From positions 4,301 to 68,300 of the forward strand of contig JAFSKF010000055.1 of the NCBI GenBank assembly GCA_017449065.1: a stretch of DNA of 64,000 bases. Reading direction: 5' to 3'. Origin of the DNA: Bacteroidales bacterium. Lineage in GTDB: Bacteria > Bacteroidota > Bacteroidia > Bacteroidales > UBA3663. The notes beneath the pieces were generated by a model, which worked only from the letters and a program-made list of their open reading frames with translations, had not been told where the DNA came from and ran no database searches. The translations under genes and the position numbers were made by a program. Below, one piece after another: positions 1 to 64,000 of the stretch. How positions within the stretch are numbered: position 1 is the stretch's first letter; every line of letters begins with the position of its first letter.

Positions 1-131
1 TCGACTTTCTCGACTTCCTCATCGCCCATGCGCATGATAGAACCCTTACCGAAGGTCTTGTCAATTTTTTCCATAGCGGCCTGAAGCGCTTTCAAGCGGT
101 CGGCCGATGGTTGCTGATGTTCGTTTTTCAT
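1..131 (-). CDS. recA: RecA recombinase, first 43 codons only (gene runs off the left edge)
   Basis: Hand translation of the reverse strand from the ATG at 129-131 gives [43 protein letters not shown]. This is the conserved RecA N-terminus (FGKGSIM.MG). Confidence 0.8.
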
Positions 132-149
132 TTGTAAGAATATATAAAA

Positions 150-701
150 TTATTTGTTTTTAACCTTGTAACTGCAGCTTACCTTTCCCTTGACGATGGC
201 GTTGAGCTTGTTTTTGATGAGCTGTTTACGCAACGCAGAGACATGATCGATAAACATCGTTCCGTCGAGATGATCATACTCGTGCAACGTCATGCGGGCA
301 GCAAAACCGGTCACACGTTCTTCGTGCTCCCCGCCATCGACATCCCGATAGCGGATCACAATCCAATCCGGACGCTTCACGGCCTCGTAGATGCCCGGAA
401 TAGACAAGCAGCCTTCGTCTTTCGTGTTGGTTTCCTTGCTTTCCTCGATCACCTCCGGATTGATCATGCAACGACGGTAATCCTTGCACTCCGGATAATC
501 TTCTGCCAAACCTGTACCATCGACCACAAACATACGCAACGCCAAGCCCACCTGTGGAGCCGCCAAACCTACGCCATTGGCTTTTTCCATGGTCTGAAAC
601 ATGTTTTCAGCCAGGGTCTTCAAATCCGGATAATCGGCAGGCACCTCTTCGGCTTCTTTCCGAAGCACGCCCTGTCCGTATAGATAAATAGGAAGTAGCA
701 T
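150..701 (-). CDS. def: Peptide deformylase
   Basis: 183 aa with the three deformylase motifs: GVGLAAPQVG, EGCLSIPG and HEYDHLDG. Confidence 0.95.
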   Translation of the reverse strand: MLLPIYLYGQGVLRKEAEEVPADYPDLKTLAENMFQTMEKANGVGLAAPQVGLALRMFVVDGTGLAEDYPECKDYRRCMINPEVIEESKETNTKDEGCLSIPGIYEAVKRPDWIVIRYRDVDGGEHEERVTGFAARMTLHEYDHLDGTMFIDHVSALRKQLIKNKLNAIVKGKVSCSYKVKNK

Positions 702-722
702 ACTAATACCTTTATATTATTG

Positions 723-1178
723 TTATTTCTGCAAAGGGAAATGCTGGGGATTGAAACCCGGCATATTCCGGTTCTCGAGATACGACTGCAAGATGATGGT
801 TGCCGAGATGGTATCGACCATTCCCTTGTCCTCCCGCCGGCGCTGTTTGCCGACACCGCTTTCGAGGATCGCCTGATGTGCCAGCACCGACGTGAAACGT
901 TCATCCACCAGATCGATGGGCAACTGCGGGCAGAGCTTGTGCAAACGGTTCAGGAACGGCTCAATGTATTGCCAAGACTCGCTCATCTGTCCGTTCATCT
1001 GCTTCGGCAGACCCATCACGATGCGCTCCACTTGCTCTTTCTGCAAATAATCGAGCAAGAACTTCTCCAATTCGTGTGTCGGAACCGTTGTCAGGCTATT
1101 GGCTATAATCTGCAAAGGATCGGTGACCGCCAGTCCTGTGCGTTTCCGTCCGTAATCGATGGATAAAATTCTTGACAT
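723..1178 (-). CDS. ruvX: Holliday junction resolvase-like RuvX/YqgF
   Basis: 151 aa. The N-terminus ILSIDYGRKRTGLAVTD is typical of YqgF. A -7 box (TATCTTTG on the minus strand, 1197-1204) lies just upstream. Confidence 0.9.
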   Translation of the reverse strand: MSRILSIDYGRKRTGLAVTDPLQIIANSLTTVPTHELEKFLLDYLQKEQVERIVMGLPKQMNGQMSESWQYIEPFLNRLHKLCPQLPIDLVDERFTSVLAHQAILESGVGKQRRREDKGMVDTISATIILQSYLENRNMPGFNPQHFPLQK

Positions 1179-1294
1179 ATCTGATTATTTAGCTCGCAAA
1201 GATAGATACTTTTATCAAATATTCCAAACTTTTCATGGAAATTCGGTGATTTTTTTTTAATCTGAGTAATCGGAGTACTCTGAGTACCCAGATT

Positions 1295-1337
1295 TTTAAA
1301 AAAGCAAGCATCGTTGCTCTCCCGAGCTACGATGCTT
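1295..1337 (-). terminator. Intrinsic terminator after tRNA-Thr
   Basis: Stem aagcatcgt (1306-1314) pairs with acgatgctt (1329-1337), with an inner gctc/gagc extension. On the minus strand it is followed by GCTTTTTT. Confidence 0.7.
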
Positions 1338-1373
1338 TACAAAAATCCCTTTGTAAATTGAGAAGCTTATGAG

Positions 1374-1446
<73 letters not shown>

Positions 1447-1582
1447 AAGCGCAAACCTCTGTGTTTTCCGAAATTTGCGGGTGCAAAGATACGAAAAAAA
1501 TTCGCACTTTCCAACTTTTTTGATAAAAATCTTTTATTTTTCCTTGTTTTTCCTATAAATTTCAGGCATCAGCAGGCTTTTC

Positions 1583-2446
1583 TTACGGTTTTTTGCTGTC
1601 GCCATCCCGGAAAATCCATAAAAGTACGACCGTCAGCACGAGACTGAGTACGGTAATCAGCGGACCGAATGTAAAATCCTTGCTGAACGTCATATCGGGT
1701 GCATCTTGCGACTTATAGACAATCAGCGCCACCAGATTGTTGGTGAAATGCATGACGATGGAAGGCCAAAGCGAACGGGTCCAATAGACGGCATAGACAA
1801 ACAGGGTGCCCAACAACCACCGGGGAATGAGGCCGAACAGCTCGAAGTGAATCAGCGAAAACACCAATCCGACCAATATCGCCACAATATGCCTGTTCAA
1901 ACGGGTATATTCGCGGAAGCAACGCAACAGCGCACCGCGGAAAAGCATCTCCTCGCCGATAGCAGTAGATACGCACATCAGCAGCACCAGTTCCAGCCAT
2001 CCTCCGAAACCGGAAGGTTGCAGCACGATACCCAATACGGCCTGATTGTTCAGATACTCGTGTTCGCAATAGGCCCGCAGCCCGTCCGGCATCGGACAGC
2101 GGAAAGCAATCACTTCAAGGGCATCGAACACAGGCACCGCACAGATCATGATGCAGAAAGCCAGAAGCAGGGACCACCAGTTGGCCCTCAGCAGACCTAA
2201 GTCGCGCAACGACTTCCGCCAGGAAGGTTGCCATTCCGGCTGGTCAGAGGCATAGACCAGTCGCGTCCACAACAAAGGCACCAGCATCATGACGACCAGA
2301 TTCTGCGCCCATTGAATCAGGTGCATCGACAAAACGAGCTGACCCGATTGCTGCAACGAAAACGCAGGAATACCCACCACCATACATACCGCAAAACCCA
2401 AGAATGCGAGTATCATGAGCAAAAGAAGCCGTTTCCAGAATTTCAT
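1583..2446 (-). CDS. CPBP-family intramembrane glutamic protease (CAAX protease-like)
   Basis: 287 aa and multi-pass hydrophobic. It carries the CPBP motifs EEMLFRG, FSLIHF and HFTNN. Confidence 0.85.
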   Translation of the reverse strand: MKFWKRLLLLMILAFLGFAVCMVVGIPAFSLQQSGQLVLSMHLIQWAQNLVVMMLVPLLWTRLVYASDQPEWQPSWRKSLRDLGLLRANWWSLLLAFCIMICAVPVFDALEVIAFRCPMPDGLRAYCEHEYLNNQAVLGIVLQPSGFGGWLELVLLMCVSTAIGEEMLFRGALLRCFREYTRLNRHIVAILVGLVFSLIHFELFGLIPRWLLGTLFVYAVYWTRSLWPSIVMHFTNNLVALIVYKSQDAPDMTFSKDFTFGPLITVLSLVLTVVLLWIFRDGDSKKP

Positions 2447-2543
2447 TTTATCCGATTTTGATTGTTACAGGGTGCAAATATAGGTAGTTTTTGCGACAAA
2501 AGAAGCGAAAAATAAGATTTTTTCGAAAAAAGTCGCAAAAAAA

Positions 2544-2575
2544 TTTGGAAACTCCCAAAATAAGCACTATCTTTG
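2544..2575 (+). promoter_or_regulatory. Bacteroidetes sigma-AB type promoter for tRNA-Leu
   Basis: TTTG (2544-2547), a 20-nt spacer, then TATCTTTG (2568-2575). Confidence 0.6.
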
Positions 2576-2636
2576 CACCCGCAAACAAGAAAACGGCAAA
2601 AGTTTTTCAAGTTTCACGTTCGAAAGAACAAGCCCT

Positions 2637-2718
2637 GCCCGGGTGGTGAAATTGGTAGACACGTACGTTTCAGGTGCGTATGGTTTGCGCCATGCGGGTT
2701 CGAGTCCCGCCTCGGGCA
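2637..2718 (+). tRNA. tRNA-Leu (anticodon CAG), long variable arm
   Basis: Acceptor GCCCGGG/CTCGGGC, anticodon stem TACGT/GCGTA with loop TTCAGGT, a long variable arm, and T arm GGGTTCGAGTCCC. Confidence 0.9.
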
Positions 2719-2722
2719 CAGA

Positions 2723-2757
2723 GAAGTTTCCGACATCGGTCGGGAACTTCTTTTTTT
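2723..2757 (+). terminator. Intrinsic terminator after tRNA-Leu
   Basis: 12-bp stem gaagtttccgac / gtcgggaacttc with loop atcg, followed by a T7 run. Confidence 0.85.
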
Positions 2758-2845
2758 GTATGGTATTTTTTATCGAAAATATGGCATTTTTGTCGGATAA
2801 CTGAAAAAATGTACAAAATTCCATAGCCTCCTTATTTATAATATT

Positions 2846-2994
2846 TACCTTTGCACCGAAGAATAACAGATTCCCGCTGTTTCTTCGTTACTTTGTTGTT
2901 TTGAGTTAGGCAAAATATGGTAAAATTTAGATTTTAAGTAAGGTTAAATGATTGTAAATTGAGAAGAGTTGCACGGGAGTGTGGCTCTTTTTTT
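2846..2994 (+). ncRNA. Candidate small RNA, from a -7 box to an intrinsic terminator, with no ORF
   Basis: TACCTTTG -7 box at 2846-2853, but no clear -33 element. The terminator has a 10-bp stem agagttgcac (2965-2974) / gtgtggctct (2979-2988) with three G-U pairs and a T6 run. Only 4-6 codon ORFs lie between them. A separate canonical promoter for the receptor gene follows. Confidence 0.3.
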
Positions 2995-3002
2995 ATGTAA
3001 TA

Positions 3003-3034
3003 TTTGGTATTGTCAGGATTTTTCTGTACCTTTG
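3003..3034 (+). promoter_or_regulatory. Promoter of the TonB-dependent receptor gene
   Basis: TTTG (3003-3006), a 20-nt spacer, then TACCTTTG (3027-3034). The ATG is at 3059. Confidence 0.6.
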
Positions 3035-3058
3035 CGCCGTTATTTAAGGCAATTTACA

Positions 3059-5194
3059 ATGAAGATGTTCAAACCGCTGTCCATTCTGTTCTGTTTCCTG
3101 GCAGGCTTCAACCTGCTTCTTGCCGAAGGGCAGCACAATCACCAACACTCCTCGTGCGTTAACGACAGTCTGGATCCTATCAAGGAAGCCATTCTGCACG
3201 AAATCGTCGTGAGCGGCCTGACCGGCACCCAGCGTATGCAGGATGCGTCCGCTCCTTTCTCAGTTATCACCCCCAACGCCCTGCACCAGAGTTTCGGCTC
3301 GAACTTTGTCGATGCCATCGGCAAGCTGCCGGGGCTCTCGCAGATCAGCACCGGTTCGGGCATCAGCAAGCCCGTCATCCGCGGTTTGGGATACAATCGC
3401 GTGGTGGTGGTCGATAACGGTATCCGGCAGGAAGGCCAGCAATGGGGCGACGAACACGGACTGGAAGTGGCAGCAGAAGGCATACATTCCGTAGAGGTTC
3501 TGAAGGGGCCCGCTTCGCTGATGTATGGCAGCGACGCCTTAGCGGGAGTTCTGATCCTGCATCCGGAACCCGCCTTGGAAGAAGGAATCCGTCACATTCG
3601 CGTGGGCGGAGAATACCAATCGAACCAAGACCTCTATGCCTATCATGCCACCTTGGCGGGCAATCAGAACGGCTGGCTCTGGAACTGGACCTTTGCTGAC
3701 AAAGCGGCTCATTGCTATAAGAACGACAGGGACGGCTATGTGCCGGGATCGTGGTTCCGCCAATGGGACGTGCAAGGAATGTTCGGCATCAACCGCTCGT
3801 GGGGTCACTCCTGGCTTCGTTTCTCGCACGTTGATTTCACCCCCGGTATCGCGGAAGGCGAACGAGATGCCGTCACCGGCGAATTGGAATTCGAAGAGGG
3901 TGCATCGGCCAAGAGCTACCACAGGCAACTCCCCTTCCAACGCGTTCTACACACCAAGGCGGTGAGCGATAATGCCTGGAAGTTAGGGAACGGACAACTG
4001 AAAGCCATTGTGGGATACCAGCGCAACTACCGCCGCGAGTTCGAGGACAGCAAACACGATGCTGAGCTGGCGCTGAAACTGCATACGGTCAACTACGACG
4101 TGAAATATCAGACCACCCTGGAGTCCGACTGGAAACTGGCTGGAGGCGTGAACGGTATGTTCCAGAAAAACGAAAACGAAGGGGAAGAATATCTGATTCC
4201 CGACTACCGGCTTTTCGATGTCGGACTCTTTGCCACCGCCAGCCGGCAGTGGAACGACTGGCACGTGTCGGGCGGCATCCGTGCTGACAAACGGTTTCTT
4301 TCGTCCGACGAGCTTATTGACGATGGCACGGTCCGCTTCTCCGACTTCGACAAGGACTTTACGGGCATTACAGGAAGTGTGGGCACTGTATGGAACATCA
4401 CCGATGCCGCCAACCTGCGCTTGAACTGGGCGCGCGGATTCCGGGCTCCGACCATCAGCGAATTGGCCTCAAATGGCGTTCATGAAGGCAGCATCCAGTA
4501 TGAAACGGGCAACCAGACCCTGAAGCCGGAATACAGCCAGCAAGTGGATCTCGGCTTCGACTACACGTCCCGTCACATCAGCATCCAAGCAGCTGTGTTT
4601 GTAAACAGAATCGACAACTATATTTACCTGAATAAGCTGGCCGGTATGCTGACCGACGGCTATCAGACCTACCAATACAGACAAGGGGATGCCCGCCTTC
4701 TGGGTGGAGAACTAACCATAGATGTGCATCCGTTGGATGCCCTGCATATCTCGAACAGCCTGAGCTGGGTGGAAAGCCGGCAGCTGCACCGTCACGACGA
4801 CGGCAAGTACCTGCCCATGATTCCGGCTCCACGATGGAATACCGATGTCCGATACAGTTTCAAGGACTTTGCTCACGGACACTGTACTCGTCCGTTTGCG
4901 GCAGTCGGCTGGGAATACAACTTCCGGCAGGATCATTATTACGGCACCGACGACACGGAAACCGCTACCCCCGACTACGGACTGCTGAATGTTTCCTGCG
5001 GCATCGACCTGCACCTCTGGGGACACAACTGCATCGAACTCACCCTATCGTGCCAGAACCTGCTCGACAAGGTCTATCAGCCGCACACCAGCAGGCTGAA
5101 GTATGCCGACACCAACATCCTGACCGGAAGACAAGGCGTCTTTGCGATGGGACGCAACTTCTGTCTGAAAGCCAACATCCCGATCGAATTCTAA
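3059..5194 (+). CDS. TonB-dependent outer-membrane receptor (not SusC-like), His-rich mature N-terminus
   Basis: The ORF-track start at 2969 is a TTG that lies upstream of the promoter. The ATG at 3059 gives the signal peptide MKMFKPLSILFCFLAGFNLLLA. Plug-domain motifs are present (VVSG..TGT, IRGLGYNRVVVVDNG, EVLKGPASLMYGSDA), and the C-terminus is a beta-barrel ending in F. Confidence 0.9.
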   Translation: MKMFKPLSILFCFLAGFNLLLAEGQHNHQHSSCVNDSLDPIKEAILHEIVVSGLTGTQRMQDASAPFSVITPNALHQSFGSNFVDAIGKLPGLSQISTGSGISKPVIRGLGYNRVVVVDNGIRQEGQQWGDEHGLEVAAEGIHSVEVLKGPASLMYGSDALAGVLILHPEPALEEGIRHIRVGGEYQSNQDLYAYHATLAGNQNGWLWNWTFADKAAHCYKNDRDGYVPGSWFRQWDVQGMFGINRSWGHSWLRFSHVDFTPGIAEGERDAVTGELEFEEGASAKSYHRQLPFQRVLHTKAVSDNAWKLGNGQLKAIVGYQRNYRREFEDSKHDAELALKLHTVNYDVKYQTTLESDWKLAGGVNGMFQKNENEGEEYLIPDYRLFDVGLFATASRQWNDWHVSGGIRADKRFLSSDELIDDGTVRFSDFDKDFTGITGSVGTVWNITDAANLRLNWARGFRAPTISELASNGVHEGSIQYETGNQTLKPEYSQQVDLGFDYTSRHISIQAAVFVNRIDNYIYLNKLAGMLTDGYQTYQYRQGDARLLGGELTIDVHPLDALHISNSLSWVESRQLHRHDDGKYLPMIPAPRWNTDVRYSFKDFAHGHCTRPFAAVGWEYNFRQDHYYGTDDTETATPDYGLLNVSCGIDLHLWGHNCIELTLSCQNLLDKVYQPHTSRLKYADTNILTGRQGVFAMGRNFCLKANIPIEF

Positions 5195-5200
5195 CACAGA

Positions 5201-8200
5201 TCAGTTGCTTGGCAACTCTTCCTCTGCAGGTATTTCGCCGGTCTGCACCTTCTTCTTATATTGCGAAGGAGGAACGCCGAACTGTTTGCGGAAACATTTC
5301 GAGAAGTATAAGGCATCGTTGAAGCCGACATGGTACGATATCTCCGAAATATTCCTTTCATCTTCGGCCGACAGCAGCAACTCGGCAGCCCGCTTCAAGC
5401 GATAAACCCGCAAATACTCCACAGGAGCATAGCCCAGCACGCCACGCACCTTATTATAAAAGACGGTACGGGACATTCCCATCTCGGAGGCGAACAGTTC
5501 CACATTGAAATCTGCCTCGCTCATGTGTTCGTCAAGAACGCGGTTCAAATGTTCTACGAACTGCTTATCCCGCGAATTGGTGCAAACAGGCGTCTGTTGT
5601 GCCCCCGGTTGGGTGGCGTATTTCTCGCGCAAACGCTGTCGCTGCTCAATCAGGCGCACAATCCGGGCCAAAAGGAACTTGAAGCTGAACGGCTTCGAGA
5701 TATAAGCATCGGCACCCGATTCGATTCCCTCCACCTGCTTTTCGGCAGAGCCTAAAGCGGTGAGCAGAATAATCGGAATATGACACGTCTGGAAATCTTT
5801 GCGCAACCGTCGTGTCACCTCGAAGCCGTCGATACCGGGCATCATCACGTCGCAGACAATCAGGTCGGGCATCAGTTCGTGAGCCCGGTTCAGACCCGTG
5901 GTTCCGTCCTCGGCATCATATACCTCAAAGTAAGCACACAACTCTTCTTTCAGCAGATTGCGGATATCGTTGTCGTCTTCGATGATCAGAATCTTCTGGT
6001 TGTTCAGCGGTTCGGGCAGATCCGGCATCCGGATGTCGGAAGCGGCAGGTGCCGAAATGTGCATCTCTTCTGCTGAAGCCGATACCACCGAAGCCGAATC
6101 GGGCCGTTCCACAGTGGAATTTTCCGGCGTTACGAAATCCTCTCCGGCATAGAGATTGGTATCGAGCGGCAAGGTGACCGTAAAGATAGAACCGCCTTCG
6201 GGATTCTCGCTGAACACCAATGTGCCCCGATGCTTGATCACCAGCTGCTGACTGAGATGCAGGCCGATGCCGATGCTGTCGCTATGCTGATTGGTGTGCA
6301 TGTAAGGCGTGAACAGTTCCTTCTGCTTGTCTTTCGGAACTCCCACCCCGGTATCGGTCACTTTGAAGACGAATTTGCGGGTGCGTTCGTCAACAATCAC
6401 ATCCACGTCTATCTTGCCACCCGACAATGTGTATTTGAAGGCATTCGAAATGATGTTATAGGTCACCTTGTCGAGATGTCCATGATCGAAGAACATCCGA
6501 TAGGACGTATGGCTGAAATGCATCTGGTAATCGATGCTCTTCTGTTGCGCCATGACAAAGAACGACGAGGCGATATCGCGCACAAAGGCAATCACATCGC
6601 TTTCTTCAAGCGACAGAGTGAGCTTATTGCTCTGCAGTTTGCGGAACTCCATAATCTGGTTGGCCAGGCGGCTCATACGACGCACGCCGCTCCGCATGGT
6701 CAGCAACGGGCTGCGTGCCTCGGCGGGAATACCCGGACACTCCGACAAGCGCTCCTCCGCACTCTGGATCAGACTGAGCGGCGTACGGAATTCGTGGCTG
6801 ATGCCGGCAAAGAAAGCCATCTTGAACTCATTCAGTTCTTCGGTGATCTTCAGCTGCTGACGCATTCGGAATGCCTGCATTATCAGGTGCCAGATAAAGA
6901 ATCCGAGTGCCAGGAACGCAACCAGATAGAGGACATAAGCCCACCACGTCTGCCACAACGGAGGACGAATCGACACCTTCAACGTCGTCTCGGCACGATC
7001 ATCCCACACACCGCGATCGTTGGTGGCACGCACCTTAAAGAAGTAAGTGCCGGGCTTCAGATATTTGTAATCGACATCCTGCCGGGTGGTAGGTTCACTC
7101 CAATTGCGATCGTAGCCCTGTAGCATATATTTGTACATGTGACGCTTGGAATTGCCCGGACAGAACACCTCGAAATGCAAGGTGTTCTGCTGGTAATCAA
7201 GCTCTACGGATTCGGCATACGAGATCGACTGGCGGAGCTTAGGATTGTGCGGATCGGCCAGATCGACTTTCTGTCCGTTGACACGGAAGTCAGACAAGAT
7301 GGGTTTCCGGCTCTCCGGGCTGTCAAGGAACTGGGAAGGATCGACCAGCGTCAACCCATAAAAAGTGCCGCTGACAAAGCGCCCGTCGGGCAAAACCGAC
7401 ACGGTACGCGAATCATAGACGTTGCCCAAAGGCTGGCGGGAGAAATAATACGGCTCGAAGGTTTGCGTCTGCGTATTGAAATGAGACATTCCAGACATCG
7501 TTCCAATCCATAACGTACCCGTCGTATTACTGATATAAATGCTTGAAACCTCATTGCTGTTCAGTCCGCGACTCGTATCGAAGACCTCGTAGCTGAGTTG
7601 TCGGGTGGACGGTTCTATCTGGCAGCCTACCAATCCGACACCCATCGAGCCTACCCAGATCTTTCCCGTGGGAGAAGCCTGCACACAGTTCATTTCGTTG
7701 GTACAGAAGTTCCCGTCTTGCAAACTGTAGCGAATCAGGTTTTTCGGGTTCGAAAGAACAGAATCCGGATGGAAGCGGTACAATCCGTTATTACCCGCCA
7801 TCCAGATCCAGCCACTACGGTCTTCTGCCATCTGTTTCAGCGTTGTGCTGCCCGATCCATCAAACTGCAAGGTCCGGAACTGCAGGTTCTCGCGAGTGAC
7901 GGCACCCGTGGGAATCTTCGCAACAGAAAGTCCACCGCCCATGGTAGCCACCCACATGCATCCTTTGTCATCTTCCAGCACATCGAAGATATTATCCGAC
8001 TTCATATCGGACTCCTTACGGCTTCCCCGGAAATGCACGCCATCCACGTATAAACCATCGCCTCGGGTACAAATCCATTCATGACCGTATTTATCGTTTT
8101 TCACCGAATAGACATTGGCCGGAAAGTGCCGGGTCTTTTCCACCTTCAAATCCGACGACAATGTCATCAGGTCTCCCTTACGGGTGGCAACCATGACCTT

Positions 8201-9613
8201 GTCTCCCACCGTGCCGACAAAACACATCGCATTAGTCACCCCAAAATCCGATTCGGCACCGACAAAGTAACGTGCCGTCTCCTTCAGATTGGGTTCGAAA
8301 TGCGTTACGCCCACTTGGGTGACCGCCAGCCAAAGATCTCCTTCCCTGTCAAGGTACATCGAGGCAAGCGATTCGCTGTCGATAACCGACTGTTCGTTGT
8401 TCTGGCCAGGCAGGAAATGTATCGGTTCTGTCTGGTTGACAGGATAGCAGAACAGACCGTTCGTGCTGGTCGATATCCATCGGTTGCCCCTGGCATCTAC
8501 TACAACATGATAGAGTTCCCTGTTATAGGTGGTAGAAGTGCGTCCCGGCTCCAAAGGCAATACCACCAATGGCTCGTCAAGTGTCTTGCCGAACTGATAG
8601 AGATTACCGGTATTGTTGCAGAAATACGGATTCCCCAAATTATCTTTAATAATCTTGACATTGGGCGCTACACCGAGGTGGCTGCTTGTCAGTTTGCGAC
8701 TCGTGAAATCGAACTCATAATTGCGATTCCGCCCGGAAAGGAACCACCGGTTGCCGACCAATACGGTATCGTTGATCTGATAAGGCTGGCTGGTCTTGTC
8801 GGAAAATGTCAGCTGCACCACCGGCTGATTCACGCTGGTCGGTAGGAAAGCCGATACTTTTCCACTGCGGAACATCACCCACACTGTATCTTGGTGAATG
8901 AGGCAGGCTTCGCAATAGGAGACCGTATCATAGACCAAGGTCTGTGAGGCTTCAGACAAATCGGCAGACCGGTTCTTTTCGCCCGGAAGAATGGACATAC
9001 CACGTTTGGTTCCCATCCATACATTGCCTCTGGGATCTCCCACCAAGAACTTAATCTGGTTATCGGGCAGATTCCCATCGGTTTTGGCATAATAGACAGC
9101 TTCCAGTTCCCGGTCTTCGTTCAATCGGAACCGGGCGATGCCGTTATTCCGGCTGCTTGCCCAAACGTGTTCATCATCGAAGAAATAGAGATTATTGTAT
9201 TTGTTGGGATGCAAGGAGTCGGCAGGAATGGTGAGAAAACGATCCTGGCGCAAGTCGTAGCAGCAAACGCTCTCTCCCATCGTCTTCATCCAAAGCAGAT
9301 GGTTCTTGTCCTCGCACAAACGCATAATCCGGTTATCGCCATACACCAATGGATCGTGTTGGACAATGGTCCGTTCGATGTTTGTGATATGGTTGCCGTC
9401 GTAGCGCGACAATCCGTTGTACGATGCCATCCAGATGAAGCCCTGCGAATCTTGCAGGATATCGCGAACCCGGTTGCTGCTCAGGCCCGAAGCGGTGCTC
9501 AGCGTTTCCGACTGCACAACGATACCGGCATGAAGGTGGCATACACCCGCAAAACTCAGACCAAAGAACACGAACACCGATATAAGATGTTTTGTCATGG
9601 ATTTTCCGAACAT
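5201..9613 (-). CDS. Hybrid two-component system protein (periplasmic sensor, histidine kinase, receiver, AraC HTH)
   Basis: 1470 aa. Order of parts: signal peptide, long beta-propeller-like sensor, TM segment, HisKA (ISHEFRTPLS), HATPase (DTGVGVP, GIGLHL), receiver (ILIIEDD..DVMMPGIDG), then AraC-type HTH (GFNDALYFSKCFRKQFGVPPSQY). Confidence 0.9.
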   Translation of the reverse strand: MFGKSMTKHLISVFVFFGLSFAGVCHLHAGIVVQSETLSTASGLSSNRVRDILQDSQGFIWMASYNGLSRYDGNHITNIERTIVQHDPLVYGDNRIMRLCEDKNHLLWMKTMGESVCCYDLRQDRFLTIPADSLHPNKYNNLYFFDDEHVWASSRNNGIARFRLNEDRELEAVYYAKTDGNLPDNQIKFLVGDPRGNVWMGTKRGMSILPGEKNRSADLSEASQTLVYDTVSYCEACLIHQDTVWVMFRSGKVSAFLPTSVNQPVVQLTFSDKTSQPYQINDTVLVGNRWFLSGRNRNYEFDFTSRKLTSSHLGVAPNVKIIKDNLGNPYFCNNTGNLYQFGKTLDEPLVVLPLEPGRTSTTYNRELYHVVVDARGNRWISTSTNGLFCYPVNQTEPIHFLPGQNNEQSVIDSESLASMYLDREGDLWLAVTQVGVTHFEPNLKETARYFVGAESDFGVTNAMCFVGTVGDKVMVATRKGDLMTLSSDLKVEKTRHFPANVYSVKNDKYGHEWICTRGDGLYVDGVHFRGSRKESDMKSDNIFDVLEDDKGCMWVATMGGGLSVAKIPTGAVTRENLQFRTLQFDGSGSTTLKQMAEDRSGWIWMAGNNGLYRFHPDSVLSNPKNLIRYSLQDGNFCTNEMNCVQASPTGKIWVGSMGVGLVGCQIEPSTRQLSYEVFDTSRGLNSNEVSSIYISNTTGTLWIGTMSGMSHFNTQTQTFEPYYFSRQPLGNVYDSRTVSVLPDGRFVSGTFYGLTLVDPSQFLDSPESRKPILSDFRVNGQKVDLADPHNPKLRQSISYAESVELDYQQNTLHFEVFCPGNSKRHMYKYMLQGYDRNWSEPTTRQDVDYKYLKPGTYFFKVRATNDRGVWDDRAETTLKVSIRPPLWQTWWAYVLYLVAFLALGFFIWHLIMQAFRMRQQLKITEELNEFKMAFFAGISHEFRTPLSLIQSAEERLSECPGIPAEARSPLLTMRSGVRRMSRLANQIMEFRKLQSNKLTLSLEESDVIAFVRDIASSFFVMAQQKSIDYQMHFSHTSYRMFFDHGHLDKVTYNIISNAFKYTLSGGKIDVDVIVDERTRKFVFKVTDTGVGVPKDKQKELFTPYMHTNQHSDSIGIGLHLSQQLVIKHRGTLVFSENPEGGSIFTVTLPLDTNLYAGEDFVTPENSTVERPDSASVVSASAEEMHISAPAASDIRMPDLPEPLNNQKILIIEDDNDIRNLLKEELCAYFEVYDAEDGTTGLNRAHELMPDLIVCDVMMPGIDGFEVTRRLRKDFQTCHIPIILLTALGSAEKQVEGIESGADAYISKPFSFKFLLARIVRLIEQRQRLREKYATQPGAQQTPVCTNSRDKQFVEHLNRVLDEHMSEADFNVELFASEMGMSRTVFYNKVRGVLGYAPVEYLRVYRLKRAAELLLSAEDERNISEISYHVGFNDALYFSKCFRKQFGVPPSQYKKKVQTGEIPAEEELPSN

Positions 9614-9789
9614 AGTTTTTTGTTTAAGGAAGTGTTTTGATTGTGCAAAGATAGCAGATTACAACGAATGTAGCAAATATTCGCTTCACATTTTTAAATA
9701 TATTATATGGAATTTGGACAATTTTTCTTGGATTTGCTAAAATAAATGCCTAACTTTGCGGCTGAATATTTGAAATATTTCTGTTACGA

Positions 9790-11088
9790 ATGAACTTACG
9801 CTTGTTTTTCTTCTGGCTATTTGTTGCGTTTTGTTTTTCTGAAGTTAGGGCACAACACCGGGTTATCCTGATTTCCATTGACGGACTACAACCAGCTGCC
9901 GTTGCCGACGACCGTTGGCCCCTGCCCTTTCTGCACCAGTTCCGCGATGAAGGCTTCTTTGTGCCTGAAGTGCAGAGCACGCATCCTTCCATGACGTATC
10001 CTGCCCATACTACAATCATTACAGGGGTTCCGCCTCGCGAACACGGCATCCATTGCAATCGCGTTTTTCAGTTTAACCGAAAGGAATCGCAGCTCTACCA
10101 TTGGTATGCCGACAGCATCCGCGCCAAGACCCTTTGGCAAGCAGTCAAAGAAAAAGGCGGCACCACGGCTTCTTTGCAATGGCCTGTTTCGACGGGTTGC
10201 CCCTACATCGACTACAATGTGCCCGAATATTTTTCAGCCGTCAAAACAGAGGTAGGTGCTTTCAATTACCTTCGTCCTTACTGCACTCCGTCCGGCTTCC
10301 TGAAAGAACTGGAAGAAGAAGCCACAGGCAGGCTGTCGGACACTACCATGCGTGCCGACAGCTACGAGTATGATGCCAAAACAGCCTACATGGTGAATTA
10401 TATTGAAAACAGATACAAACCCGACCTGCTGACCGTTCATTTCATTACTACCGACTATAAGCAGCATCAGACAGGCCCTCATTCCCGGGAAACCCAACAG
10501 GCATTTGCCTCGGTTGACAATGCCATCGGACTTATCGTCGAAAACCTAACCTACACCCGTCAGCTCGACAGCGTGACGCTGGTGATTACCGGCGATCACG
10601 GCTTTGTGGAAGCACAACGGAAAATCTACCCGAATGTCTGGCTGGTGCAGGCCGGCATGCTCTCCGACACTCTGGGCGGCAACTGGCAGGCTTGCTTCCA
10701 TGCTTTGGGAGCAGCTTCCTATTTGTATGTGAATCCGACGCTGAAACTGAAACAACGTAAAAAGTGCATCGAAAAGGTTATCCGCTTGCTGGAACAACAG
10801 CCGGATTCCATCCGCCAATGGTACGATATCCTAACTCCAGACTCCATCGCCCTTCTGGGAGGTGATCCGCAAGCCGACTTGTGTCTTTCGACAAAGCCGG
10901 GCGCCGGATGTGGCAACAATCGGACAGGAAACGCGTTTCTGGCAGTCAAAGGCGGGATGCACGGCTATATGACTAACTGCACTCCAACCTGTCTGATACT
11001 CTACGGAGCAAAAGCCAGACAAAACGATCTTCCCGAAGTACATTCTTTGAACGACGTCTTCCCTTTGGTGGAAAAACTTCTCAAATAG
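9790..11088 (+). CDS. Alkaline-phosphatase superfamily nucleotide pyrophosphatase/phosphodiesterase-like protein
   Basis: 432 aa with a signal peptide. Motifs: ISIDGL, the nucleophile-region TYPAHTTIITG, and GDHGF. Confidence 0.8.
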   Translation: MNLRLFFFWLFVAFCFSEVRAQHRVILISIDGLQPAAVADDRWPLPFLHQFRDEGFFVPEVQSTHPSMTYPAHTTIITGVPPREHGIHCNRVFQFNRKESQLYHWYADSIRAKTLWQAVKEKGGTTASLQWPVSTGCPYIDYNVPEYFSAVKTEVGAFNYLRPYCTPSGFLKELEEEATGRLSDTTMRADSYEYDAKTAYMVNYIENRYKPDLLTVHFITTDYKQHQTGPHSRETQQAFASVDNAIGLIVENLTYTRQLDSVTLVITGDHGFVEAQRKIYPNVWLVQAGMLSDTLGGNWQACFHALGAASYLYVNPTLKLKQRKKCIEKVIRLLEQQPDSIRQWYDILTPDSIALLGGDPQADLCLSTKPGAGCGNNRTGNAFLAVKGGMHGYMTNCTPTCLILYGAKARQNDLPEVHSLNDVFPLVEKLLK

Positions 11089-11231
11089 ACAGAAATATCT
11101 TGTGGATTTATTTCTTTTAGCTTGAATTTCCTAAAATTTCAACCATTTTGCTATTTTTATCAAACAAATCGAACATTTTTCAATTAAAAAATAAGTTTTT
11201 CGAACTTTTTTGAAAAATATTTTCGAATTTG

Positions 11232-11263
11232 TTTGGCAAAATTACAACCGATACGTATATTTG
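11232..11263 (+). promoter_or_regulatory. Promoter of gltB
   Basis: TTTG (11232-11235), a 20-nt spacer, then TATATTTG (11256-11263). Confidence 0.55.
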
Positions 11264-11353
11264 CATCGTCAAACGAAAGAAAATACGGTAAAACATTTTC
11301 TTTTTGTTTAACAATTTAGAAAAATGATTGCAAATTACTAAATAGTATCGGTT

Positions 11354-14300
11354 ATGTTTAAGAAGCAAGGTTTGTACGATCCCGCCTACGAGCACGATGC
11401 CTGCGGTGTTGGTTTGTTGGCCAACATCAATGGTAGCAAGACACATGAAATCGTAGAACGCGGTCTTCAGGTTTTGGAGAACATGGAACATCGTGGTGCC
11501 GAGGGTGCCGACGAACGTACCGGAGATGGCGCCGGCATCATGGTGCAGATTCCTCACGAGTTTATTTTGTTACAAGGTATTCCAGTTCCTGAAAAGGGAC
11601 ATTACGGAGTGGCTATGACCTTCTTTCCCAAGGACGAGGAAGAGGGTTATCGCTGTCTGGATGCATTCAAACAGGAAATCAGTAAAGCGGGGCTGAATCT
11701 GATCAGCGTGCGCGACGTTCCGGTTAACAGCGATGTGTTGGGTACGTTGAGTGCAGCTGCCGAACCGGACATCAAGCAGCTGTTCATCAAAAGCGAGCAT
11801 TATATGTCGCAGGAGGATCTCAACAAAGCGCTCTATCTGGTGCGCCGACGCGTGGAACTCCGCATCGCACAAAGTGACCTGACCGGAAAAGACGATTTCT
11901 ATGTCTGCTCGCTATCCACGCGCGTTATAGTATATAAAGGTATGCTGATCTCCCGTCAGCTCCGCCAGTATTATCCTGACTTGCTCTCGCCTTGGTTCAC
12001 GTCGGGCATGGCGTTAGTGCATTCACGTTTCTCGACCAACACTTCTCCCCGATGGCCTTTAGCACAGCCTTTCCGCTTCTTAGGACACAATGGCGAGATC
12101 AATACCATCCGTGGCAATCGCAGCTGGATGCATGCCCGCGAAACGGTACTCAATCCCGGCGAACTGGGCGGCATGAAAGAGATTACGCCTCTGATCCAGC
12201 CGGGTATGTCCGATTCCGCCTCCTTCGACAACGTGCTGGAATTCTTCGTGGAGAGCGGTATGTCGCTGCCCCATGCTTTGGCGATGATGGTTCCCGAATC
12301 GTTTAACGAGAAGAACCCTATTCCGCAGGACCTAAAGGATTTCTACGAATATCACAGCATCATGATGGAGGCCTGGGACGGCCCTGCTGCCCTGCTGTTC
12401 TCCGACGGACGCTACGTGGGAGGTATGCTCGATCGTAACGGCTTGCGTCCTTGCCGATACGTCATCACCAAAGACGGTATGCTGCAAATGGCCTCCGAAA
12501 TCGGTGTGCTGCAATACGACGGCAGCGAAATAGCAGAAAAGGGACGTCTGCGTCCCGGCAAGATCCTGCTCGTCGATCTGGAAACCGGCAAAATCAGCCG
12601 CGATCAGGAAGTGAAGCACGAGCTCGCCTCAGAGCATCCATACGGAGAATGGCTGAACAAGAACCGCATCTATCTCGACAAGCTGAGCAGCGGACGCAAA
12701 GCCCCGGTAACTGTCGAGAACTACAACACCGTCAGCACAGCTTTCGGATACAGTCAGGAAGACATCAGCCGCATCATTGTGCCGATGGCACAGAATGCCC
12801 AGGAACCGACCTGGAGCATGGGCAACGACACGCCACTGGCTGCCTTCTCCAACCAGCCGCAGCGTCTGTTCGCCTATTTCCGGCAGCAGTTTGCCCAAGT
12901 CACCAACCCACCTATCGATCCTATCCGCGAAAAGGCGGTCATGAGCCTGGGCGGCTACGTGGGCAGCATTGACGGCAACCTGCTTGAGTTCAACCCCGAA
13001 CTCTGTAAGATGGTTTCGCTGAGCAATCCGATTCTTACCAACCGCGAACTCGACCTGCTCTGCAACATCGCCTACAAAGGCTTCAAGGCGGTTAAGGCCG
13101 ATATGCTTTTCAAAGTGAAAGACGGTGCCTTAGGCTTGCAGCAGGCTGTGGCCGATCTGTGCACAGCAGCTGAGAAAGCTGTCGATGAAGGATACGATTA
13201 CATTGTGCTGACCGACCGGAAAATGGATGCCGAAATGGCTCCGGTTCCTTCGCTTTTAGCCACATCGGCCGTGCATAGCCATCTCATTGAGAAGCACAAA
13301 CGCTGCCAGATTGGCGTGATTGTCGAGTCGGGAGAGCCTCGCGAAGTGATGCACTTTGCACTCCTGATGGGTTTCGGTGCTTCTGCCATCAACCCCTATC
13401 TGGCTTTTGCCACCATTCAGGAACAGATCAACCAGCACGAACTCGCCCTCGACTACGACACGGCCTGCAAGAACTATATCACCGCCATCTCGAAAGGCTT
13501 GCTGAAGATCATGTCGAAGATGGGTATTTCCACCCTCGGTTCCTACAAGGGAGCACGTCTGTTCGAGGTTGCCGGTTTGGACCAGGACATCATGGACAAA
13601 TATTTCGGCGGTGCCGACAGCAAGATTACGGGTGTGGGCATGAACGAAATCTGCGAGGAGGTGCTGAAACCTCACCAGCAGGCGTTTGCCCAGTTCGCCG
13701 ATAACTCGCTGCTGCCAAACTTCGGCAACTACGCCTATCGCAAGGATGGTGAGAAACATGCCTGGAATCCGGAAACCATCTCAACCCTGCAAATTGCTAC
13801 GCGTCTGAACAGCTACAAGAAATACAAGGAATTTGCCAAGTTGGTGAACGAACGCGAGCAGCCGATGTTCATCCGCGACTTCCTCAGCTTCAAAAAAGCG
13901 GAAGTGCCTACCCCGATGGAGGAAGTGGAACCGGCAGAAAGCATCATGCACCGGTTTGCCACTGGCGCCATGTCGTTCGGTGCCATTTCGAAGGAAGCCC
14001 ACGAAGCGTTAGCCATCGCCATGAATACCATTGGCGGACGCAGCAATACAGGCGAAGGCGGCGAACCTTCGGAGCGTTTCTATGTAGCCGACGGCGAACC
14101 CAATGTGCGTTCTGCCATCAAGCAGGTGGCTTCCGGCCGATTCGGCGTCACTACCGAATATCTGGTGAATGCCGATGAAATCCAGATCAAGATTGCCCAG
14201 GGAGCCAAGCCCGGTGAAGGCGGACAGCTGCCAGGTTTCAAGGTGAACGAGGTGATTGCCAAAGCCCGCCATGCGATGCCCGGCATTACGCTGGTTTCTC

Positions 14301-15862
14301 CTCCGCCGCATCACGACATCTATTCCATCGAGGATCTGGCACAGCTGATCTTCGACCTGAAGAATGTAAATCCGAAAGCCGACATCTCGGTAAAACTGGT
14401 ATCCGAATCCGGCATCGGCACCATTGCCGCAGGTGTAGCCAAAGCCAAAGCCGACCGTATCATTATTTCGGGTGCCGACGGCGGAACCGGAGCTTCTCCG
14501 GCCTCCTCGACGAAACACGCCGGCATGAGTCCGGAAATCGGTTTGGCTGAAACGCAGCAGACGCTGATTATCAACTTGCTGCGCGGACAGGTGAAACTGC
14601 AAACCGACGGACAGATGAAGACCGGTCGGGACTGCATGATCATGGCACTGTTAGGTGCCGAGGAATATGCTTTTGCAACAGCCGCCCTGATTGTGCTGGG
14701 TTGCGTGATGATGCGCAAATGCCACCTGAACACCTGTCCGGTGGGTGTGGCTACCCAAGACCCGAAACTCCGTGCCCGCTTCCGCGGACGCAGCCAGTAT
14801 ATCATCAACTACATGCGTTTTGTGGCCGAAGAGATGCGCGAATATCTGTCGGAGATGGGTATGAAGTCGATGGATGATGTCATCGGCCGCACCGACCTGA
14901 TTGAAACCCGCACCTTCGACACGAACTCGAAGACACGCAAGATCAATCTCTCGAAATTGCTCTATGTGCCCGAAGAGGCGAAAACGACTGCCATCCGCAA
15001 CGTGAAACCGCAGCAGCATCGTATCGACTCCGTGCTCGACCAAAGCATCATCAAAGTCGCCAATCCTGCCATTTCTGCCAAGATGCCGATCCAGCTGTCC
15101 TATCCTATCAAGAACACGGATCGTGCGGTGGGTGCGATGCTGAGTGGTGCCATTGCCAGAAAATACCGGGCTGAAGGCCTGCCTGCCGACACGATCACCA
15201 TCAACTTCAAGGGTTCTGCCGGACAGTCGTTCGGTGCCTTCCTGGTGCCAGGTGTACACTTCAAACTGCAAGGCGATGCCAACGACTATTTAGGCAAAGG
15301 ACTTTCCGGCGGCAAGATCTCGGTGGTTCCGGCTGCCGGTACAACTTTCGCTGCCGAAGACAACATCATTTGCGGCAATACGCTGATGTATGGTGCAACC
15401 AGTGGCGAAGTCTATATTAACGGACGCGTCGGCGAACGTTTTGCTGTGCGCAACTCCGGAGCTACTGCCGTGATTGAGGGTGCCGGAGACCACTGCTGCG
15501 AATATATGACAGGCGGTGTGGTTGTGGTGCTGGGCACCGTGGGCCGCAACTTCGGTGCAGGCATGAGCGCCGGTGTGGCATACGTCTATGACGAGGAGCA
15601 TAATTTCGACTATTTCTGCAACATGGAAATGGTGGAACTCACGCTGGTGGAAGATGTCTATGACATGAAGGAACTGCGCACCTTAGTGGAACGCCACTAT
15701 GCCGAAACCGGTTCAGCCAAGGCCAAACGTCTGCTCGACAACTGGTACGAAAGCATCAACAACTTCATCAAAGTGACGCCTATCGAATATAAGAAGGTTT
15801 TGATGGAGAAGCGTCTGCGCGAACTCGAAGCCAAGCAGAAGCATGTCACTCATCAGGAATAA
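11354..15862 (+). CDS. gltB: Glutamate synthase large subunit
   Basis: 1502 aa. It has the Ntn amidotransferase start (..HDACGVG), the FMN/3Fe-4S central region, and the C-terminal GXGXG beta-helix. Confidence 0.97.
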   Translation: MFKKQGLYDPAYEHDACGVGLLANINGSKTHEIVERGLQVLENMEHRGAEGADERTGDGAGIMVQIPHEFILLQGIPVPEKGHYGVAMTFFPKDEEEGYRCLDAFKQEISKAGLNLISVRDVPVNSDVLGTLSAAAEPDIKQLFIKSEHYMSQEDLNKALYLVRRRVELRIAQSDLTGKDDFYVCSLSTRVIVYKGMLISRQLRQYYPDLLSPWFTSGMALVHSRFSTNTSPRWPLAQPFRFLGHNGEINTIRGNRSWMHARETVLNPGELGGMKEITPLIQPGMSDSASFDNVLEFFVESGMSLPHALAMMVPESFNEKNPIPQDLKDFYEYHSIMMEAWDGPAALLFSDGRYVGGMLDRNGLRPCRYVITKDGMLQMASEIGVLQYDGSEIAEKGRLRPGKILLVDLETGKISRDQEVKHELASEHPYGEWLNKNRIYLDKLSSGRKAPVTVENYNTVSTAFGYSQEDISRIIVPMAQNAQEPTWSMGNDTPLAAFSNQPQRLFAYFRQQFAQVTNPPIDPIREKAVMSLGGYVGSIDGNLLEFNPELCKMVSLSNPILTNRELDLLCNIAYKGFKAVKADMLFKVKDGALGLQQAVADLCTAAEKAVDEGYDYIVLTDRKMDAEMAPVPSLLATSAVHSHLIEKHKRCQIGVIVESGEPREVMHFALLMGFGASAINPYLAFATIQEQINQHELALDYDTACKNYITAISKGLLKIMSKMGISTLGSYKGARLFEVAGLDQDIMDKYFGGADSKITGVGMNEICEEVLKPHQQAFAQFADNSLLPNFGNYAYRKDGEKHAWNPETISTLQIATRLNSYKKYKEFAKLVNEREQPMFIRDFLSFKKAEVPTPMEEVEPAESIMHRFATGAMSFGAISKEAHEALAIAMNTIGGRSNTGEGGEPSERFYVADGEPNVRSAIKQVASGRFGVTTEYLVNADEIQIKIAQGAKPGEGGQLPGFKVNEVIAKARHAMPGITLVSPPPHHDIYSIEDLAQLIFDLKNVNPKADISVKLVSESGIGTIAAGVAKAKADRIIISGADGGTGASPASSTKHAGMSPEIGLAETQQTLIINLLRGQVKLQTDGQMKTGRDCMIMALLGAEEYAFATAALIVLGCVMMRKCHLNTCPVGVATQDPKLRARFRGRSQYIINYMRFVAEEMREYLSEMGMKSMDDVIGRTDLIETRTFDTNSKTRKINLSKLLYVPEEAKTTAIRNVKPQQHRIDSVLDQSIIKVANPAISAKMPIQLSYPIKNTDRAVGAMLSGAIARKYRAEGLPADTITINFKGSAGQSFGAFLVPGVHFKLQGDANDYLGKGLSGGKISVVPAAGTTFAAEDNIICGNTLMYGATSGEVYINGRVGERFAVRNSGATAVIEGAGDHCCEYMTGGVVVVLGTVGRNFGAGMSAGVAYVYDEEHNFDYFCNMEMVELTLVEDVYDMKELRTLVERHYAETGSAKAKRLLDNWYESINNFIKVTPIEYKKVLMEKRLRELEAKQKHVTHQE

Positions 15863-15895
15863 TATTACTTCACCAATAATTTATATTTGATCATT

Positions 15896-17335
15896 ATGGG
15901 AAATCCTAAAGCATTTCTGACCATCGATAGAAAAGAAGCCGGATACCGTCCGAAGGAAGAGCGTATCCGCGATTATGGTGAGGTAGAACAAACCCTCGCC
16001 ATCGAAGACCGTATGCAGCAGGCAAGCCGCTGCATGGATTGTGGCGTACCATTCTGCCATTGGGCCTGTCCGTTGGGCAACCGCATGCCGGAATATCAGG
16101 ATCTGGTTTATAAAGGCAAGTGGAAAGAAGCCTATCAGGTGCTGAACCAGACGCACCCCTTCCCCGAGTTTACGGGACGCATCTGTCCGGCTTTGTGCGA
16201 AAAAAGCTGCGTGCAGGCGCTGGAACATCAGGCCGTAACCATCCGCGAGAACGAATGTGCAACTGCCGAACGTGCCTACAACGAAGGTTTCGTCCTGCCC
16301 CGCATTCCGGCGTTCCGCAATGGCAGGAAAGTAGCCATCGTGGGCGGTGGACCTGCCGGATTAGCAGCTGCCGACCGCCTGAACCAAATGGGCTATACGG
16401 TAACCGTGTTCGAGAAGAACGAAGCCATCGGAGGCTTGCTCCGTTTCGGCATCCCCGATTTCAAGTTAAACAAGCACGTCATCGACCGCCGTCTGGAGAT
16501 TCTTGAAGCCGAAGGCATCACGTTCAAGACGGGTGTGAAGGTTGCCGAAGACGGCGACATGACGCCAAAGCAACTCGATAAGGAGTTCGATGCCATCGTG
16601 CTGACGATGGGTGCCGAGACGCCTCGCGACCTGAAAGTGGAGAATCGCGATGTGAAGGGCGTATATTTCGCCCTGCAACTGCTTCAACAGCAGAATCGCG
16701 TGAATGCCGGCGTCGAATTCGAGAAAGCAGATCGCATTACTGCCAAAGGCAAGAATGTGCTGATTATCGGCGGTGGCGACACCGGTTCGGACTGTGTGGG
16801 CACCAGCAACCGGCAAGGTGCCAAGAGTGTTACGCAAATCGAAGTGATGCCCAAACCGTTCGAGGACGAAGATCCTGTCAATCCTTGGCCTGCCTATCCG
16901 CGACTGTTGCTGAAAACCACCTCATCGCACAAAGAAGGCTGCACACGTGAATGGAGCCTGAACACCTTGCGTTTCGTGCTCGACGACAACGGCAACCTGT
17001 GCGGTGCCGAGGTAGAGAAAGTGGATTGGGTTACACCTGCCGACGGCGGACGTCCCAATATGGTTCCTACCGGCGAGAAGAAAATCATTCCTTGCGAACT
17101 GGCGTTGCTGGCAATGGGCTTCACACAGCCGAACGCACAGTTTGTCGACGCCTTTAAGCTGGAGAAAGACCAGCGCGGAAACATCGCCACCTCTGCCCTC
17201 GGACAGACCTCCAATCCGAAGATCTTTGCTGCCGGCGATTGCCGCACGGGTGCTTCGCTGGTGGTTCGTGCCATTGCTTCCGGCCGATGTGCCGCACAGG
17301 GTGTCGAGGAATATTTCTCTACTTTGAAAAAATAA
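15896..17335 (+). CDS. gltD: Glutamate synthase small subunit (NADPH)
   Basis: Fe-S cysteine clusters (CMDCGVPFCH, CPALCE) and the dinucleotide fold VAIVGGGPAGLAAA. I prefer the ATG at 15896 over the TTG at 15887 used in the ORF track. Confidence 0.95.
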   Translation: MGNPKAFLTIDRKEAGYRPKEERIRDYGEVEQTLAIEDRMQQASRCMDCGVPFCHWACPLGNRMPEYQDLVYKGKWKEAYQVLNQTHPFPEFTGRICPALCEKSCVQALEHQAVTIRENECATAERAYNEGFVLPRIPAFRNGRKVAIVGGGPAGLAAADRLNQMGYTVTVFEKNEAIGGLLRFGIPDFKLNKHVIDRRLEILEAEGITFKTGVKVAEDGDMTPKQLDKEFDAIVLTMGAETPRDLKVENRDVKGVYFALQLLQQQNRVNAGVEFEKADRITAKGKNVLIIGGGDTGSDCVGTSNRQGAKSVTQIEVMPKPFEDEDPVNPWPAYPRLLLKTTSSHKEGCTREWSLNTLRFVLDDNGNLCGAEVEKVDWVTPADGGRPNMVPTGEKKIIPCELALLAMGFTQPNAQFVDAFKLEKDQRGNIATSALGQTSNPKIFAAGDCRTGASLVVRAIASGRCAAQGVEEYFSTLKK

Positions 17336-17371
17336 ATCTACGAATCATTGATCAAAAACTCAAGATAATAT

Positions 17372-19048
17372 ATGTGTGGAATAGTTGGGGTTTTCAACCT
17401 GAAACCCGGCGAGTCTGTCGAACTCCGTCCTCAAATGCTCCAGATGTCGAAACGCATCCGTCACCGCGGTCCCGACTGGAGCGGTATTTACAGCGGCGAG
17501 AAAACCATTCTCTGCCACGAACGTCTGTCTATTGTCGATCCGATTTCGGGCGGACAACCTTTATATAATAAGGAACACAGCCTGGTGCTGGCGGTGAATG
17601 GAGAGATTTACAACCACCAGAAGTTTCGCGATGAGCTGAAAGACGAATACGAGTTTCAGACCGGCTCCGACTGCGAGGTGATTCTGGCACTCTACCAGAA
17701 GTACGGCACGCAGTTCATCGACAAACTGAACGGCATCTTCGCTTTCGCTCTTTACGACATCGAAAAAGACGTCTATCTGATTGCTCGCGACCATATCGGA
17801 GTCATTCCGCTCTATTATGGATACGATGCCGATCATCACCTGTATGTGGCTTCGGAACTCAAAGCGCTGGAAGGCTACTGCCCGGTCATCAAGTGCTTCC
17901 CTCCCGGCAAATACGTCTATAGTCCCAAGGGTGACACCTTGCAGACCTGGTACGAACGCGATTGGATGGATTACGAAAATGTGAAGAACAACTCATCGAG
18001 CATTCAGGAACTGCATGATGCCCTGGTGGCAGCCGTCGATCGGCAGCTGATGTCGGATGTCCCTTATGGTGTTCTGCTGTCCGGCGGACTCGATTCGAGC
18101 ATCATCTCAGCGTTGGCTCAAGGTATCAACAAAACCAAATTCGAGAATCAGGATCATGTGGGTTGGACGCCCCGTCTGCACTCGTTTGCCGTCGGACTGA
18201 AAGGCGCTCCCGACCTGATTGCAGCCAAGAAAGTGGCCGACTATATCGGAACGATTCATCACGAAATCAACTATACCGTACAGGAAGGACTCGATGCGGT
18301 GCGCGATGTGATCTACTACCTCGAAACCTACGACGTCACCACCGTGCGTGCCTCTACGCCGATGTACCTGTTGGCGCGTGTCATCAAGAGCATGGGCATT
18401 AAGATGGTGTTGAGCGGCGAAGGTGCCGACGAGATTTTCGGCGGATACCTGTATTTCCACAAGGCACCCTCGGCCGAAGAGTTCCACAAGGAGACGGTCC
18501 GCAAACTCTCGAAGCTGTATCTGTACGATTGCCTGCGTGCCAACAAAGCGTTGTCGGCCTGGGGCGTGGAAGGACGTGTTCCGTTTCTCGACAAAGAGTT
18601 TCTGGATGTGGCAATGCGCCTGAATCCTGCCGACAAGATGTGCGGCAAGGGAGCCGACGGACGCATGGAGAAATACATCCTACGCAAGGCGTTCGAAGAC
18701 GTGATTCCTCAGGAGATTGCCTGGCGCCAGAAGGAACAGTTCAGCGACGGTGTGGGCTACTCGTGGATCGACACACTGAAGCGCATCACCTCCGAACGGG
18801 TTTCCAACCAGATGATGCTGGAGGCTGCCGACCGCTTCCCGGTCAACACGCCTATGAACAAAGAGGAGTATTACTACCGTTCCATCTTCGAACAGCATTT
18901 CGGTTCGAACACGTCTGCCAGAACGGTTCCTCATGAGGCTTCGGTAGCTTGTTCCACCGCTATCGCCCTCGAATGGGATGCCGCCTGGAAGAACCTCAAC
19001 GACCCATCAGGACGTGCTGTAGAAGGAGTACACGAAAAAGCATATTGA
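17372..19048 (+). CDS. asnB: Asparagine synthase (glutamine-hydrolysing)
   Basis: 558 aa. N-terminal MCGI nucleophile and PP-loop SGGLDSS. Confidence 0.95.
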   Translation: MCGIVGVFNLKPGESVELRPQMLQMSKRIRHRGPDWSGIYSGEKTILCHERLSIVDPISGGQPLYNKEHSLVLAVNGEIYNHQKFRDELKDEYEFQTGSDCEVILALYQKYGTQFIDKLNGIFAFALYDIEKDVYLIARDHIGVIPLYYGYDADHHLYVASELKALEGYCPVIKCFPPGKYVYSPKGDTLQTWYERDWMDYENVKNNSSSIQELHDALVAAVDRQLMSDVPYGVLLSGGLDSSIISALAQGINKTKFENQDHVGWTPRLHSFAVGLKGAPDLIAAKKVADYIGTIHHEINYTVQEGLDAVRDVIYYLETYDVTTVRASTPMYLLARVIKSMGIKMVLSGEGADEIFGGYLYFHKAPSAEEFHKETVRKLSKLYLYDCLRANKALSAWGVEGRVPFLDKEFLDVAMRLNPADKMCGKGADGRMEKYILRKAFEDVIPQEIAWRQKEQFSDGVGYSWIDTLKRITSERVSNQMMLEAADRFPVNTPMNKEEYYYRSIFEQHFGSNTSARTVPHEASVACSTAIALEWDAAWKNLNDPSGRAVEGVHEKAY

Positions 19049-19049
19049 T

Positions 19050-20645
19050 ATGGTTACCAAATATATTTTTGTGACGGGAGGCGTCGTCAGTTCCTTGGGC
19101 AAAGGCATCATTTCGGCCAGCATCGGCAAACTGCTGCAGGCTCGCGGCTACAAGATCACCATCCAGAAATTCGATCCCTACATCAACATCGACCCTGGCA
19201 CGCTGAATCCGTACGAACACGGCGAATGTTACGTCACCGTCGATGGCATGGAAACAGACCTCGACCTGGGACATTACGAACGATTCACGGGAATCCGCAC
19301 CACTCGCGAAAACTCGGTCACTACGGGACGCATCTATCAGGCGGTGATCGATAAGGAACGCCACGGCGACTATTTAGGCCGCACCATCCAGGTAGTGCCA
19401 CACATCACCGACGAGATCAAGGCTCGCATCAAGGCCAATGCGGCTCGCGAGCACTTCGATTTTGTCATCACCGAGATCGGTGGCACCATCGGCGATATCG
19501 AGTCGGCTCCTTTCATGGAGGCCATCCGTCAGCTGCGCTGGGAAATGGGACGCAATGCCATCAATGTGCACCTCACCTACGTGCCCTACCTGCGGGCTGC
19601 CGGCGAAACCAAGACGAAGCCTACGCAACACAGCGTCAAGGAACTGCAGAGCATGGGCATCCAGCCGGACATCCTCATTCTGCGTACGGAAAAGCATCTG
19701 GAACCTGCCATTCTGAACAAGGTGGCAAGTTTCTGCAACGTCGAGCCATCGTGCGTGGTGCAGAGCGAGGATCTGCCCAGCATCTACGAGGTGCCCATCA
19801 ACATGCAGAATCAGGACCTCGATGCCAGCATCATCCGCAAGTTGGGCGAAGAAGTTGGTCCTAAGCCGGAAATGAAACCCTGGCGCACGTTCCTGAAACT
19901 GCAAAAGGAATCGACCGAGGAGGTTCATATCGGCTTAGTGGGCAAATACGACTTGCAGGATGCCTACAAAAGCATCCGCGAGAGCCTGAATCTGGCTGCC
20001 ATCTACAATCATCGGCAGGCCCGGCTGCATTTCATCAACAGCGAGAACATCACCGCAGCGAATGTGGAAGAGCAACTTCAGGGATTGGAAGGCGTGGTGA
20101 TCTGTCCCGGCTTCGGACAGCGAGGCATCGACGGAAAGATTGAAGCCATACACTATACCCGCACCCATAACATCCCGACTTTCGGCATCTGCTTAGGCAT
20201 GCAGATGATTGTAATCGAATTTGCCCGCAATGTGCTGGGCTATGCCGATGCCCATTCGATGGAAATGGACCCGAACACCCGACACAATGTCATCGACATC
20301 ATGGAGGATCAGAAGTCCGTCACCGACATGGGCGGCACGATGCGACTGGGAGCCTATCGCTGCGATTTGCGCGAAGGAAGCCGTGTGCGCGCCATCTACG
20401 GACAGGAACGCATCGAGGAACGCCATCGTCACCGCTACGAGTTCAACAATGCCTATCGCGCCGAATACGAAAAGAACGGCATGCAGTGTGTCGGTCTGAA
20501 TCCGGAAAGCGATCTGGTGGAGATTGTAGAGATTCCGGAACTCCGCTGGTTTGTCGGCACCCAGTTCCATCCCGAATACAGCAGCAGCGTGCTGAATCCG
20601 CACCCGCTGTTCCTCGACTTCGTCAGGACCATCATCGGAAAATAA
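19050..20645 (+). CDS. pyrG: CTP synthase
   Basis: 531 aa with KYIFVTGGVVSSLGKG and the GATase cysteine GICLGMQ. The ATG begins 1 nt after the asnB stop codon. Confidence 0.97.
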   Translation: MVTKYIFVTGGVVSSLGKGIISASIGKLLQARGYKITIQKFDPYINIDPGTLNPYEHGECYVTVDGMETDLDLGHYERFTGIRTTRENSVTTGRIYQAVIDKERHGDYLGRTIQVVPHITDEIKARIKANAAREHFDFVITEIGGTIGDIESAPFMEAIRQLRWEMGRNAINVHLTYVPYLRAAGETKTKPTQHSVKELQSMGIQPDILILRTEKHLEPAILNKVASFCNVEPSCVVQSEDLPSIYEVPINMQNQDLDASIIRKLGEEVGPKPEMKPWRTFLKLQKESTEEVHIGLVGKYDLQDAYKSIRESLNLAAIYNHRQARLHFINSENITAANVEEQLQGLEGVVICPGFGQRGIDGKIEAIHYTRTHNIPTFGICLGMQMIVIEFARNVLGYADAHSMEMDPNTRHNVIDIMEDQKSVTDMGGTMRLGAYRCDLREGSRVRAIYGQERIEERHRHRYEFNNAYRAEYEKNGMQCVGLNPESDLVEIVEIPELRWFVGTQFHPEYSSSVLNPHPLFLDFVRTIIGK

Positions 20646-20693
20646 CACCACAATACAACAGACTCATTATACGCAATCTTTTTCTAAAGTAGC

Positions 20694-20736
20694 AATAGCC
20701 GGAAAGTCGTGAGACTCCCGGCTATTTTCCGTTTTC
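20694..20736 (+). terminator. Intrinsic terminator after pyrG
   Basis: Stem aatagccgg (20694-20702) pairs with ccggctatt (20718-20726), followed by TTTCCGTTTT. Confidence 0.7.
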
Positions 20737-20761
20737 GAAGAACAGGTTTTCATCTCTACAT

Positions 20762-21007
20762 AAAAAAGAAGCCTGCGAGTTCAACTCGCAGGCCCTTGTT
20801 CGATTTAAGGCAATGGTTCTTAATAGGGATTTCGCTGTCTTTATAACCAAATAGTTTAAAATCTACTTCAATTTACAAAAGGGATATACTTAAATTTACA
20901 AAGGAATTCTATATTTGAACTCTAATAGTCTCTACTTTGTAAGATTGCTTTAAGCATGGCGCTTTGGCAACCTGTCAGAACTCAAAAGCATATATCTTTC
21001 TGTTTTG
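20762..21007 (-). ncRNA. Candidate ~245-nt small RNA bounded by a canonical promoter and an intrinsic terminator
   Basis: The promoter is listed as the next feature. The terminator is a perfect 9-bp GC-rich stem gcctgcgag/ctcgcaggc (20771-20793), followed on the minus strand by TTCTTTTTTA. The longest ATG ORFs inside are 13 and 11 codons. Confidence 0.4.
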
Positions 21008-21013
21008 ACGCTG

Positions 21014-21044
21014 CAAAGATACAGCATTATTTTTAATTTGCAAA
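21014..21044 (-). promoter_or_regulatory. Canonical Bacteroidetes promoter facing left, into the pyrG-distal gap
   Basis: On the minus strand: TTTG (21044-21041), a 19-nt spacer, then TATCTTTG (21021-21014). Confidence 0.6.
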
Positions 21045-21631
21045 TATATTTTTGTACAAATTCCGTACAAAGTGAACAATTTTGACGAAAAATACGTATT
21101 TTTGCTAATTCGTAAAACGATTTTTCCATGTTTCGGACATTTTTTACATACCTGTTATCATCCAGCCCCCGAACAAACCAGAGGAGTCTCTGCTTTCACA
21201 AAGACCCCTCCTCACCGAGAAACTGTTTCAGTTTCTCCTTTTCATCATAAAATGACCCACCTTTAAAATCTTAAATTAACATCTCACACGGAAGGGTTAT
21301 TAGCCCCTTCTAAAGAACTTAACTTATAAACAAAACACATTCATCAGGGATTTTCTTTTTAAAAAAAATAAAGCTTCTCAATCTGCAAAGAGTATTTTAA
21401 TAATAGGTACTGTGATATGAAAAACAATTCATGTATTTTTAACACTGCAAAGATATAGATGTTTTGCGAAAGTAAGGCGGTAAATTCGTACAATAATCAT
21501 ACATTGCCCCATTTCTCCTATAAAAATCCGCAAAATTCACATTTTTTTGCGATTTTGATTAACAAATCGGAGAATTATTGTTATTTTTGCACTCGATTTG
21601 AAACAAAATATAATCTCGATATAAGAATCTC

Positions 21632-22774
21632 ATGGCAGAATTTACCAAATGGGTTGCCTGCTGGGGCAATGCCACCTCTATCACCGACCGGAAGGAATGT
21701 GTCTATGCCAAGGACCTGACCTTACGCTATCCGGTCTTCATCCCCTTTTCCGGAAACAAGTTGCGGTTCCGTTTTTCGAATCTGACGGGAACCGAACCTG
21801 TAACGCTGACCCGCGTCTTCGTCGCCTCGCTGTCTGAGGTCTATTCGCCCGTACCTGTCACCTTCAGCGGCAATCCGAGTGTCACCATCGCTCCCGGATC
21901 GGAGATTACCAGCGATGCAATCCCCCTGGAGATTCAAACCGGCGGGAAAGTCGAAGTGAGCATCTACTTAGGCGAATATACACAGATGAACGCGGGCACG
22001 TTGATTACCGGTCCTTTGTCGAAAGGCAAATACGCCTACGGCAACTTCGCCGACCAGCAGCAGCTCCCGCCCGATCTGACCCGCAACACCAACTGGTTCT
22101 ATTTTCTGAACACCATCGACATCCTCACGGAAGAAAGGAATCGCGCATTTGTGTGCTATGGCGATTCGATTACTGCCCAAAGCTGGCCGGATTATCTTTC
22201 GCTCAGGGCATGGGAACTGGGGCACCGCCATGTTTCAATCATCCGTCGGGCAGTGAGTGGCACACGCATTCTGCGGCAATACGATTGCATCACCTATCAG
22301 GCTTACGGCCTGAAGGGAGCCACCCGTTTCCCCATCGAGATGAACGTGGCAGGTGCCGATGCTGTCATTTTGCAGCATGGCATCAACGACATCATCCATC
22401 CCGTGGGCGTTGAGGTCAATCCGTTCCGTCCGTGGAGCGACCTGCCCACCGTTGCCGAAATGATTCAAGGCGTGCAGGACATCTATGTCAAACCCGCCCG
22501 CAACCTCGGACTGAAAGTCTGGAGCGGAACCCTCCTCCCTATCTACCTGTGGCGCACCTATGCCGATTTCCGCGAACAGATGAGAAACGAGTTCAACGAA
22601 TGGCTACGCACCTCCAGTCTCTTCGACGGCTGCGTCGATTTCGATCAGGCTGTCTGCAACCCGCAACAGCCCGAAGCCTTTGCCCCCGGTTTCGACTCCG
22701 GCGATCACCTTCACCCCAGCGAAGCCGCCTACAAAGCCATGGCCGACTGCGTGCCCGAGGAATTGCTGAAATGA
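21632..22774 (+). CDS. SGNH/GDSL-family hydrolase (esterase) with N-terminal beta-sandwich region
   Basis: 380 aa with the SGNH blocks CYGDSIT, GINDI and DHLHPS. No signal peptide is visible. Confidence 0.8.
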   Translation: MAEFTKWVACWGNATSITDRKECVYAKDLTLRYPVFIPFSGNKLRFRFSNLTGTEPVTLTRVFVASLSEVYSPVPVTFSGNPSVTIAPGSEITSDAIPLEIQTGGKVEVSIYLGEYTQMNAGTLITGPLSKGKYAYGNFADQQQLPPDLTRNTNWFYFLNTIDILTEERNRAFVCYGDSITAQSWPDYLSLRAWELGHRHVSIIRRAVSGTRILRQYDCITYQAYGLKGATRFPIEMNVAGADAVILQHGINDIIHPVGVEVNPFRPWSDLPTVAEMIQGVQDIYVKPARNLGLKVWSGTLLPIYLWRTYADFREQMRNEFNEWLRTSSLFDGCVDFDQAVCNPQQPEAFAPGFDSGDHLHPSEAAYKAMADCVPEELLK

Positions 22775-23052
22775 TAAAAATATACCTAACAATTGCAGAT
22801 ATGCAGCCACCCGATTAGAAGCAGAAACACATCATACGTAGGATATAATACATATCCGTGGACGTCACATTTGTCTTGTCTCTTGGTGTAATATACACCA
22901 CAAATCTGAGCAAATCTGACTTTTATAAACTTTTTGTTCATCTTCTCATCTTAAAATATATACTGTCCGAAATTTTCAGGCAAAATTTTTGCATATCTCC
23001 GAAAATATTGCGAACTTTGCGGCAAAATCTAATCTAAACTCAACAGATATTT

Positions 23053-24711
23053 ATGTATAACAATGGTAATCTCTACATCGCACATAGCGAAAACGGCCCG
23101 ATCTGTCTGACAGGCAGAATGTGCAATCGCCACGGACTCATTGCCGGCGCTACCGGTACCGGAAAAACAGTCACCCTGCAAGTATTGGCAGAAACGTTCA
23201 GTCAGGCAGGCGTGCCTTGCTTCATGGCCGACATGAAGGGCGACCTCTCCGGCATCAGCCAAGTGGGCAAGATGAATGGGTTCATCGAGAAACGCTGCGC
23301 CGAATTCGGCTTGCAGAATCCGGAGTTTCAAGCCTGTCCGGTGCGTTTCTACGACGTGTTCGGCGAACAGGGCTTCCCGATGCGAACCACCGTATCGACC
23401 ATGGGCCCGCAACTCCTGTCGCGACTGATGGGACTGAACGACACACAGAGCGGTGTGCTGAACATCGTGTTCCGCATCGCCGACGACAAGCAGCTGCTGC
23501 TCATCGACCTGAAAGACCTGCGTCTGATGCTCGACTTCGTGGGCAAGAACTCCAGCAAGTTCACCACCGAATACGGTAACGTCTCTGCCGCTTCCATCGG
23601 AGCCATCCAGCGTGCCGTGATCGAACTCGAAACGCAAGGCGGCGACAAGTTCTTCGGCGAACCTGCATTCAATGTGACGGACCTGCTCGACCAGGAGAAC
23701 GGTAAAGGCGTGATGTCGGTGCTGGCAGCCGACAAACTGATGCTGCAGCCTAAACTCTACTCCACCTTCCTGCTCTGGCTCCTCACCGAGCTCTATGCCA
23801 CCCTGCCCGAAGTGGGCGATGCCGACCTGCCGAAGCTGGTGTTCTTCTTCGATGAGGCACACATGCTGTTCGACGATACCTCGAAAGCCATGCAGGACAA
23901 GATGGAACAGGTGATCCGTCTGATCCGCTCCAAAGGTGTGGGCATCTATTTCATCACACAATCGCCTACCGACGTCCCCGTTGACATCCTGGGCCAGCTC
24001 GGCAATCGCGTGCAGCATGCCTTGCGTGCTTATACCCCGAAGGACCAGAAAGCGGTGCGTACGGCAGCACAGACTTTCCGCACGAACCCGGCTTTCAACA
24101 CCGAAGAAGCCATTTCGCAACTCGGAACCGGTGAAGCCCTCGTTTCGGTGCTCGACGAAAAAGGCATTCCTACGGTGGTGGAAAAAGCGAAGATTCTCTT
24201 CCCGCTCAGCCAAATCGGTGCCATCACCGCCGGACAGCGCCTGGATATCCAGAATGCCGCTCCCGCCCGGATTCAGGAATACAAAACCTTCTTCGACCGC
24301 GAGTCGGCCTACGAGGTTCTGACGGAACAAAACCAGCAGGCTGAGGCTGCCGAAGAAAAGCGCAAGGCAGAGAAAGAAGCGGAGAAGGAAGCCAAGGAGG
24401 CTGAGAAAGCCAGAGCCAAAGCCGAAAAAGAAGCCGAGAAAGCCCGCAAAGAGGCAGAAAAAGCCGAGAAGGAGGCCGCCAAGAGCAAATCGAAATCGAG
24501 CGGTTGGACACGCACCATCTTCGGCACCCTGATCGGTGCTGTCACCGGTGTGCTTGCCCGTCAGGTGGGCACTGCGGTATCGGACAGCATCACCGGCAAA
24601 AAGCGCAAGCCTGTCACCGCTAAGGAAGTGGCTGGCAAGGCTGCCAAGAGTGCATCGACCACCGTCACCCGCAAGGTAACAAACGAAGTACTAAAGAATA
24701 TTTTTAAATAA
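23053..24711 (+). CDS. DUF853/YjgR-like (HerA-fold) P-loop ATPase with charged repeat tail
   Basis: 552 aa. Walker A is GATGTGKT and Walker B-like is VFFFDEAH. The C-terminal ~120 aa is a KAE-rich low-complexity stretch followed by a hydrophobic segment. Confidence 0.85.
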   Translation: MYNNGNLYIAHSENGPICLTGRMCNRHGLIAGATGTGKTVTLQVLAETFSQAGVPCFMADMKGDLSGISQVGKMNGFIEKRCAEFGLQNPEFQACPVRFYDVFGEQGFPMRTTVSTMGPQLLSRLMGLNDTQSGVLNIVFRIADDKQLLLIDLKDLRLMLDFVGKNSSKFTTEYGNVSAASIGAIQRAVIELETQGGDKFFGEPAFNVTDLLDQENGKGVMSVLAADKLMLQPKLYSTFLLWLLTELYATLPEVGDADLPKLVFFFDEAHMLFDDTSKAMQDKMEQVIRLIRSKGVGIYFITQSPTDVPVDILGQLGNRVQHALRAYTPKDQKAVRTAAQTFRTNPAFNTEEAISQLGTGEALVSVLDEKGIPTVVEKAKILFPLSQIGAITAGQRLDIQNAAPARIQEYKTFFDRESAYEVLTEQNQQAEAAEEKRKAEKEAEKEAKEAEKARAKAEKEAEKARKEAEKAEKEAAKSKSKSSGWTRTIFGTLIGAVTGVLARQVGTAVSDSITGKKRKPVTAKEVAGKAAKSASTTVTRKVTNEVLKNIFK

Positions 24712-24737
24712 AAGGAGAAAAAAGGAGTTATAAAATT

Positions 24738-25424
24738 ATGAAGAATCAAATCTGGGCCGTTATTCTGAGCATTGGAGTGGCTCTGAGCGGCTATTTTATC
24801 TATTGTGGCATCGATGCCTTGGCAAACAAAGACCGTCACGTGACGGTGAAAGGTCTCTCGGAACGGGAGGTGATGGCCGATAAGGCAACCTGGTATTTGT
24901 CGGTCAAGGTTTCGGGCAATCAGATTGAGCGCCTGTACGACCAACTGGAACCGAAACTGCAAACCGTCAGGAAGTTCCTGAAGCGAAACGGCGTGAGCGA
25001 CGAGGAAATGGTGGCAAGTGCTCCCGACCTGAACGACCGCTCCGACTGGTACAACTGGGCAGAACAGAGAGGGAAAATCGACCAGTACGAACTGACGGGG
25101 CATATCACGGTGGTTTCGCGCGATGTCGATAAGATCCGTGCCATCGAACTGAACCAGCAGGAACTGCTGAAATTAGGCGTAATGCTGAACGGCAGCGCGC
25201 CGAACTACGAATATTCGGGCTTGAACGACCTGAAACCCGAGATGGTGCAGGAAGCCACACAGAATGCCCGCGTGGTGGCCGACAAGTTTGCGCAAGATGC
25301 TAACTGCGAACTGGGTTCCATCCGCACCGCCCGCCAGGGACAGTTCGAGGTGACCAGCCACGAAGTCTTCCCCTATAAACGTCAGGTGCGCGTAGTGGTG
25401 AACATCGATTATTATCTGAAGTAA
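24738..25424 (+). CDS. SIMPL/DUF541-like membrane-anchored protein
   Basis: 228 aa with an N-terminal TM helix. The overall pattern resembles the SIMPL (YggE-like) family. This call rests on recollection, not on a search. Confidence 0.6.
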   Translation: MKNQIWAVILSIGVALSGYFIYCGIDALANKDRHVTVKGLSEREVMADKATWYLSVKVSGNQIERLYDQLEPKLQTVRKFLKRNGVSDEEMVASAPDLNDRSDWYNWAEQRGKIDQYELTGHITVVSRDVDKIRAIELNQQELLKLGVMLNGSAPNYEYSGLNDLKPEMVQEATQNARVVADKFAQDANCELGSIRTARQGQFEVTSHEVFPYKRQVRVVVNIDYYLK

Positions 25425-25470
25425 GGTGAGAGAGTAAAAATTTCCCTTTTTATTCCCTTAATAATTCTTT

Positions 25471-26196
25471 TCAGAGGGTGAAGCGATCTGCTTCACCCTT
25501 GTTTTTCAAACGGGTGATGGCGGCTGTCCAATCGTTTTCCATGATGCCGGCTGCCATTCCGTCGGCAGTTTGCACAAGGGTCAGCAGCGCCGAGTTCTCT
25601 TTGGCGGCATTCAGGCTCGATTTCTCTTCCGCACTCTGGAAAGGCAAATCCCATGCCGACATGTGCCAGCGGATGGCAAGCATCTCATCTTCGGTCATCT
25701 TCAGACCCCAGTTCTGCAGCATGATGACCGACTTCTCACCGTGTCCGAAAGGTGCCCACGAATAATCGAGGTTATAGCCTAAGACATCGGTCCACACGCC
25801 GTTGGGCAGTTTCTGCCGCTTGGTGGCCTGCACGTAAATAGCAGTCTTGCAGACATCGTGAAGCAAGGTGGCGATAACGATGCTGTCGTCGGGCAACAGC
25901 GTGTCGATTTCCGGCATCAGCGTTTCGCCCGTAATCATATTACTTCCGCCTTTCAGCGTCGCCTTCAGCAACTTTGCCATCTGAAACACGTGCATGGAGT
26001 GCAGCACCAGTCCGCCGGGCTCGTTCAGATGATGTCCGGCAGAAGCGGGAGCCGTATAGAATCCGCGCTCGTCCAGCTGCCAAAGCACGTTATCTATTCC
26101 TTCTCTCTGCGTATTCCTCAACGATTTTTCGAACCACAACTTCAATTGTGCTACCTGTGCCTCCTGCTCGGGAGTGATGATGATATTTGTTGCCAT
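25471..26196 (-). CDS. HD-domain phosphohydrolase
   Basis: 241 aa. A His pair (GHHLN) and the HD motif LLHDVCK are present. Confidence 0.75.
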   Translation of the reverse strand: MATNIIITPEQEAQVAQLKLWFEKSLRNTQREGIDNVLWQLDERGFYTAPASAGHHLNEPGGLVLHSMHVFQMAKLLKATLKGGSNMITGETLMPEIDTLLPDDSIVIATLLHDVCKTAIYVQATKRQKLPNGVWTDVLGYNLDYSWAPFGHGEKSVIMLQNWGLKMTEDEMLAIRWHMSAWDLPFQSAEEKSSLNAAKENSALLTLVQTADGMAAGIMENDWTAAITRLKNKGEADRFTL

Positions 26197-26329
26197 AGAT
26201 GCTTTTTGTACGGTTTGTTTTGCGAAAAAATCCTTATGCCCATAGAAAATTTGCGCGATGCCTATAAAAAAAGTGCGCGATAGTTATGCCGCAAATTTTC
26301 CTCTCCTTTGTCCCCTCTGAATCACGATG

Positions 26330-26361
26330 CAAAGTTACGCATTTTTTCCGAGACTACCAAA
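26330..26361 (-). promoter_or_regulatory. Promoter of the HD-domain gene
   Basis: On the minus strand: TTTG (26361-26358), a 20-nt spacer, then TAACTTTG (26337-26330). Confidence 0.5.
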
Positions 26362-26386
26362 TTTTTCAGCCACTTTTTCGGGGGAA

Positions 26387-26434
26387 CTTATAAAGTTATA
26401 ACTTATAACTCCGACAGTTATAAAAGTTATAACT
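26387..26434. repeat. Five clustered copies of (A/C)(G/T)TTATAA, including two perfect 10-bp palindromes AGTTATAACT
   Basis: The sequence reads cttataa-agttataa-cttataa-ct-ccgac-agttataa-aagttataa-ct. The palindromes are at 26394-26403 and 26425-26434. Confidence 0.6.
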
Positions 26435-26555
26435 CCTGACACCTGACATTTAAATTTTCCAGATTGTCTTGTACTGAAATAGGTTGACTTCTGAAAACAT
26501 GAGAAACACTCGGGGCAGCCATGCGGCAAAAAAACATCACATTTCCGGCAAAATA

Positions 26556-26587
26556 TTTGGAAGTGTCGTAAAAAATGCGTATATTTG
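26556..26587 (+). promoter_or_regulatory. Promoter of the MmeI-like RM gene
   Basis: TTTG (26556-26559), a 20-nt spacer, then TATATTTG (26580-26587). The ATG is at 26659. Confidence 0.6.
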
Positions 26588-26658
26588 CATCATGAAACAA
26601 CTCCCTCTGAATCACTGTTTCATACGAATGCAAACAACAGAATCACGGCACCGATAAG

Positions 26659-29589
26659 ATGAAGACCGATAAACAGATGGCTGCAGCTGCAGCGAAATTC
26701 GCCCAGAGATGGAAAGGCAAAGGCTATGAGCGCGGACAGAGCCAGCTGTTCTGGGCCGACCTGCTCACCAGCGTCTATGGCGTGGAGAACCTTCCGGAGT
26801 TCGTCCGCTACGAGGAGCAGGTCACTTCGATGGTGGATAGCACCAACTTCATCGATGTGCACATCCCATCAACAAAAGTGCTTATCGAGCAGAAATCCAT
26901 CCATGTGGATTTGCGCAAGCCCATCAAGAAAGGCGACGGCTATATCACTCCCTTCCTGCAAGCCAAGCAATACATCGTGAACATGCCGCAGAAGGAGCAT
27001 CCCAAATGGGTGGTGACCTGCAATTTCAAGTCGTTTCTGGTTTACGATATGAACCAGCCTAACAAAGAGCCGGATGAAATTCTTTTGGAAGACTTGGGGA
27101 CGGAATACTACCGACTGAAGTTTCTGGTCGATGCACAGAGCGAACATATCAGCAAGGAGATGGAGGTGTCGATGCAGGCCGGCGAGATTGTGGGCAGAAT
27201 CTACGACGCCTTGCTGAAGCAGTATGACGACAATTCGCCCGAAGCCCTGCGCTGGCTCAACATCCTCTGTGTGCGCATCGTGTTCTGTCTGTATGCCGAA
27301 GATGCGGGCGTGTTCGCCAGAGACCAGTTCCACGACTACCTGATCCGCTACGATGCCGACGACCTGCGCAATGCCCTGATCCGGCTGTTCGACGTGCTGA
27401 AGACCCCGACCGAGAAACGCAGCAAATACCTCAAGGACGACCTCAAAGCCTTCCCCTACACCAACGGCGGCCTGTTCGAAGAGGAGATAGAGATTCCGCA
27501 GTTCACCGACGAACTCAGGCAGACGCTGCTGCACAATGCGAGCCTCGACTTCGACTGGAGCAAGATCTCGCCTACCATCTTCGGAGCCATGTTCGAGAGC
27601 ACGCTCAATCCGGAAACGAGACGTTCCGGCGGTATGCACTACACCTCGATCGAGAACATCCACAAGGTCATCGACACGCTGTTTCTGAACGATCTGTGCA
27701 GGGAATTCGACATCATTCTGGAAGAGAAAGTCGAACGGCAGCGCGTAAAGCGGCTCGATGCCTTTCAGGACAAACTTGCCTCGCTCACCTTCCTCGATCC
27801 GGCTTGCGGCAGCGGCAACTTCCTCACCGAAACCTATCTTTCGCTGCGACGTCTGGAGAACGACGTTATCCGTGCCAAATATCACGGTCAGTCCATGCTG
27901 GGCGCCTTTGTGAATCCCATCAAGGTCAGCATCCAGCAGTTCTATGGCATCGAAATCAACGACTTTGCCGTCACCGTTGCCACCACAGCCCTATGGATCA
28001 GCGAGGCCCAGATGCTGGCAGAAACGGAGCGCATCGTGCATCAGGACATCGACTTCCTGCCGCTGAAGCCCTACCATAATATCCGCGAGGGGAATGCGCT
28101 CCGAATGGAGTGGGATGTGATTGAAGAAAAGTCGGATATTCCTACGATTCATGCAGAAAAAGTACACCTGATTGTTGAATCGGAGCCGAAAATGGTCAAA
28201 GATTCTTCTGTTGTCGAATACGGAGAGCTGAATGTAATAACGAAGCATTTTGAAAGCGCCAACGAACCGGAGAGTAAGTTCCGACGGGTACATTACGACT
28301 ACATCATCGGAAATCCGCCGTTTGTAGGTGCCAACATGATGAGCAAAGAGCAACGTGCAGACCTTCGCCACGTTTTCGGTTCAAAGTGGAAGAACATTGG
28401 TGAAATGGATTATGTGACAGCATGGTATATGCAAGCGGCCCGCGTAATGAAAGGAAGGGATACCCGTGCTGCGCTTGTTTCTACCAACAGTGTATCGCAA
28501 GGAGAACAGGTCGCTAATTTGTGGCAACCTCTCTTCGAACAGCTTGAAATGCATATTGATTTTGCACACAGAACTTTCCGATGGGATAGCGAAACGACAC
28601 AAAAAGCACATGTACATTGTGTGATTATTGGTTTCAGTAATGCAAAAAACAAGGCTCCCAAGATAATATATAATGGAGAGAATGTGCGAGAGGCAGCGAA
28701 TATTAACGCCTATCTTATGGATGCTCCCAATGTGTTTGTCGGAAGTCGAAGTAAACCATTGTGTGACGTTCCCGAGATTCGCAAGGGAAACCAGCCGACC
28801 GATGGCGGACACCTAATTATAGAATCGGAAGATCTTGAAGCGTTCCTTGCACGTGAACCGAAGGCAGAAAAATTCATCAAACGGCTGATTGGTGCTAAGG
28901 AATTTATCAATAATAAGTTACGATATTGTCTGTGGTTGAAGAATGTATCCCCTGCTGAATTAAGGCAGATGCCTGTGGTTATGCAACGTATAGAGGGCGT
29001 TCGTCAAATGCGCAAAACAAGTAGCGATCCTGCAACGAGAAAACTAGCTGATACTCCTTGGCTCTTCCGAGAGACTAATAATCCTGAGACGTATATAATT
29101 ATCCCGTCTGTATCGTCGGAAAAACGGAAATTTATTCCGATGGGCTTTTTAAAGTCCGATACAATACCGACCAACCTCGTTCTTATCATTCCCGATGCAA
29201 CGCTCTATCACTTTGGCATCCTTGAGAGCAATGTTCATATGGCGTGGATGCGAGCTGTATGCGGAAGATTGGAAATGCGCTATCGTTACTCAAAAGATGT
29301 AGTTTATAACAACTTCCCTTGGCCTAAGCCCTCCGAGGAACAAAAGATGAAGATTGAACAGACGGCACAAGCCATTCTTGACGCACGTGCTCTCTATCCG
29401 GATTCTTCTCTGGCAGACCTCTACGACGAACTGACAATGCCCGTAGAGCTTCGTAAGGCTCATCAGGAGAACGATCTGGCGGTGATGCAAGCCTACGGCT
29501 TCCCGGTCAGAAATACGTTTACGGAAAGCCAATGCGTGGCAGAACTGTTTAAGCTCTATCAGGAAATGACTGAAAAGAAAGGGAAATAA
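26659..29589 (+). CDS. Type IIL (MmeI-family) single-polypeptide restriction endonuclease / N6-adenine DNA methyltransferase
   Basis: 976 aa. The N-terminal PD-ExK-type motif D66-X10-E77-Q-K79 (FIDVHIPSTKVLIEQKS) matches the MmeI D-X9-EXK arrangement. The SAM motif is FLDPACGSGNFL, the catalytic motif is YIIGNPPFVG, and a long C-terminal target-recognition region follows. Confidence 0.85.
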   Translation: MKTDKQMAAAAAKFAQRWKGKGYERGQSQLFWADLLTSVYGVENLPEFVRYEEQVTSMVDSTNFIDVHIPSTKVLIEQKSIHVDLRKPIKKGDGYITPFLQAKQYIVNMPQKEHPKWVVTCNFKSFLVYDMNQPNKEPDEILLEDLGTEYYRLKFLVDAQSEHISKEMEVSMQAGEIVGRIYDALLKQYDDNSPEALRWLNILCVRIVFCLYAEDAGVFARDQFHDYLIRYDADDLRNALIRLFDVLKTPTEKRSKYLKDDLKAFPYTNGGLFEEEIEIPQFTDELRQTLLHNASLDFDWSKISPTIFGAMFESTLNPETRRSGGMHYTSIENIHKVIDTLFLNDLCREFDIILEEKVERQRVKRLDAFQDKLASLTFLDPACGSGNFLTETYLSLRRLENDVIRAKYHGQSMLGAFVNPIKVSIQQFYGIEINDFAVTVATTALWISEAQMLAETERIVHQDIDFLPLKPYHNIREGNALRMEWDVIEEKSDIPTIHAEKVHLIVESEPKMVKDSSVVEYGELNVITKHFESANEPESKFRRVHYDYIIGNPPFVGANMMSKEQRADLRHVFGSKWKNIGEMDYVTAWYMQAARVMKGRDTRAALVSTNSVSQGEQVANLWQPLFEQLEMHIDFAHRTFRWDSETTQKAHVHCVIIGFSNAKNKAPKIIYNGENVREAANINAYLMDAPNVFVGSRSKPLCDVPEIRKGNQPTDGGHLIIESEDLEAFLAREPKAEKFIKRLIGAKEFINNKLRYCLWLKNVSPAELRQMPVVMQRIEGVRQMRKTSSDPATRKLADTPWLFRETNNPETYIIIPSVSSEKRKFIPMGFLKSDTIPTNLVLIIPDATLYHFGILESNVHMAWMRAVCGRLEMRYRYSKDVVYNNFPWPKPSEEQKMKIEQTAQAILDARALYPDSSLADLYDELTMPVELRKAHQENDLAVMQAYGFPVRNTFTESQCVAELFKLYQEMTEKKGK

Positions 29590-29763
29590 AGGGTCTCTCC
29601 TTCAGCCAGTCGAACCGGCCTTTATCGGCTTCATGCTGATGCCACGAAGTCCAATAGACGGATGCGGGAAGGCTGTTTCTGCATAAAAGGACGCCCATTT
29701 TCGGGAGTCCTTTCTGAAAAATATGCTTAGAAACACAAAAACAGCTACGAAAACATATAAGCA

Positions 29764-31209
29764 TTAGTTAGAAATCGTCAAAGTTGTCTTATCGCAGATC
29801 AATCGGAAACCGACATAAGCGGCTTTATCTTCCGTGAATGCCAAAGAGAAATTAACTCGATTATTAATTAAAAGAGCGTTAGATACAGGTGTAATTGCAT
29901 TTTCTGCACTATTAAAATAGCCGCCCATATATTTATAGGCGTAATACACATTATACGTATGGGTACTTCCTGTATTTGTCCATTCTCCCACATTTCCACT
30001 CATATCATAAAGGCCCAACTCATTAGGAAGTTTCTGTTTAACCCCATGAGGCGTTCCATTACTGTTTAATGAGAACCACGCGACATCTGCAGCTATATTT
30101 CCTCCACAATAGGTTGTACTCTTCGATAAATTCCCTCCTTTGGCTGCAAAAGACCATTCAGCTTCGCTTGGTATAGAAAAAACACTCCCTGTTTCTAAAT
30201 TTAACCTGCTAATAAATGCATTGCATTCGCTTAACGAAACGTTTGTCACTGGCATACTTGGATCCTTTATCGTTGACGGATTCGTCTGCATAACAGCTTC
30301 CCAAAGTTCCTGAGTAACCTCAGTTTCTCCCACATAATAGCAATTTCCATTTAGGCCCGAAACGCCATTATAGACTTTCATCATGCGGAAACTAACTCCA
30401 GCAACAGTAAAATCCTTAAAACGGACTGCTTTCCAGCCATTCATATTTTCAGAGGTCGGGATATTCAGATAACCGCTTTTTCCTTGTGCCAGGACTTTCG
30501 AACTAACTGTTTTTTCAAACGCCAGGTTGTTTGCCCTATCGTGTATGGTTATTTTGCGATTATCCTCTTCTTCAAAAAAGCCGTAGTAATAATCTGAAAA
30601 TCCGTCTTTCAGAACGCTGCCATCAAAAACAGAATCTCCCTTAACAAACTCATTATCTTCCAGACTGTAACTTCGATAAAAGGATATTCCTTCTGCTATA
30701 AAAGATTGCTTGGATGTACCTTTTAGCCTGATTCGTCCTGTCATAGGCTTTAAAATCGCATCCACTTTAACTACTTTGTCGTTGAACGAATAAGTGGCAC
30801 TATTATCTGCAAAAATAGCCGTTGTCTTGTTCAATGTAACTGCACTGTAGGAACTTTCTGCGGCATTTTCAAAATAATAACATTCGCATACGGCGTTATC
30901 GACCTCAGTCAATGAACCATAAATCTCCAAATCCCACTTTGATGCTGCGGAACTATATTTTGCCATTCCGCTGATTCTATCGTTTCCTGACGAAAACTGA
31001 AAATATACCTTTGAACCATCTTCCCAAGTTTCGGCTAAAACAGACCGAGTAGTACCCTCACTGTCGAAGTCTTCCTTATCTGTATTCAGTTCAATCTCCG
31101 CATAAGTTACGACTCTATCTTCTTTAGGCTGAACCAAATCTTCTGCATCATTAGAACATGACGCTATCAGAAAAGCCAAAGGAGTAAATAAGACAAGTAA
31201 TTTCTTCAT
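29764..31209 (-). CDS. Surface lipoprotein: paralogous N-terminal ~230-aa domain plus C-terminal FGE-sulfatase-fold domain lacking the catalytic Cys pair (operon gene 7)
   Basis: The lipobox is LIASC, followed by the acidic stretch SNDAED. FGE-fold motifs are present: GETEVTQELWEAVM, ECNAFISRLN, PSEAEWSFAAKGG and LGLYDMSGNVGEWT. No CxxxxC occurs where FGE has its active site. Confidence 0.8.
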   Translation of the reverse strand: MKKLLVLFTPLAFLIASCSNDAEDLVQPKEDRVVTYAEIELNTDKEDFDSEGTTRSVLAETWEDGSKVYFQFSSGNDRISGMAKYSSAASKWDLEIYGSLTEVDNAVCECYYFENAAESSYSAVTLNKTTAIFADNSATYSFNDKVVKVDAILKPMTGRIRLKGTSKQSFIAEGISFYRSYSLEDNEFVKGDSVFDGSVLKDGFSDYYYGFFEEEDNRKITIHDRANNLAFEKTVSSKVLAQGKSGYLNIPTSENMNGWKAVRFKDFTVAGVSFRMMKVYNGVSGLNGNCYYVGETEVTQELWEAVMQTNPSTIKDPSMPVTNVSLSECNAFISRLNLETGSVFSIPSEAEWSFAAKGGNLSKSTTYCGGNIAADVAWFSLNSNGTPHGVKQKLPNELGLYDMSGNVGEWTNTGSTHTYNVYYAYKYMGGYFNSAENAITPVSNALLINNRVNFSLAFTEDKAAYVGFRLICDKTTLTISN

Positions 31210-31278
31210 AGTATGCTTTGTTTAGATTTATCATTATGACATTTATTAGCCACTTTATTTTCGTTATCAAATAGAATC

Positions 31279-32778
31279 CTACAACGGAATAACGACAGGT
31301 TGTTTCCCACGATATGCGGGTTGAGTCATACCAATGCGTGCACCTGTATAGGTGGGATCACATATCACATATTTCCTGTTATCAACCATTACATAATCCC
31401 CAGAAACCTCCTGATGGAAATTCACTGCGCTCCAAAGATGTCCTGGCGAATAGAGCAAAACTACATCCAAACCCACTAATTTACGGACCAGAAGAGATAA
31501 TAATATAGACCGGTCCTCACAATCGTTATTCGGGTAATAGAAATTCTCCTCAAAAAAGAACGGTTTCTCATAACCGAACTGTTCGTTGTCGGTTGCATAG
31601 CTAAAACCATATTGGAGGAAATCCATCAGCATTGAGACTTTTTCATACTCTGTCTTTCCGTCAAGTGCCTTCCGAAGAGGTGGCATCAACTGTCTGCCGA
31701 CATCTTCCGACAAGGGCTGCCGTGCATAAAATCCCCAAGGATAGCCACAGAAATAAGGTTCTGATTCATAGTAGTCCATCAGATTCTTATTGACACTAAC
31801 AGAGACTTTAACTTCTGGATAACGTTGGGAATAAACCGTTCTCTTTTCACTTTCAATATTACTTAACACCATTTCAGAAGGGCACTCAAAGTCAATTGGA
31901 CGTATGGCGTCTTTCATATTCAGACGATAAGTGTAGATCTGTTCGTTTTTTATGTTTGTGTCAAGAATATAATATGTCTTACCGTCAATTGTCAAGAAAG
32001 CGAAGGTGTATGCTTCCATCGTAAATGGACAAAGAATCAGCAACCGGTTGCTTGCGGATCTTGCCATACGCACATCATAACCCAACTGATTCATTAACCA
32101 TGCCTGCAACAGAACCGCTTCATTTCCTTGTGTGTCTTCCACTTTCCGTGAAACGGATTCACAAAGTTTGAAAGTTGCCCATCCATTCAATTTCATATTC
32201 CGCTGCAAATTCGAACAGTCAGCAACGAACGAACCCGTATTTACAGACGCCAATTTATACAAGCAATCAGCCACGTCTTTTTCCGTGCAGGATGCAAGTC
32301 GGAATTTTAATTCATCGGTAACCGAAATACTGCAACCCGTTCCAAAAAAAATCACATTAATCTTCTTTGGTTCGCCCTTATCCCCCTTGGGAACTTCTGG
32401 AACCACTATCGGAACTGGTTTGACAGGCTTCTTATCTGGTAAAATCTCACCATGAGGAAGTGGAGAAGGTTCCACTGGAGCCACATCTTCTTTCGGAAGG
32501 ACTACAGGTGGAACAACAGGTTTGGGTTCCGTGTGTTTCTTCCTGCCAGGCAAAACTTCGAATAAATCCCATTTTTGCCGAGCATAGGCTGCAAACTCCT
32601 CATTCTTTTGTTTCCGATACTGTTCAAACTTCCGATATTGTTCCGTGCGATAGTCCGAAAATTCCGCCCTCTTCTGATTCCTGAAAGCCTCAAATTCAGA
32701 CTTTTTGTCAAATTGGGCCAGCACTGTCACAGATAACAGTGCACCAAATAGTGATAAAACAATTCTTAGTTTGAACAT
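31279..32778 (-). CDS. Secreted transglutaminase-like (Cys-His-Asp papain-fold) protein (operon gene 6)
   Basis: 499 aa. Order of parts: signal peptide, charged helical segment, Pro-rich linker, then a C-terminal core of DCEDRS..GHLWSAV..ICDPT that matches the transglutaminase-core pattern. Confidence 0.7.
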   Translation of the reverse strand: MFKLRIVLSLFGALLSVTVLAQFDKKSEFEAFRNQKRAEFSDYRTEQYRKFEQYRKQKNEEFAAYARQKWDLFEVLPGRKKHTEPKPVVPPVVLPKEDVAPVEPSPLPHGEILPDKKPVKPVPIVVPEVPKGDKGEPKKINVIFFGTGCSISVTDELKFRLASCTEKDVADCLYKLASVNTGSFVADCSNLQRNMKLNGWATFKLCESVSRKVEDTQGNEAVLLQAWLMNQLGYDVRMARSASNRLLILCPFTMEAYTFAFLTIDGKTYYILDTNIKNEQIYTYRLNMKDAIRPIDFECPSEMVLSNIESEKRTVYSQRYPEVKVSVSVNKNLMDYYESEPYFCGYPWGFYARQPLSEDVGRQLMPPLRKALDGKTEYEKVSMLMDFLQYGFSYATDNEQFGYEKPFFFEENFYYPNNDCEDRSILLSLLVRKLVGLDVVLLYSPGHLWSAVNFHQEVSGDYVMVDNRKYVICDPTYTGARIGMTQPAYRGKQPVVIPL

Positions 32779-32784
32779 ACCAAC

Positions 32785-33636
32785 TTAGAAATTATAAGTC
32801 AATGAAAGTCCGGCATAATCAGGCCCTACGGTCGGCACCATACCGAAACGGTTCTCTCCGGCAGGTTTCACCTTTACTTGCCTTGCGCCCTTTGCCACAG
32901 CAGCATCTAAGACATTATAGACCCAGACAGCAATTCCGGCACCAATGCATACATTACGTCCCGTTTCCCAGTTAGATTTTTTATCCTCATACTGTTTTGC
33001 AAATTTGGGAGTTTCTTTAATTTTACGCTCATAAGAACTACATTTGTTTTCGCAAAACAACATTCCGGATACCGCAGCAGCCTCAGCTGCAAAAAAACAA
33101 ATACCCTTCACCCGGCTACCTTTATACCACTGCCCCGCTCCAGGGACAACTGACATCAGCACAGGAGCCACTCCATAAGAAGTCGTTAGATAGGTCCGGT
33201 CGAATACGGGATGATCCTCAACTGCAACCATAAACAATGTATGCATCTTGACCAATCCTTGTTCTTGGGTAACATATTCATCAACTGGATAAGCCTGCAG
33301 TTCAAACTGTTTACCCGACACCTGCATCCTAACATCCACCTGATCACGAATGGTCTCATTCATCTGTCCGTTGACGACTGTCTGTTCTATGTTGCGAAGC
33401 TTACCACTTTCAACATTCACCTGAACGGCACGGGTCAGTTGTTCGTTTGAAGCCAGTTTTTTCTTGGCTTCTTCGCGGGCACTTGCTATATCAGTTGCAT
33501 ACGAAACCACTTCCACAAACTTGTAGGTGTGGTTCATTTCCTGTGGGGTATTGCCGACCCACCTGGGCTTTTGTGCCACCAATGTGGTGGACAAAAGTCC
33601 AAGTAAGACAAAACAGATATCACGGAGTTTTATCAT
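32785..33636 (-). CDS. Secreted protein with LPP20-like N-domain and hydrophobic C-terminal region, PGAGQWYKG motif (operon gene 5)
   Basis: 283 aa with a signal peptide. The C-terminal half has 2-3 hydrophobic segments resembling Bacteroidetes DUF5683 and ends in ..LSLTYNF. The family assignment is tentative. Confidence 0.5.
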   Translation of the reverse strand: MIKLRDICFVLLGLLSTTLVAQKPRWVGNTPQEMNHTYKFVEVVSYATDIASAREEAKKKLASNEQLTRAVQVNVESGKLRNIEQTVVNGQMNETIRDQVDVRMQVSGKQFELQAYPVDEYVTQEQGLVKMHTLFMVAVEDHPVFDRTYLTTSYGVAPVLMSVVPGAGQWYKGSRVKGICFFAAEAAAVSGMLFCENKCSSYERKIKETPKFAKQYEDKKSNWETGRNVCIGAGIAVWVYNVLDAAVAKGARQVKVKPAGENRFGMVPTVGPDYAGLSLTYNF

Positions 33637-34214
33637 AATCCTAACTTACCTTGTAGTTTCTTAAGCTCTTCTTTGTTCTCTTCAATGAACTTCTGCCTGT
33701 CAAAATCGGTCTGAAGAATTTCATCCTGGGTCAACCGATTATAGGCATCATCTAACAGTTTATCGGTTGTCTGGGTTAACTCGATACAAACATACGCCGT
33801 AATTGTCTTATCCGGATTATCGTATATCGACGGCTCACCTATCACTTTGTAGCTCAGCACTTGAGAAATGTAGGTTTTTACGTGATTCTGCACTTCCTGT
33901 TCCGTGAGTCCACGGTTATCAATCTGATTGGTTTTATTGTAGCGGTCGCGCACACCGATGATAGCCGACTGGATGCGACCTGCAAGTAGCGCGACAGCTG
34001 CATTTTCTGCATTCTCCAATGCCACATCTTCAAGACTCGATGTTGCAGAAGAAGCTGCCCTTAGGTTTTTACCTTCCTTTTGTGCTAACTGGTATGTCGG
34101 ATCTACCGTGCGTCGAACCCTACCCGCTGTATCAACAGCAGCTTTCTTGGAACCACAAGAAACAAACACCGTGGCAGTCATCATCATTGCTGCCAATAAC
34201 ATTAACTTTTTCAT
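33633..34214 (-). CDS. Small lipoprotein, LPP20/FlgP-like (operon gene 4)
   Basis: 193 aa. The lipobox is VFVSC, followed by basic residues GSKK. It overlaps the next gene by 4 nt (ATGA). The fold assignment is tentative. Confidence 0.5.
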   Translation of the reverse strand: MKKLMLLAAMMMTATVFVSCGSKKAAVDTAGRVRRTVDPTYQLAQKEGKNLRAASSATSSLEDVALENAENAAVALLAGRIQSAIIGVRDRYNKTNQIDNRGLTEQEVQNHVKTYISQVLSYKVIGEPSIYDNPDKTITAYVCIELTQTTDKLLDDAYNRLTQDEILQTDFDRQKFIEENKEELKKLQGKLGL

Positions 34215-34242
34215 AGAGGTTATTTTAGTTTATTGTTACTAA

Positions 34243-35607
34243 TTAATAAGATAATAATCTCAAACCTATAGCATATGAAGCCGAAGTAAATGAAGAATTA
34301 GAACTATATGATGAACATTTGACATAATTCTGACTATCACTATAGTATCCTCCATAATAAGAAAATGAATTACCTGATGCCAAAGTCATTTCTGATACAT
34401 TGCCGCTCATGTCATAAATTTCCAGTTCGTTCGGCTTCAAGGTCTTCACATCATGTCTCGAAGAATTACTATTGCCAGAATACCAAGCAACCTCAGCAAC
34501 AGAATTGCTCCCAGAGTAAGTATATCCCTGGGTTAAATTTCCGCCTTGAGCGGCAAAGAACCACTCAGAAGCAGTAGGCAAACGGAAGTTTTCTCCGGTT
34601 TTGGCATTCAGTTTCGCAATGAAAGTAAGACAATCATTGTAAGATACATTGGCTACCGGTAAATTATCTCCTGAAAGATTCGTGTTCATCACCGCATTCC
34701 ACAATGCCTGGGTAACCTCAGTCTCCCCAATGAAGAAACTATAATAGGAAGCGTTGCCTACCACACGAATCATTCGGAAAGACACCTTTCCTATCGAATA
34801 GTCCTTAAACTTAACAGTTGTCCACCCGCTACGTTTGTCAAGCGTCGGGATATCGAGATATCCACTTTTGCCGACTCCCAGCGCATTACTTCCGAAAGTA
34901 CGTACAAACGAGACATTGTTCTCCTTATCGTTGAAAATCAACTCTCGGTTATCTTCGTCTGCAAAGAAACCGTAGATATAGTTTGAATAACCGTCTTTTT
35001 CTGTTGTTGAGATTATACTCGGGGCAGCAGATTCGAAGGTATTGCTTTCCAAATTATAGTTAGTATAGCAAGTTACACCATCCAGAAAAAACTCCTGAAG
35101 AGCAGATCCTTTCATGCGGATTCGGCCAGTCATGGGTTTCAGGTTTGCTGTCACTTTCACCGTATTATCTTCAACTGAATACGAAGAAGATTTATCGATA
35201 AAAATCGCTGTTGCGTTTGTTAAAGAAACCGATCTGTATGTTGCTTCTCCTGCATTTTCGAAATAATATGCCTCACACTGACCATCATTGGTGATCGGAA
35301 GGGAACCATAATACTCGATGGTCCAGGATGAAGAAGATTTGCTATACTCTGCCACTCCGTCAACAAGAGAATTACCCACCGAAAACTGAAGGTAAACCTT
35401 GGAGCCATCGTCCCAGGCATCAGCAGCAACTGCGCGAGTTGTCCCTTCGGAGTCGAAGCTCGGCTTGGCGCTGTTGAACTCCATCGTAGCATAATGAACT
35501 TCACGCTCTTTGGTTGGAGGTTCCAAATTATCGATATCGTCACTAGTGCACGACACCGAAATCAAAGTCATTACAACGAATGACACTAAATAATGTAATT
35601 TTTTCAT
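34243..35607 (-). CDS. Surface lipoprotein, paralog of 29764-31209 (N-domain plus cysteine-pair-less FGE fold) (operon gene 3)
   Basis: I prefer the start at M15 (MKKLHYLVSFVVMTLISVSC, ATG at 35605-35607). The lipobox is followed by the acidic stretch TSDDID. By eye, roughly half of the aligned residues are identical to gene 7. Confidence 0.8.
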   Translation of the reverse strand: MKKLHYLVSFVVMTLISVSCTSDDIDNLEPPTKEREVHYATMEFNSAKPSFDSEGTTRAVAADAWDDGSKVYLQFSVGNSLVDGVAEYSKSSSSWTIEYYGSLPITNDGQCEAYYFENAGEATYRSVSLTNATAIFIDKSSSYSVEDNTVKVTANLKPMTGRIRMKGSALQEFFLDGVTCYTNYNLESNTFESAAPSIISTTEKDGYSNYIYGFFADEDNRELIFNDKENNVSFVRTFGSNALGVGKSGYLDIPTLDKRSGWTTVKFKDYSIGKVSFRMIRVVGNASYYSFFIGETEVTQALWNAVMNTNLSGDNLPVANVSYNDCLTFIAKLNAKTGENFRLPTASEWFFAAQGGNLTQGYTYSGSNSVAEVAWYSGNSNSSRHDVKTLKPNELEIYDMSGNVSEMTLASGNSFSYYGGYYSDSQNYVKCSSYSSNSSFTSASYAIGLRLLSY

Positions 35608-35639
35608 AGCTTTTAAATAAGTGTTATACATTAATATTT

Positions 35640-37307
35640 TTAATTCCAATCTTCATCATTGTCGAATTCTTTCTTATCAATATTTCCGATACCCGTAGGA
35701 TTCTCGTTCATATCTTCATCCGAACCATAGCCTTCTTTGCCCAGAGAACCTTCTGTAGATGGATTCCCGTTCAAATCTTCATCCGAACCATAGCCCTCTT
35801 TACTAAAAGTGCCTTCGGCAGATTGATTCTCGTTCAAATCTTCATCCGAACCATGTCCTTCTTTGCCGATTGTTCCCTCTGTATTAGATCCGACATTAAG
35901 ATCTTCGTCTTCCCCAAAGCCTTCCTTACCGATAATACTTTCAGAAGATGATTTTCCATTTAAGTCTTCATCCTGTCCATAGCCTTCTTTATTAATCGTA
36001 CCCTCAGATGAAGTCTCATTCGTTAAGCTATCATCATCTCCGTAACCATCCTTACCAATGGTTCCTTCAGAAGACGTATTTCCTGTCAAATCTTCCTCTG
36101 TGCCATATCCGTTCTTTTCGAAAGAACCCTCTCCATCCGCTGAAGGATTCAAGTCCTCATCCTCTCCATAGTGTTGAACACCGAACTCCGTTCCATCCTC
36201 TTCTTCTGACAAAGTGGTAAACTGAACGACTTCGCCATAAGAAGAGCCTCTTTCGTTAGTCGCGAAAGAACGAATGAAATAAGATGTCTTTGCTGTCAAC
36301 ATTGCCAACCGGGTCTCTAACATAGAAGACTTGCCACAAACCACTTTTGTTCCGTTATCAAAGGATGGCTTATTTGATACTGAATAGATAAATCCTGCTT
36401 CTGAAAGCGTTCCGTTCCCCAAATCAGACACGGATGCTATCGCCGTTGCGAAATGACTGCGAATTTTGCTGACTTCAACAGCAGAAACCGTTGGCAAGAC
36501 AATTTCTTTTTGATTTTCAATATTTACAAGAGTCCAACCTTGCAATACATTGTCAGTGCTTGGAAGAGAAATAAAACCGCTCTGCCCGGCAGCAAGGACA
36601 GCATCGTCAAAACTGCGAATAAAAACGCCTTGTCCAGTTGCATCGACAACCAGTTGACGCTGAGAAACATTAGAAAAACCAACATAGAAATAATCGGTAT
36701 CTCCAGACTTGTCGAATGAAGAAGATATTTTATTTTTGCTGATTTCAAAAGTATTAGTGGTAATGTTATATTCAGTATGATACTGCAATCCAGAAACACC
36801 AAATTTTGCTGATGCCTGCCCTTTGAAACGGACGCGTCCGGTACGGGGGGAAAGCAATAACTTGACAAACATTTCCGAATCCTCGGTGAATGTGAAACTA
36901 CCCTCAACATCCTGATAGATGGCAGAACGTGCATTTAAAGAAACTGATTGTGATGAAGTTCCTGCATCATTTCTGAAAAAATAAGCCTCACAATCTCCAT
37001 CCGTATCCGGTTCTATCTGTCGGGAAGTAGTTATGGTCCACTGTCCGTCTGTCTGACTATAGTTGGCAACACCGGGAATCCGATTGTCTCCAATCTTCAA
37101 CTGCAAGTATAACCGAGCACCTTCCTCCCAAGCATAAGAAGAACGTGTCGGCTGACCGAATCCTGTTAATTCGGCTTCGAGAAATAACCGGTATGAAAAA
37201 AGGGATTCCGGCTTCGAAGCTGGTCCTGAAATCTCCGATTCCCGATAACAGGATTCTGTCAACAGTGACAATAATAGGGCTATGCTATATATGCATATTC
37301 TTTTCAT
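35640..37307 (-). CDS. Lipoprotein: shared N-domain, one Fn3-like module, then nine 21-aa acidic repeats (operon gene 2)
   Basis: 555 aa with the lipobox-like LLTESC. The N-domain aligns with genes 3 and 7 (..LSPRTGRVRFKG.. versus ..LKPMTGRIRLKG..). The C-terminus is ..DNDEDWN. Confidence 0.75.
   Translation of the reverse strand: MKRICIYSIALLLSLLTESCYRESEISGPASKPESLFSYRLFLEAELTGFGQPTRSSYAWEEGARLYLQLKIGDNRIPGVANYSQTDGQWTITTSRQIEPDTDGDCEAYFFRNDAGTSSQSVSLNARSAIYQDVEGSFTFTEDSEMFVKLLLSPRTGRVRFKGQASAKFGVSGLQYHTEYNITTNTFEISKNKISSSFDKSGDTDYFYVGFSNVSQRQLVVDATGQGVFIRSFDDAVLAAGQSGFISLPSTDNVLQGWTLVNIENQKEIVLPTVSAVEVSKIRSHFATAIASVSDLGNGTLSEAGFIYSVSNKPSFDNGTKVVCGKSSMLETRLAMLTAKTSYFIRSFATNERGSSYGEVVQFTTLSEEEDGTEFGVQHYGEDEDLNPSADGEGSFEKNGYGTEEDLTGNTSSEGTIGKDGYGDDDSLTNETSSEGTINKEGYGQDEDLNGKSSSESIIGKEGFGEDEDLNVGSNTEGTIGKEGHGSDEDLNENQSAEGTFSKEGYGSDEDLNGNPSTEGSLGKEGYGSDEDMNENPTGIGNIDKKEFDNDEDWN
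35643..36209 (-). repeat. Coding tandem repeat, 9 x 63 nt (21 aa), consensus xNxSxEGTIGKEGYGxDEDLN
   Basis: The YG/FG/HG-acidic-(L/M/W)N motif recurs at residues 380, 401, 422, 443, 464, 485, 506, 527 and 548. The period is exactly 21 aa, and the protein ends at the end of unit 9. Confidence 0.85.
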
Positions 37308-37331
37308 AATGTCAATTTGCTGTTATAAACG

Positions 37332-40300
37332 TTAGTTCCAATCTTTGTCTTCACCATAATCGTCAAAATCCACGTCATTCCCAGCGGGCTCTGCTGCTGT
37401 GGTAAATGTCACTTGTTCGCCCAAGGTCGTACCTTTTTCATTAGTAGCATAAGCTCTGACGTAGTATGTTGTCTCAGGCAAAAGTGTAGATATTTTAACT
37501 GATAAGTCGCTTGTTTTTCCACAAGACACCTTATGGTTGGACATTACAGGATTAGAAGAAGTAGAATAAACGAATCCTGCATCACTGACCGACCCGTTTC
37601 CTGCAGAAATAACGGATGCAGAGAGCGAAACTGATTTGTAAGTCACTCGACCAACGCTGACATTAGTCACAGAAGGCGGCACAATTTCGAGTGTCGCAAA
37701 ATCTGTCTCCTCTCCGTAACTTATACCAGCTTCATTGATCACATATGCCCGCACGTAATAAGTCGTATTATCCGACAATCCAGTCACGGTTTTCGAGAAA
37801 TAGCCGGTTTGTACACCCCCACAACTGATTCTCGTTGCATTGTTCACTATCGGTTCTGGAGACTTGGAATATACGAATCCGCAATCTACTATCGTCCCAT
37901 CTCCGTCACTGACAATCGAGCTACGGAAGGTGGCAGAACCGGTTCCGATACTCGATACTGCAACTTTAGCCGATTGAGGCAATTTGATTTCGTGAGTGGT
38001 TTTGAATCCGACATTGTTTCCATAAAAAGTTTCTCCGTCTTCGGTCTGAACATAAGCACGGACATAGTAATCTGTTAATTCAGACAAACCCGTAATGGTC
38101 AATAAAAATCGGTCTGTATATGCTGTCGAATACATATGATCATCGGAAATTGTCGGATAAGGAGACTTACTCCAACAAACACCCCGTTCCGCAATAGAAT
38201 GTCCACCTTTGTCAGATATCGATCCTCCTGTTGTTGCCTTATCATGAATGACATCGCTAACAGCAATGGTTGTCAAACTTACAACATCGTAAGCCGTCGT
38301 AAAAGAAACATCTTCGCCATAGGCTGTTCCGACAGAATTCGTTGCATAGGCCCTGATGTGATAAGTCGTATGCGGCAGAAGGTCTGTCAACTTAGAGGTA
38401 TAAGCTCCGACCACTGTTGCAGAACCCAGAGTTGTCTTATGATCCAATAACGTTGGATTAGAAGTCGTATTCCACACATGTCCATGTTGAGTAATACCAG
38501 TTTCATCACCGATTCTAAGAATGTTACCGGAAGCTGTAGCTTCTCGAGCCTGAACGCTCATAATCGCATCAGTTTCTACTAATGGAACCTTATTCTCATA
38601 AGCCGTTTCAAAAGTTACATCATTGCCGTAGTACGTTTCTCCGTCTGCGGTAAGTACGTATGCCCTCACATGATAGACCGTTTGTTCGTTTAATCCAGAA
38701 ATGCGAATACTGTATCGGTCTGTCGTTTCCTGTGAGCTGAGTTTATCGTCTGACGTTGTCGGATTATTAAAGGTGCTCCAGCATATTCCCCTTTCTCGAA
38801 CCACATGTCCTCCTTTATCCGAAATGATTCCTCCAGTAACGGCAGAGTTGTAGGTTATACCGGAAACTTCCAACGTTGCCAAAGTGACATCATCGTAAGC
38901 CGTAGTAAACATCACATTTTCACCATACGCTGTGCCGGTAGAATTGGTTGCGTAAGCGCGCACATAATAGGTTGTGTGAGGTTGAAGCTCTGACAGTATC
39001 GAAGTGTACGTTCCAATCGTGGAAGTGTAGCCCAACGACGTCTTGTTGTTTGCTGTTGTCGGATTGGTTGAAGTGCTCCATACATGTCCGTATTGTGAGA
39101 CGCTTGTCTCGTTGCCCATTGTCACTATATTTCCTGATACCGTTGCCTGTTTAGGGCGGATATCAGCGATCGATCCTGTTTCAACAGAAGGTACCTGAGG
39201 CTGGACTTTGGTTTCAAAAACCTGTTGTTCAGAATAGTTAATTCCTTCTGCATTTTCAGCGTATGCACACACATAGTATCTTGTCCCAGGTTGCAATTGA
39301 GAAGCTGAATATTCGAAATCCTTTGCCAACTCGCTATCTCCCAAATTGCACGACTGCCCCTTACCCAGCATCGGATGTTCTTCTGTACTCCAGCAAAAGC
39401 CGTGCTTTGTTACTTTTGCACTACCTAACGACACGATTCCGCCTTTGAATTTTGCTGAAACATAACCTATACTGTCAACAGTATAGAAAGTAACCGTCGG
39501 CTTGTCTTTCGATGGCACATTCATTCGGACTGGGATGTCTATATTGTCTTCACCAACTGTAAGCTTTAAGGCACCAGAATAGTCTCCAGCATTTAATCCT
39601 GTTCGGTCAACAACAACATTTAGCGCATCATTTCCAGATGTTATTGTACCACTCGTCTTCGAAGGAATAATCCAAGTATTCGACGGCGTCAGTGCATAGC
39701 TAACAGTCTGACTACCTGTATTTGTAAGCGTAAGTGTGATAGAAGTTGTAATGGAGCCAAAATCCAGTTCCTCCGGAGAAATTTTAACCGTCAGACCTTG
39801 AACACTGATATTAACTTTTACAACTGCACTACCCCCGTTACTTGAAATAGCAATAGTTTGCGAATATGTTCCTTTGGAAAGGCCTGTCCTATCTGCATTC
39901 AGAATTACAGACGAAGATTTCCCTATGACTGTAGTCCCTGAAGTCGGAATACATTGCAACCAGGAGATATCTTCGCTAATCTGCCAATTCAAGGCTGCTG
40001 CCCCGACATTTTTTATATCTAAGGTTAACGAAGTGTTTTCGTTGCCGAAATCAAAAGTTTCCTGACTGAGAGAGAGAACCGCCGTAGCTGGAGTCAAGTG
40101 GAAATCAAGTGTGGCTGTAACTCCTGTCTTAACAGCAACGCTCTTAACGTCTTCTTGGTATCCGCTTTTGGTGGCCTGAACACGATAGGAATCGGCATCT
40201 ATATCCTCAAAAGAATACATGCCATTCTGTCCTGTGGTTGTTGTTTTCCCAAGAGGAGACAAAGTCATTGCTACACCTTGGAGGGGTCTGTCCTGGGTAT

Positions 40301-40439
40301 CATAAACCGTACCGGAAATATTACCTGTAATGTCCACCGGATCTGAACTGCCACAAGACATCACGATAAGTGCTGGAAGCACCTCTAGTACATATCTGAT
40401 TATTTTTTTCTTCCGATGATTCATAAATAAAAAGTGCAT
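37332..40439 (-). CDS. Large surface lipoprotein: CarboxypepD_reg-like domain, two BACON-like domains, seven Fn3-like modules, acidic C-terminal tail (operon gene 1)
   Basis: 1035 aa (or a start at M6). The lipobox is IVMSC. The N-terminal domain carries GNISGTVYD..GVAMTL..TTTGQNGMYSF. The BACON-like pattern is L.LS...FDFG......L.I.N.G...L.W......W. The repeated modules carry G(F/I/V)CWS / HGHVWS ... YYVRAY. The C-terminus is DDYGEDKDWN. Confidence 0.8.
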   Translation of the reverse strand: MHFLFMNHRKKKIIRYVLEVLPALIVMSCGSSDPVDITGNISGTVYDTQDRPLQGVAMTLSPLGKTTTTGQNGMYSFEDIDADSYRVQATKSGYQEDVKSVAVKTGVTATLDFHLTPATAVLSLSQETFDFGNENTSLTLDIKNVGAAALNWQISEDISWLQCIPTSGTTVIGKSSSVILNADRTGLSKGTYSQTIAISSNGGSAVVKVNISVQGLTVKISPEELDFGSITTSITLTLTNTGSQTVSYALTPSNTWIIPSKTSGTITSGNDALNVVVDRTGLNAGDYSGALKLTVGEDNIDIPVRMNVPSKDKPTVTFYTVDSIGYVSAKFKGGIVSLGSAKVTKHGFCWSTEEHPMLGKGQSCNLGDSELAKDFEYSASQLQPGTRYYVCAYAENAEGINYSEQQVFETKVQPQVPSVETGSIADIRPKQATVSGNIVTMGNETSVSQYGHVWSTSTNPTTANNKTSLGYTSTIGTYTSILSELQPHTTYYVRAYATNSTGTAYGENVMFTTAYDDVTLATLEVSGITYNSAVTGGIISDKGGHVVRERGICWSTFNNPTTSDDKLSSQETTDRYSIRISGLNEQTVYHVRAYVLTADGETYYGNDVTFETAYENKVPLVETDAIMSVQAREATASGNILRIGDETGITQHGHVWNTTSNPTLLDHKTTLGSATVVGAYTSKLTDLLPHTTYHIRAYATNSVGTAYGEDVSFTTAYDVVSLTTIAVSDVIHDKATTGGSISDKGGHSIAERGVCWSKSPYPTISDDHMYSTAYTDRFLLTITGLSELTDYYVRAYVQTEDGETFYGNNVGFKTTHEIKLPQSAKVAVSSIGTGSATFRSSIVSDGDGTIVDCGFVYSKSPEPIVNNATRISCGGVQTGYFSKTVTGLSDNTTYYVRAYVINEAGISYGEETDFATLEIVPPSVTNVSVGRVTYKSVSLSASVISAGNGSVSDAGFVYSTSSNPVMSNHKVSCGKTSDLSVKISTLLPETTYYVRAYATNEKGTTLGEQVTFTTAAEPAGNDVDFDDYGEDKDWN
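37980..39191 (-). repeat. Tandem duplication of a two-module (~202 aa, ~606 nt) unit inside the Fn3-like array
   Basis: Residues 417-618 (PSVETGSIADIRPKQATVSGN..) and 619-820 (PLVETDAIMSVQAREATASGN..) align colinearly with many identical blocks, for example TAYGE(N/D)V.FTTAYD and DKGGH...ERG.CWS. Confidence 0.6.
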
Positions 40440-40513
40440 TCGTAATTTGTAATAAACTCTGCTATGACGACTATTAAAGTGTTACAATAAAAATAAAAGC
40501 AGGCAAACAGTTT

Positions 40514-40663
40514 CTACTCAAGATGGTAAAAACTGTTGTCTGTCTTAAAGAGAAGATATGAGAAAACCCTGAAATTAAAAATCAAATGAGAAATACCCCC
40601 CCCAATTAAATTCGGGAGAAGAGAATATACTTTGATCTCAGTTATATGGGTTCTTGGTTTCAT
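40514..40663 (-). other. 49-codon upstream ORF in the operon leader, containing a G8 tract
   Basis: Hand translation gives MKPRTHITEIKVYSLLPNLIGGGISHLIFNFRVFSYLLFKTDNSFYHLE*. It is below the 60-aa cutoff of the ORF track. Whether it is translated is unknown. Confidence 0.25.
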
Positions 40664-40703
40664 GGAGTGTTTTTATTAAGCTTCAGATAATTATCTTGCG
40701 CGG

Positions 40704-40731
40704 CAAAGATAAAAAAAAAATTTAGGACAAA
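40704..40731 (-). promoter_or_regulatory. Likely promoter of the seven-gene operon, with an A10/T10 tract in the spacer
   Basis: On the minus strand: TTTG (40731-40728), a 16-nt spacer that includes a T run, then TATCTTTG (40711-40704). I found no other TAnnTTTG between here and the start codon. Confidence 0.45.
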
Positions 40732-40838
40732 CAACTTATTTATAAAAAAAAGACCAAAATTGTGTGCATTTAATGAAAAAATATGTTATACAACACATTA
40801 TTAGGACCATTCTCTTTCTGGAAAGCCCACCAATCTAT

Positions 40839-40891
40839 ACGGAAAGCCAATGCGTAACCAAGTTGTTGAGTTATATCTGGGAATGACTGAA
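40839..40891 (+). pseudogene. Degenerate second copy of the 3' end of an MmeI-family gene
   Basis: The first 17 nt are identical to 29521-29537 (acggaaagccaatgcgt). Overall 42 of 54 hand-aligned positions are identical, with one 1-nt gap. It encodes ..YTESQCV.. compared with ..FTESQCV.. in the intact gene. Confidence 0.5.
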
Positions 40892-40909
40892 TATTTAAAC
40901 TATACAAAA

Positions 40910-40929
40910 GTGCAAGCAATTGCCTGCAC
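40910..40929. terminator. Palindromic hairpin downstream of the gene remnant
   Basis: The sequence gtgcaagcaattgcctgcac pairs at 9 of 10 positions around a central aatt. AT-rich sequence lies on both sides. Confidence 0.35.
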
Positions 40930-41060
40930 TTAATATTTATGAATCCCAATGACTCTTAATTCGTTATTTCCACGCTTGAATCGCTTAAATTATGCTATTA
41001 GATAGAATAGCAGACAACCTGATATCGCGAAATAGTGGACTTAAAAACAACTGTCCCTGA

Positions 41061-41738
41061 TCACTTTTCATGCACAGCGCGAACTGCACAACAAAAATAC
41101 AGGTCGCATATCATAAACTGTTTTTTAGAAGTATCGGTGTTAAAATTCAGATGATTGCAACCATACTCGTATCCATTAACGATATAAACCTCATCGGCAT
41201 CAGGTGTACCACACCAATAATTACCTTCATAGCTGATATTGGTATTATCCGTAAACTCAAAATCCATTGAAGAAAAAGACTCGCTCAAATAGTTACTTCC
41301 CGAATTAGGCAAAAAGATAGAATTGCCATTTTTTCCTGTGACACGAAAACCATTGTGTCCATTAACAGTTTCAACATTCCATTCACATTCGTCAACCAAT
41401 TCCCTCATTTCTTTACCTGCTGGCATTCTCCAACCATCTCCCATCATCACCTTAGCTATATCTTTGTCCGTTCCACTAACGTTCATACTTTCTAGCTTAG
41501 GAGATTTGACGGTTCCGGTAACATTCCCCAATGGAACTCTGACACCGACCTCCTCTGGATTCTCGGCACCTACATTGCAAACTGCCCAGTTTACACTTAA
41601 GCCCAAATCTACTCCATAGGATGCGGACTCCTGAATGGAAGCCAATTCTTGTGTATTTTCCGTTTTACTGCTTTGGGAACCGCATCCTGCAAATACAACA
41701 AATGCCAAGATGTTAGCAACAATTAAAAACTTTTTCAT
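41061..41738 (-). CDS. Lipoprotein with FISUMP/DUF1566-like domain
   Basis: I prefer the start at M24 (MKKFLIVANILAFVVFAGC), which lies downstream of the minus-strand -7 box TATATTTG (41779-41786). Motifs NWAVCNVGA and GDGWRMPAGKEMRELV resemble the Fibrobacter-paralogous/DUF1566 pattern (W+.P...E...L). Confidence 0.6.
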   Translation of the reverse strand: MKKFLIVANILAFVVFAGCGSQSSKTENTQELASIQESASYGVDLGLSVNWAVCNVGAENPEEVGVRVPLGNVTGTVKSPKLESMNVSGTDKDIAKVMMGDGWRMPAGKEMRELVDECEWNVETVNGHNGFRVTGKNGNSIFLPNSGSNYLSESFSSMDFEFTDNTNISYEGNYWCGTPDADEVYIVNGYEYGCNHLNFNTDTSKKQFMICDLYFCCAVRAVHEK

Positions 41739-41952
41739 GATGTTAAAAATTAGTATTAATGAGATATGTTTACGGGTGCAAATATAAAGGAAAAAGCTTT
41801 TCGACAATCAAAACGCTTGCAGTTTTTTTGAAAAATCCGCTACATTTTCGCATCATGCTAAAAAAATGATAGGATTGGAATGTCCGAATTATTATATCAG
41901 GACTCATGCCATCTCAATGCTATCCTTTTTTGTCGGCCTTATCACAACGCCC

Positions 41953-43107
41953 CTACTTCCGTTTCCCTGCCAGAACGAAGCCTACGTTCACCTCAATGTT
42001 TTCAGCATAAAAGCCACCGTTGCCTTTCACGAAATAACCTATGTAGGGCGAAGATTTGCTGTCCGGCTTAAAATACCAGCGCATTCCGATCTGTTCGTAA
42101 AGACGTGTGCGCTTGCGGCTTTTTTCCGATTTGTAATGACTCTCGTTCGCATAGTATCCCAGACAGACATCCACACCCAGATGATTGTAGATTGATTCGT
42201 GCTTTATGGATACACCCAGATAGTTCTGTCGTCCGTCAACGGCTCCTGTAGGGTTATAGAAGTAATCGGCACCGAGACCTAAGCCGTGCCGTTCGTTCAA
42301 CTTATACATCAGCGCCAGCGACGTATTGACGGATGCATGGATGGAATTGACAATGGTATCCGGATCGGCTGACTTATTACGGGCATTGATGCCACATCCG
42401 ACCCTGCCATCCAGATATATGAACTGGTTATTCATCCGATTTGCCTTACGTGCAGCATGGTCACTATTCTTAGTTTCCGGTTCACCCATATAATAGTGGT
42501 ATCGCAAGCTCCAGGTCAGACTGTTCAGACCATTATTCGGCAAATGTGTACCCGAATTGCTCACGTGGGTGAACTGCGGACCTGTCGAAAGGTCGTGATG
42601 CTCGTTGATGGTATAAGTGAAATGAAAACCCGCATTGAAATAGATCTGGAAATAGCCACTCTGCGTCTGACGGACATCTTTTGTGGCATGCGGATCGAAC
42701 TGATAGCCGTAACCATTCTCGATGACACCCGAAATGCTGTACCACTTGTTCTGCCAATAATGATGCCGTATAGAAACGCCCAGCGACAGGTATCTGCCCA
42801 AGCCGCGATTGTTCATCAGGTGTGAATATTCGTCCTTGACCTGCGGATGCGAATAATCCTGATAGGTCAGAATGCCGCTGATATAGGAATCGTACGGATA
42901 GTTTTGACCGGCAAACTGCCGCCCAATTCCTAACTGGAATCCGTTCATATATTGTTCCTTCACCGATGCTGGTGCCGACATCAGATAGCCGGAGTTGTGC
43001 GCCAGTTCGAGAACATAGCGATGCTTGAGGTTCGTTTTATACTGAGCTGCAGCCGGAAAGAACAAAGCCACTACCAGCATCACCAATATCAGTCGTTTTG
43101 TTAGCAT
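41953..43107 (-). CDS. Outer-membrane beta-barrel protein, PagL/acyloxyacyl-hydrolase-like
   Basis: I prefer the start at M22 (MLTKRLILVMLVVALFFPAAAQ). An HxSN motif (FTHVSNSG) is present, and alternating aromatic/glycine-rich strands suggest a barrel. The family call is tentative. Confidence 0.45.
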   Translation of the reverse strand: MLTKRLILVMLVVALFFPAAAQYKTNLKHRYVLELAHNSGYLMSAPASVKEQYMNGFQLGIGRQFAGQNYPYDSYISGILTYQDYSHPQVKDEYSHLMNNRGLGRYLSLGVSIRHHYWQNKWYSISGVIENGYGYQFDPHATKDVRQTQSGYFQIYFNAGFHFTYTINEHHDLSTGPQFTHVSNSGTHLPNNGLNSLTWSLRYHYYMGEPETKNSDHAARKANRMNNQFIYLDGRVGCGINARNKSADPDTIVNSIHASVNTSLALMYKLNERHGLGLGADYFYNPTGAVDGRQNYLGVSIKHESIYNHLGVDVCLGYYANESHYKSEKSRKRTRLYEQIGMRWYFKPDSKSSPYIGYFVKGNGGFYAENIEVNVGFVLAGKRK

Positions 43108-43443
43108 AGGATATTTCTTTGCCTGCAAAAATACGGAAAATCCGGAAGAATCCCTATATCGGCTGCTCAATTATTAAAAAAAATGTCATTTTTGCCTACC
43201 TATAGGACAGCAATTGATAACACAACATATAAATTCTAAAAGACAAAACAGCTCTTACGAAACCGAACAATCGGGAAGCCGTTCCCCGCGAGATTTCCCG
43301 CTTTTTCAGCATTCCGAATGTTACTTTTCCGCCAAAGAAGCGTTACATTGGGGGATGATGTTTCAAAATTGAAAGGATTTGGTATATTTCAGAAGCGGAA
43401 ATAGGAATAAAATCCTCAACTTTGCGCCATAAAATATTGAAAT

Positions 43444-45243
43444 ATGAGAAAACTACTGATTTTATGCATGCTTTTGGGCGCTATGGTGCAAAGCCAGGCA
43501 CAGAAAATGTCGCCCCTGCATGTGGAAGGACGATGGCTGTGCGACACCCTGGGCAACCATGTCAATCTGCACGGATTCGGACAGACCTACAGTCCGTGGT
43601 TTAACGAGCAAGGTTCGAAGTGGAACAACTACGATGTGAACGCTTGCCTGACCTACAACAAGAACCTGATCAACAACATCATGCTGAAAGGTTGGAAGAT
43701 GAACTGGCTGCGTCTGCACATGGACCCCTATTGGAGCAACACCCCGGGCAAACAGACAACAGGAGAAAACGACATCTCGGCATTCAGCGTTTCGCGCTTC
43801 AAGACCTACTTAGACAAGGTCTTTATTCCCATGGCAGAATACGCCAATGCGAAAGGCCTCTATGTCGTGATGCGTCCACCGGGAGTATGCCCTAAAGAAA
43901 TTGCCATCGGCGACGCCTACCACAAATACCTGCTGCAAGTGTGGGGCATCGTGGCCAGCCACGAGAAACTGAAAAACAATCCCTACATCATGTTCGAACT
44001 GGCCAACGAGCCTGTCAACATCTTAGGCACGGACGGACAATACACTTCGTGGAGCGACGGCAGCAACCGGAACATGACGAAATTCTTCCAGGCCATTGTC
44101 GATAGTATCCGCAGCTGCGGTGCCGAAAACATCCTATGGGTGCCGGGGTTGGGCTACCAGTCGCAATATGCCGGGTTCGCCAAATATCCGATTAAAGGCG
44201 AGAATATCGGCTATGCCGTGCATTGCTATCCGGGCTGGTACGGCTCAGACAGCGAGGCGGAAGGCGGTAGCGTGGAACAAGGCGTAGTTACCAAAGGAGC
44301 AGGATATGCAGAATTTCAGGCCGGATGGAACAATCAGGTAGGCCCGATTGCGAAGCTGGCTCCGATTCTGGTGACCGAAATGGACTGGGCGCCACAATCG
44401 TATAACTGCTCTTGGGGCAAGGCAACTACCGGCGTGGCTGGTGGCGTAGGCTTCGGCGCCAACTTTAAGTATATTATGGATAAGACAGGAAACGTCTCAT
44501 GGATGCTCTTTACGGGGCCGGAACACTTGGCCAAATATAACGATGCCGCCAAAGACGGAAAAACATTCCTCACCGATCCGGAGGCCTGTCCACGTCCGAT
44601 TTACCGCTGGTTCAAAGAGTATGCCGATCCGAATTGGACTTTCGACGATACGCTGGCATTGAAAACAATGTACTTCCCGAGCACCGAAACCGGCATGAAC
44701 CCGAACATTTGGGAGACCGGAACCTTCGATGCCGGATCAGGCTGCCTCATTACCGGACAATGGGGATTCGGCGGCTGGCAGTTCGGCAGCGGCTTAGATC
44801 TGTCGGAATGGAAATATCTGGTCATCAAACTGAAAAAAGCACCGGAATCGGACAGCTGGTCGTTCCGTATGTTCGACGAGAACAACTACTGGACCTCCTG
44901 CTATCAGAACGACTTCCATAGGCAGACAACGGTCATTGTGCGCCTGCAAAGCATGTACCGCACCATCAACGGCTCCGTATCAAGCACCCGACTCGACCCC
45001 TCACATATTTATATAGCCGGCTTCTGGAGTCCGGGCAATACGCCTCTCTACATCGACAAGATGTATCTGACCAACAGAAGCGACTATGCAGAAGAAGAGG
45101 ATGAAACCGGCATCGAACTGATTAACGAGGAAAGCGCCCCGAACCAGGATGTTTTCGACCTGACAGGACGCCGAATTGCCCCATCGCACTTCCGTCCGAA
45201 CCAGATTTACGTGAAAGGCGGCAAAAAAATAATCATCAGATAA
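43444..45243 (+). CDS. Secreted glycoside hydrolase family 5 enzyme with C-terminal accessory domain
   Basis: 599 aa with a signal peptide. The GH5 acid/base motif is FELANEP and the nucleophile motif is LVTEMDW. Confidence 0.8.
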   Translation: MRKLLILCMLLGAMVQSQAQKMSPLHVEGRWLCDTLGNHVNLHGFGQTYSPWFNEQGSKWNNYDVNACLTYNKNLINNIMLKGWKMNWLRLHMDPYWSNTPGKQTTGENDISAFSVSRFKTYLDKVFIPMAEYANAKGLYVVMRPPGVCPKEIAIGDAYHKYLLQVWGIVASHEKLKNNPYIMFELANEPVNILGTDGQYTSWSDGSNRNMTKFFQAIVDSIRSCGAENILWVPGLGYQSQYAGFAKYPIKGENIGYAVHCYPGWYGSDSEAEGGSVEQGVVTKGAGYAEFQAGWNNQVGPIAKLAPILVTEMDWAPQSYNCSWGKATTGVAGGVGFGANFKYIMDKTGNVSWMLFTGPEHLAKYNDAAKDGKTFLTDPEACPRPIYRWFKEYADPNWTFDDTLALKTMYFPSTETGMNPNIWETGTFDAGSGCLITGQWGFGGWQFGSGLDLSEWKYLVIKLKKAPESDSWSFRMFDENNYWTSCYQNDFHRQTTVIVRLQSMYRTINGSVSSTRLDPSHIYIAGFWSPGNTPLYIDKMYLTNRSDYAEEEDETGIELINEESAPNQDVFDLTGRRIAPSHFRPNQIYVKGGKKIIIR

Positions 45244-45266
45244 GGGCTCGACCTTATCTGATGATT
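45223..45266 (-). terminator. Strong intrinsic terminator for the COG0523 gene (hairpin shared with the GH5 3' end)
   Basis: A perfect 15-bp inverted repeat, aatcatcagataagg (45231-45245) / ccttatctgatgatt (45252-45266), followed on the minus strand by ATTTTTTT. Confidence 0.75.
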
Positions 45267-45276
45267 CAGATTCAAA

Positions 45277-46527
45277 TCAATATACTTCCAGACATTCGTC
45301 CAAGGCCTGACAGATGGCTTTCTTATCCATCTTCTGACCGATGAAGACAATCTTCTGCATGCGGTCGCCGTAGGTCTCATCCCAATCTCGTTGTAGCTGC
45401 TGGTCGAAGGCCAACTGGCGTTGCAATTCTGCCTCTGGCATCGTGGCGTACCATTTACCGGCATTGCGAAGGTTCACCTGACGTCCGGCCTGTTCGAACA
45501 CGTAGCAGGTATCGCGTTCGTCGCTGAAATAGCACATACCCTTGCATCGGATTACGCTCTTCGGCCAATGACGGGCCACAAATTCGTCGAAGCGACCCAG
45601 GTTGAGCGGCTGACGGCGCTGATAGACGAAAGTACCGATGCCGTATTCCTCTGCCTCACCTTCCTCCTCATTCTCGTGATCATGATGGTGGTGGTGATGA
45701 TGCTCATGATGATGTTCGTGCTCGTCTTCGTCATGATGATGGTGATGCTCGTGTTCGTCTTCATCGTCATCATCGTCCTCGTCCTCATCGTGATGTCCCT
45801 CCACTTCCTGAATCCAGGTGGCAGAAGTTGCCACTTTATCGAAATCGAACATACCGGTGTTGATAATCTTATCGAGATCCACCTCGCAGTAATCGGTTTC
45901 GATGATCTGAGCCTGAGGCTGGATGGCTTCGATAATCTTCTTGATGCGGCCCAGCTCCTGCTTACTCACTTCGCTTGCCTTGTTCAGGAGGATGATGTTG
46001 CAGAACTCAATCTGCTGAATGACAAGATTCTCCAGATCATCTTCGTCCAGATTCTGTTTCATTAGGTTGTTGCCGCAGCCGAACTCATCCTTGAGACGCA
46101 AAGCATCCACTACAGTGACAATGCAATCCAGATCGGGCACACCGCCTTCGGTCACCTTCTCGGGCACAATCTGAGGAATGGAATAGATGGTTTGTGCAAT
46201 CGGACCGGGTTCGCAGATACCGCTGGCTTCAATCACAATATAATCGAACTTCTTCTGGCTGGTGATGTCAGTCAGCTGCTGCACCAGATCCATTTTCAGT
46301 GTACAGCAGATGCAACCGTTCTGCAACGCAACCAGGCTATCGTCCTGCTGTCCCACAATACCGCCCGCCTGAATCAGGCTTGCATCGATATTCACTTCGC
46401 CGATATCGTTCACAATGACTGCAAACTTGATACCGCGCTTGTTATTCAGAATCTTGTTGACTAACGTTGTCTTGCCGCTTCCTAAATAACCGGTCAGCAG
46501 CAGAACCGGAACTCTCTCGTGACTCAT
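45277..46527 (-). CDS. COG0523/CobW-family GTPase metallochaperone with His/Asp/Glu-rich insert (ZigA/YeiR-like)
   Basis: 416 aa with P-loop GYLGSGKTT and metal motif GCICC. A 50-residue stretch (aa 245-294) consists almost entirely of H, D and E. Confidence 0.9.
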   Translation of the reverse strand: MSHERVPVLLLTGYLGSGKTTLVNKILNNKRGIKFAVIVNDIGEVNIDASLIQAGGIVGQQDDSLVALQNGCICCTLKMDLVQQLTDITSQKKFDYIVIEASGICEPGPIAQTIYSIPQIVPEKVTEGGVPDLDCIVTVVDALRLKDEFGCGNNLMKQNLDEDDLENLVIQQIEFCNIILLNKASEVSKQELGRIKKIIEAIQPQAQIIETDYCEVDLDKIINTGMFDFDKVATSATWIQEVEGHHDEDEDDDDDEDEHEHHHHHDEDEHEHHHEHHHHHHHDHENEEEGEAEEYGIGTFVYQRRQPLNLGRFDEFVARHWPKSVIRCKGMCYFSDERDTCYVFEQAGRQVNLRNAGKWYATMPEAELQRQLAFDQQLQRDWDETYGDRMQKIVFIGQKMDKKAICQALDECLEVY

Positions 46528-46545
46528 ATTTATATAAATTAAGTA

Positions 46546-46589
46546 TTTCTTAAATAATTGAGCACAAAGATAGACAATTATTTAAGAAA
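46546..46589. promoter_or_regulatory. Perfect 15-bp inverted repeat bracketing the -7 box of the COG0523 gene (candidate metalloregulator operator)
   Basis: The arms are tttcttaaataattg (46546-46560) and caattatttaagaaa (46575-46589). The 14-nt spacer contains the minus-strand TATCTTTG (46565-46572). Confidence 0.5.
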
Positions 46590-46750
46590 GTACAAGTGTA
46601 CCTGCTTTTTTTTGATCTTTTTGTGGAAAATTACCCAAAATTGACAAATTCTCTTTGAAAAATTTGGAAAAACCTTCCAAAAAAACTATCTTTGCAGCCG
46701 AAATTGCGGAAACCAACTAACACAAGGTGAGATTTCAGATTATTTTTTCT

Positions 46751-46824
46751 GGTTCGATAGCTCAGTTGGATAGAGCAACAGCCTTCTAAGCTGTGGGTCT
46801 TGGGTTCGAATCCCAATCGAATCA
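46751..46824 (+). tRNA. tRNA-Arg (anticodon TCT)
   Basis: Acceptor GGTTCGA/TCGAATC, D arm GCTC..GAGC, anticodon stem ACAGC/GCTGT with loop CTTCTAA, and T arm TTGGG-TTCGAAT-CCCAA. A canonical promoter lies upstream: TTTG (46663-46666), 20-nt spacer, TATCTTTG (46687-46694). Confidence 0.9.
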
Positions 46825-46838
46825 CTATAACAAACAAA

Positions 46839-46888
46839 AATATGCTTTCATATACCTATCTCGGGCATTTGAAAGCATATTCTGTTTT
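46839..46888 (+). terminator. Intrinsic terminator after tRNA-Arg
   Basis: A perfect 12-bp stem, aatatgctttca (46839-46850) / tgaaagcatatt (46870-46881), followed by CTGTTTT. Confidence 0.7.
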
Positions 46889-46893
46889 AATGA

Positions 46894-47643
46894 TCATCCT
46901 TCAATCACCTCGACGGAAAGCATCTTAACGTCTTCGGCAGGGCGATCGCCGGCAACAGTTTTCACCTGCTGGATTTTATCTGTTACTTCGATGCCGGATT
47001 CCACTTCACCGAAAACGGTGTAATTGTTGTCGAGGAAAGGAGTTCCGCCAATGGAAGTATAGGCTTCGCGCTGTTCGTCGGTGAACTTCGGATCACCCAT
47101 CTCCTTCGCTTTGGCATAGGTTTGTTTCTCCAACTCCTCCTGCAACTTCATCAAACCGGCATTGTCGCGATTCTTGCGCATATCCAGGATCTTGCTCCGG
47201 TTCTCGACCACCAGATTATTGAAGGTATTCTGCAACTGCTGCTGTGCCATCTGCTTCTCCAACTGGGTCAGCTTACCGGCACTATACACTTCGCCTGTAA
47301 CAATATAGAACTGACAACCCGAAGAACGACGTTCCGGATTCACCTCATCGCCGGTACGGGCTGCAGCCAAAGCACCTTTCTTATGGAAGAACTTCGGATA
47401 AACGAACTCAGCCGGAATGGTGTAGCCCACATCGCCGGCACCCAGTTGCTTGTCCATAGGAGCATCCTTACTACCCGGATCGCCGCCCTGAATCATGAAG
47501 TTCTTAATCACGCGATGGAAAATTGTACCGTTATAGAAACCTTCGCGAGCCAATTTCAGGAAATTGTCGCGATGCTGGGGAGTCTCATCATAAAGGCGAA
47601 CCGTAATATCGCCCAAAGTGGTTTTAATCAATACTTTTGCCAT
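46894..47643 (-). CDS. Cyclophilin-type peptidyl-prolyl cis-trans isomerase
   Basis: 249 aa with FHRVIKNFMIQGGDP and downstream cyclophilin blocks. An internal helical insert is present. Confidence 0.9.
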   Translation of the reverse strand: MAKVLIKTTLGDITVRLYDETPQHRDNFLKLAREGFYNGTIFHRVIKNFMIQGGDPGSKDAPMDKQLGAGDVGYTIPAEFVYPKFFHKKGALAAARTGDEVNPERRSSGCQFYIVTGEVYSAGKLTQLEKQMAQQQLQNTFNNLVVENRSKILDMRKNRDNAGLMKLQEELEKQTYAKAKEMGDPKFTDEQREAYTSIGGTPFLDNNYTVFGEVESGIEVTDKIQQVKTVAGDRPAEDVKMLSVEVIEG

Positions 47644-47819
47644 TGTAGTTTTGTAATGTAAAGTTATATTAGCGGCGCAAAGGTAGGCAATTTCCTCGAG
47701 ATGGACAACAGTTGGCTACACATAAAATTCTTAAAATACGTTAAATTGGACGATACAGATTTGGACAAGTGAAATATTTAACGTAACTTTGCACCACTAA
47801 TGACATAGTTCAGACATTC

Positions 47820-47894
47820 GGCGCTTTCATCTAGTGGTTAGGATACCGGCCTCTCACGCCGGGTACACGAGTTCGAGTCTCGTAGGCGCTACCA
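47820..47894 (+). tRNA. tRNA-Glu (anticodon CTC), CCA encoded
   Basis: D arm TC-ATCT-AGTGGTTAGGAT, anticodon stem CCGGC/GCCGG with loop CTCTCAC, and T arm ACGAG-TTCGAGT-CTCGT. The acceptor GGCGCTT/AGGCGCT needs a G1-U72 wobble. The promoter is TTTG (47760-47763), 20-nt spacer, TAACTTTG (47784-47791). Confidence 0.85.
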
Positions 47895-47897
47895 GCA

Positions 47898-47932
47898 GAG
47901 GAGTATCAACAAAATGTTTGATACTCTTTTTT
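47898..47932 (+). terminator. Intrinsic terminator after tRNA-Glu
   Basis: Stem gagtatcaa (47901-47909) pairs with ttgatactc (47918-47926), followed by a T6 run. Confidence 0.7.
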
Positions 47933-47951
47933 GTTGAAAGGGAATTAAATT

Positions 47952-49019
47952 ATGAATATTCAAGACACTATTGAACGCATCATTGATCCGAAACAAATCG
48001 ATGCTGCCAGACAAATTATCAATCGTTGCAACAAGTTTGTAGTTTGCACTCACATGTCGCCTGACGGCGATGCAGTGGGTTCTTCGCTTGCCATTGCCAG
48101 CTATCTCCGGAAAAAGGGCAAGGAAGCCCGGGTGGTCTATAGCGACACGCCCGGCGACAATCTGAACTTCATTCCCGGACTCCGCGAAGAAATGGTTTTC
48201 GACAGCCAAAGTCAGACCAGCGTAAAGAATACCCGCGACGAGGCCATGCAAGCCATCCGCGAGGCAGACTGTTTCGTTATCACCGACCTGAATACGCCAT
48301 CGCGTATGGGCGATATGAACAAGGAGGTAATGGCCAATCCGGCACCAAAGATTCTCATTGACCATCATCTGGACCCTGCCACCGACAGCTTCGATGTGAT
48401 TATTTCCCATCCGGAAGCATCGGCTGCCTGCGAACTGATCTATACTTTCATCCTGCAAATGGGCGACGATGCACTGATTGACAAACAGATAGCCACACAA
48501 ATCTATTGCGGCATGATGACCGATACCGGACAGTTCATTTTCAGTTCAAGCCGTCCGCAGGTTTATCTGATTGTGGCTCGTCTGCTACAAGAAGGTTTCG
48601 ATAAAGAGAAACTGCATCGCGACCTGGCCCTCGAACCCGAACGCAGAACCCGGCTGAAGGGATACGTCCTGCTGCAAAAGATGCAGTTGGTTACACAATA
48701 CAAAGCAGCCTATTTCAGCCTGAACAAGACGGAACTGAAGCGTTTCAACCACCAGAAAGGCGACAGCGAAGGCTTCGTCAACATGCCGCTCGACATCTAC
48801 AGCATTCAGGTTTCCGCTTTCTTCCGCGAAGAAAAGAATTTCGTCAAAGTGTCCCTTCGCTCTAAAGGCGATTTCCCCGTCAATCTGCTTGCCCAGAAAT
48901 TCTATAACGGTGGCGGACACAAGAATGCTGCAGGAGGCGAATTTTTAGGCACTTTGCAACAAGCAGAACAACTTTTTGTTAAAGCATTGCCCCTTTTTGC
49001 TAAATATCTTGAAAAATAA
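47952..49019 (+). CDS. nrnA: DHH-family phosphoesterase (NrnA-like oligoribonuclease / pAp phosphatase)
   Basis: 355 aa with HMSPDGDAVGS, the DHH motif (IDHHLD), and the DHHA1 C-terminal GGGH. Confidence 0.8.
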   Translation: MNIQDTIERIIDPKQIDAARQIINRCNKFVVCTHMSPDGDAVGSSLAIASYLRKKGKEARVVYSDTPGDNLNFIPGLREEMVFDSQSQTSVKNTRDEAMQAIREADCFVITDLNTPSRMGDMNKEVMANPAPKILIDHHLDPATDSFDVIISHPEASAACELIYTFILQMGDDALIDKQIATQIYCGMMTDTGQFIFSSSRPQVYLIVARLLQEGFDKEKLHRDLALEPERRTRLKGYVLLQKMQLVTQYKAAYFSLNKTELKRFNHQKGDSEGFVNMPLDIYSIQVSAFFREEKNFVKVSLRSKGDFPVNLLAQKFYNGGGHKNAAGGEFLGTLQQAEQLFVKALPLFAKYLEK

Positions 49020-49107
49020 GTTCGGTTTTTTTCAAAATAATTGCACATTTCAGAGATTTTATGTATCTTTGCGCCCGTAATAATTATAGAGTAGAGAGTA
49101 TTGTGTA

Positions 49108-49866
49108 ATGAAAAAAATACTTTTATTGGCAAGCAGCCTATTATTTATAAGCCTATGGGTAGCATCGTGCAGCGACACGGAAACCTACGCAGAACTGGTT
49201 GACCACGAGAAAAGTTCCATCACGAAGTGGATCAACAAAAGTCCATACGTCGATTTCGGCCATATCGCTGCACGCGATGAAGACTGGGTAGATTGGACAG
49301 CCGATTCGGTGCTGACCGACAGCCTGCATCCCAGCCAGATCGGCATCCAGCTCGGACAATGGTACCGCATTTCGGAGGGCGACTTCAAACGACTTTATTT
49401 CTGCATCCGGAGTTTCGGCAATGACGGACTCGATTCATTGCGCGAGAATGGCATCGAACCTACCGCAGAACAGTATCGGGAGGCGATGCGCAACCAGAAG
49501 AAGTTCTATGCTGGAAAGAATGTACTGGTCCGCTACGACAGTCTGTTCCTTTTGTCCGATTTCGATTACAACGACCTTGACGAGAACTCGAAAGGCGACA
49601 ACCTTGACCCGAACAGTTTCCTGATCTGCTACAACTGGAACAAATCGTACTACTCTTCCTCTTACTATAGCTACTACTACGGCACCGGATCTAATTACGA
49701 GTGCACATCCGGAGGCTTGGCTTTCCCTATCCGCTTTCTGTGGGAAGGAGGACAGGCATCCATCATCTGCCCGTTCTCGTTGGCAGAAAGTTCTTTTGCG
49801 AGCTATTATTACACGCTATATTACGGCTTGATTACTTATAAAAAGCCGACGTATTTGCCACAATAA
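49108..49866 (+). CDS. Hypothetical lipoprotein
   Basis: 252 aa with lipobox VASC. I recognise no catalytic motif. Confidence 0.6.
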   Translation: MKKILLLASSLLFISLWVASCSDTETYAELVDHEKSSITKWINKSPYVDFGHIAARDEDWVDWTADSVLTDSLHPSQIGIQLGQWYRISEGDFKRLYFCIRSFGNDGLDSLRENGIEPTAEQYREAMRNQKKFYAGKNVLVRYDSLFLLSDFDYNDLDENSKGDNLDPNSFLICYNWNKSYYSSSYYSYYYGTGSNYECTSGGLAFPIRFLWEGGQASIICPFSLAESSFASYYYTLYYGLITYKKPTYLPQ

Positions 49867-49885
49867 ACAATAAAAATTCTGATAT

Positions 49886-51295
49886 ATGTCTCTGATCAAA
49901 TCTATTTCAGGCATCCGAGGAACTATCGGAGGCCAGCAGGGAGAAGGACTGAATCCTCTCGACATTGTGAAGTTTACGGCAGCATTTGCCACTGTTATTC
50001 GTGAAAATATCGGTAACAAACAGGGACGCATCGTGGTGGGTCGCGATGCCCGTCTGTCGGGTGAAATGCTCTACCAGTGCGTTTCGGGCACCCTTATCGG
50101 ACTGGGCTTCGATGTAATCAATATCGGCTTGGCCACCACTCCTACCACCGAAATGGCAGTTACCGCCGAAAAGGCCGACGGTGGTCTGATTCTGACAGCA
50201 TCGCACAATCCGATTCAGTGGAATGCGCTGAAACTGCTGAATAACGAGGGAGAGTTCTTCGACAAAGCCACCGGCGAACGCGTTTTGGCCATTGCCGAAA
50301 AGGGTGATTTCCAGTTCGCCGAAGTGCACGATCTGGGTCACATCGTTGAAAAAGACTATACCGACTATCACATTCAGCAGGTGCTGAACCTAAAGCTGGT
50401 TAACAAGGAAGCCATTGAAAAGGCCAACTTCACTGTGATGTGCGACTGCATCAACTCGGTGGGAGGTATCGTGATTCCGCGTCTGTTGAAGGCTTTGGGC
50501 GTGAAGCAGGTTTACGAGTTGAACTGTACGCCCAACGGACAGTTTGCCCACACGCCGGAACCAATTCCCCAGAACCTCACACAGATTTCCGGCGAGATGA
50601 AGCAGAAGAAAGCCGACATCGGGTTCGTGGTTGACCCGGATGTGGATCGTCTGGCGCTGATCTGCGAAAACGGAGAGATGTTTGGCGAGGAATATACCCT
50701 GGTCAGCGTGGCAGACTACGTGCTTCAGCATACTCCCGGCAACACGGTTTCCAATCTTTCGTCAAGCCGTGCCCTGCGCGACGTGACGCGTGCACGCGGA
50801 GGTGTTTATAATGCCGCAGCAGTAGGAGAAGTGAATGTGGTTGCCAAGATGAAGGAAACGAATGCCGTCATCGGCGGCGAAGGTAACGGAGGTGTCATCT
50901 ATCCTGAAATCCATTACGGACGAGATGCTTTGGTAGGTGTAGCGCTTTTCCTTACCCAATTGGCATTGCTTCGCCAAGAGAACCCGACGCTGACAGTCAG
51001 CCAGTTGCGCGCCACCTATCCACCTTACTGCATTGCCAAACAGCGCATCGACCTCACGCCGGACATTGACATCGACCGGTTGCTGAACAACGTGAAAACG
51101 GAATACGGCAAGTTGCCCGATACAGAGATTTCGGACATTGACGGTGTGAAGATCGACTTCCCCGACCGCTGGGTGCATCTGCGCAAATCTAATACGGAAC
51201 CGATCATCCGCGTCTACGCCGAAGCAGCCACAGAAGAACTGGCACAGCAGACGGCAGACAGCGTGATGCAAGAAGTTCTCAAAATGAAACAATGA
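49886..51295 (+). CDS. glmM: Phosphoglucosamine mutase
   Basis: 469 aa. It has the phosphoserine loop TASHNP, the metal loop DPDVDR and the sugar-binding GEGNGG. Confidence 0.9.
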   Translation: MSLIKSISGIRGTIGGQQGEGLNPLDIVKFTAAFATVIRENIGNKQGRIVVGRDARLSGEMLYQCVSGTLIGLGFDVINIGLATTPTTEMAVTAEKADGGLILTASHNPIQWNALKLLNNEGEFFDKATGERVLAIAEKGDFQFAEVHDLGHIVEKDYTDYHIQQVLNLKLVNKEAIEKANFTVMCDCINSVGGIVIPRLLKALGVKQVYELNCTPNGQFAHTPEPIPQNLTQISGEMKQKKADIGFVVDPDVDRLALICENGEMFGEEYTLVSVADYVLQHTPGNTVSNLSSSRALRDVTRARGGVYNAAAVGEVNVVAKMKETNAVIGGEGNGGVIYPEIHYGRDALVGVALFLTQLALLRQENPTLTVSQLRATYPPYCIAKQRIDLTPDIDIDRLLNNVKTEYGKLPDTEISDIDGVKIDFPDRWVHLRKSNTEPIIRVYAEAATEELAQQTADSVMQEVLKMKQ

Positions 51296-53070
51296 AAAAG
51301 ATCCTAATTCCGACCCTTATGGCAGCTCTTCTGTTTGCAGCCTGCCAACATGACACCAAGCCGGCTGACGCCGACTTGGTTGTTTTGTACACTACCGATG
51401 TGCACGGTGCCTGCTTAGGCTTCGACATCAAGCTCAATGCACCGGCCAAAACCAGTCTGGCGAATGTTTCCACCTACCTGAAACAGGTGCGGCAGGAATG
51501 TCCCGGGCAGATGCTGCTTTTCGATACGGGCGATTTCCTGCAAGGCCAGCCCTCAGTCTATTACTATAATTACATCGACACCGTTTCGACGCACGTGGTG
51601 GCAGCCACCTACAATTATTTAGGCTACGATGCCTTGGGCATGGGTAATCACGATATCGAAGCAGGAGAAGCCGTCTATCATGACCGCTTGCCCCTCCAAC
51701 TGCAAATGCCATTGCTCTGTGCCAATGCCATCGACACCCGCACCATCCGAACGGAAGGCGACCTGAACACAGGTGAACCGATGTTCCAACCCTACGCCAT
51801 CTTCGAGCGCAGTCACCTCAAGATTGCCGTCTTAGGCATGATTACGCCTCACATTCATGCCTGGCTTCCCAAAGCATTGTGGCCTCATCTGGAGTTTCAG
51901 GATATGGTGGAATGTGCCCAGCGCTGGGTACCATACATCCAGAAGAACGAAAAGCCGGACCTGATCATCGGCTTGTTCCATGCCGGTGGCGATTATACAG
52001 TCAACGGCAGCGATCTCGATTCCTATAAGAACGAAAACGGTTCCATACCTGCCATCACCAAGGTGCCCGGCTTCGACATCTGTCTGCTGGGACACGACCA
52101 TCAGGAACGAGATCTGCGGATTGTCAGCGTTGCCGGCGACACGGTTCCTGTCATCGATGCCGTCACTCAGGCTCGCAAAGTGGGACGTATTGACGTGCAT
52201 TTCTCCCGCCAAGCCGACGGTTCGTACAAGAAGCAGTTCTCCACCAGGCTGGTCGATATGCGCGACTATGCTCCCGATAGCGCCTACTTACAGACTTTTG
52301 AGCCGATTGTCGAGACGGTGAACAGCTACGTGGATGCGCCCATCTGCAAGCTCTCCTCCCCTTTGCAGGGATTGGACGGCCTGGTGGGTCCAAGTGCCTT
52401 CGTCGATCTGATTCACGACACGCAGTTGTGGGCAACGCATGCCGACATCTCGCTGGCTGCCATTCTTTCACCTTACGAAGTGGTCCCAGCCGGAACAGTC
52501 ACCATGCGTCACCTGTTCACATTATATAAATATGAGAACCAGCTGTTCACCATCAGCATGACAGCCGACGAAGTGCGCCGTTATTTGGAGTACGGTTACT
52601 CGATGCAGTACAACACCATGCATTCGGCTTCCGACCATCTGCTTCTTTTCTCAGATCTTACCCCTACTCATCCGCGACTGGCAACTCCGACCTTCAACTA
52701 CACCTCCGCAGCAGGTATCCGTTATGAGGTGGATGTTACCCAAGAGCCCGGGAACCGCGTGCGTCTCATTTCCATGAGCGACGGCGCTGCCATCGACCCT
52801 GACAAACTGTATCGCGTTGCCATCAACAGCTACCAGTATTCGGGTGGTGGTAATTTCATACCCGATGGCTTAGGCTGGGATTCCGAGACACTCGAATCGC
52901 GCACCCTCGACACCACTCCTATTGATGTGCGACGCTACCTTGCACGCTATCTTGCCACAATGCAAGAGGTTCAGCCCCATCTGCGCGGCGACTGGCAGGT
53001 GGTTCCGCAAACCTGGTGGAAAGCTGCAAAAGATCGTGACATCAAGTTCATGCACGCCAACCAGCGATAA
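51292..53070 (+). CDS. Lipoprotein bifunctional metallophosphatase / 5'-nucleotidase (UshA-like)
   Basis: 592 aa with lipobox-like FAAC. Calcineurin-fold motifs are TDVHG, GDFLQG, GNHD and GHDH. Its start overlaps the glmM stop (ATGA). Confidence 0.8.
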   Translation: MKKILIPTLMAALLFAACQHDTKPADADLVVLYTTDVHGACLGFDIKLNAPAKTSLANVSTYLKQVRQECPGQMLLFDTGDFLQGQPSVYYYNYIDTVSTHVVAATYNYLGYDALGMGNHDIEAGEAVYHDRLPLQLQMPLLCANAIDTRTIRTEGDLNTGEPMFQPYAIFERSHLKIAVLGMITPHIHAWLPKALWPHLEFQDMVECAQRWVPYIQKNEKPDLIIGLFHAGGDYTVNGSDLDSYKNENGSIPAITKVPGFDICLLGHDHQERDLRIVSVAGDTVPVIDAVTQARKVGRIDVHFSRQADGSYKKQFSTRLVDMRDYAPDSAYLQTFEPIVETVNSYVDAPICKLSSPLQGLDGLVGPSAFVDLIHDTQLWATHADISLAAILSPYEVVPAGTVTMRHLFTLYKYENQLFTISMTADEVRRYLEYGYSMQYNTMHSASDHLLLFSDLTPTHPRLATPTFNYTSAAGIRYEVDVTQEPGNRVRLISMSDGAAIDPDKLYRVAINSYQYSGGGNFIPDGLGWDSETLESRTLDTTPIDVRRYLARYLATMQEVQPHLRGDWQVVPQTWWKAAKDRDIKFMHANQR

Positions 53071-53082
53071 TCCTATTGTCCC

Positions 53083-53745
53083 GTGATACTGCACACATTG
53101 TCTGTTGGATACAAACGCCCGATTGTGGAGGCAATCGAGGGGACACTGAACCCCGGCGATTTTGTGTGCCTCACGGGACGCAACGGCTCTGGCAAATCCA
53201 CTCTGCTGAAAACGCTTGCCGGACTCTTGCCGCCCCTTCAGGGCAGTATCGGACTCGACGACAAGCGTCTTTCCGACTTCACGCCCTCGGAACTGGCACG
53301 TAGGGTCGGACTTGTGGTGACCCGGGTGCCCGATCTCCCTAACACCACCCTGCGAGAACTCGTCGCCTACGGACGTCTGCCGTATGCCTCCTGGTTCGGG
53401 AAGTTCTCTGCCTCCGATTACGAGGCAGCCGATCGAGCTATTGCTACCTTGGGAATTTCGCACCTGGCGTCGCGTCACGTTTCTGAACTCAGTGACGGTG
53501 AACGGCAGAAAGCCATGATTGCACGGGCCTTGGCACAAGGCACTGACTATCTCCTGCTTGACGAACCTTCCGCTTTTCTCGACTATGAAAGTAAGCAGGA
53601 ACTGATGCAAATGCTGAAAAATCTTGCCACAGAGCAAAAAAAAGCCATACTCCTCTCCTCCCACGATCAGGATCTTGTCCTCCGCTATGCTGACATCATC
53701 TGGAACATTACAGATGGAAAGTTAACGCTTAAAGACGTGAAATAG
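53083..53745 (+). CDS. ABC transporter ATP-binding protein (no permease gene adjacent)
   Basis: 220 aa with a GTG start. Walker A is GRNGSGKST, the signature is LSDGERQ, and Walker B is LLLDEP. Confidence 0.8.
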   Translation: MILHTLSVGYKRPIVEAIEGTLNPGDFVCLTGRNGSGKSTLLKTLAGLLPPLQGSIGLDDKRLSDFTPSELARRVGLVVTRVPDLPNTTLRELVAYGRLPYASWFGKFSASDYEAADRAIATLGISHLASRHVSELSDGERQKAMIARALAQGTDYLLLDEPSAFLDYESKQELMQMLKNLATEQKKAILLSSHDQDLVLRYADIIWNITDGKLTLKDVK

Positions 53746-53784
53746 AATTGCACTCATCCGAAATATATTGCGAAATTTTTAGCA

Positions 53785-56700
53785 ATGTTATACGTTTATA
53801 AAGCTTCTGCCGGATCGGGAAAGACTCATCTGCTGACCGGCTTTTATATCGAACTGCTGTTCCGCCGCGAGCTGACTCCTTCCCTGTCGGAAACCGACGG
53901 AGAGAATCGCGATATGCGCTTCAGCGAGATATTGGCTGTCACTTTCACCAACAAAGCGACGGCAGAAATGAAGCAACGTATCATCGACGAGATCTTCCTG
54001 CTTTCCACCCATCCGGCATCGTCACAATACTATCACCTTCTGACAGTTCCCGACCCAAAAGGACACGTTCCAACAGAGGAAGAGCTTCGCAAACGAGCTC
54101 AGGAGATTCTGAAAGGCATGCTAACCGATTACACGAGCGTGCATATCTCTACCATCGATTCATTCTTTCAGCAAGTGCTGCGCAGTTTCTCACACGAAAT
54201 GAACCTGCAAGGCAATTACGAAGTGGAGCTGGATGCCAATGCGGTGCTGGATCATGCTGTCTCGGAGTTCCTGCTGCAACTCGACCCCAAAAGCGACAAG
54301 GAAACCTTCTCTTGGTTGCTGGAATTTGCCAACAACCGGCTGAAAGAAGGCACAGGCTGGAATGTGCATCAGGAACTGTACAAACTGTCGAAACAGCTGG
54401 TTTCGGAAGCCTACCGGAAGTATGCCGAACAAATTCAGGCGTTCACCGACGATAAGCAACAGATGCGTGAATACATGCAGATGCTGAAAGAGATCGTCAA
54501 GACGTGGAGGAACGAACTGAAGCAACTGGGCAACGAAGGTCTGCAACTCCTGGACGCCATGCAGGTGCGAGCCGATGAGTTTGCGAACGGCGGCAAGGGT
54601 GCCACAGCCTACTTTGCCAAATATGCCTCCGGGGAAAGCGAAGAACTGAAGAACACACTCGTCAAATGGAGCGAAAATCCTGAGGCCTGGTTCCGGAAAA
54701 ACGACCCGCATCATTCTCTGCTCTCGCAAAGCCAGAAAGACGAACTCCTCTCGCTCATGCAACGGCTGGTGCAGCACCTCTCTCCTGCCGGTATGTGTCA
54801 CTACCTGTCCGCACGGTTCATCAGCAAGAACTTCTATCAGTTAGGACTCCTAAGCAAACTGAGGGAATCGGCCGACCGCTATTGCAAGGAACAAGGCATC
54901 AAACTCTTGAGCGACACTACACAGCTGCTGAATGAGCTGGTGATGGAACAGGATTCGCCCTTCATCTATGAAAAGACTGGCAATCGCATCCTGTCGTATA
55001 TGATTGATGAGTTCCAGGATACTTCGGGCGTACAGTGGAACAACTTCCAGCCGTTGCTCACCAATTCACTTGGCACTAATTGCCGGAACCTGATTGTGGG
55101 CGATGTGAAGCAAAGCATCTACAGGTGGCGAGGAAGCGACTGGGAACTGCTGGATTCCGTACTGCCTCGCTTCAAGCCGGAACTGCAAGCCAAAGACAAA
55201 AACAACAACGAACTACGCGACAACTGGCGTTCGGACAAACGCATCATCGCCTTCAATAATGCCTTCTTCACCCAAGCCAGTCGGATATTGTCGGCATTAG
55301 ATCCGGAGAATCCCGCCATGCAGAAGATTGCCCGCATTTACGGTGATGTCGAACAGACCATCTCTCCCGAACGGGAAAAGAAACAGCCTGTGGAGGACGG
55401 TCTGCTGCACTACGAACAGATTATTCCCGAAGAAGAGGAAACTTATCGGACAGCCGTTCAGCGCCGGTTGCCCGAACTGGTGATTGCCTTACAGCAAAGA
55501 GGATTCCAGCCCCGACAGATTCTGATTCTCTGCCGCAAGGGCGACCAATGCAAAGCCTGTGCCGAAGCGTTGCTATCCTACAAGAAACTGCATCCCGACA
55601 CTCCTTATGGTTTCGAGATTATCACCAGCGAGGCTTTGAAACTGAGTTCCCGACAGGTGATTCGTGCCTTAATCGCTTTCCTGCAATATATCCGCGAACC
55701 GAAATCGGAATATCGGAAAGCGCTGGCCGGATGCCATTATCTGGCGCTGGAAGGACGTCCCATGCAAGAGGCCATCAACGCCTGGTTCAGTGGCATTAAA
55801 ACGCCCTACGATGTACTGGAAGCACAGAACTTACCGCTCTACGAAATGGTGGAGCAGCTGATTTGCCACTTGCCCGTCGATGCACGGCAGGAAGCCGGCT
55901 ATTTGCAGGCCTTCCGCGACAACGTGCTGGAGTTCTGCGCCAAGCAAGGGCCGTCGTTGGATGCCTTCCTGCGCTGGTGGGACGAAAAAAGCGACCGGCT
56001 GAGCATCACCACACCTTCCGGACAGAACGCCATCCGTATCATGACCATCCACCAGTCGAAAGGACTGGGCGAAGATGCTGTCATCGTACCGTTTGCACAA
56101 GGCTCGATGGACATCGACACCTCGCATGGAGAACTGCTTTGGTGTTCGCCAAAAGTGGCGCCGTTCAATCGTCCCGGGCTGATGCTCCCCATCGCCCTCG
56201 ATCCCAAACTGAGCAACACCATCTTTGCCGACGATTTTGCCGAAGAGCGGTTGCGTGCCATCATCGATAATCTGAACACGGTGTATGTGGCTTTTACCCG
56301 AGCCAAACATGCTCTCTGCATCCTCTCTCCCAAGCCAGCCGAGAAAGCAACCAAAGTGACACAAGAAGGTTTACTTGCCGATTACTTCGGTGGCGACCAG
56401 TTGGAACTTGAAACGCAGGAAGAGAAGATTCCTGACACTCAACCGGCAGCGGCAGGCACACTCGAAGCCTCCCATCCGTTGGACTTATTCTCATTCGCAG
56501 AACAGAAGCCGAACAATCATCCGAAAATCAAGGTGTCGAACGATCCGCAGACGGAGGCTATCGCTAAGGGCAACACCTTGCACGATGCCCTATCGGCCAT
56601 ACACGACTGTAACGATATCGACGCACCCGTACGCCGTCTGTTTGCTTCGGGTCGCGCTGAAGCGGAAGGCATGTCAGTCGATGAGATTGTGCAGCACATT

Positions 56701-56991
56701 CACCGGCTTCTCGAAACACCGCAGGTGACCGGCTGGTTCGCTCCCGAAAACAAAGTATTGAACGAACGGAACATCATTACCTATACTACGCATACGCAAA
56801 GACCCGACCGTATGGTATTCACACCAGCAGGTCAGGTCATCATCATTGACTATAAAACAGGAGAAGAAATCCCGAGCAAACACCAACGGCAGGTAAGCTA
56901 CTACAAGCAACTGATGCTGCAAATGGGATTCAAAGACGTGTCGGCCTATTTATGGTATCTGGAAACAAACAAGATTGTTCCCGTTCATTGA
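53785..56991 (+). CDS. UvrD/AddA-like helicase with C-terminal PD-(D/E)XK nuclease domain
   Basis: 1068 aa. Walker A is ASAGSGKTH, the helicase motif is IDEFQDTS, and the C-terminal nuclease motif is ..PDRM..IIIDYKTG... Confidence 0.8.
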   Translation: MLYVYKASAGSGKTHLLTGFYIELLFRRELTPSLSETDGENRDMRFSEILAVTFTNKATAEMKQRIIDEIFLLSTHPASSQYYHLLTVPDPKGHVPTEEELRKRAQEILKGMLTDYTSVHISTIDSFFQQVLRSFSHEMNLQGNYEVELDANAVLDHAVSEFLLQLDPKSDKETFSWLLEFANNRLKEGTGWNVHQELYKLSKQLVSEAYRKYAEQIQAFTDDKQQMREYMQMLKEIVKTWRNELKQLGNEGLQLLDAMQVRADEFANGGKGATAYFAKYASGESEELKNTLVKWSENPEAWFRKNDPHHSLLSQSQKDELLSLMQRLVQHLSPAGMCHYLSARFISKNFYQLGLLSKLRESADRYCKEQGIKLLSDTTQLLNELVMEQDSPFIYEKTGNRILSYMIDEFQDTSGVQWNNFQPLLTNSLGTNCRNLIVGDVKQSIYRWRGSDWELLDSVLPRFKPELQAKDKNNNELRDNWRSDKRIIAFNNAFFTQASRILSALDPENPAMQKIARIYGDVEQTISPEREKKQPVEDGLLHYEQIIPEEEETYRTAVQRRLPELVIALQQRGFQPRQILILCRKGDQCKACAEALLSYKKLHPDTPYGFEIITSEALKLSSRQVIRALIAFLQYIREPKSEYRKALAGCHYLALEGRPMQEAINAWFSGIKTPYDVLEAQNLPLYEMVEQLICHLPVDARQEAGYLQAFRDNVLEFCAKQGPSLDAFLRWWDEKSDRLSITTPSGQNAIRIMTIHQSKGLGEDAVIVPFAQGSMDIDTSHGELLWCSPKVAPFNRPGLMLPIALDPKLSNTIFADDFAEERLRAIIDNLNTVYVAFTRAKHALCILSPKPAEKATKVTQEGLLADYFGGDQLELETQEEKIPDTQPAAAGTLEASHPLDLFSFAEQKPNNHPKIKVSNDPQTEAIAKGNTLHDALSAIHDCNDIDAPVRRLFASGRAEAEGMSVDEIVQHIHRLLETPQVTGWFAPENKVLNERNIITYTTHTQRPDRMVFTPAGQVIIIDYKTGEEIPSKHQRQVSYYKQLMLQMGFKDVSAYLWYLETNKIVPVH

Positions 56992-57017
56992 TTCTATTGC
57001 CTCAACAGTCCGACAGA

Positions 57018-58175
57018 TCAGAGCAAGCCCTTCGAACTGGGCAACTCGAAATGATGGATATCGCGATTCACAGCCATCTTCAGCGAACGGGCCAAAGCTT
57101 TGAAGATTCCTTCAATCTTATGGTGCTCGTTTTCGCCCTCAGCCTTGATGTTCAAGTTGATTTTTGCCGCATCGCTGAACGACTTGAAGAAATGCAGGAA
57201 CATCTCGGTCGGCATATCGCCCACTTTCTCACGATGGAACTCCGCATCCCATACCAGCCACGGACGACCGGAAAAGTCTAAGGCCACCTGACACAGACAA
57301 TCATCCATAGGAAGGCAGAAGCCATAGCGGCCGATGCCTCTTTTATTGCCCAAAGCCTTGGCAATACATTCGCCTAAAGCGATACCGGTATCTTCGATGG
57401 TATGATGCTCATCCACGTTCAGATCGCCCTTTACATGAATCGTCAGGTCGATGCCGCTGTGCTTGCCTATCTGCTCCAGCATGTGGTCGAAGAACCCCAA
57501 TCCGGTAGATATGTCCGTACGTCCGGAGCCGTCTAAGTCGATGGCGATATGAATGTCCGTTTCCTTGGTGATTCGCGTCACCTCCGCCTTACGTTCGCCG
57601 GCAAACAGGAAGGCTGCCACTTCATCCCAATGATCGGCAATCAGCGCACAATCATCCAACAGGTTCGTTTCCTGCAGCCACTCCCGACATTCATCCACAG
57701 AACCGTTCTGCGCCAACAGAATGCCTTTACAGCCCAAATTATGCGCCAGCTGAATATCCGTCACACGGTCACCGATCACAAAGCTATTCGCCAGGTCGTA
57801 GGTAGTTCCGTTACCCTCGATGAACTTGGTAAGCATTCCCGTTCCGGGTTTTCGGTTGGGATGGAACTCGTCCGAACGATGCGGATCAAAGAAAATGTCA
57901 TCGAAATCTACCCCTTCCGAATGGAATACGCGAAGCATCAGATCGTTAATGGCATTGAAACGCTCCAACGGATACTCCTCGCTGCCCAAACCGTCCTGAT
58001 TCGAAACGATAACGAAATCGTAGTCGAGCTTATGACGGATAAAAGACAGATTCTGAATCACACGCGGCAGGAAGTCAAGCTGTTCGAAACTATCGACCTG
58101 CTCCGTAATGGGCGGCTCAACAATTAGAGTCCCGTCGCGATCGATGAAAAGACATTTCTTCAAAGTATTTTCCAT
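57018..58175 (-). CDS. hisB: Bifunctional histidinol-phosphatase / imidazoleglycerol-phosphate dehydratase
   Basis: 385 aa. The N-terminal half has the HAD motif FIDRDGT. The C-terminal half is an IGPD domain (..HH..E.. repeats). Confidence 0.95.
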
Positions 58176-58178
58176 AGG

Positions 58179-59213
58179 TCAAAACTCTTTCAAAGCATTA
58201 TAAATCGTAACATTCTCGACAGGCGTACCCACAGTGATGCGCAAACAGTTGAAACAAAGTTGCACCTTATGACGACTGCGGGTGATGATGCCCTGACCGG
58301 CCAGATAGTTGTAGATGGCAGGAGCATCGCTTACCTTTACGAGCAGGAAATTGGCGTCCGAAGGATAAATTTTCTCCACACAGGGAAGCGTCAGCAACAG
58401 TTCGCGGAGAATGTCCCGCTGTTCCAGAATCTCTGCCACCTGCCGATTCTTCTTCTCAACATTGCCCAAAACCTTCACGGCCTCCTGCTGTGTGAGTTCA
58501 TTCACGTTGTAAGGATACTTCACATTGTTGAAATATCCGATAATTTCTTCCGAAGCCATAGCAATACCCAAACGCATGGCAGCATGACCCCAAGCCTTCG
58601 AGAATGTCTGCAACACGATGAGATTCGGATAGCGGTCTAACTTCGAAACCATCGACGGCACACTCGAAAAATCTATGTAAGCCTCATCCACCACAACAAT
58701 CTGCTGGCAGAAACGAGTCAGGAAGTTTTCAATTTCTTCTTCGTTGTAGGCATTGCCGGAAGGATTGTTTGGCGAACAGAGCCAGATTACTTTCGTATAG
58801 TCATCAACCTGTGCTGCCATTGCCTCGACATCGAGCGCGAAGGTTGCGTCTTGCAGTGGCACCGCACGATACTCGACATCGTTGATTTCTGCACAAACCT
58901 GATACATGCCATACGTAGGCACCGGAGCCACCACATTGTCGATACCCGGACGACAGAACACCCGATACACCAGATCGATGGCTTCGTCCGAGCCGTTGCC
59001 CAGAAAAATCTGTTCAGGTCGGACACCTTTGATGGGTGCCAATAGTTCCTTCACCTTCCACTGACGCGGATCCGGATAGCGGTTCAATCCGTTGTTATAG
59101 GGGTTTTCGTTGGCATCAACATATACGCTTGCTTCGCCTTTGAATTCATCGCGGGCACAGCTGTAGGGAGCCAAAGCCAGTATATTGGGACGTATCAATC
59201 GGGTTAAATCCAT
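58179..59213 (-). CDS. hisC: Histidinol-phosphate aminotransferase
   Basis: 344 aa with NENP, the PLP-lysine context TFSKAWG, and operon context. Confidence 0.93.
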
Positions 59214-59234
59214 AGTTCTTTTCGGTTAGGATAT

Positions 59235-60515
59235 TTACAGATTCTTCAAACGGACCGTTACGGCATTCTTGTGAGCATCGAGCTGTTCGGCCTGCGCCAT
59301 TTCCTCGATGACGGGTCCTAAAGAGCGAAGGCCTGCTGCTGTCAGTTCCTGGAAAGTAATCTTCCGCATATAACTGTCGAGATTCACCCCATTATATGCC
59401 TTTGCATATCCGTTTGTCGGCAAGGTATGATTGGTTCCGGAAGCATAATCGCCGGCACTTTCCGGGCTATAAGGCCCCAGGAAGACTGATCCTGCATTAC
59501 GTACTTGCTCTGCCAGATTCAAGTAGTTCCGCGTATTCAGGATCAGGTGTTCAGGAGCATATTCGTTCACCAGTTCCATCACCTCATCCTGTGTGTGCAA
59601 GACGATGACTTTCGAATGCTCGAGCGATTTCCGGGTCAGTTCCTGACGATGCAGTTTTTCCAACTGTTCCGCCATCACCTGCTCGAAGCGCTTTGCCAGA
59701 TCCTCGCTATCTGTAATCAGGATGGCCTGACTGTCAGCACCATGCTCCGCCTGGCTCAAGAAGTCTGATGCGACGTATGCAGGATTGGCCTCAGCATCAG
59801 CCACCACACAAACCTCCGATGGACCTGCCGGCATATCGATAGCGACATCGCGCAAAGACACAAGTTGCTTTGCCATCTGCACGAACTGGTTGCCAGGACC
59901 GAAAATCTTATAAACCTTCGGTACCGATTCCGAACCGTAGGCCATCGCACCGATAGCCTGCACCCCTCCCACTTTATACACTTTGGTGACGCCAGCCACC
60001 GTAGCGGCATAAAGGATAGCGGGATTGACCTTACCTTGCGCATTGGGCGGAGTACAGAGAACAATCTCTCCACAACCTGCAATCTTGGCAGGAATCGCCA
60101 GCATCAGCACGGTGCTGAACAAAGGCGCTGTTCCTCCAGGCACATACAGACCTACACGGTCGATGGGCACACTTTTCTGCCAGCAGACAACCCCAGGCTG
60201 CGTCTCAACCTTCACGCCCGAAAACGACTGGGCGGAATGAAAGCGGGAAATATTCCGGCTGGCATTGTCGATGGCATTGGCCAATTCGGCATCGATTTCC
60301 TTTCGAGCTTCCTCAAACTCAGCCTCCGAAACCTGCAAATCCTGCAACTCGCAATGATCGAACTTAGCTTCCAGTTCTTTCAACACCCGATCACCGCCTT
60401 CACGAATCTGTTGTAGAAGACCGCTGACTAAATCTCGCAACTGGCTATTATCAAAAGTGGGGCGTTTTACAATTTCACCCCACTCGCTTTTGTCAGGAAA
60501 TAAATATGTTGTCAT
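59235..60515 (-). CDS. hisD: Histidinol dehydrogenase
   Basis: 426 aa with typical HisD blocks (..GPGN.FV..AK.., SQAEHG..). Confidence 0.95.
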   Translation of the reverse strand: MTTYLFPDKSEWGEIVKRPTFDNSQLRDLVSGLLQQIREGGDRVLKELEAKFDHCELQDLQVSEAEFEEARKEIDAELANAIDNASRNISRFHSAQSFSGVKVETQPGVVCWQKSVPIDRVGLYVPGGTAPLFSTVLMLAIPAKIAGCGEIVLCTPPNAQGKVNPAILYAATVAGVTKVYKVGGVQAIGAMAYGSESVPKVYKIFGPGNQFVQMAKQLVSLRDVAIDMPAGPSEVCVVADAEANPAYVASDFLSQAEHGADSQAILITDSEDLAKRFEQVMAEQLEKLHRQELTRKSLEHSKVIVLHTQDEVMELVNEYAPEHLILNTRNYLNLAEQVRNAGSVFLGPYSPESAGDYASGTNHTLPTNGYAKAYNGVNLDSYMRKITFQELTAAGLRSLGPVIEEMAQAEQLDAHKNAVTVRLKNL

Positions 60516-60520
60516 CGTAG

Positions 60521-61372
60521 TTACAGTACCATCTTTTCGATGTTCAGGGCCAGAATACCCTCAGCACCGGCTGCCTTCAACTTGCCTACCAACTCCCAGA
60601 AAGTCTTTTCCTTGATTACGGTGTGGATGGAATGCCAGCCTTGGGATGCCAAAGGAATCACCGTCGGAGCCTTGGTGGCAGGCAACAGCGCCAGAACAGC
60701 TTCAATCGAAGCATCAGGCACATTCATCATCACGTATTTCTTGTCCTCTGCAGAACGGACTGCATCAAAACGGAACAGCAGTTCCTCCAGAATCTCCTGT
60801 TTTTCTGCGGACAAACTGTTGTTGGCAATCAACACGGCTTCGCTTTCAACCACAACCTCCACTTCCTTCAAACGGTTGCTCACCAAAGTAGATCCGCTGG
60901 AAACAATATCGAAGATGGCGTCACCAAGTCCGATATTCGGAGAAATCTCCACCGATCCGGTAATCACATGGATATCAGCTTTGATGTTGTTCTTGTCCAA
61001 CCATTCGCGCAAAATACCCGGATAACTGGTGGCAATCTTCTTGCCGTTGAACCACTCGATGCCAGGATATTCAATCAACTGCGGAATAGCCAGAGAAAGG
61101 CGGCATTTCGAGAAGCCCAGATTCTTCACGATTCGGGCATCTTTGTTCCGCTCCTTAAATTCGTTCAAACCGACGATACCGATATCGGCAACACCATTGG
61201 CGACGCATTCCGGAATATCGTCATCGCGCAAGTAAAGCACCTCCAAGGGGAAGTTGCTTGATGGGATAAGCAGAGTACGCTTGGCGTTACTCAATTTGAC
61301 TCCGGACTCTTTCAGCAAGTCCATGCAATCGTCGAACAGACGACCTTTACTTTGAATGGCAATACGCAACAT
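60521..61372 (-). CDS. hisG: ATP phosphoribosyltransferase (long form)
   Basis: 283 aa starting MLRIAIQSKGRL. It is the first gene of hisGDCB. Confidence 0.95.
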   Translation of the reverse strand: MLRIAIQSKGRLFDDCMDLLKESGVKLSNAKRTLLIPSSNFPLEVLYLRDDDIPECVANGVADIGIVGLNEFKERNKDARIVKNLGFSKCRLSLAIPQLIEYPGIEWFNGKKIATSYPGILREWLDKNNIKADIHVITGSVEISPNIGLGDAIFDIVSSGSTLVSNRLKEVEVVVESEAVLIANNSLSAEKQEILEELLFRFDAVRSAEDKKYVMMNVPDASIEAVLALLPATKAPTVIPLASQGWHSIHTVIKEKTFWELVGKLKAAGAEGILALNIEKMVL

Positions 61373-61413
61373 TTTAGTTGTAGCTGTTGTTTAGATATAT
61401 ATTCTATTTTCAA

Positions 61414-62937
61414 TTAAAAGCCCTTAGGCATCTTCATCGGTTTCTCCATGCCCTGAATGATGAGGGTACACAGATTGAACTTTGCTTGGCTCTCTGCTTC
61501 ACGAGGAGTAAATTTGAGTGCCTTATAATAGTTTTCACGTGCCACGATATAGTGATTCATTACCTCCTTGGTCTTCTTTTTCTTCGAATCCAAGTATTTT
61601 TTATAGGCAATTGCGAAGTGAGTATTGCCAATATACTTGTAACAGTAGGTCAAATTACTATTATGACGCTTTTCATCATGTTCCGTATCTTTCAGCACCA
61701 TATTCAATACTCGCGTGTTGTATTCAAGAGCCTTTTCAAGGTTACCCTGCTGGTAATACACAGAAGCGATGTTGAAGTTCAGGTTTTCATAAGCCTCCAA
61801 GTTCTTGCCAGGAGCCATTGTCTCCATCTTATTAAGTCTCTCTTCAGCCTGACGGAAATATTGGTGTGCTTCCACATGATTTCCGGCAAAATAGGCTGAC
61901 AATCCACGCAAACGTAAAGTGTTGAACATAAATTCCGTCTGCTGACTCTCGTTGCTTTCGAACAGCCATGCTGCCGTAGCATCCACTTCCCGATAAATGC
62001 TATCCGCCAAAAGATACTGACTCAAGTCGGCACAGAGTGGAGCCATATTGTAAAGAGAGCGGATACGCTCGGTAAAGTGCACGTTAGGCGACTGGCTTCC
62101 AAGGTACTCAAAGAGTTCGTAGCTCTTACGCAAATGAAATATTCCCTCCGGCTTTTCGGACAATTTGTACTGGATACGTCCCATCGTCAGGTGCAACCGG
62201 GCACGTTGGATGGCATCAAAATAAGGATCATTCTTGACTGTGGCTAAGCTATCATAGAGAATGACAGCACGGGTTCCCCAACGCAAAGCATCGTTCGGGC
62301 GGCTTCTGCGCAAAGCATTCGTAGCATGCAACGCCATCAGTTCAGTATAGGCACGTCTGTCCGAACCTAACCGGTCCTGGTAAGCATTCATATAGGCATC
62401 AGCCAGATTGCCCTGATGCAAATCAGATGCCAAGTTAACCAGCATGAACAAAGGACCAATACTGGTAGAATCGACCTTCACAACCTGCTGCATGATGTTC
62501 AGACCCAACGCTGTGTTCGAACGATCGCCTGAAAGTTCCAAAAGAATCACGTATCTCTCTAAGCTTCCATAAACGGGTTCTCCGTTCGAATAGCGTTTTA
62601 GCAGGTTCTGTTCCTGATATTTCTGAATAGCATTCTCAAAATTTCCTTCCTTAATCAGGTTAATCGCATTCTGCTCCCAATCAGGAACATTCTTATAATT
62701 CTGGTTGGCAAAGAAATCGACATAAGTCTGGACGGCATTCAAGCGTGCATATAACTGTTGTCCTTCCAGATTTCGGGTCTTGACATAATAAGTCTTAGTT
62801 CCTTCTGCAAAAGACGCATACTGGGAGCGTATGGTTTCAATAGAGATAACATGAGAGGTTCCTCCCACAAACTCCTGAGCCGTAAGGGTTCCGGCAGCCA
62901 CTATCATGGCACTGATAATTAAAAATAATTTTTTCAT
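61414..62937 (-). CDS. Secreted TPR-repeat protein
   Basis: 507 aa with a signal peptide and repeated A/Y/L helical-pair pattern. No catalytic motif is recognisable. Confidence 0.65.
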   Translation of the reverse strand: MKKLFLIISAMIVAAGTLTAQEFVGGTSHVISIETIRSQYASFAEGTKTYYVKTRNLEGQQLYARLNAVQTYVDFFANQNYKNVPDWEQNAINLIKEGNFENAIQKYQEQNLLKRYSNGEPVYGSLERYVILLELSGDRSNTALGLNIMQQVVKVDSTSIGPLFMLVNLASDLHQGNLADAYMNAYQDRLGSDRRAYTELMALHATNALRRSRPNDALRWGTRAVILYDSLATVKNDPYFDAIQRARLHLTMGRIQYKLSEKPEGIFHLRKSYELFEYLGSQSPNVHFTERIRSLYNMAPLCADLSQYLLADSIYREVDATAAWLFESNESQQTEFMFNTLRLRGLSAYFAGNHVEAHQYFRQAEERLNKMETMAPGKNLEAYENLNFNIASVYYQQGNLEKALEYNTRVLNMVLKDTEHDEKRHNSNLTYCYKYIGNTHFAIAYKKYLDSKKKKTKEVMNHYIVARENYYKALKFTPREAESQAKFNLCTLIIQGMEKPMKMPKGF

Positions 62938-63124
62938 TACTTGTGAATTTTATTACACTCGTACCTTAATAATTTATAATTAGCGCACAAAGATAAATAT
63001 TTTCTTTTGAAAAATGCACACGATTGTGCACAAAAATCATTTTTTTTATCATTTTTTACCTAAAAACACTAAATTATTAACGAAAACATTTCAAAAAACG
63101 GCAAAAAAAGCGTACCTTTGCCTC

Positions 63125-63991
63125 ATGAATAAAGCGAAATATACCCAACGGGCGAAACATAGCGATGAGGTTCATCTCAGCTTTACCGACAAGGTGAAAG
63201 CCAAAAAGAATCTGGGGCAGCACTTTCTTACCGACCTGTCGGTGGCAGAACGCATTGCCGACACCTTGCAGGATTTTCACGATCTGCCTTGTCTGGAAGT
63301 CGGACCCGGCATGGGGGTACTCACGCAATTCCTGATTGACAAGAAATATAACCTCAAGGTGGTGGAACTGGACGGCGAGTCGGTTTCCTATCTCCGCCTC
63401 CACTACCCTGCCACACTCGAACATCGCATTATTGAGGCAGACTTTCTAAAGCTCGACCTGAGCAGCCCGGAAGTGTTTGGCGATCAGCCTTTCTGCCTGA
63501 TTGGCAATTACCCGTACAATATCTCCAGCCAGATTTTCTTCAAGGTCATCGACTATCGCGATCAGATTCCCTGTTGCAGCGGCATGATTCAGAAAGAGGT
63601 GGCGGAACGCATGGCGGCCCAACCCGGATCGAAGGCCTACGGCATCCTGTCGGTACTGGTGCAGGTCTGGTATGACATCGAGTATTGCTTCACGGTTGGC
63701 AATCATGTTTTCAACCCGCCCCCGAAGGTGCAGAGTGCTGTGATACGGATGGTGCGCAACAACACGCGCCAATTGCCTTGTCAGGAAAAAGACCTGCGCA
63801 CAGTGGTGAAAAACGCCTTCGGTATGCGTCGTAAAACCTTACGTAACTGCCTGCGCCAGCTCGTTACAGAATGGTGCCCGTCGCAAGCTGCCGGGATTTT
63901 GTCCGAACCCTTCTTCGACAAGCGCGCTGAACAAGTTTCCGTACAGGAGTTCATCGATTTGACCGTCCGTCTGAAAGGATTACAAGCATGA
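63125..63991 (+). CDS. rsmA: 16S rRNA (adenine1518/1519-N6)-dimethyltransferase
   Basis: Motifs LGQHFL, EVGPGMG and GNYPYNISS. The ORF-track start at 63014 is unlikely. The ATG at 63125 sits 5 nt after the -7 box (63113-63120). The GTG at 63194 would give the typical MKAKKNLGQHFL N-terminus. Confidence 0.9.
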   Translation: MNKAKYTQRAKHSDEVHLSFTDKVKAKKNLGQHFLTDLSVAERIADTLQDFHDLPCLEVGPGMGVLTQFLIDKKYNLKVVELDGESVSYLRLHYPATLEHRIIEADFLKLDLSSPEVFGDQPFCLIGNYPYNISSQIFFKVIDYRDQIPCCSGMIQKEVAERMAAQPGSKAYGILSVLVQVWYDIEYCFTVGNHVFNPPPKVQSAVIRMVRNNTRQLPCQEKDLRTVVKNAFGMRRKTLRNCLRQLVTEWCPSQAAGILSEPFFDKRAEQVSVQEFIDLTVRLKGLQA

Positions 63992-64000
63992 TCGACCAAC

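What the first reader, a model, noticed from the sequence alone, without database searches (positions are those of the whole stretch)
28100..41900. A sharp drop in G+C begins inside the RM gene and extends across the surface operon
Seen, from hand counts of single 60-nt lines:
- 37/60 G+C at 27961 and 33/60 at 28021;
- 25/60 at 28141, 25/60 at 28201 and 20/60 at 28621;
- 25/60 at 30001 in the operon;
- 31/60 at 13001 in gltB, for comparison.

The switch falls just after the GNALRMEW block, around codon 487. It therefore sits upstream of the NPPF motif and the recognition domain.

Inference: the 3' half of the RM gene and the following ~12 kb (the operon and the FISUMP-like lipoprotein gene) came from one lower-GC source. 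This would make the RM gene a chimera with a swapped specificity region.
Basis: partly seen in the sequence, partly recalled or inferred. Interest (0 to 1): 0.6.

Follow-up and report, generated by a model that had tools for sequence, protein, structure and literature searches.

The report
Mosaic restriction gene beside low-GC island
The sharp G+C drop is real, but it is two ordinary things lying side by side: the swappable, AT-rich DNA-recognition cassette that MmeI-type restriction genes carry in many genomes, and a separately explained low-GC operon of surface proteins next to it.

Summary
All seven hand counts are exact. GC3 of the MmeI-family gene (26659-29589) falls from 0.76 to 0.45 after codon 485 (nt 28114). 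The block 28114-41900 has 41.8% GC, among the lowest 1.4% of equal-sized windows in the genome.

The gene is a true mosaic. Its two halves have different nearest relatives, and AU tests reject each half's tree on the other half's data.

The "one lower-GC source" inference is not supported:
- The same GC3-rich arm / AT-rich cassette / GC3-rich tail profile occurs in 18 homologues from other genomes and in an unlinked paralogue in this genome.
- Where long flanks were checked (two homologues and the paralogue), the DNA next to the gene is GC-rich.
- Homologues sit in unrelated contexts, and distant relatives of the operon have no MmeI gene nearby.
- Codon usage and oligonucleotide signature tie the 3' half to the operon no better than unrelated cassettes.

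One clue keeps co-transfer alive at about 20%. A decayed 55-nt copy of the gene's 3' end (40838-40891) lies beyond the operon, so the operon is bracketed by MmeI 3' ends.

Verdict: a known kind of event, specificity-cassette exchange, next to an accessory island.

The parts
26659..28113 (+). Conserved 5' arm of the MmeI-family gene (codons 1-485). It comprises the PD-(D/E)XK nuclease, the helical spacer and the AdoMet-binding part of the methyltransferase, up to EGNALRMEW. GC3 is 0.76.
   Evidence: Pfam MmeI_N, MmeI_hel and MmeI_Mtase. Aligns to MmeI 5HR4 residues 10-473. Identity to many metagenomic proteins is 86-98%. GC3.
28114..28302 (+). Variable insert of about 56-63 aa (codons 486-548), lying between the EGNALRMEW block and motif IV. 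It is absent from MmeI and from about a quarter of the homologues. The G+C drop begins here.
   Evidence: The gap between the two matched stretches to MmeI is query 492-547. All tblastn matches of relatives break at about 491 and 546. The insert is 16-58% identical or missing in homologues.
28303..29313 (+). Specificity cassette (codons 549-885): NPPF motif IV, the rest of the methyltransferase lobe, and the target recognition domain. GC3 is about 0.42.
   Evidence: Pfam MmeI_Mtase C-terminal part and MmeI_TRD 688-890. Only 44-62% identical to the best 5'-arm relatives; nearest relatives are P0126 and P0121. The GC3 trough occurs in 18/18 homologues.
29314..29589 (+). Conserved 3' arm (codons 886-976 plus stop), the C-terminal helical bundle. 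GC3 is 0.54-0.56, a weaker rebound than in comparable homologues.
   Evidence: Pfam MmeI_C 893-972. 70-89% identical to both groups of relatives. A second change point at codon 883 has an LLR of only 3.0. The arm3/arm5 GC3 ratio of 0.71 is the lowest of 19 genes.
29520..29574 (+). Left copy of the 55-nt direct repeat: the last 18 codons (TESQCVAELFKLYQEMTE) of the intact gene.
   Evidence: blastn gives 78% identity with 1 gap, E = 2e-5. Alignment.
40838..40891 (+). Decayed relic of an MmeI-family 3' end. It reads ..TESQCVTKLLSYIWE* after a 1-nt deletion, lies just beyond the operon's leader, and has the same orientation as the RM gene.
Evidence: (family D7). It is equally close to the gene's own 3' end (43/55) and to that of the best 5'-arm relative (41/51).
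29764..40439 (-). Seven-gene operon of secreted or lipidated proteins, convergent with the RM gene. It holds two FGE-sulfatase-fold proteins, a DUF5683-like protein and a BACON/fn3 1035-aa protein. GC3 is 0.34-0.44.
   Evidence: ORFs; Pfam and NCBIfam; GC3. The 1035-aa protein has no orthologue in 23 congeneric genomes. The nearest relative of the 499-aa protein outside the strain is 44% identical.
41061..41807 (-). Low-GC (GC3 0.36) gene for a 248-aa protein with no family assignment. It lies beyond the relic, so it is outside any block bounded by the repeat.
   Evidence: No copy lies next to any MmeI homologue examined.

Best explanation
Two independent low-GC features abut here.

(1) The restriction gene. 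The gene at 26659-29589 encodes an apparently intact single-chain type IIL (MmeI-family) restriction-and-modification enzyme. Genes of this family are modular:
- a conserved 5' arm (nuclease, spacer and the AdoMet-binding half of the methyltransferase);
- a variable specificity cassette, running from just before the NPPF catalytic motif through the target recognition domain;
- a conserved 3' arm.

The cassette holds the DNA-contacting parts. Relatives replace it by homologous recombination in the arms. Because one recognition domain serves both activities, this changes cutting and methylating specificity together. In every host examined the cassette is AT-richer at silent sites than the arms. 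The most likely reason is that cassettes turn over faster than their composition can adapt to the host. The GC3 step at codon 485 is the 5' cassette boundary of this gene.

(2) The operon. The seven-gene surface operon (29764-40439) and the 248-aa gene (41061-41807) are accessory, low-GC DNA of the kind that makes up about ten such regions in this genome. They lie at a break in synteny. The operon entered at, or recombined with, the 3' end of an MmeI gene and left a 55-nt relic at 40838-40891.

What is shown: the change point, the family-wide profile, the phylogenetic conflict, and clean cassette swaps in relatives. What is inferred: the reason for the AT-richness, and the order and number of events at this locus.
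For: Change point: GC3 0.759 to 0.446 after codon 485, LLR 50.9 against a permutation maximum of 9.6.

Identity of the enzyme:
- All five MmeI Pfam domains score far above their cut-offs.
- MmeI 5HR4 matches at E = 1.9e-194, with the nuclease D/E/K residues, motif I and NPPF all conserved.

The GC3 profile is family-wide:
- In 18 of 18 homologous genes from other genomes the cassette GC3 is below that of the 5' arm. The mean profile runs 0.55-0.62, then 0.27-0.42, then 0.48-0.60.
- Change points fall at codons 469-492, with a rebound at 843-892, in P0121, P0005 and P0154. In P0121 and P0005 both flanks have about 55% GC.
- The unlinked paralogue at C25:59978-62680 is 34-38% identical. It steps from 0.69 to 0.42 after codon 455, which is 20 codons before its NPP motif. 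The LLR is 32 against a permutation maximum of 8.6. GC3 rebounds to 0.68, and the downstream DNA has 57% GC.

Cassettes are exchanged:
- The halves have different nearest relatives.
- AU tests give p = 5e-4 and 6e-75.
- Of 931 pairs with at least 95% identical 5' arms, 463 have cassettes less than 65% identical.
- L037 and L038 share the 5' arm (89% nt), the 3' arm (81%) and the downstream GmrSD gene (91%). Their codons 553-849 are unrelated.

The operon is independent of the cassette:
- Homologues lie in eight different contexts, none with the operon.
- Relatives of the operon have no MmeI gene nearby.
- The cassette's codon usage fits the genome's low-GC3 ORFs, the operon and other cassettes equally well.
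- The unlinked paralogue's cassette and two foreign cassettes are compositionally closer to the operon than this gene's 3' half is.

Precedent: the variable recognition domain of modA has lower GC than its 5' and 3' regions and moves en bloc (PMC3311624). In MmeI, residues 487-489, just after NPPF, contact the bases (PMC4833311).
Against: - The low-GC tract runs without a break from codon 486 into the operon.
- This gene's 3' arm rebounds only to GC3 0.54-0.56, whereas homologues in GC-rich hosts reach 0.62-0.77. Its arm3/arm5 ratio of 0.71 is the lowest of 19 genes. This would fit a recombination tract that runs through the end of the gene.
- The 55-nt relic beyond the operon shows that the operon's arrival involved MmeI 3'-end sequence, so the two features are not wholly unconnected.
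- No close relative with an empty site or another cassette at this locus was found. The only other assemblies of the locus are 99.995-100% identical, so the events could not be ordered.
- Third-position identity of the 5' arm to its best relatives is only 40-67%. No recent donor of either half was identified.
Confidence: 0.72

Rival explanations
1. This is the first reader's model, made explicit as a single co-transfer. One homology-facilitated illegitimate recombination used the conserved 5' arm as its only homologous anchor. It brought in the present insert, cassette, 3' arm and the 11-kb operon as one lower-GC tract. The other end joined illegitimately 55 nt before the end of the resident gene. 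The old cassette was deleted and the old 3' tip was left at 40838-40891.
For: - Low GC is unbroken from nt 28114 to about 40.9 kb.
- The 3' arm's GC3 rebound is weak.
- A relic of an MmeI 3' end sits exactly at the far side of the operon, in the same orientation.
- In L026 too, a weak 3'-arm rebound goes with a low-GC defence island downstream.
Against: - The GC3 step at this codon needs no such event, because it is present in 18 homologues and in the paralogue, and where long flanks were checked no low-GC DNA adjoins.
- The documented swap in a relative is internal and keeps the 3' arm and the downstream gene.
- No contig links a related cassette to a related operon.
- Composition is not specific.
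- The low-GC 248-aa gene lies outside the repeat-bounded block.
- The relic cannot be assigned to either lineage.
Confidence: 0.2
2. The whole RM gene, already a mosaic, arrived together with the operon as one accessory island. It replaced an earlier MmeI gene at the site, of which only the 55-nt tip survives. On this reading the 5' half is also imported.
For: - The RM gene is patchy in the genus (28 of 61 genomes) and never lies in the same context.
- Synteny ends directly after the HD gene in the nearest relative, G006.
- GC3 of the 5' arm is in the top 2% of the genome.
- Relics of MmeI 3' ends occur downstream of an intact gene elsewhere, in L010.
Against: - No integrase, tRNA or other element boundary lies between 26197 and 26658. 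That spacer looks like two divergent promoters.
- Codon usage of the 5' arm fits the neighbouring core genes best.
- No other contig carries the gene and the operon together apart from the same strain.
Confidence: 0.1
3. The AT-richness of the cassette is not a trace of transfer at all. It would reflect a different evolutionary regime at silent sites, for example weaker selection or biased gene conversion for G/C-ending codons in a fast-evolving segment under diversifying selection. The arms would be held GC-rich by conservation or by frequent conversion. Exchange of cassettes still occurs, but it is not what sets the composition.
For: - The trough is seen even in members only 28-38% identical, and in hosts ranging from GC3 0.24 to 0.78.
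- The cassette value rises with that of the host arm but stays below it.
- GC1 and GC2 do not shift.
- Earlier notes of this scan report the same offset across many phyla. These notes are unchecked.
Against: - Near-identical arms carry unrelated cassettes. Turnover is therefore demonstrably fast enough to keep cassettes away from host composition.
- No test of selection or conversion was made here.
Confidence: 0.2

Closest known systems
MmeI (Methylophilus methylotrophus, PDB 5HR4) and the MmeI family of type IIL restriction-modification enzymes (Morgan et al. 2008/2009, PMC2582602, PMC2731913; Callahan et al. 2016, PMC4833311)
   Same: - Same five-domain single chain.
- E = 1.9e-194 to 5HR4 over residues 9-972.
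- Nuclease D/E/K residues, motif I (DPACGSGNFL) and NPPF are conserved.
- The residues aligned with MmeI E806/R808/R810 read E-x-R-x-R.
- One recognition domain serves both activities, so specificity can change in one step.
   Different: - There is a 56-aa insertion directly before NPPF.
- The residues aligned with MmeI A723/F737/Y738/E751 differ (D, R, E, S by my reading of the alignment). The recognition sequence is therefore probably not TCCRAC.
- No biochemical data exist.
En-bloc exchange of the DNA recognition domain in type III modA genes of Neisseria and Haemophilus (Gawthorne et al. 2012, PMC3311624)
   Same: - A variable recognition segment lies between conserved 5' and 3' regions that serve as homology for recombination.
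- The recognition segment has significantly lower GC than both flanks.
   Different: - The enzyme class differs: a type III Mod subunit rather than a single-chain type IIL enzyme.
- The modA genes are phase-variable through repeats, and none is seen here.
- Here the exchanged unit also includes the catalytic motif IV half of the methyltransferase.
Movement of target recognition domains in Helicobacter pylori type I, type IIG and type III genes (Furuta et al. 2011, 2012, 2014; PMC3983042, PMC3467074)
   Same: Recognition domains fall into homology groups that recombine between alleles and genes at conserved flanking sequence, which diversifies the methylome.
   Different: That work is within one highly recombining species. 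Here the exchange pool spans many rumen and gut Bacteroidales, including Xylanibacter/Prevotella.
Homology-facilitated illegitimate recombination (de Vries and Wackernagel 2002; cited from my own knowledge, not read here)
   Same: A one-sided homologous anchor with an illegitimate far junction and deletion of recipient DNA would produce the layout arm / foreign tract / relic seen here.
   Different: It has been demonstrated in naturally transformable laboratory strains. Nothing here shows that a single event occurred.

Membership tests
MmeI family (type IIL single-chain RM enzymes) | Five-domain architecture: N-terminal nuclease, helical spacer, gamma-class N6-adenine methyltransferase, TRD and C-terminal bundle, all in one polypeptide | tested here: met
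   Pfam MmeI_N 116 bits, MmeI_hel 71, MmeI_Mtase 280, MmeI_TRD 267 and MmeI_C 82, all against a cut-off of 27. 5HR4 matches at E = 1.9e-194.
MmeI family (type IIL single-chain RM enzymes) | Catalytic residues: PD-(D/E)XK (MmeI D70, E80, K82), AdoMet motif I, and motif IV NPPF | tested here: met
   The alignment to 5HR4 pairs FIDVH..IEQKS with FVDLF..IEMKS. DPACGSGNFL is at residue 380 and NPPF at 552.
MmeI family (type IIL single-chain RM enzymes) | Solitary gene with no separate methyltransferase or specificity subunit | tested here: met
   The neighbours are an HD-domain gene upstream and the convergent surface operon downstream.
MmeI family (type IIL single-chain RM enzymes) | Cleavage about 20/18 nt from an asymmetric site, with protection by methylation of one strand only | not testable with these tools
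   This needs enzyme assays or a methylome.
Specificity-cassette exchange between conserved arms (as in modA DRD and H. pylori TRD movement) | The arms and the recognition segment have conflicting phylogenies | tested here: met
   AU tests give p = 5e-4 and 6e-75. The sets of nearest neighbours are disjoint. Spearman correlation is 0.07-0.14.
Specificity-cassette exchange between conserved arms (as in modA DRD and H. pylori TRD movement) | Near-identical arms carry unrelated cassettes, with breakpoints at recurrent positions | tested here: met
   463 of 931 arm-identical pairs have cassettes less than 65% identical. Nucleotide homology ends at codons 487-496, 551-553 or 611. The pair L037/L038 shows a double crossover.
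Specificity-cassette exchange between conserved arms (as in modA DRD and H. pylori TRD movement) | A recent donor or recipient can be identified for this particular gene | tested here: not met
   The best 5' arm match is 91% aa, with 40-67% third-position identity. The best cassette match is 84% in the TRD. The event in this lineage is old or its partners are unsampled.
Integrative genomic island (for the operon block) | An integrase or recombinase gene and a tRNA or similar attachment site at a boundary | tested here: not met
   Pfam and NCBIfam assign no recombinase family to any ORF of 29764-43170. The nearest tRNAs are at 46751 and 47820.
Integrative genomic island (for the operon block) | Direct repeats bracket the inserted DNA | tested here: met
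   55 nt at 29520-29574 and 40838-40891, 78% identical, E = 2e-5. The repeat is the 3' end of the RM gene, not a known att site.
Integrative genomic island (for the operon block) | Absent from close relatives at an otherwise conserved site (an empty site) | tested here: inconclusive
   The 1035-aa protein has no orthologue in 23 congeners. However, the flanks are not syntenic in any of them.

The most novel reading that the evidence does not exclude
The conserved 5' arm of the MmeI gene acted as a one-sided homology anchor. A single recombination then imported the present cassette, the 3' arm and the whole 11-kb surface operon, and pushed the old 3' tip out to 40838-40891. More generally, the widely shared arms of MmeI-family genes would serve as landing pads through which Bacteroidales acquire neighbouring cargo that has nothing to do with defence.
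Probability: 0.2. Interest if true: 0.5.

Novelty: new member of a known kind. Interest (0 to 1): 0.25.

Why it matters
For annotation, the case shows that a sharp intragenic G+C step in a type IIL/IIG restriction gene marks the boundary of its exchangeable specificity module. On its own it should not be read as evidence that neighbouring low-GC DNA shares an origin.

For restriction-enzyme biology, the locus adds a rumen/gut Bacteroidales subfamily with hundreds of sequence clusters. In this subfamily near-identical nuclease and AdoMet arms carry unrelated recognition cassettes. That is a natural library of specificities with defined junctions, at about codon 487-496, at NPPF, and at about codon 850-890.

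The relic of a 3' end beyond the operon is a small pointer. It suggests that restriction genes may also be sites where other accessory DNA is taken up.

Tried and rejected
- **Empty-site comparison.** I searched 37-60 relatives for the HD, HerA, PagL-like, GH5 and BACON proteins and read the loci of G006, G003 and G014. The congeners are too diverged (66-79% aa in core genes). HerA and GH5 lie on different contigs in every one of them. Synteny stops right after HD in G006. No empty site could be defined.
- **Exact-protein look-up of the RM enzyme.** It is not on record. A look-up through the operon protein found only the same strain, 99.995-100% identical. There is therefore no within-species variation to exploit.
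- **Linking the cassette to the operon by composition.** Codon-usage likelihoods and dinucleotide and trinucleotide signatures against a GC-matched null do not discriminate. Unrelated cassettes are as close to the operon or closer.
- **Assigning the relic to the lineage of the 5' arm or of the cassette.** The result is a tie, and 54 nt is too short.
- **A transposon or invertible element upstream of the RM gene.** The 45-nt inverted repeat at 26322-26366 / 26551-26595 carries TAnnTTTG-type -7 boxes that point outwards to the HD and RM genes, and similar sequence recurs at other loci. I read it as two divergent promoters of one type, not as a mobile element.
- **A recombination signal in silent-site identity.** Third-position identity peaks at codons 451-480 (77-80%) just before the junction. 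This rests on 30 codons and two comparisons and was not pursued.
- **Terminator and tRNA scans at the boundaries.** They found nothing relevant.
- **First attempt at the paralogue analysis.** One search failed on an ORF-picking error. It was repeated correctly.

Full report
**The observation**

In 1-kb windows, G+C falls from 0.546 (27001-28000) to 0.459 (28001-29000). It stays at 0.35-0.45 until about 42 kb and returns to 0.53 at 43.5 kb.

The ORF 26659-29589 (976 aa) carries all five MmeI-family Pfam domains. A likelihood change point on its third-position G+C falls after codon 485 (nt 28114, support 28072-28135). GC3 is 0.759 before and 0.446 after, with a log-likelihood ratio of 50.9 against a maximum of 9.6 in 1000 permutations. 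First and second codon positions barely move.

The assembly has 49.1% G+C. Its long ORFs average GC3 0.584 (sd 0.087). The 5' half is therefore in the top 2% and the 3' half in the bottom 7%. The seven minus-strand genes at 29764-40439 have GC3 0.34-0.44, and the 248-aa gene at 41061-41807 has 0.36. The next genes recover to 0.56 and 0.66. The block 28114-41900 has 41.8% G+C, which places it in the lowest 1.4% of equal-sized windows. About ten such regions exist in the genome.

**What the gene is**

The protein matches MmeI (PDB 5HR4) at E = 1.9e-194 in two stretches. Query 9-491 aligns to MmeI 10-473, and query 548-972 to MmeI 477-904. It therefore has a 56-residue insertion directly before motif IV.

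The nuclease residues aligned with MmeI D70/E80/K82, motif I (DPACGSGNFL at 380) and NPPF (552) are all present. No separate methyltransferase lies beside the gene. I read it as an intact solitary type IIL enzyme.

The change point falls at the end of the EGNALRMEW block. This corresponds to about MmeI residue 467, 14 residues before MmeI's NPPF. In MmeI, residues 487-489, just after NPPF, contact bases together with the TRD (PMC4833311). The AT-rich part thus begins just upstream of everything that reads the DNA.

**The two halves have different relatives**

Separate searches of 5.8 billion proteins were run for each half:
- For residues 1-485, all 120 listed clusters are 86-91% identical.
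- For residues 486-976, the best hit is 77%. Several hits reach 77-79% over 87-89% of the segment, including proteins from Xylanibacter ruminicola and Prevotella sp. RM4.
- Only four proteins appear in both lists.

In an alignment of 236 homologues, the best 5'-half relatives are 86-98% identical up to residue 485. They are 38-58% identical in 486-548, 44-62% in 549-690, 48-60% in the TRD, and 70-89% again in 891-976. The best cassette relatives (TRD 78-84%) mostly have a different nuclease domain, 56-72% identical in residues 1-110.

Maximum-likelihood trees of 44 members give disjoint sets of nearest neighbours:
- For the arm: P0007, P0006, P0008 and P0005.
- For the cassette: P0126, P0121, P0147 and P0123.

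AU tests reject each topology on the other segment's data. Delta lnL is 2102 with p = 5e-4, and 2265 with p = 6e-75. The gene is a mosaic.

**The mosaic is how the whole family is built**

- Among 225 full-length members, 463 of 931 pairs with at least 95% identical 5' arms have cassettes less than 65% identical. One example is P0006 against P0012: arm 100%, cassette 49%.
- Of 458 pairs with at least 95% identical cassettes, 50 have N-terminal domains less than 75% identical.
- The correlation of arm and cassette identities is 0.07-0.14.
- At the DNA level, homology between members starts within 12 nt of the start codon. It ends at codons 487-496, 551-553 or 611. The upstream flanks are unrelated.
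- L037 and L038 share the 5' arm (89%), the 3' arm (codons about 849-957, 81%) and the downstream GmrSD gene (91%). Codons 553-849 are unrelated. This is a clean internal cassette replacement.

**The G+C step is also a family property**

- In 18 homologous genes from other genomes, cassette GC3 is below 5'-arm GC3 in every case. The margin is small in two very low-GC hosts. The mean profile runs 0.55-0.62, then 0.27-0.42, then 0.48-0.60.
- P0121 steps from 0.70 to 0.43 after codon 469 and returns to 0.68 at codon 892. P0005 steps from 0.78 to 0.48 after codon 470 and returns to 0.76. Both have flanks of about 55% G+C on both sides.
- The congeneric loci L002 and L004 show the same drop.
- A second MmeI-family gene in this same genome, C25:59978-62680, is only 34-38% identical. 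It steps from 0.69 to 0.42 after codon 455, which is 20 codons before its NPP motif. The LLR is 32 against a permutation maximum of 8.6. GC3 rebounds to 0.68, and 57% G+C DNA follows the gene.

The step at codon 485 therefore needs no help from the adjacent operon.

Arm GC3 follows the host, ranging from 0.24 to 0.78. Cassette GC3 stays at 0.20-0.54. This is what faster turnover of cassettes than of arms would give. The same low-GC recognition segment between higher-GC arms was reported for modA (PMC3311624). Earlier notes of this scan describe the same pattern in other MmeI, type IIG and DISARM methylase genes. Those are unchecked AI notes, used only as leads.

**Is the cassette linked to the operon?**

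- Homologues lie in unrelated contexts: dUTPase-M23 / CotH; an ATP synthase operon; DUF3822 / Schlafen-RhuM; ParAB-VapE; AbiH-HNH / GmrSD; and a VapE-HU island in X. ruminicola. None has this operon.
- The operon's 499-aa protein has only same-strain exact matches. Contigs L032 and L033 are 99.995-100% identical over 14.7-21.5 kb and have the same layout. The next relatives are at most 44% identical. Two of their contigs carry similar operons of secreted proteins but no MmeI gene.
- The 1035-aa protein has no orthologue in 23 congeners.
- The cassette's synonymous codon usage fits the genome's own low-GC3 ORFs (-1.130), the operon (-1.139) and pooled foreign cassettes (-1.152) about equally.
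- The 3' half lies at the 36th percentile (dinucleotide) and 11th percentile (trinucleotide) of distance to the operon among GC-matched genomic pieces. The unlinked paralogue's cassette and two foreign cassettes are closer.

Nothing specific ties the 3' half to the operon.

**What keeps a link possible**

It is 78% identical with one gap (E = 2e-5 in the local search, roughly 0.01 when scaled to gene against window). The orientation is the same, and the copy reads ..TESQCVTKLLSYIWE*.

The operon and its leader are thus bracketed by MmeI 3' ends. Incoming DNA either carried an MmeI 3' end or recombined with one. In addition, this gene's 3' arm rebounds only to GC3 0.54-0.56, with an arm3/arm5 ratio of 0.71, the lowest of 19 genes.

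Both facts fit a tract that ran through the end of the gene into the operon. They also fit an operon insertion at the gene's 3' tip that was independent of the cassette, or replacement of an older MmeI gene by an island.

The relic is equally similar to the gene's own end (43/55) and to that of the best 5'-arm relative (41/51). A comparable relic lies about 600 nt downstream of an intact homologue in G022 (L010), so such scars recur in the family.

I put single-event co-transfer of the whole 3' half with the operon at about 0.2.

**Limits**

- No empty site could be found. Congeners are 66-79% identical in core proteins, and synteny is lost around the locus.
- Third-position identity of the 5' arm to its best relatives is 40-67%. 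The exchange that produced this gene is therefore not recent, or its partners are unsampled.
- No integrase or tRNA marks the block.
- The cause of cassette AT-richness, whether turnover from a shared pool or a distinct silent-site regime, was not tested.

**Verdict**

The RM gene is a chimera with an exchanged specificity module, but so is the whole family, and its G+C step is intrinsic to that architecture. The low-GC surface operon next to it is a separate accessory island whose insertion involved the gene's 3' end. This is a clear new example of a known kind of event, of modest interest.

Noticed in passing
window 26322-26366 and 26551-26595 (between the HD gene and the RM gene): A 45-nt inverted repeat (84% complementary, 184 nt apart) is flanked by a 13-nt direct repeat, CCCTCTGAATCAC. 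Each arm carries a TAnnTTTG-type box pointing outwards: TAACTTTG towards the HD gene and TATATTTG towards the RM gene. Similar sequence recurs on contigs C32 and C36, and next to MmeI homologues in L003 and L016. I read it as two divergent promoters of one type. An invertible or mobile element is not excluded.
   Followed up: partly
genome contig C25:59978-62680 (outside the window): A second, intact-looking MmeI-family gene (900 aa, 34-38% identical) shows the same GC3 architecture: 0.69 / 0.42 / 0.68, with the step 20 codons before its NPP motif. Its neighbours are GC-rich.
   Followed up: yes
L010 781-903 (G022:C50, about 600 nt downstream of its MmeI gene); also L020 (G013:C4) and L016 (G008:C99): Fragments of MmeI C-terminal domains lie downstream of an intact homologue, stand alone, or are fused to an N-terminal fragment. 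These look like scars of replacement or deletion in this gene family in other congeners.
   Followed up: partly
L025, L028, L037, L038 (flanks of MmeI homologues): HU-HIG (PF18291) genes, VapE/BT4734-like primase genes and other defence genes (AbiH, HNH, GmrSD, Schlafen/AlbA_2, RhuM) recur beside MmeI homologues. Many copies therefore seem to sit in mobile or defence islands, unlike the copy in this window.
   Followed up: no
window 28114-28302 (codons 486-548): An insertion of about 56 aa directly before motif IV is absent from MmeI and from about a quarter of the homologues. Where present it comes in several unrelated versions (16-58% identity) that assort independently of the TRD type. Its function is unknown.
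   Followed up: partly
window 35698-36138: At least six tandem 63-nt (21-codon) repeats lie at the 3' end of the 555-aa operon gene. Shared modules occur among the operon genes, for example 30274-30330 with 34672-34728, and 38269-38408 with 38875-39014.
   Followed up: no
The only signal is a weak match of its lipoprotein signal region to PG1828-family lipoproteins (E = 0.002). It lies outside the repeat-bracketed block but is as AT-rich as the operon.
   Followed up: partly
window 29764-31209 and 34243-35649: The two FGE-sulfatase-fold proteins give sub-threshold matches to GldK/PorK, GldJ and the TIGR02171 lipoprotein family. Paralogues lie on contigs C48, C30 and C12 of the same genome.
   Followed up: no

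Follow-up and report, generated by a model that had tools for sequence, protein, structure and literature searches.

A decayed fragment of about 110 nt from the 3′ end of an MmeI-family restriction-modification gene was found 11 kb downstream of an intact member of this family, on the same strand, in the window analysed here (the whole 64-kb stretch of Bacteroidales DNA). It most likely represents a scar that recombination of a known type, gene-end displacement, left behind. We consider, with moderate confidence, that its best explanation is displacement of the 3′ end by recombination anchored on the MmeI C-terminal block, as in rhs genes. A sequence-only reading of the window had proposed that the DNA between the two gene ends was inserted or exchanged at the end of an MmeI gene; its relic and its foreign block proved to be real, but its analogy with integrative elements and its newly supplied gene tail found no support.

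Intact Gene and Direct Repeat

The intact gene, the relic and the repeat that links them are located as follows:

26659–29589, plus strand: intact MmeI-family (Type IIL/IIG) restriction-modification gene, 976 codons (Pfam, structure match, motifs)
29419–29574, plus strand: resident stretch homologous to the relic (residues 921–936, then 49–51 nt without relic counterpart, then residues 954–972)
29520–29537, plus strand: left copy of the identical 18-mer TACGGAAAGCCAATGCGT, where crossover or conversion is proposed
40786–40833, plus strand: relic piece A, decayed match to MmeI residues 921–936, in a different frame from piece B
40836–40898, plus strand: relic piece B, decayed match to MmeI from residue 954 to the end, carrying a 1-nt deletion and holding the 18-mer at 40838–40855

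The restriction-modification gene, for which the public gene call gives a start at 26677 and 970 aa, showed the five-domain architecture of the family, consisting of an N-terminal nuclease, a helical spacer, a methyltransferase, a target-recognition domain and a C-terminal domain; Pfam MmeI_N, MmeI_hel, MmeI_Mtase, MmeI_TRD and MmeI_C were all above cut-offs (E values from 1e-19 to 1e-83). It matched the MmeI structure 5HR4 with E=1.9e-194, and its translation contains the predicted catalytic motifs D...EQK (PD-(D/E)XK-type nuclease), DPACGSGNFL (SAM-binding) and GNPPF. The C-terminal block TESQCVAELFKLYQELT was nearly invariant among 120 homologues and was conserved at DNA level too, which makes it a plausible homology anchor. 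The tail that follows the 18-mer was indistinguishable in origin from the rest of the gene, which gave no support to the suggestion that the resident 3′ end had been newly supplied. The lower GC content of the 3′ half of the gene was considered as a sign of mosaicism and rejected, the same within-gene profile being family-wide.

Local alignment, with both copies on the plus strand, paired 29520–29540 with 40838–40858 and 29542–29574 with 40859–40891, giving 43 matching positions out of 55 with one 1-nt gap. The first 18 positions were all identical, followed by 25/37 with the 1-nt gap. The repeat described from the sequence is therefore real, and its exact run, TACGGAAAGCCAATGCGT (29520–29537 and 40838–40855), is 18 nt, one base longer than the 17 first counted. 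The local score of 29 was 9 sd above the mean of 150 dinucleotide shuffles of the query aligned on both strands to the rest of the window (mean 16.0, sd 1.4) and exceeded every one of them (maximum 20), so that the match is significant. The 18-mer pair was the sole non-tandem direct repeat of at least 18 nt in the 64 kb. When the relic 18-mer was compared with 78 family genes, 17/18 positions matched in 2 and 16/18 in 10; the probability that a random family member matches all 18 positions was about 0.005 (about 0.5% of members). Both copies run from diverged through the identical 18-mer to diverged again, and such a sharp 18-nt identity with divergence on either side would fit a recombination joint.

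Anatomy and Family Identity of the Relic

A DNA profile was built from the 3′ ends of 77 other family genes, with the window excluded. Against this profile, piece B gave an nhmmer E value of 7e-4 at profile positions 277–340, which are terminal, as expected of a gene end. Searching upstream of 40839 revealed further homology at 40786–40833, and the relic is thus longer than first described. This upstream piece A (LYNTLLGPFSFWKAHQ) was missed by nhmmer alone and aligns with the family positions for residues 921–936 (LYDELTMPVELRKAHQ); its profile score was equalled by 3 of 2000 shuffles (p≈0.002), MAFFT independently aligned it with a 49-nt gap before piece B, and by tblastn 8 of 16 residues were identical. 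HMMER at protein level was too weak for use on the relic, and the DNA profile was required. The 37-codon ORF reported earlier at 40773–40886 was recovered and ends in YTESQCVTKLLSYIWE and a stop.

The profile match at the terminal position and the collinearity of the two pieces, together with the score of piece A, identify the downstream copy as a genuine relic of an MmeI-family 3′ end, oriented as the intact gene, and we interpret 40786–40898 as the stranded, decaying 3′ end of such a restriction-modification gene. The alternative that the similarity is a chance match with no shared history could draw on the shortness of the relic and on its weakness as protein (tblastn E=3.3; negative HMMER bit scores), but it is at odds with the nucleotide score 9 sd over the shuffles, with the E value from an independent family profile, with an alignment that stops at the natural gene end of the family and with the second, collinear piece located upstream. 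The DNA profile and the shuffle test have already effectively refuted it, and we regard it as vanishingly improbable.

The relic does not simply duplicate the resident 3′ end. Apart from the 18-mer, its similarity to the resident gene did not exceed that to other family members, and its KAHQ codons differ from the resident codons at every third position. Neither is it a core followed by a displaced end with unrelated element DNA at its left, because MmeI-like sequence continues upstream of the 18-mer. No second relic was found beyond the lipoprotein gene to the right, in the spacer that follows the intact gene, or near 43.1–43.4 kb.

DNA between the Copies and Right Flank

The DNA between the copies and to the right of the relic contains the following features:

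29590–29763, no strand: convergent spacer separating the restriction-modification gene from the last operon gene, with a predicted stem-loop at about 29684–29712
29764–40439, minus strand: seven-gene surface/lipoprotein operon (ORFs, Pfam, NCBIfam)
40418–40438, no strand: left arm (21 nt) of an inverted repeat, overlapping the start of the first operon gene
40704–40711, minus strand: Bacteroidetes-type −7 box TATCTTTG, 265 nt upstream of the operon's first ATG
40908–40931, no strand: palindromic stem-loop after the relic (fold prediction)
40925–40945, no strand: right arm (21 nt) of the inverted repeat, overlapping the 3′ half of the stem-loop
41061–41738, minus strand: lipoprotein gene (225 aa, GC3 0.36) directly adjoining the relic on its right

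Only the 174-nt spacer, the seven minus-strand genes (29764–40439) and their upstream region lie between the copies, in agreement with the content given by the sequence-only reading, and the −7 box was found in that upstream region. Among the seven operon products are a 555-aa protein, a 1035-aa one that combines BACON, fn3 and carboxypeptidase-regulatory-like domains, and two that carry an FGE-sulfatase (SUMF1-like) domain, the remaining three being of unknown function; gaps between the genes are short and the seven surface-protein genes fill the block. GC3 of the operon was 0.34–0.44 compared to 0.56–0.71 in the surrounding genes, and the DNA between the copies is compositionally foreign. 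The nearest related operons (53–57% identity) were found between housekeeping genes, with no MmeI gene nearby. The spacer showed no similarity to regions downstream of other family genes, and across the spacer, the region downstream of the relic and the promoter region, sequence shared with other family loci was limited to promoter-consensus matches; the stretch around the −7 box (40703–40740) resembles promoter regions of other loci. The −7 motif occurred 62 times in the window compared to 33 expected, and scans for sigma-70 promoters and terminators were uninformative in this organism.

The palindromic hairpin after the relic, also noted earlier, was placed at 40908–40931, and the 81-nt stretch around it was predicted to fold at −15 kcal/mol (z = −3.0). 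This hairpin may once have terminated the displaced gene end, or it may serve as terminator for the lipoprotein gene at 41061–41738. The two inverted-repeat arms are complementary at 19/21 positions and 486 nt apart (about 0.025 such pairs expected per 30 kb), and they enclose the operon promoter and the relic. An invertible promoter in Bacteroidales is expected to lie between inverted repeats upstream of a surface-structure operon, as is the case here with the −7 box between the arms. Both public assemblies that cover this region, both from one sample (SAMN15829941), showed the orientation of the window. As the relic lies between the arms, its present orientation may not be the original one.

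The compositional boundary on the right does not fall at the right copy. The direct 18-nt repeat is present, yet the low-GC3 island passes the right copy by about 0.9 kb and runs into the lipoprotein gene (41061–41738), the region of which has a −7 box at 41779–41786 and the homologues of which were found in unrelated contexts with no MmeI gene nearby. Either the relic came inside a larger foreign block or the lipoprotein gene is a separate acquisition.

Mobility Genes and Relatives of the Locus

Pfam and NCBIfam scans of all block genes and of the main, gene-like ORFs of at least 150 aa in the window detected no integrase, transposase or serine recombinase in the 64 kb, so that the absence of integrases and transposases noticed before holds. 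In addition, neither tRNA nor Rfam scans gave any hit inside the block or next to it, no tRNA lay at its junctions, and no terminal inverted repeats were found at its ends. A transposon or insertion sequence was rejected as a candidate, the locus showing no transposase, no terminal inverted repeats and no short target-site duplication.

Positions 28053–41209 of the window were reproduced exactly by an independent assembler, and the junction at which the restriction-modification gene meets the operon is present in a second sample; the structure of the locus is not an assembly artefact. Exact-match look-ups with the restriction-modification protein and with a 248-aa ORF returned only identical copies of the locus. 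Scans of representative genomes found nothing for the neighbouring 405-aa protein and 80 loci for the HerA-like neighbour, none of which had another window gene in common. Homologues of the last operon gene were found in unrelated contexts with no MmeI gene nearby, and no relative found has the gene order of the locus. Since these protein look-ups and neighbour-gene scans yielded no empty site and no different arrangement, the history of the locus is read from a single state.

Relics at Other MmeI Loci

A similar relic was found in 5 of 77 independent metagenomic MmeI loci (L142, L154, L165, L167, and L173). All five are 3′-end fragments located downstream of the gene on the same strand, and among the 77 loci no upstream, antisense, N-terminal or internal MmeI fragments were found. 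The relics at these other loci vary in length from 64 to 276 nt and in identity to the gene from 68 to 100%, and the intervening DNA is unrelated between loci. When the window was included, the relics at the six loci were shown to start at profile positions 85, 152, 224, 233, 264, and 277, and their junction sequences had nothing in common and no shared core. No recombinase-like domain was detected in the genes scanned at the five other loci. In L142 and L154, the relic adjoins housekeeping genes and marks the edge of the old chromosome; the relics at these two loci represent a different allele, with about 68% identity to the resident gene. At the other loci, PADLOC found nothing among the genes adjoining the relics, and the sites are therefore not called a defence-gene hotspot.

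Proposed Origin and Alternatives

Foreign DNA with the seven-gene operon would have recombined into the chromosome, anchored in the conserved MmeI C-terminal coding block. The product would be an intact gene with a complete 3′ end, followed by the new DNA and then by a promoter-less gene-end fragment on the old downstream DNA. Since the copies run from diverged to identical to diverged, the 18-mer is suggested as the place of a reciprocal crossover or of a short conversion tract that formed later. The crossover may have been a single-crossover integration of a circular intermediate or a double crossover with a donor that already carried two flanking copies of the gene end; both routes correspond to the model proposed for rhs C-terminal displacement and would make a dedicated recombinase unnecessary. 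Afterwards, the fragment would have decayed by a 1-nt deletion, a deletion of about 49 nt and many replacements. A length of 18 nt is short for RecA-dependent exchange with regard to minimal homology lengths. The order of events, the assignment of sequences to donor and recipient and the type of recombination are what we infer from the observations above.

A different history, which we judge rather unlikely, would make the relic older than the arrival of the operon and unrelated to it, as the remainder of a mostly deleted second MmeI gene or as cargo of a block spanning about 29590–41850. The 18-nt identity would then reflect chance conservation of a motif or a later gene-conversion patch. In line with such a history, the low-GC3 island takes in the right-hand neighbour of the relic and so encloses the relic instead of ending at it, and the lack of any closer similarity to the resident gene outside the 18-mer and the near matches to the 18-mer in other family genes (17/18 or 16/18) also speak for it; besides, L142 and L154 show that different-allele relics exist. 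Yet an exact 18/18 match is expected in so few family members, and all six relics derive from 3′ ends and lie downstream on the strand of the gene, a pattern not predicted by random decay of independent genes in place. Moreover, import of a whole block would still require an anchor for the left junction, which is located exactly at the end of the MmeI gene.

We consider it quite improbable that a site-specific integrative element targeted MmeI 3′ ends, with the 18-mer as att core, a replacement gene end, and an integrase that acted in trans or was lost. The exact 18-nt direct repeat at the ends of an 11.3-kb foreign block, with divergence on either side, and the complete reading frame kept in the intact gene are what such an element would leave. 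Against it, no recombinase was found in the block or in the 64 kb, the block is filled by surface-protein genes, and the relic has MmeI-like sequence on both sides of the 18-mer. The right compositional boundary does not fall at the repeat, and at the five other loci the relic starts differ and the intervening DNA is unrelated, with no common core. The analogy with integrative elements drawn in the sequence-only reading was not supported, there being no recombinase and no common core or relic start among the six relic loci.

Comparison with Known Systems

Elements in tRNA and tmRNA genes and SCCmec in rlmH insert at gene 3′ ends and supply a replacement end; they have a single defined core and a dedicated recombinase that they either encode or rely on. 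The present locus is similar to them in that direct repeats stand at both ends, the target gene is intact and the old end sits displaced at the far junction, but differs in that no recombinase was found and that junction positions vary among loci. Phase-variable restriction-modification systems such as type I hsdS shufflons have silent partial specificity genes, fragments that carry target-recognition domains, are usually inverted and lie beside a recombinase gene. They share with the present locus a truncated piece of a restriction-modification gene near an intact one, whereas the relic described here, a decayed direct repeat, spans only residues 921 to end and lacks a recognition domain.

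At rhs loci, an intact gene is found with a low-GC trough and with same-strand downstream fragments of varying length that contain frameshifts, and homologous recombination with circular intermediates has been proposed for their displacement (Jackson et al., 2009, BMC Genomics 10:584, PMC2935791). The locus in the window showed a similar organization: an intact gene is followed by a same-strand, promoter-less fragment that keeps part of the conserved region with a different tail, foreign low-GC DNA starts from the gene end (GC3 0.34–0.44 from 29764) and the trough passes the relic, as at rhs loci. Downstream fragments of varying length recur in the family (5/77 loci), the relic is frameshifted, and there is no recombinase. 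In rhs only, the exchanged part is a functional toxin tip with an immunity gene, and arrays of several tips occur. Here, the gene encodes a restriction-modification enzyme whose tail has no known function, the incoming DNA is an 11-kb operon, unrelated and convergently transcribed, and there is a single short relic (about 110 nt), the identity of the copies being low except over the 18 nt.

In Vibrio cholerae, sequential displacement of T6SS effector-immunity modules through homology-facilitated illegitimate recombination was reported (Kirchberger et al., 2017, PMC5361080). That system likewise has a conserved upstream anchor, added DNA, an old 3′ end shifted back together with the downstream genes, and no integrase. 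In its model, one end is joined illegitimately and recipient DNA is normally deleted, and the model alone does not predict an identical patch with divergence on both sides. The inserted DNA is also functionally tied to the anchor gene in V. cholerae, unlike here.

Biological Implications

For the window alone the consequence would be modest: the surface-protein operon would be an acquired block, with its left junction located. If displacement of the gene end is the right explanation, a widespread restriction-modification family would mark recurrent insertion points of foreign genes in Bacteroidales, and stranded gene ends would be datable scars of these insertions. It would also extend the displacement model known from rhs to a family without a polymorphic toxin tip, and an intact gene with a same-strand 3′ fragment downstream would be a searchable signature with which recently acquired DNA could be found in metagenomes. 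We tentatively raise the possibility that, in Bacteroidales of gut and rumen, the MmeI 3′ coding block serves as a landing pad that needs no recombinase. DNA carrying a copy of the block would then enter by ordinary homologous recombination at the homologous gene, with the restriction gene preserved and a gene end left stranded, and restriction genes would be not only barriers to foreign DNA but also its entry points.

Direct Repeat and Relic of the MmeI Gene End

The arrangement analyzed here comprises the following features:

26659–29589, plus strand: complete MmeI-family restriction-modification gene with all five Pfam MmeI domains (resident gene)
29764–40439, minus strand: operon of seven surface-protein genes
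40704–40711, minus strand: Bacteroidetes-type −7 box TATCTTTG, 265 nt upstream of the operon's first ATG
40786–40898, plus strand: MmeI-family 3′-end relic (pieces 40786–40833 and 40836–40898)
41061–41738: lipoprotein gene to the right of the relic
41953–43080: next gene

Local alignment showed a same-strand match between 29520–29574 and 40838–40891. The first 18 nt of both copies are identical (TACGGAAAGCCAATGCGT, hereafter the 18-mer), and past this patch the copies agree at 25 of 37 positions with one 1-nt gap. The repeat scored 29, compared to a mean of 16.0 (sd 1.4) and a maximum of 20 for 150 dinucleotide shuffles of the last 300 nt of the resident gene, searched against the remainder of the window on both strands, and it was the only non-tandem direct repeat of at least 18 nt in the 64 kb. 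The 3′-end repeat noticed in the sequence-only reading is thereby real and statistically sound, with an exact run of 18 nt. The 37-codon ORF at 40773–40886 and the palindrome after the downstream copy (40908–40931) were also found, and the copies enclose what had been described, i.e., the operon, its promoter and the short spacer after the resident gene.

The predicted product of the resident gene, which carries nuclease and methyltransferase motifs, matched the MmeI structure 5HR4 (E = 1.9e-194). Among the operon products, a 1035-aa protein contains BACON and fn3 domains, two proteins contain a SUMF1/FGE-like domain and four have no clear family. Elsewhere the window carries ordinary chromosomal genes (glutamate synthase, CTP synthase, histidine biosynthesis, tRNAs), and a search of the 64 kb found no integrase or transposase, in agreement with the earlier statement.

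The C-terminal block of the family (...AYGF...TESQCVAELFKLYQELT...) was nearly invariant in 120 homologues. A DNA profile was made from 77 family genes of metagenome loci, using the final 330 nt of each and leaving the window out. It matched 40836–40898 (E = 7e-4), which aligned to the profile's very end. Directly upstream, in another frame, 40786–40833 reads LYNTLLGPFSFWKAHQ, the counterpart of resident residues 921–936 (LYDELTMPVELRKAHQ). Scored with a protein profile made without the window, this piece ranked above 1997 of 2000 dinucleotide shuffles made from the 198-nt stretch that precedes the relic, and MAFFT independently placed it at residues 921–936 with a 49-nt gap. Based on the profile matches and the MAFFT placement, the relic spans residues 921–936 and 954 to the end, with deletions of about 49 nt and 1 nt. 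The suggested extension of the homology search upstream of 40839 thus yielded this one piece, and no other resemblance to the resident gene was found farther upstream of the relic or elsewhere in the window. As judged from these alignments, the downstream copy is an MmeI-family relic, longer than first described.

Several further repeats were observed in and around these genes. The 555-aa operon gene contains at least six tandem copies of a 63-nt (21-codon) repeat (35698–36138; 62–100% identical to a reference copy), and the 1035-aa gene contains internal repeats 606 nt apart (38137–39080; about 70% identical), presumably duplicated domain modules. Between an HD-domain gene and the resident gene, a 45-nt inverted repeat was found (26322–26366/26551–26595; 84% complementary, 184 nt apart). 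Each arm holds a complete outward-pointing promoter-like module (TTTG ... TAnnTTTGCATCRTGA), so that transcription of the two divergent genes seems to start from duplicated promoters that are nearly identical. The methyltransferase domain match of the resident gene (27740–28670; residues 361–671) covers 311 residues on a 259-position model, and shorter family members, e.g., the L167 gene, lack about 55 residues directly before the GNPPF motif, which suggests an insertion in the resident gene's subfamily.

Composition of the Block and its Surroundings

The seven operon genes showed GC3 values of 0.34–0.44, compared to 0.56–0.71 for the surrounding genes, and the block between the copies is foreign. 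Since the lipoprotein gene also has a low GC3 (0.36; next gene, 0.57), the relic sits inside the low-GC3 stretch rather than at the edge. Lipoprotein homologues (35–69% identity) were found in unrelated contexts, in some cases as the first gene of a cluster with small genes and LRR proteins, and the lipoprotein gene may therefore be a separate acquisition. No second relic was found beyond it. No family was assigned to this lipoprotein gene, and its true start is the methionine of MKKF..., not the TTG of the mechanical ORF.

Low GC in the 3′ half of the resident gene was considered as a trace of the event and rejected, as the feature is family-wide. From about nt 1500 to 2700, approximately the end of the methyltransferase domain and the recognition domain, family genes are 8–20 GC points below the rest. 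This was seen in the window (28160–29350) and in L081, L098, L102, L114, L121, and L172, also in high-GC hosts, and suggests that this part of the gene circulates from a low-GC pool.

Gene-End Relics at Other MmeI Loci

Family members were present at 80 metagenome loci, 77 of which contained a complete 3′ end, and an extra 3′-end fragment was found at five unrelated loci among these 77.

Extra 3′-end fragments at metagenome loci (locus; position; gap from gene end; identity)
L142; 4515–4584; about 380 nt; about 68% identical to resident copy
L154; 4784–4888; about 220 nt; about 68% identical to resident copy
L165; 3600–3875; about 570 nt, one 178-aa ORF; 90% over 239 nt
L173; 4344–4472; about 530 nt; 99% over 99 nt
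L167; 5045–5223; 2.3 kb, three ORFs; 100% over 115 nt after a diverged stretch

These five fragments and the window relic all lie on the same strand as, and downstream of, an intact gene. No upstream or antisense 3′-end fragments were found (at least 1 kb of upstream sequence was present at 53 loci), and no 5′ or internal fragments in any locus. Given equal opportunity, the probability that all six fall into a given one of the four configurations is about 2e-4 by simple arithmetic. The relic starts vary (profile positions 85, 152, 224, 233, 264, and 277), the junctions have no common motif, and gene and relic are separated by DNA that is unrelated between loci, with no recombinase-like domains or known defence families in the scanned genes. 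In L142 and L154 the relic adjoins housekeeping genes, as expected if the relic marks the old chromosome.

A small ORF overlaps the stop codon of the gene in L165 and L142, suggesting translational coupling; in L165 it is the 178-aa ORF of the gap. In L167, the relic (5047–5224) is strongly diverged from the resident gene (2594–2771) up to ...ELR/DLL, whereas its final 115 nt, which reach the contig end, are 100% identical. This sharp mosaic boundary in the C-terminal block could have arisen by crossover or as a conversion tract, or by later replacement of the recognition domain. The reading frames of L141 (2872–3056) and L150 (5913–6154) run 184–241 nt beyond the usual family end; this may represent an extension of the C-terminus or a fusion that arose from a gene-end change.

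Public Copies of the Locus and a Possible Invertible Segment

The locus was found in identical form in a 92-kb scaffold and in a Logan assembly made independently, the Logan contig being exactly window 28053–41209, and a contig from a second sample crosses the junction of resident gene and operon with one mismatch. As these agree, the structure is not an assembly artefact. The proposed search for an empty site returned only identical copies of the locus; no related genome with shared gene order was found in genome scans or in the contexts of lipoprotein homologues, and the nearest operon relatives (53–57% identity) have housekeeping genes on both sides and no MmeI gene in the vicinity.

A 21-nt inverted repeat (40418–40438/40925–40945; 19 of 21 complementary, 486 nt apart) encloses the operon promoter together with the relic and stem-loop. 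The left arm extends over the opening codons of the 1035-aa first operon gene, and the right arm partly coincides with the stem-loop; with local composition preserved, chance would give about 0.025 such pairs in 30 kb. The segment may be a Bacteroidales invertible promoter. No recombinase was found near it, and both public assemblies that cover the repeat, both from sample SAMN15829941, have the window's orientation. If the inversion is real, the orientation of the relic is not fixed, and arguments from orientation at the window locus alone are therefore weakened.

Probable Origin of the Downstream Gene End

In the KAHQ stretch of the relic all four codons differ from those of the resident gene, at the third position only. 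In the 36 nt after the 18-mer other family members are as close to the relic as the resident gene, which is likewise no closer in the 48-nt upstream piece. Among 78 family genes, the exact 18-mer was found in the resident gene only (17/18 in two, 16/18 in ten), and position-wise family frequencies give a chance of about 0.005 that a family member matches all 18 positions. The copies thus run from diverged to identical and back to diverged. Uniform decay of a duplicate would not give this pattern and an unrelated allele would do so only rarely, while it would follow directly from a reciprocal crossover within the 18-mer, or from a short conversion tract there.

The best-supported reading, which we hold with moderate confidence, is that a block of foreign DNA became joined to the end of an MmeI gene, leaving the older gene end stranded. 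The insertion proposed in the sequence-only reading stands to this extent, supported by the foreign GC3 and the family relic; for the new 3′ end that it was said to supply no support was found, the resident tail after the 18-mer being not detectably foreign. That the relic came with or before the operon, and was not made by its arrival, is the less likely alternative. The analogy drawn earlier to integrative elements that target gene 3′ ends is disfavoured: a recombinase is absent, the relic has MmeI-like sequence to either side of its 18-mer, the position of the junction differs among loci, and the right-hand compositional boundary does not coincide with the repeat. Rather than such site-specific integration, the mechanism is likely an rhs-type displacement anchored on homology. 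The foreign block would join by recombination anchored in the conserved MmeI C-terminal block, with a reciprocal exchange within the 18-nt patch, favoured because the identical patch is flanked by divergence; such an exchange would imply a donor that was circular or already flanked by two gene-end copies.

At rhs loci an intact gene is followed by a low-GC trough from its end, and the downstream fragments are on the same strand, differ in length, and carry tails of their own as well as frameshifts (Jackson et al., PMC2935791). This anatomy matches that of the MmeI gene and relic. A related model is homology-facilitated illegitimate recombination, which has been put forward for T6SS effector modules (PMC5361080). 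The searchable literature yielded no account of relics like these at MmeI-family genes. The downstream MmeI gene end is probably a further case of an already known type of scar.

Follow-up and report, generated by a model that had tools for sequence, protein, structure and literature searches.

The seven-gene locus on the minus strand of the window (the whole 64-kb stretch of DNA analysed, from a gut or rumen Bacteroidales bacterium) was interpreted, with about even confidence, as a recurrent and so far undescribed type of Bacteroidales surface adhesin related to type V pili, in which three conserved, putative envelope proteins, the products of genes 4 to 6 (G4 to G6), would serve variable lipoproteins. 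No description of this gene set was found in the literature or in database annotation. The same gene set recurred in other genomes, which indicated that the locus was not a chance arrangement.

A first-pass annotation had judged this architecture to be unlike any system described so far. This was too strong, since the pilin fold of the N-domain shared by G2, G3 and G7 and the combination of pilin and lectin domains were already described, but the locus was indeed not a canonical type V operon. Of the findings named beforehand as counting against that claim, one had two parts. A pilin fold in the N-domain was found; a match of the locus to a known type V pilus operon was not.

Layout and expression of the locus

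Seven tightly packed minus-strand ORFs occupied 29764-40439, exactly where they had first been placed (Table 1). Recomputation from the ORF coordinates gave the same gaps from gene 1 to gene 7, namely 24, 32 (with the gene 3 start at 35607), 28, -4, 6 and 69 nt, the start of gene 5 overlapping the end of gene 4 by 4 nt (ATGA). The G+C content of the locus was 0.40-0.44, versus 0.50-0.55 in the flanks in the window. Nearly all the domain calls of the first-pass annotation were reproduced.

Table 1. Features of the locus, with positions in the window
Feature	Position	Strand	Remarks
Promoter candidate, Bacteroides-type, upstream of gene 1	40704..40731	-	TTTG, 16 nt, TATCTTTG
Inverted repeat, distal arm	40925..40945	.	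90% complementary to 40418-40438
Inverted repeat, proximal arm, 21 nt	40418..40438	.	Overlaps gene 1 start region
Gene 1, 1035-aa lipoprotein	37332..40439	-	True start probably ATG at 40424
Gene 1 CarboxypepD_reg	40092-40319	-	
Gene 1 BACON_2 (two)	39795-40082 and 39528-39785	-	
Gene 1 seven Fn3-like modules	37404-39512	-	
Gene 1 C-terminal acidic tail	37335..37373	-	VDFDDYGEDKDWN-COOH
Gene 2, 555-aa lipoprotein	35640..37307	-	
Gene 2 pilin-fold N-domain (predicted)	36513-37250	-	Arg55 codon 37143-37145
Gene 2 Fn3-like module	36195-36515	-	
Gene 2 nine 21-residue acidic repeats	35643-36173	-	C-terminus EFDNDEDWN-COOH
Gene 3 lipoprotein	ORF 34243-35649 (TTG)	-	Likelier start ATG at 35607 or 35631
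Gene 3 pilin-fold N-domain (predicted)	34804-35550	-	Conserved Arg codon 35434-35436
Gene 3 FGE/C-type-lectin-fold domain	About 34375-34737	-	
Gene 4, 193-aa lipoprotein, LPP20-like (tentative)	33633..34214	-	Basic residues follow Cys
Gene 5, 283 aa	32785..33636	-	Signal-peptidase-I leader, LPP20-like N-domain (tentative), C-terminal ...LSLTYNF
Gene 5 DUF5683 two-helix hydrophobic module	32893-33159	-	
Gene 6, 499 aa, secreted (predicted)	31279..32778	-	Long N-terminal helix, Pro-rich linker, middle domain, transglutaminase-fold core
Gene 6 transglutaminase-fold core	31282-31611	-	
Gene 6 invariant residues	Cys420 31519-31521, His447 31438-31440, Asp474 31357-31359	-	
Gene 7, 481-aa lipoprotein	29764..31209	-	
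Gene 7 pilin-fold N-domain (predicted)	30424-31158	-	Arg55 codon 31045-31047
Gene 7 TvpA-like FGE/C-type-lectin-fold domain	29767-30417	-	

All seven products are predicted from their sequences to be exported. Each carried a signal peptide or a lipobox, as had been claimed: five lipoboxes (G1 VMSC, G2 TESC, G3 SVSC, G4 FVSC and G7 IASC) and two signal-peptidase-I-type leaders followed by Gln (G5 LVA/QKPRW and G6 VLA/QFDKK) were read from the sequence. This Gln was nearly invariant in the G5 family and in the G6 family. Domain searches of the seven proteins agreed with the earlier statement that SusC/SusD, glycosyltransferase, T9SS C-terminal domain, ATPase and transporter domains are absent from them.

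The single promoter-like element that had been picked out was of the Bacteroides type. A scan for the full consensus, TTTG-N17-23-TAnnTTTG, gave no match inside 29764-41060; across the window 12 were observed versus 1.35 expected. The close spacing (-4 to 69 nt) and the lack of an internal full-consensus promoter both counted for the seven genes being, by this prediction, one operon.

About 490 nt, including the promoter, lay between the arms of an inverted repeat. This suggested a candidate invertible promoter, and expression may be phase-variable through it. An equal or better inverted repeat was obtained in 0 of 40 shuffles. The region had the same orientation in both other contigs that hold the locus.

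Pilin-fold modules, lectin-fold heads and the acidic tail

G3 and G7 were 48% identical over their full length, and G2 and G7 shared 31% identity across 215 residues (E 1e-33). G3 and G7 had been read as the shared N-domain plus an FGE fold, and FGE-sulfatase was matched in both (E about 1e-19). Foldseek with the G7 model (pLDDT 86) returned 4eps, 3ufi, 5nfi (Mfa2), 5cag, 3pay and 4gpv with E-values between 2e-6 and 1e-3, and the targets of the shared N-domain included BACOVA_04982, BACOVA_04980 and Mfa2. The modelled N-domain is thus predicted to be a type V pilin fold, not novel in fold. The likeness to pilins was one of fold only, not of sequence, and neither the seven proteins nor 64 relatives of the N-domain matched any fimbrillin family of Pfam or NCBIfam. 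A near-invariant Thr-Arg lay in the loop after strand 1, where pilins are cleaved. Cleavage at such an Arg is described for BfrT, a Bacteroides tip adhesin (bioRxiv 10.1101/2024.11.15.621889).

The head domains best matched TvpA of Treponema denticola (E 5e-20 by sequence, 5e-15 by fold). With the pilin fold of the N-domain, this made G3 and G7 resemble the Bacteroides type V pilus tip adhesins, whose described architecture joins a pilin fold to a C-type-lectin/FGE fold; as a caution, some Bacteroides pilin-plus-lectin proteins are periplasmic, not at the surface (bioRxiv 10.1101/2024.11.15.621889). We propose that G3 and G7 are tip adhesins.

Two other readings of these heads were weighed. 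Their Pfam FGE-sulfatase matches exceeded the gathering threshold, and in NCBI both carry the name 'SUMF1/EgtB/PvdO family nonheme iron enzyme', as expected if they were enzymes of the FGE/SUMF1/EgtB/PvdO family and the locus a periplasmic modification pathway. We consider this very improbable. TvpA, a ligand-binding variable protein, was by far the best match, the PDB held no match to a bona fide FGE enzyme at E <= 1e-3, and the EgtB, OvoA and PvdO equivalog models scored far below their cut-offs. Furthermore, the N-domain family showed interchangeable fusions to Lcl_C, LRR, LamG, Big_2 and BACON binding domains. There is likewise only a slight chance that a diversity-generating retroelement acts on G3 and G7 and that the locus is a hypervariable receptor cassette. 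The TvpA-like fold and the enrichment of Ser, Tyr and Asn in the C-terminal stretch of G3 would suit it, and Bacteroides retroelements of this type diversify pilin-plus-lectin proteins (bioRxiv 10.1101/2024.11.15.621889), but the 64-kb window contained neither a template repeat matching the G3 or G7 C-terminus nor a reverse transcriptase motif.

Domain searches of G1 found CarboxypepD_reg, two BACON_2 and seven Fn3-like stretches, in agreement with the CarboxypepD_reg-like, BACON-like and Fn3-like modules first assigned to it. The shared N-domain, the Fn3-like module and the nine acidic repeats ascribed to G2 were all found, each repeat being of 21 residues. The lipobox-CarboxypepD_reg-BACON/Fn3 layout of G1 recurred in lipoproteins beside gene 6 relatives elsewhere. 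We propose G1 as the base or stalk and G2 as the adaptor.

A conserved acidic tail (…D-x-N-W-N) ended both G1 and G2, and the repeats of G2 were nine copies of the same motif. Among G1-like proteins, the tail was present in 6 of 7 in loci with pilin-fold proteins versus 0 of 44 in loci without them (Fisher p = 4e-7). Tails were confined to base and adaptor proteins, and head-bearing proteins had none. This matched the polarity of type V pili, in which base and stalk subunits are the donors and tips do not donate. On the other hand, type V donor strands are hydrophobic and the tail of G1 and G2 is strongly acidic, which made canonical strand exchange doubtful. Without a stalk pilin, an anchor pilin or a hydrophobic donor strand, the locus is not a canonical type V operon.

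It is also improbable that we are dealing with a type V pilus operon of the ordinary kind, with G2, G3 and G7 as tip or accessory pilins for a stalk and an anchor whose genes lie elsewhere in the genome, and with genes 1 and 4-6 as bystanders. The pilin fold, lipobox and conserved Arg would be expected from such an operon, as would the tip adhesin architecture, and Bacteroides genomes have many pilus operons. However, described tip adhesin genes are found terminally in operons for the anchor and stalk (bioRxiv 10.1101/2024.11.15.621889), and neither a FimA/Mfa1-type stalk pilin nor a FimB/Mfa2-type anchor pilin was detected in the window. The failure of the seven proteins and the 64 relatives to match fimbrillin families also weighed against it. 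Moreover, the pilin-fold proteins of this locus and of all five related loci had G1-like, G4 and G6 proteins as partners, not anchor or stalk.

The genes 4-6 and their neighbourhoods

G4 and G5 had been called LPP20-like. This held at the profile-profile level, where hhalign aligned the G4 family with the LPP20 domain (94% probability, E 9e-8) and G5 with LPP20 domains (91% probability), but not in a direct Pfam search, which gave no LPP20 match for either. The assignment is tentative. The hydrophobic C-terminal domain noted in G5 was DUF5683, present in 16 of 21 members of the G5 family, and G5 is a predicted membrane protein.

Structure comparison supported the transglutaminase fold claimed for G6. 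With the G6 model (pLDDT 89), Foldseek against the PDB placed LapG at the top (probability 1.0), followed by PNGase, menin and vasohibin; the LapG match had an E-value of only 8e-3 and a target TM-score of 0.47. At the sequence level neither LapG nor any Pfam protease family was matched. The Cys, His and Asp were invariant in the family. G6 is predicted from its model to be a LapG-like cysteine protease of transglutaminase fold.

In species-representative genomes, 567 places had a confirmed relative of G6. Such relatives were spread over hundreds of species genomes of Bacteroidales and usually stood beside gene-4-like genes and variable lipoproteins. In 67 such loci the flank was long enough for a survey; within 6 genes of the G6 relative, 49 of them had a G4-like gene, 22 a G5-like gene and 25 Fn3-array lipoproteins. 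In other loci, the lipoproteins encoded between G4/G5 and G6 had the form lipobox-CarboxypepD_reg-BACON/Ig/Fn3-variable head, the head being LamG, Lcl_C or LRR, and the makeup of the cargo varied from locus to locus. From the N-domain side (contigs of at least 11 kb), G4 and G6 were present in 5 of 5 loci and G5 in 3 of 5. Comparative genomics thus bore out the suggestion that genes 4-6 are a conserved core and genes 1, 2, 3 and 7 a variable, adhesin-like cargo.

For some G6 relatives (e.g. L028, L044 and L045) the sole partner was a G4-like gene and cargo was not apparent, so G6 need not act on the adhesins. Genes 4-6 might instead be a general envelope housekeeping cassette of Bacteroidales (e.g. 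for cell-wall or outer-membrane maintenance) and a hot spot for unrelated genes of surface lipoproteins that act independently, which it would neither assemble nor process. We regard this as unlikely, though worth serious weight. Many loci with G4 and G6 had no adhesin-like neighbours and stood beside core genes such as pta-ackA (L042, L060) or ftsZ-gltX (L039, L054, L075); the variation in cargo and the G+C content below that of the flanks also fit added genes. Against this, the five informative loci taken from the N-domain side all had G4 and G6 beside pilin-fold proteins, cargo genes stood between G4/G5 and G6 at very close spacing, a 4-nt overlap occurred in the window, and the tail motif co-varied with pilin-fold proteins.

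Proposed assembly and comparison with known systems

For the adhesin reading, which builds on folds, motifs, conservation and co-occurrence, we infer the following course of localisation, cleavage and docking and the following roles of G4-G6. Sec would carry all seven proteins across the inner membrane, and the lipoproteins would be lipidated and then flipped to the cell surface, as the acidic residues after the Cys suggest. As in type V pilins, cleavage of the pilin-fold modules would follow the conserved Thr-Arg of the loop past the first strand. Here the enzyme would be G6; in related loci an extra Peptidase_C14 protease could cut instead. The cut modules would dock onto the tail-bearing G1 and G2, giving a short stalk-adaptor-tip adhesin and no long polymer. 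G4 and G5 would be an envelope platform, and the TvpA-like heads of G3 and G7 would be non-enzymatic. The anchoring or processing role first envisaged for genes 4-6 is likewise putative.

The locus shares parts with four known systems. G4 and the N-domain of G5 are related at the profile level to LPP20/FlgP-type lipoproteins, which are also small envelope proteins; G4 and G5 differ in giving no direct Pfam match, and the DUF5683 fusion and the association with a transglutaminase-fold protease are undescribed. TvpA (variable protein 1) is a lipoprotein whose ligand-binding head has the C-type-lectin fold in its FGE subtype, and it was the best match of the G3 and G7 C-terminal domains in sequence and fold. 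Unlike TvpA, these heads are mounted on a pilin-fold module, and the window showed no diversity-generating retroelement.

LapG, of the LapG/LapA/LapD system for adhesin release in Pseudomonas and Legionella, has the solved fold closest to G6. It is a periplasmic transglutaminase-like Cys-His-Asp protease that cuts the N-terminal retention part of a surface adhesin and so controls it; G6 would also be secreted and is encoded beside large repeat adhesins. G6 has no sequence-level similarity to LapG, and its 499 aa include an extra N-terminal helix, a Pro-rich linker and a middle domain. The locus lacks LapD, LapE, type I secretion genes and the di-alanine target motif, and the adhesins neighbouring G6 are lipoproteins.

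Type V pili of Bacteroidia (P. gingivalis Fim and Mfa; the Bacteroides tip adhesins BfrT and BACOVA_04982 among others) differ from the locus in having FimA/Mfa1 stalks, FimB/Mfa2 anchors and fimbrillin sequence families. The presumed base G1 is instead no pilin but a lipoprotein of CarboxypepD_reg, BACON and Fn3 domains, an acidic motif takes the place of a hydrophobic donor strand in the C-terminal extension, and the three conserved non-pilin genes, G4-G6, are absent from the descriptions of fim and mfa clusters that were consulted. The locus nevertheless resembles these pili in several ways. Its subunits are made as lipoprotein precursors and have a pilin fold of two β-sandwiches, with a conserved Arg in the loop that follows the first (anchor) strand. 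Lectin-fold binding heads stand at the C-terminus, as in described tip adhesins, and C-terminal extensions are seen on the presumed base and adaptor but not on tips.

Layout and surroundings of the locus

The first-pass annotation had described seven minus-strand ORFs separated by 24, 32, 28, -4, 6 and 69 nt. Both the ORFs (G1 to G7) and the gaps were reproduced, the latter when gene 3 is taken to start at the ATG at 35607. The claim that all seven products are exported was also upheld, with predicted lipobox-type leaders in G1, G2, G3, G4 and G7 and signal-peptidase-I-type leaders in G5 and G6. In the alignments of the G5 and G6 families, the Gln directly after the predicted signal-peptidase-I site was nearly invariant. 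Bacteroidetes favor a Gln as the first residue after cleavage by signal peptidase I, and the observation fits this preference.

Pfam and NCBIfam searches confirmed most of the domain calls. G1 contained a CarboxypepD_reg domain, two BACON_2 domains and seven Fn3-like stretches, and G2 contained a single Fn3-like stretch. As claimed, no SusC/D, glycosyltransferase, T9SS tail, ATPase or transporter domain was found in any of the seven proteins. A polysaccharide utilisation locus, T9SS cargo, a curli-type system and a secretion system were rejected on the lack of SusC/D, Por_Secre_tail, CsgG, ATPase and transporter domains in the seven. In this chromosomal piece of an uncultured Bacteroidales bacterium, the NCBI names of the products are hypothetical, 'carboxypeptidase regulatory-like domain-containing' and 'SUMF1/EgtB/PvdO family'.

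The full Bacteroides promoter consensus occurred at 12 sites in the window, compared with 1.35 expected, and at none inside 29764-41060. The lack of such internal sites was consistent with a single transcription unit for G1 to G7. The consensus sequence (TTTG … TAnnTTTGC) also appeared as a 'repeat family' before several genes.

An inverted repeat brackets the gene 1 promoter, and one of its arms overlaps the start region of the gene. None of 40 shuffles produced an equal or better repeat. By analogy, this layout makes the segment a candidate for an invertible, phase-variable promoter of the Bacteroidales type. The segment had the same orientation in two other contigs with this locus, the flanking repeats were not found conserved in related loci, and no invertase gene was seen nearby. 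The hairpin in the gene 1 leader could act as an attenuator or as a slippage-prone tract. No Rfam family or known RNA element was found in the locus or leader.

The G+C content of the block was about 0.38-0.45 (0.40-0.44 in the seven-gene locus), compared with 0.50-0.55 in both flanks. This suggested that the whole block was acquired. The block showed no integrase, no tRNA and no direct repeat at its flanks.

Just upstream of the locus, a separate gene with its own full-consensus promoter encodes a 225-aa lipoprotein in which an Lcl_C (DUF1566)-like domain was weakly matched. It shares the low-G+C stretch of the locus, and Lcl_C is the second most common head on the pilin-fold N-domain elsewhere. 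The next gene upstream encodes a 384-aa secreted product that matches PagL weakly and is probably a β-barrel of the outer membrane; a related locus, L039, likewise begins with a barrel-like protein. At the other end, facing the end of gene 7 in convergent orientation, is the gene for a complete MmeI-type restriction-modification enzyme with all five MmeI domains. To its left are genes for a HerA-like ATPase, a SIMPL protein and an HD-domain protein, and the group is possibly a small defence cluster beside the low-G+C island.

Features of the locus, its flanks and related loci (L-numbers denote loci fetched from other genomes)
Feature	Source	Position	Strand	Remarks
G1 to G7	Window	29764-40439	-	
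Low-G+C block	Window	about 29700-42000		
G3 C-terminus	Window	34243-34420		Last ~40 residues
Promoter-like site	Window	40704-40731		TTTG-16 nt-TATCTTTG
Inverted repeat	Window	40418-40438 and 40925-40945		21 nt, 90% complementary; brackets ~490 nt including gene 1 promoter; first arm at gene 1 start
Gene 1 leader	Window	40440-40703		About 265 nt
Terminator-like hairpin in leader	Window	40596-40621		Includes run of eight G; T-rich stretch after it
Promoter-consensus repeats	Window	2539-2584, 26551-26596, 46658-46703, 49035-49080		
225-aa lipoprotein gene	Window	41061-41738	-	
Promoter of 225-aa lipoprotein gene	Window	41779-41812	-	
384-aa protein gene	Window	41953-43107	-	
MmeI-type gene	Window	26659-29589	+	
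HerA-like ATPase gene	Window	23053-24711		
Peptidase_C14 gene	L085	2215-3105		
Peptidase_C14 gene	L088	12748-13584		
Peptidase_C14 gene	L091	9065-9871		
Peptidase_C14 gene	L095	12270-13109		

N-domains, heads and tails of the cargo proteins

The lipoproteins G2, G3 and G7 begin with a common N-domain. G3 and G7 were 48% identical throughout, and G7 and G2 were 31% identical over 215 residues. A word-index homologue search with the N-domain alone returned nothing, and an exhaustive search of representatives gave a family of 581. In the 64 relatives examined, the domain was always N-terminal, straight after a lipobox with a nearly invariant Cys, and was combined with FGE (23), Lcl_C (14), Big_2, BACON, Fn3, LRR, DUF285 or LamG domains. 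No Pfam family covered the N-domain itself in these 64.

The model of G7 had a pLDDT of 86 overall and above 90 across the N-domain (residues 61-280). Apart from FGE-fold matches, its only Foldseek matches at E < 1e-3 were type V pilins (probability 0.98-1.0, E 2e-6 to 1e-3), with target TM-scores of just 0.2-0.43. These were the BACOVA_04982 'fimbrial protein' (4eps, 2e-6), BACOVA_04980 (3ufi), the anchor Mfa2 (5nfi, 1.4e-5), 5cag, 3pay and 4gpv. As modeled, the common N-domain has the type V pilin fold of two transthyretin-like β-sandwiches.

No fimbrillin family of Pfam or NCBIfam matched G2, G3, G7 or the 64 relatives. The N-domain profile also found no match in the PDB by sequence, and the likeness to pilins is at the fold level only. 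A stalk or anchor pilin of the fimbrillin family was found neither in the seven genes nor in the 20 flanking window ORFs scanned. Thus, of the alternative that the N-domain is an ordinary fimbrillin in a type V pilus operon, the pilin fold was recovered, but the fimbrillin family, the stalk and the anchor were not.

A Thr-Arg was near-invariant in the N-domain family and lies in a low-confidence loop after the first strand (34-45) of the G7 model. During assembly, type V pilins are cleaved at an Arg or Lys in the loop after the first (anchor) strand, at Arg46 in FimA and at Arg43 in the Bacteroides tip adhesin BfrT (bioRxiv 10.1101/2024.11.15.621889 for BfrT). The conserved Arg of the N-domain (Arg55 in G2 and G7, Arg58 in G3) is in the same position, and cleavage there is predicted by analogy.

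The FGE fold assigned to G3 and G7 was confirmed at 71.5 and 71.3 bits, respectively, against the PF03781 cut-off of 23.3 (Pfam). The best match of the G7 domain was TvpA (2y3c), at 5e-20 by sequence and 5e-15 by fold, and no bona fide FGE in the PDB matched it by sequence at E <= 1e-3. An enzyme identity (FGE, EgtB, OvoA or PvdO) was judged unlikely, since the equivalog models scored G3 and G7 at only 20-29 bits against cut-offs of 360-500 and TvpA was the best match. We interpreted these domains to be non-enzymatic, TvpA-like binding heads. Membership in PorK, GldK or GldJ was rejected (21-41 bits against cut-offs of 350-458). Some Bacteroides proteins that combine pilin and lectin folds stay periplasmic (bioRxiv 10.1101/2024.11.15.621889).

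The C-terminus of G3 was rich in Ser, Tyr and Asn (…CSSYSSNSSFTSASY…) and could not be aligned with G7. In composition it resembles a retroelement-diversified variable region. A diversity-generating retroelement was ruled out for the window, in which neither a template repeat nor a reverse transcriptase was found.

G1 ends in VDFDDYGEDKDWN, and G2 contains nine 21-residue repeats of this tail motif, the last being EFDNDEDWN-COOH. Fourteen tails from at least eight loci gave the consensus [IV]-D-x-[DN]-[DE]-[YFW]-x-x-[DE]-x-[DN]-W-[ND], with 0-2 residues beyond it in 12 of them. G1-like proteins carried the tail in 6/7 cases with N-domain proteins in the locus, compared with 0/44 without (Fisher p = 4e-7); the seventh ended in ...EENNWTR. 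Among the N-domain proteins, tails occurred only on those without a head domain.

Type V pili have a polarity in which their base and stalk subunits provide a C-terminal donor strand and the tips are acceptors only. The tails mirrored this polarity, being on the presumed base (G1) and adaptor (G2) and absent from the heads. On the other hand, type V donor strands are hydrophobic, whereas the tail is acidic, and a role as a canonical donor strand was judged unlikely from this composition. Docking by the tail, if it occurs, is probably of a kind other than canonical strand exchange.

The gene 4-6 core and its recurrence

The small lipoprotein G4 and the secreted protein G5 had been called LPP20-like. 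Neither matched LPP20 (PF02169) directly at E <= 0.1, and weak Pfam matches were seen in 2/33 members of the G4 family and 1/21 of the G5 family. At the profile-profile level, however, the call had tentative support. The reference was a set of ~600-residue proteins from related loci, one of which passes the Pfam LPP20 threshold. The G4 family aligned with their N-terminal LPP20 domain at 94% probability (E 9e-8, hhalign). The N-terminal domain of G5 aligned with the same set at 91%, with part of the alignment spanning signal peptides, and G4 aligned to G5 at 92.5% (both hhalign). LPP20 structures headed the otherwise insignificant PDB lists for both proteins.

The C-terminal half of G5 is DUF5683 (PF18935), which matched 16 of the 21 family members (best 4.9e-11); G5 itself, at 23.3 bits, was just below the Pfam cut-off of 26.7. 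In the family this half has an invariant PGxGQxxKG, two hydrophobic helices and a terminal aromatic residue. Literature searches found nothing on DUF5683, and nothing relevant on LPP20 with transglutaminase in Bacteroides or on combinations of DUF4384, PEGA, LPP20 and FGE.

Even at E <= 1, no Pfam family matched G6, and by sequence it could be placed in no protease family. A homologue search produced over 925 relatives; among the matches listed, identity was 31-44% and none had a Pfam domain or a name. In an alignment of 31 sequences, Cys420 (NDCEDRS), His447 (PGH) and Asp474 (CDPT) were invariant. The AlphaFold model (pLDDT 89, pTM 0.86) consists of a long N-terminal helix, a Pro-rich linker, a middle domain and a C-terminal α/β core. 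LapG structures headed its PDB matches in Foldseek (probability 0.96-1.0, E 8e-3 to 4e-2, target TM-score 0.44-0.47); next came PNGase, menin, vasohibin and Rad4, all transglutaminase-like folds. These matches bore out the transglutaminase fold proposed for G6. Judged by the model, its nearest solved relative is LapG, an adhesin-processing periplasmic protease, and G6, putative by fold, is the only protease in the window locus.

With one genome per species scanned, G6 relatives were found at no fewer than (>=) 567 places. The species included Bacteroides salyersiae, B. nordii, Parabacteroides acidifaciens, Odoribacter, Coprobacter, Segatella copri and Alistipes, and many rumen and gut genomes also carried them. 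Neighbors were counted within six genes on the same strand, in the 67 of 80 fetched loci with at least 4 kb upstream. A G4-like gene was present in 49/67, a Fn3-array lipoprotein in 25/67, a G5-like gene in 22/67, an FGE-domain protein in 7/67 and an N-domain protein in 3/67. Further neighbors were the ~600-residue LPP20-domain proteins, a PEGA-plus-β-barrel protein and a DUF4384 protein. The G6 family was also present in loci without adhesin cargo.

Ten lipoproteins between G4/G5 and G6 in other loci shared a plan of lipobox, CarboxypepD_reg, BACON_2/Ig/Fn3 and a variable head (Laminin_G_3, Lcl_C or LRR). By its domain order, G1 belongs to this cargo class. The recurring core and the common cargo plan support the split into core (G4-G6) and cargo that had been proposed.

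Searching from the N-domain side, we found that 5/5 loci on contigs of at least 11 kb (L084, L086/87, L088/89, L091 and L095) carried G4 and G6 together with a G1-like protein and several N-domain proteins; three of the five also had G5, and three had a Peptidase_C14 protease. The short contigs L085, L090, L092 and L094 were left out of this count, and on another short contig (L093) an N-domain gene was followed by a G5-like gene.

In related loci, the pilin-fold genes and the G4-G6 pair flank the gene for the secreted, caspase-like Peptidase_C14 protein (~280 residues), which is absent from the window locus. Bacterial Peptidase_C14 relatives often cut after Arg or Lys, which makes this protein, by analogy, a candidate for cleavage at the conserved Arg.

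In L039, L054 and L075, the G4-G6 pair adjoins a cell-division cluster (murG, murC, ftsQ, ftsA, ftsZ) and gltX, and pta-ackA is its neighbor in Bacteroides salyersiae (L042) and in a Bacteroides MAG (L060). With these neighbors, the pair appears to belong to the core genome of some lineages. Three clearly Bacteroidales-type G6 loci (L024, L033 and L066) are in bins labeled Staphylococcus, Clostridia and Ruminococcus flavefaciens, probably binning errors in public records.

Proposed assembly and comparison with known systems

In gut Bacteroidales, type V pili and the lipoprotein adhesins related to them are among the major surface structures. From the observed anatomy and co-occurrence, we infer that G1, G2, G3 and G7 may form a short stalk-adaptor-tip adhesin, as suggested by the type V-like polarity of the tails. 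G1 would stay lipid-anchored, G2 would dock on G1, and G3 and G7 would dock on G2 after a cut at the conserved Arg. G4 and G5 would have a platform role, assigned purely by association.

A broader reading, which we consider rather improbable, is that the G4-G6 trio, with Peptidase_C14 in some loci, is dedicated machinery for the assembly and maturation of gingipain-independent, pilus-like adhesins of gut and rumen Bacteroidales, in which the acidic tag of the non-pilin stalk G1 and the adaptor G2 recruits Arg-cleaved tips. If so, docking would work differently from strand exchange in type V pili, which is hydrophobic, G2 with its nine tag copies would allow branched, multivalent display, and G6 would be a maturation protease or a transpeptidase fixing the joints.

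In the literature consulted, a pilin-cleaving enzyme is named for P. gingivalis alone (gingipains); the Bacteroides study reports cleavage and no enzyme (bioRxiv 10.1101/2024.11.15.621889). The present locus type ties pilin-fold tip adhesins to a conserved, secreted putative cysteine protease, two LPP20-like envelope proteins and a conserved C-terminal tag on the presumed partners of the adhesins. The locus type thus offers concrete candidates for dedicated assembly or processing factors, as well as a docking motif open to direct testing. The gene 6 family occurs in hundreds of species genomes with no annotation, and a role for it, even in housekeeping, would close a gap. In practice, the locus yields a defined set of genes and residues as mutation targets: Cys420 of G6, Arg55/Arg58 of the pilin fold and the tail tryptophan.

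The first-pass annotation held that the locus fits no described system. This stands, as far as we found, for the locus type, the conserved trio and the tail motif, but not for the cargo, which by fold is of a known kind. In the descriptions consulted, the fim and mfa clusters contain pilins only. A type V operon encodes a stalk with a hydrophobic donor strand and an uncleaved anchor pilin, whereas neither was detected in the window locus. The LapG system pairs the protease with a LapD-like receptor and a LapA-like type I secreted adhesin, and LapD, LapE and type I secretion genes were all without a counterpart in this locus by domain scans, whereas the transglutaminase-like core with a Cys-His-Asp triad is common to LapG and G6.
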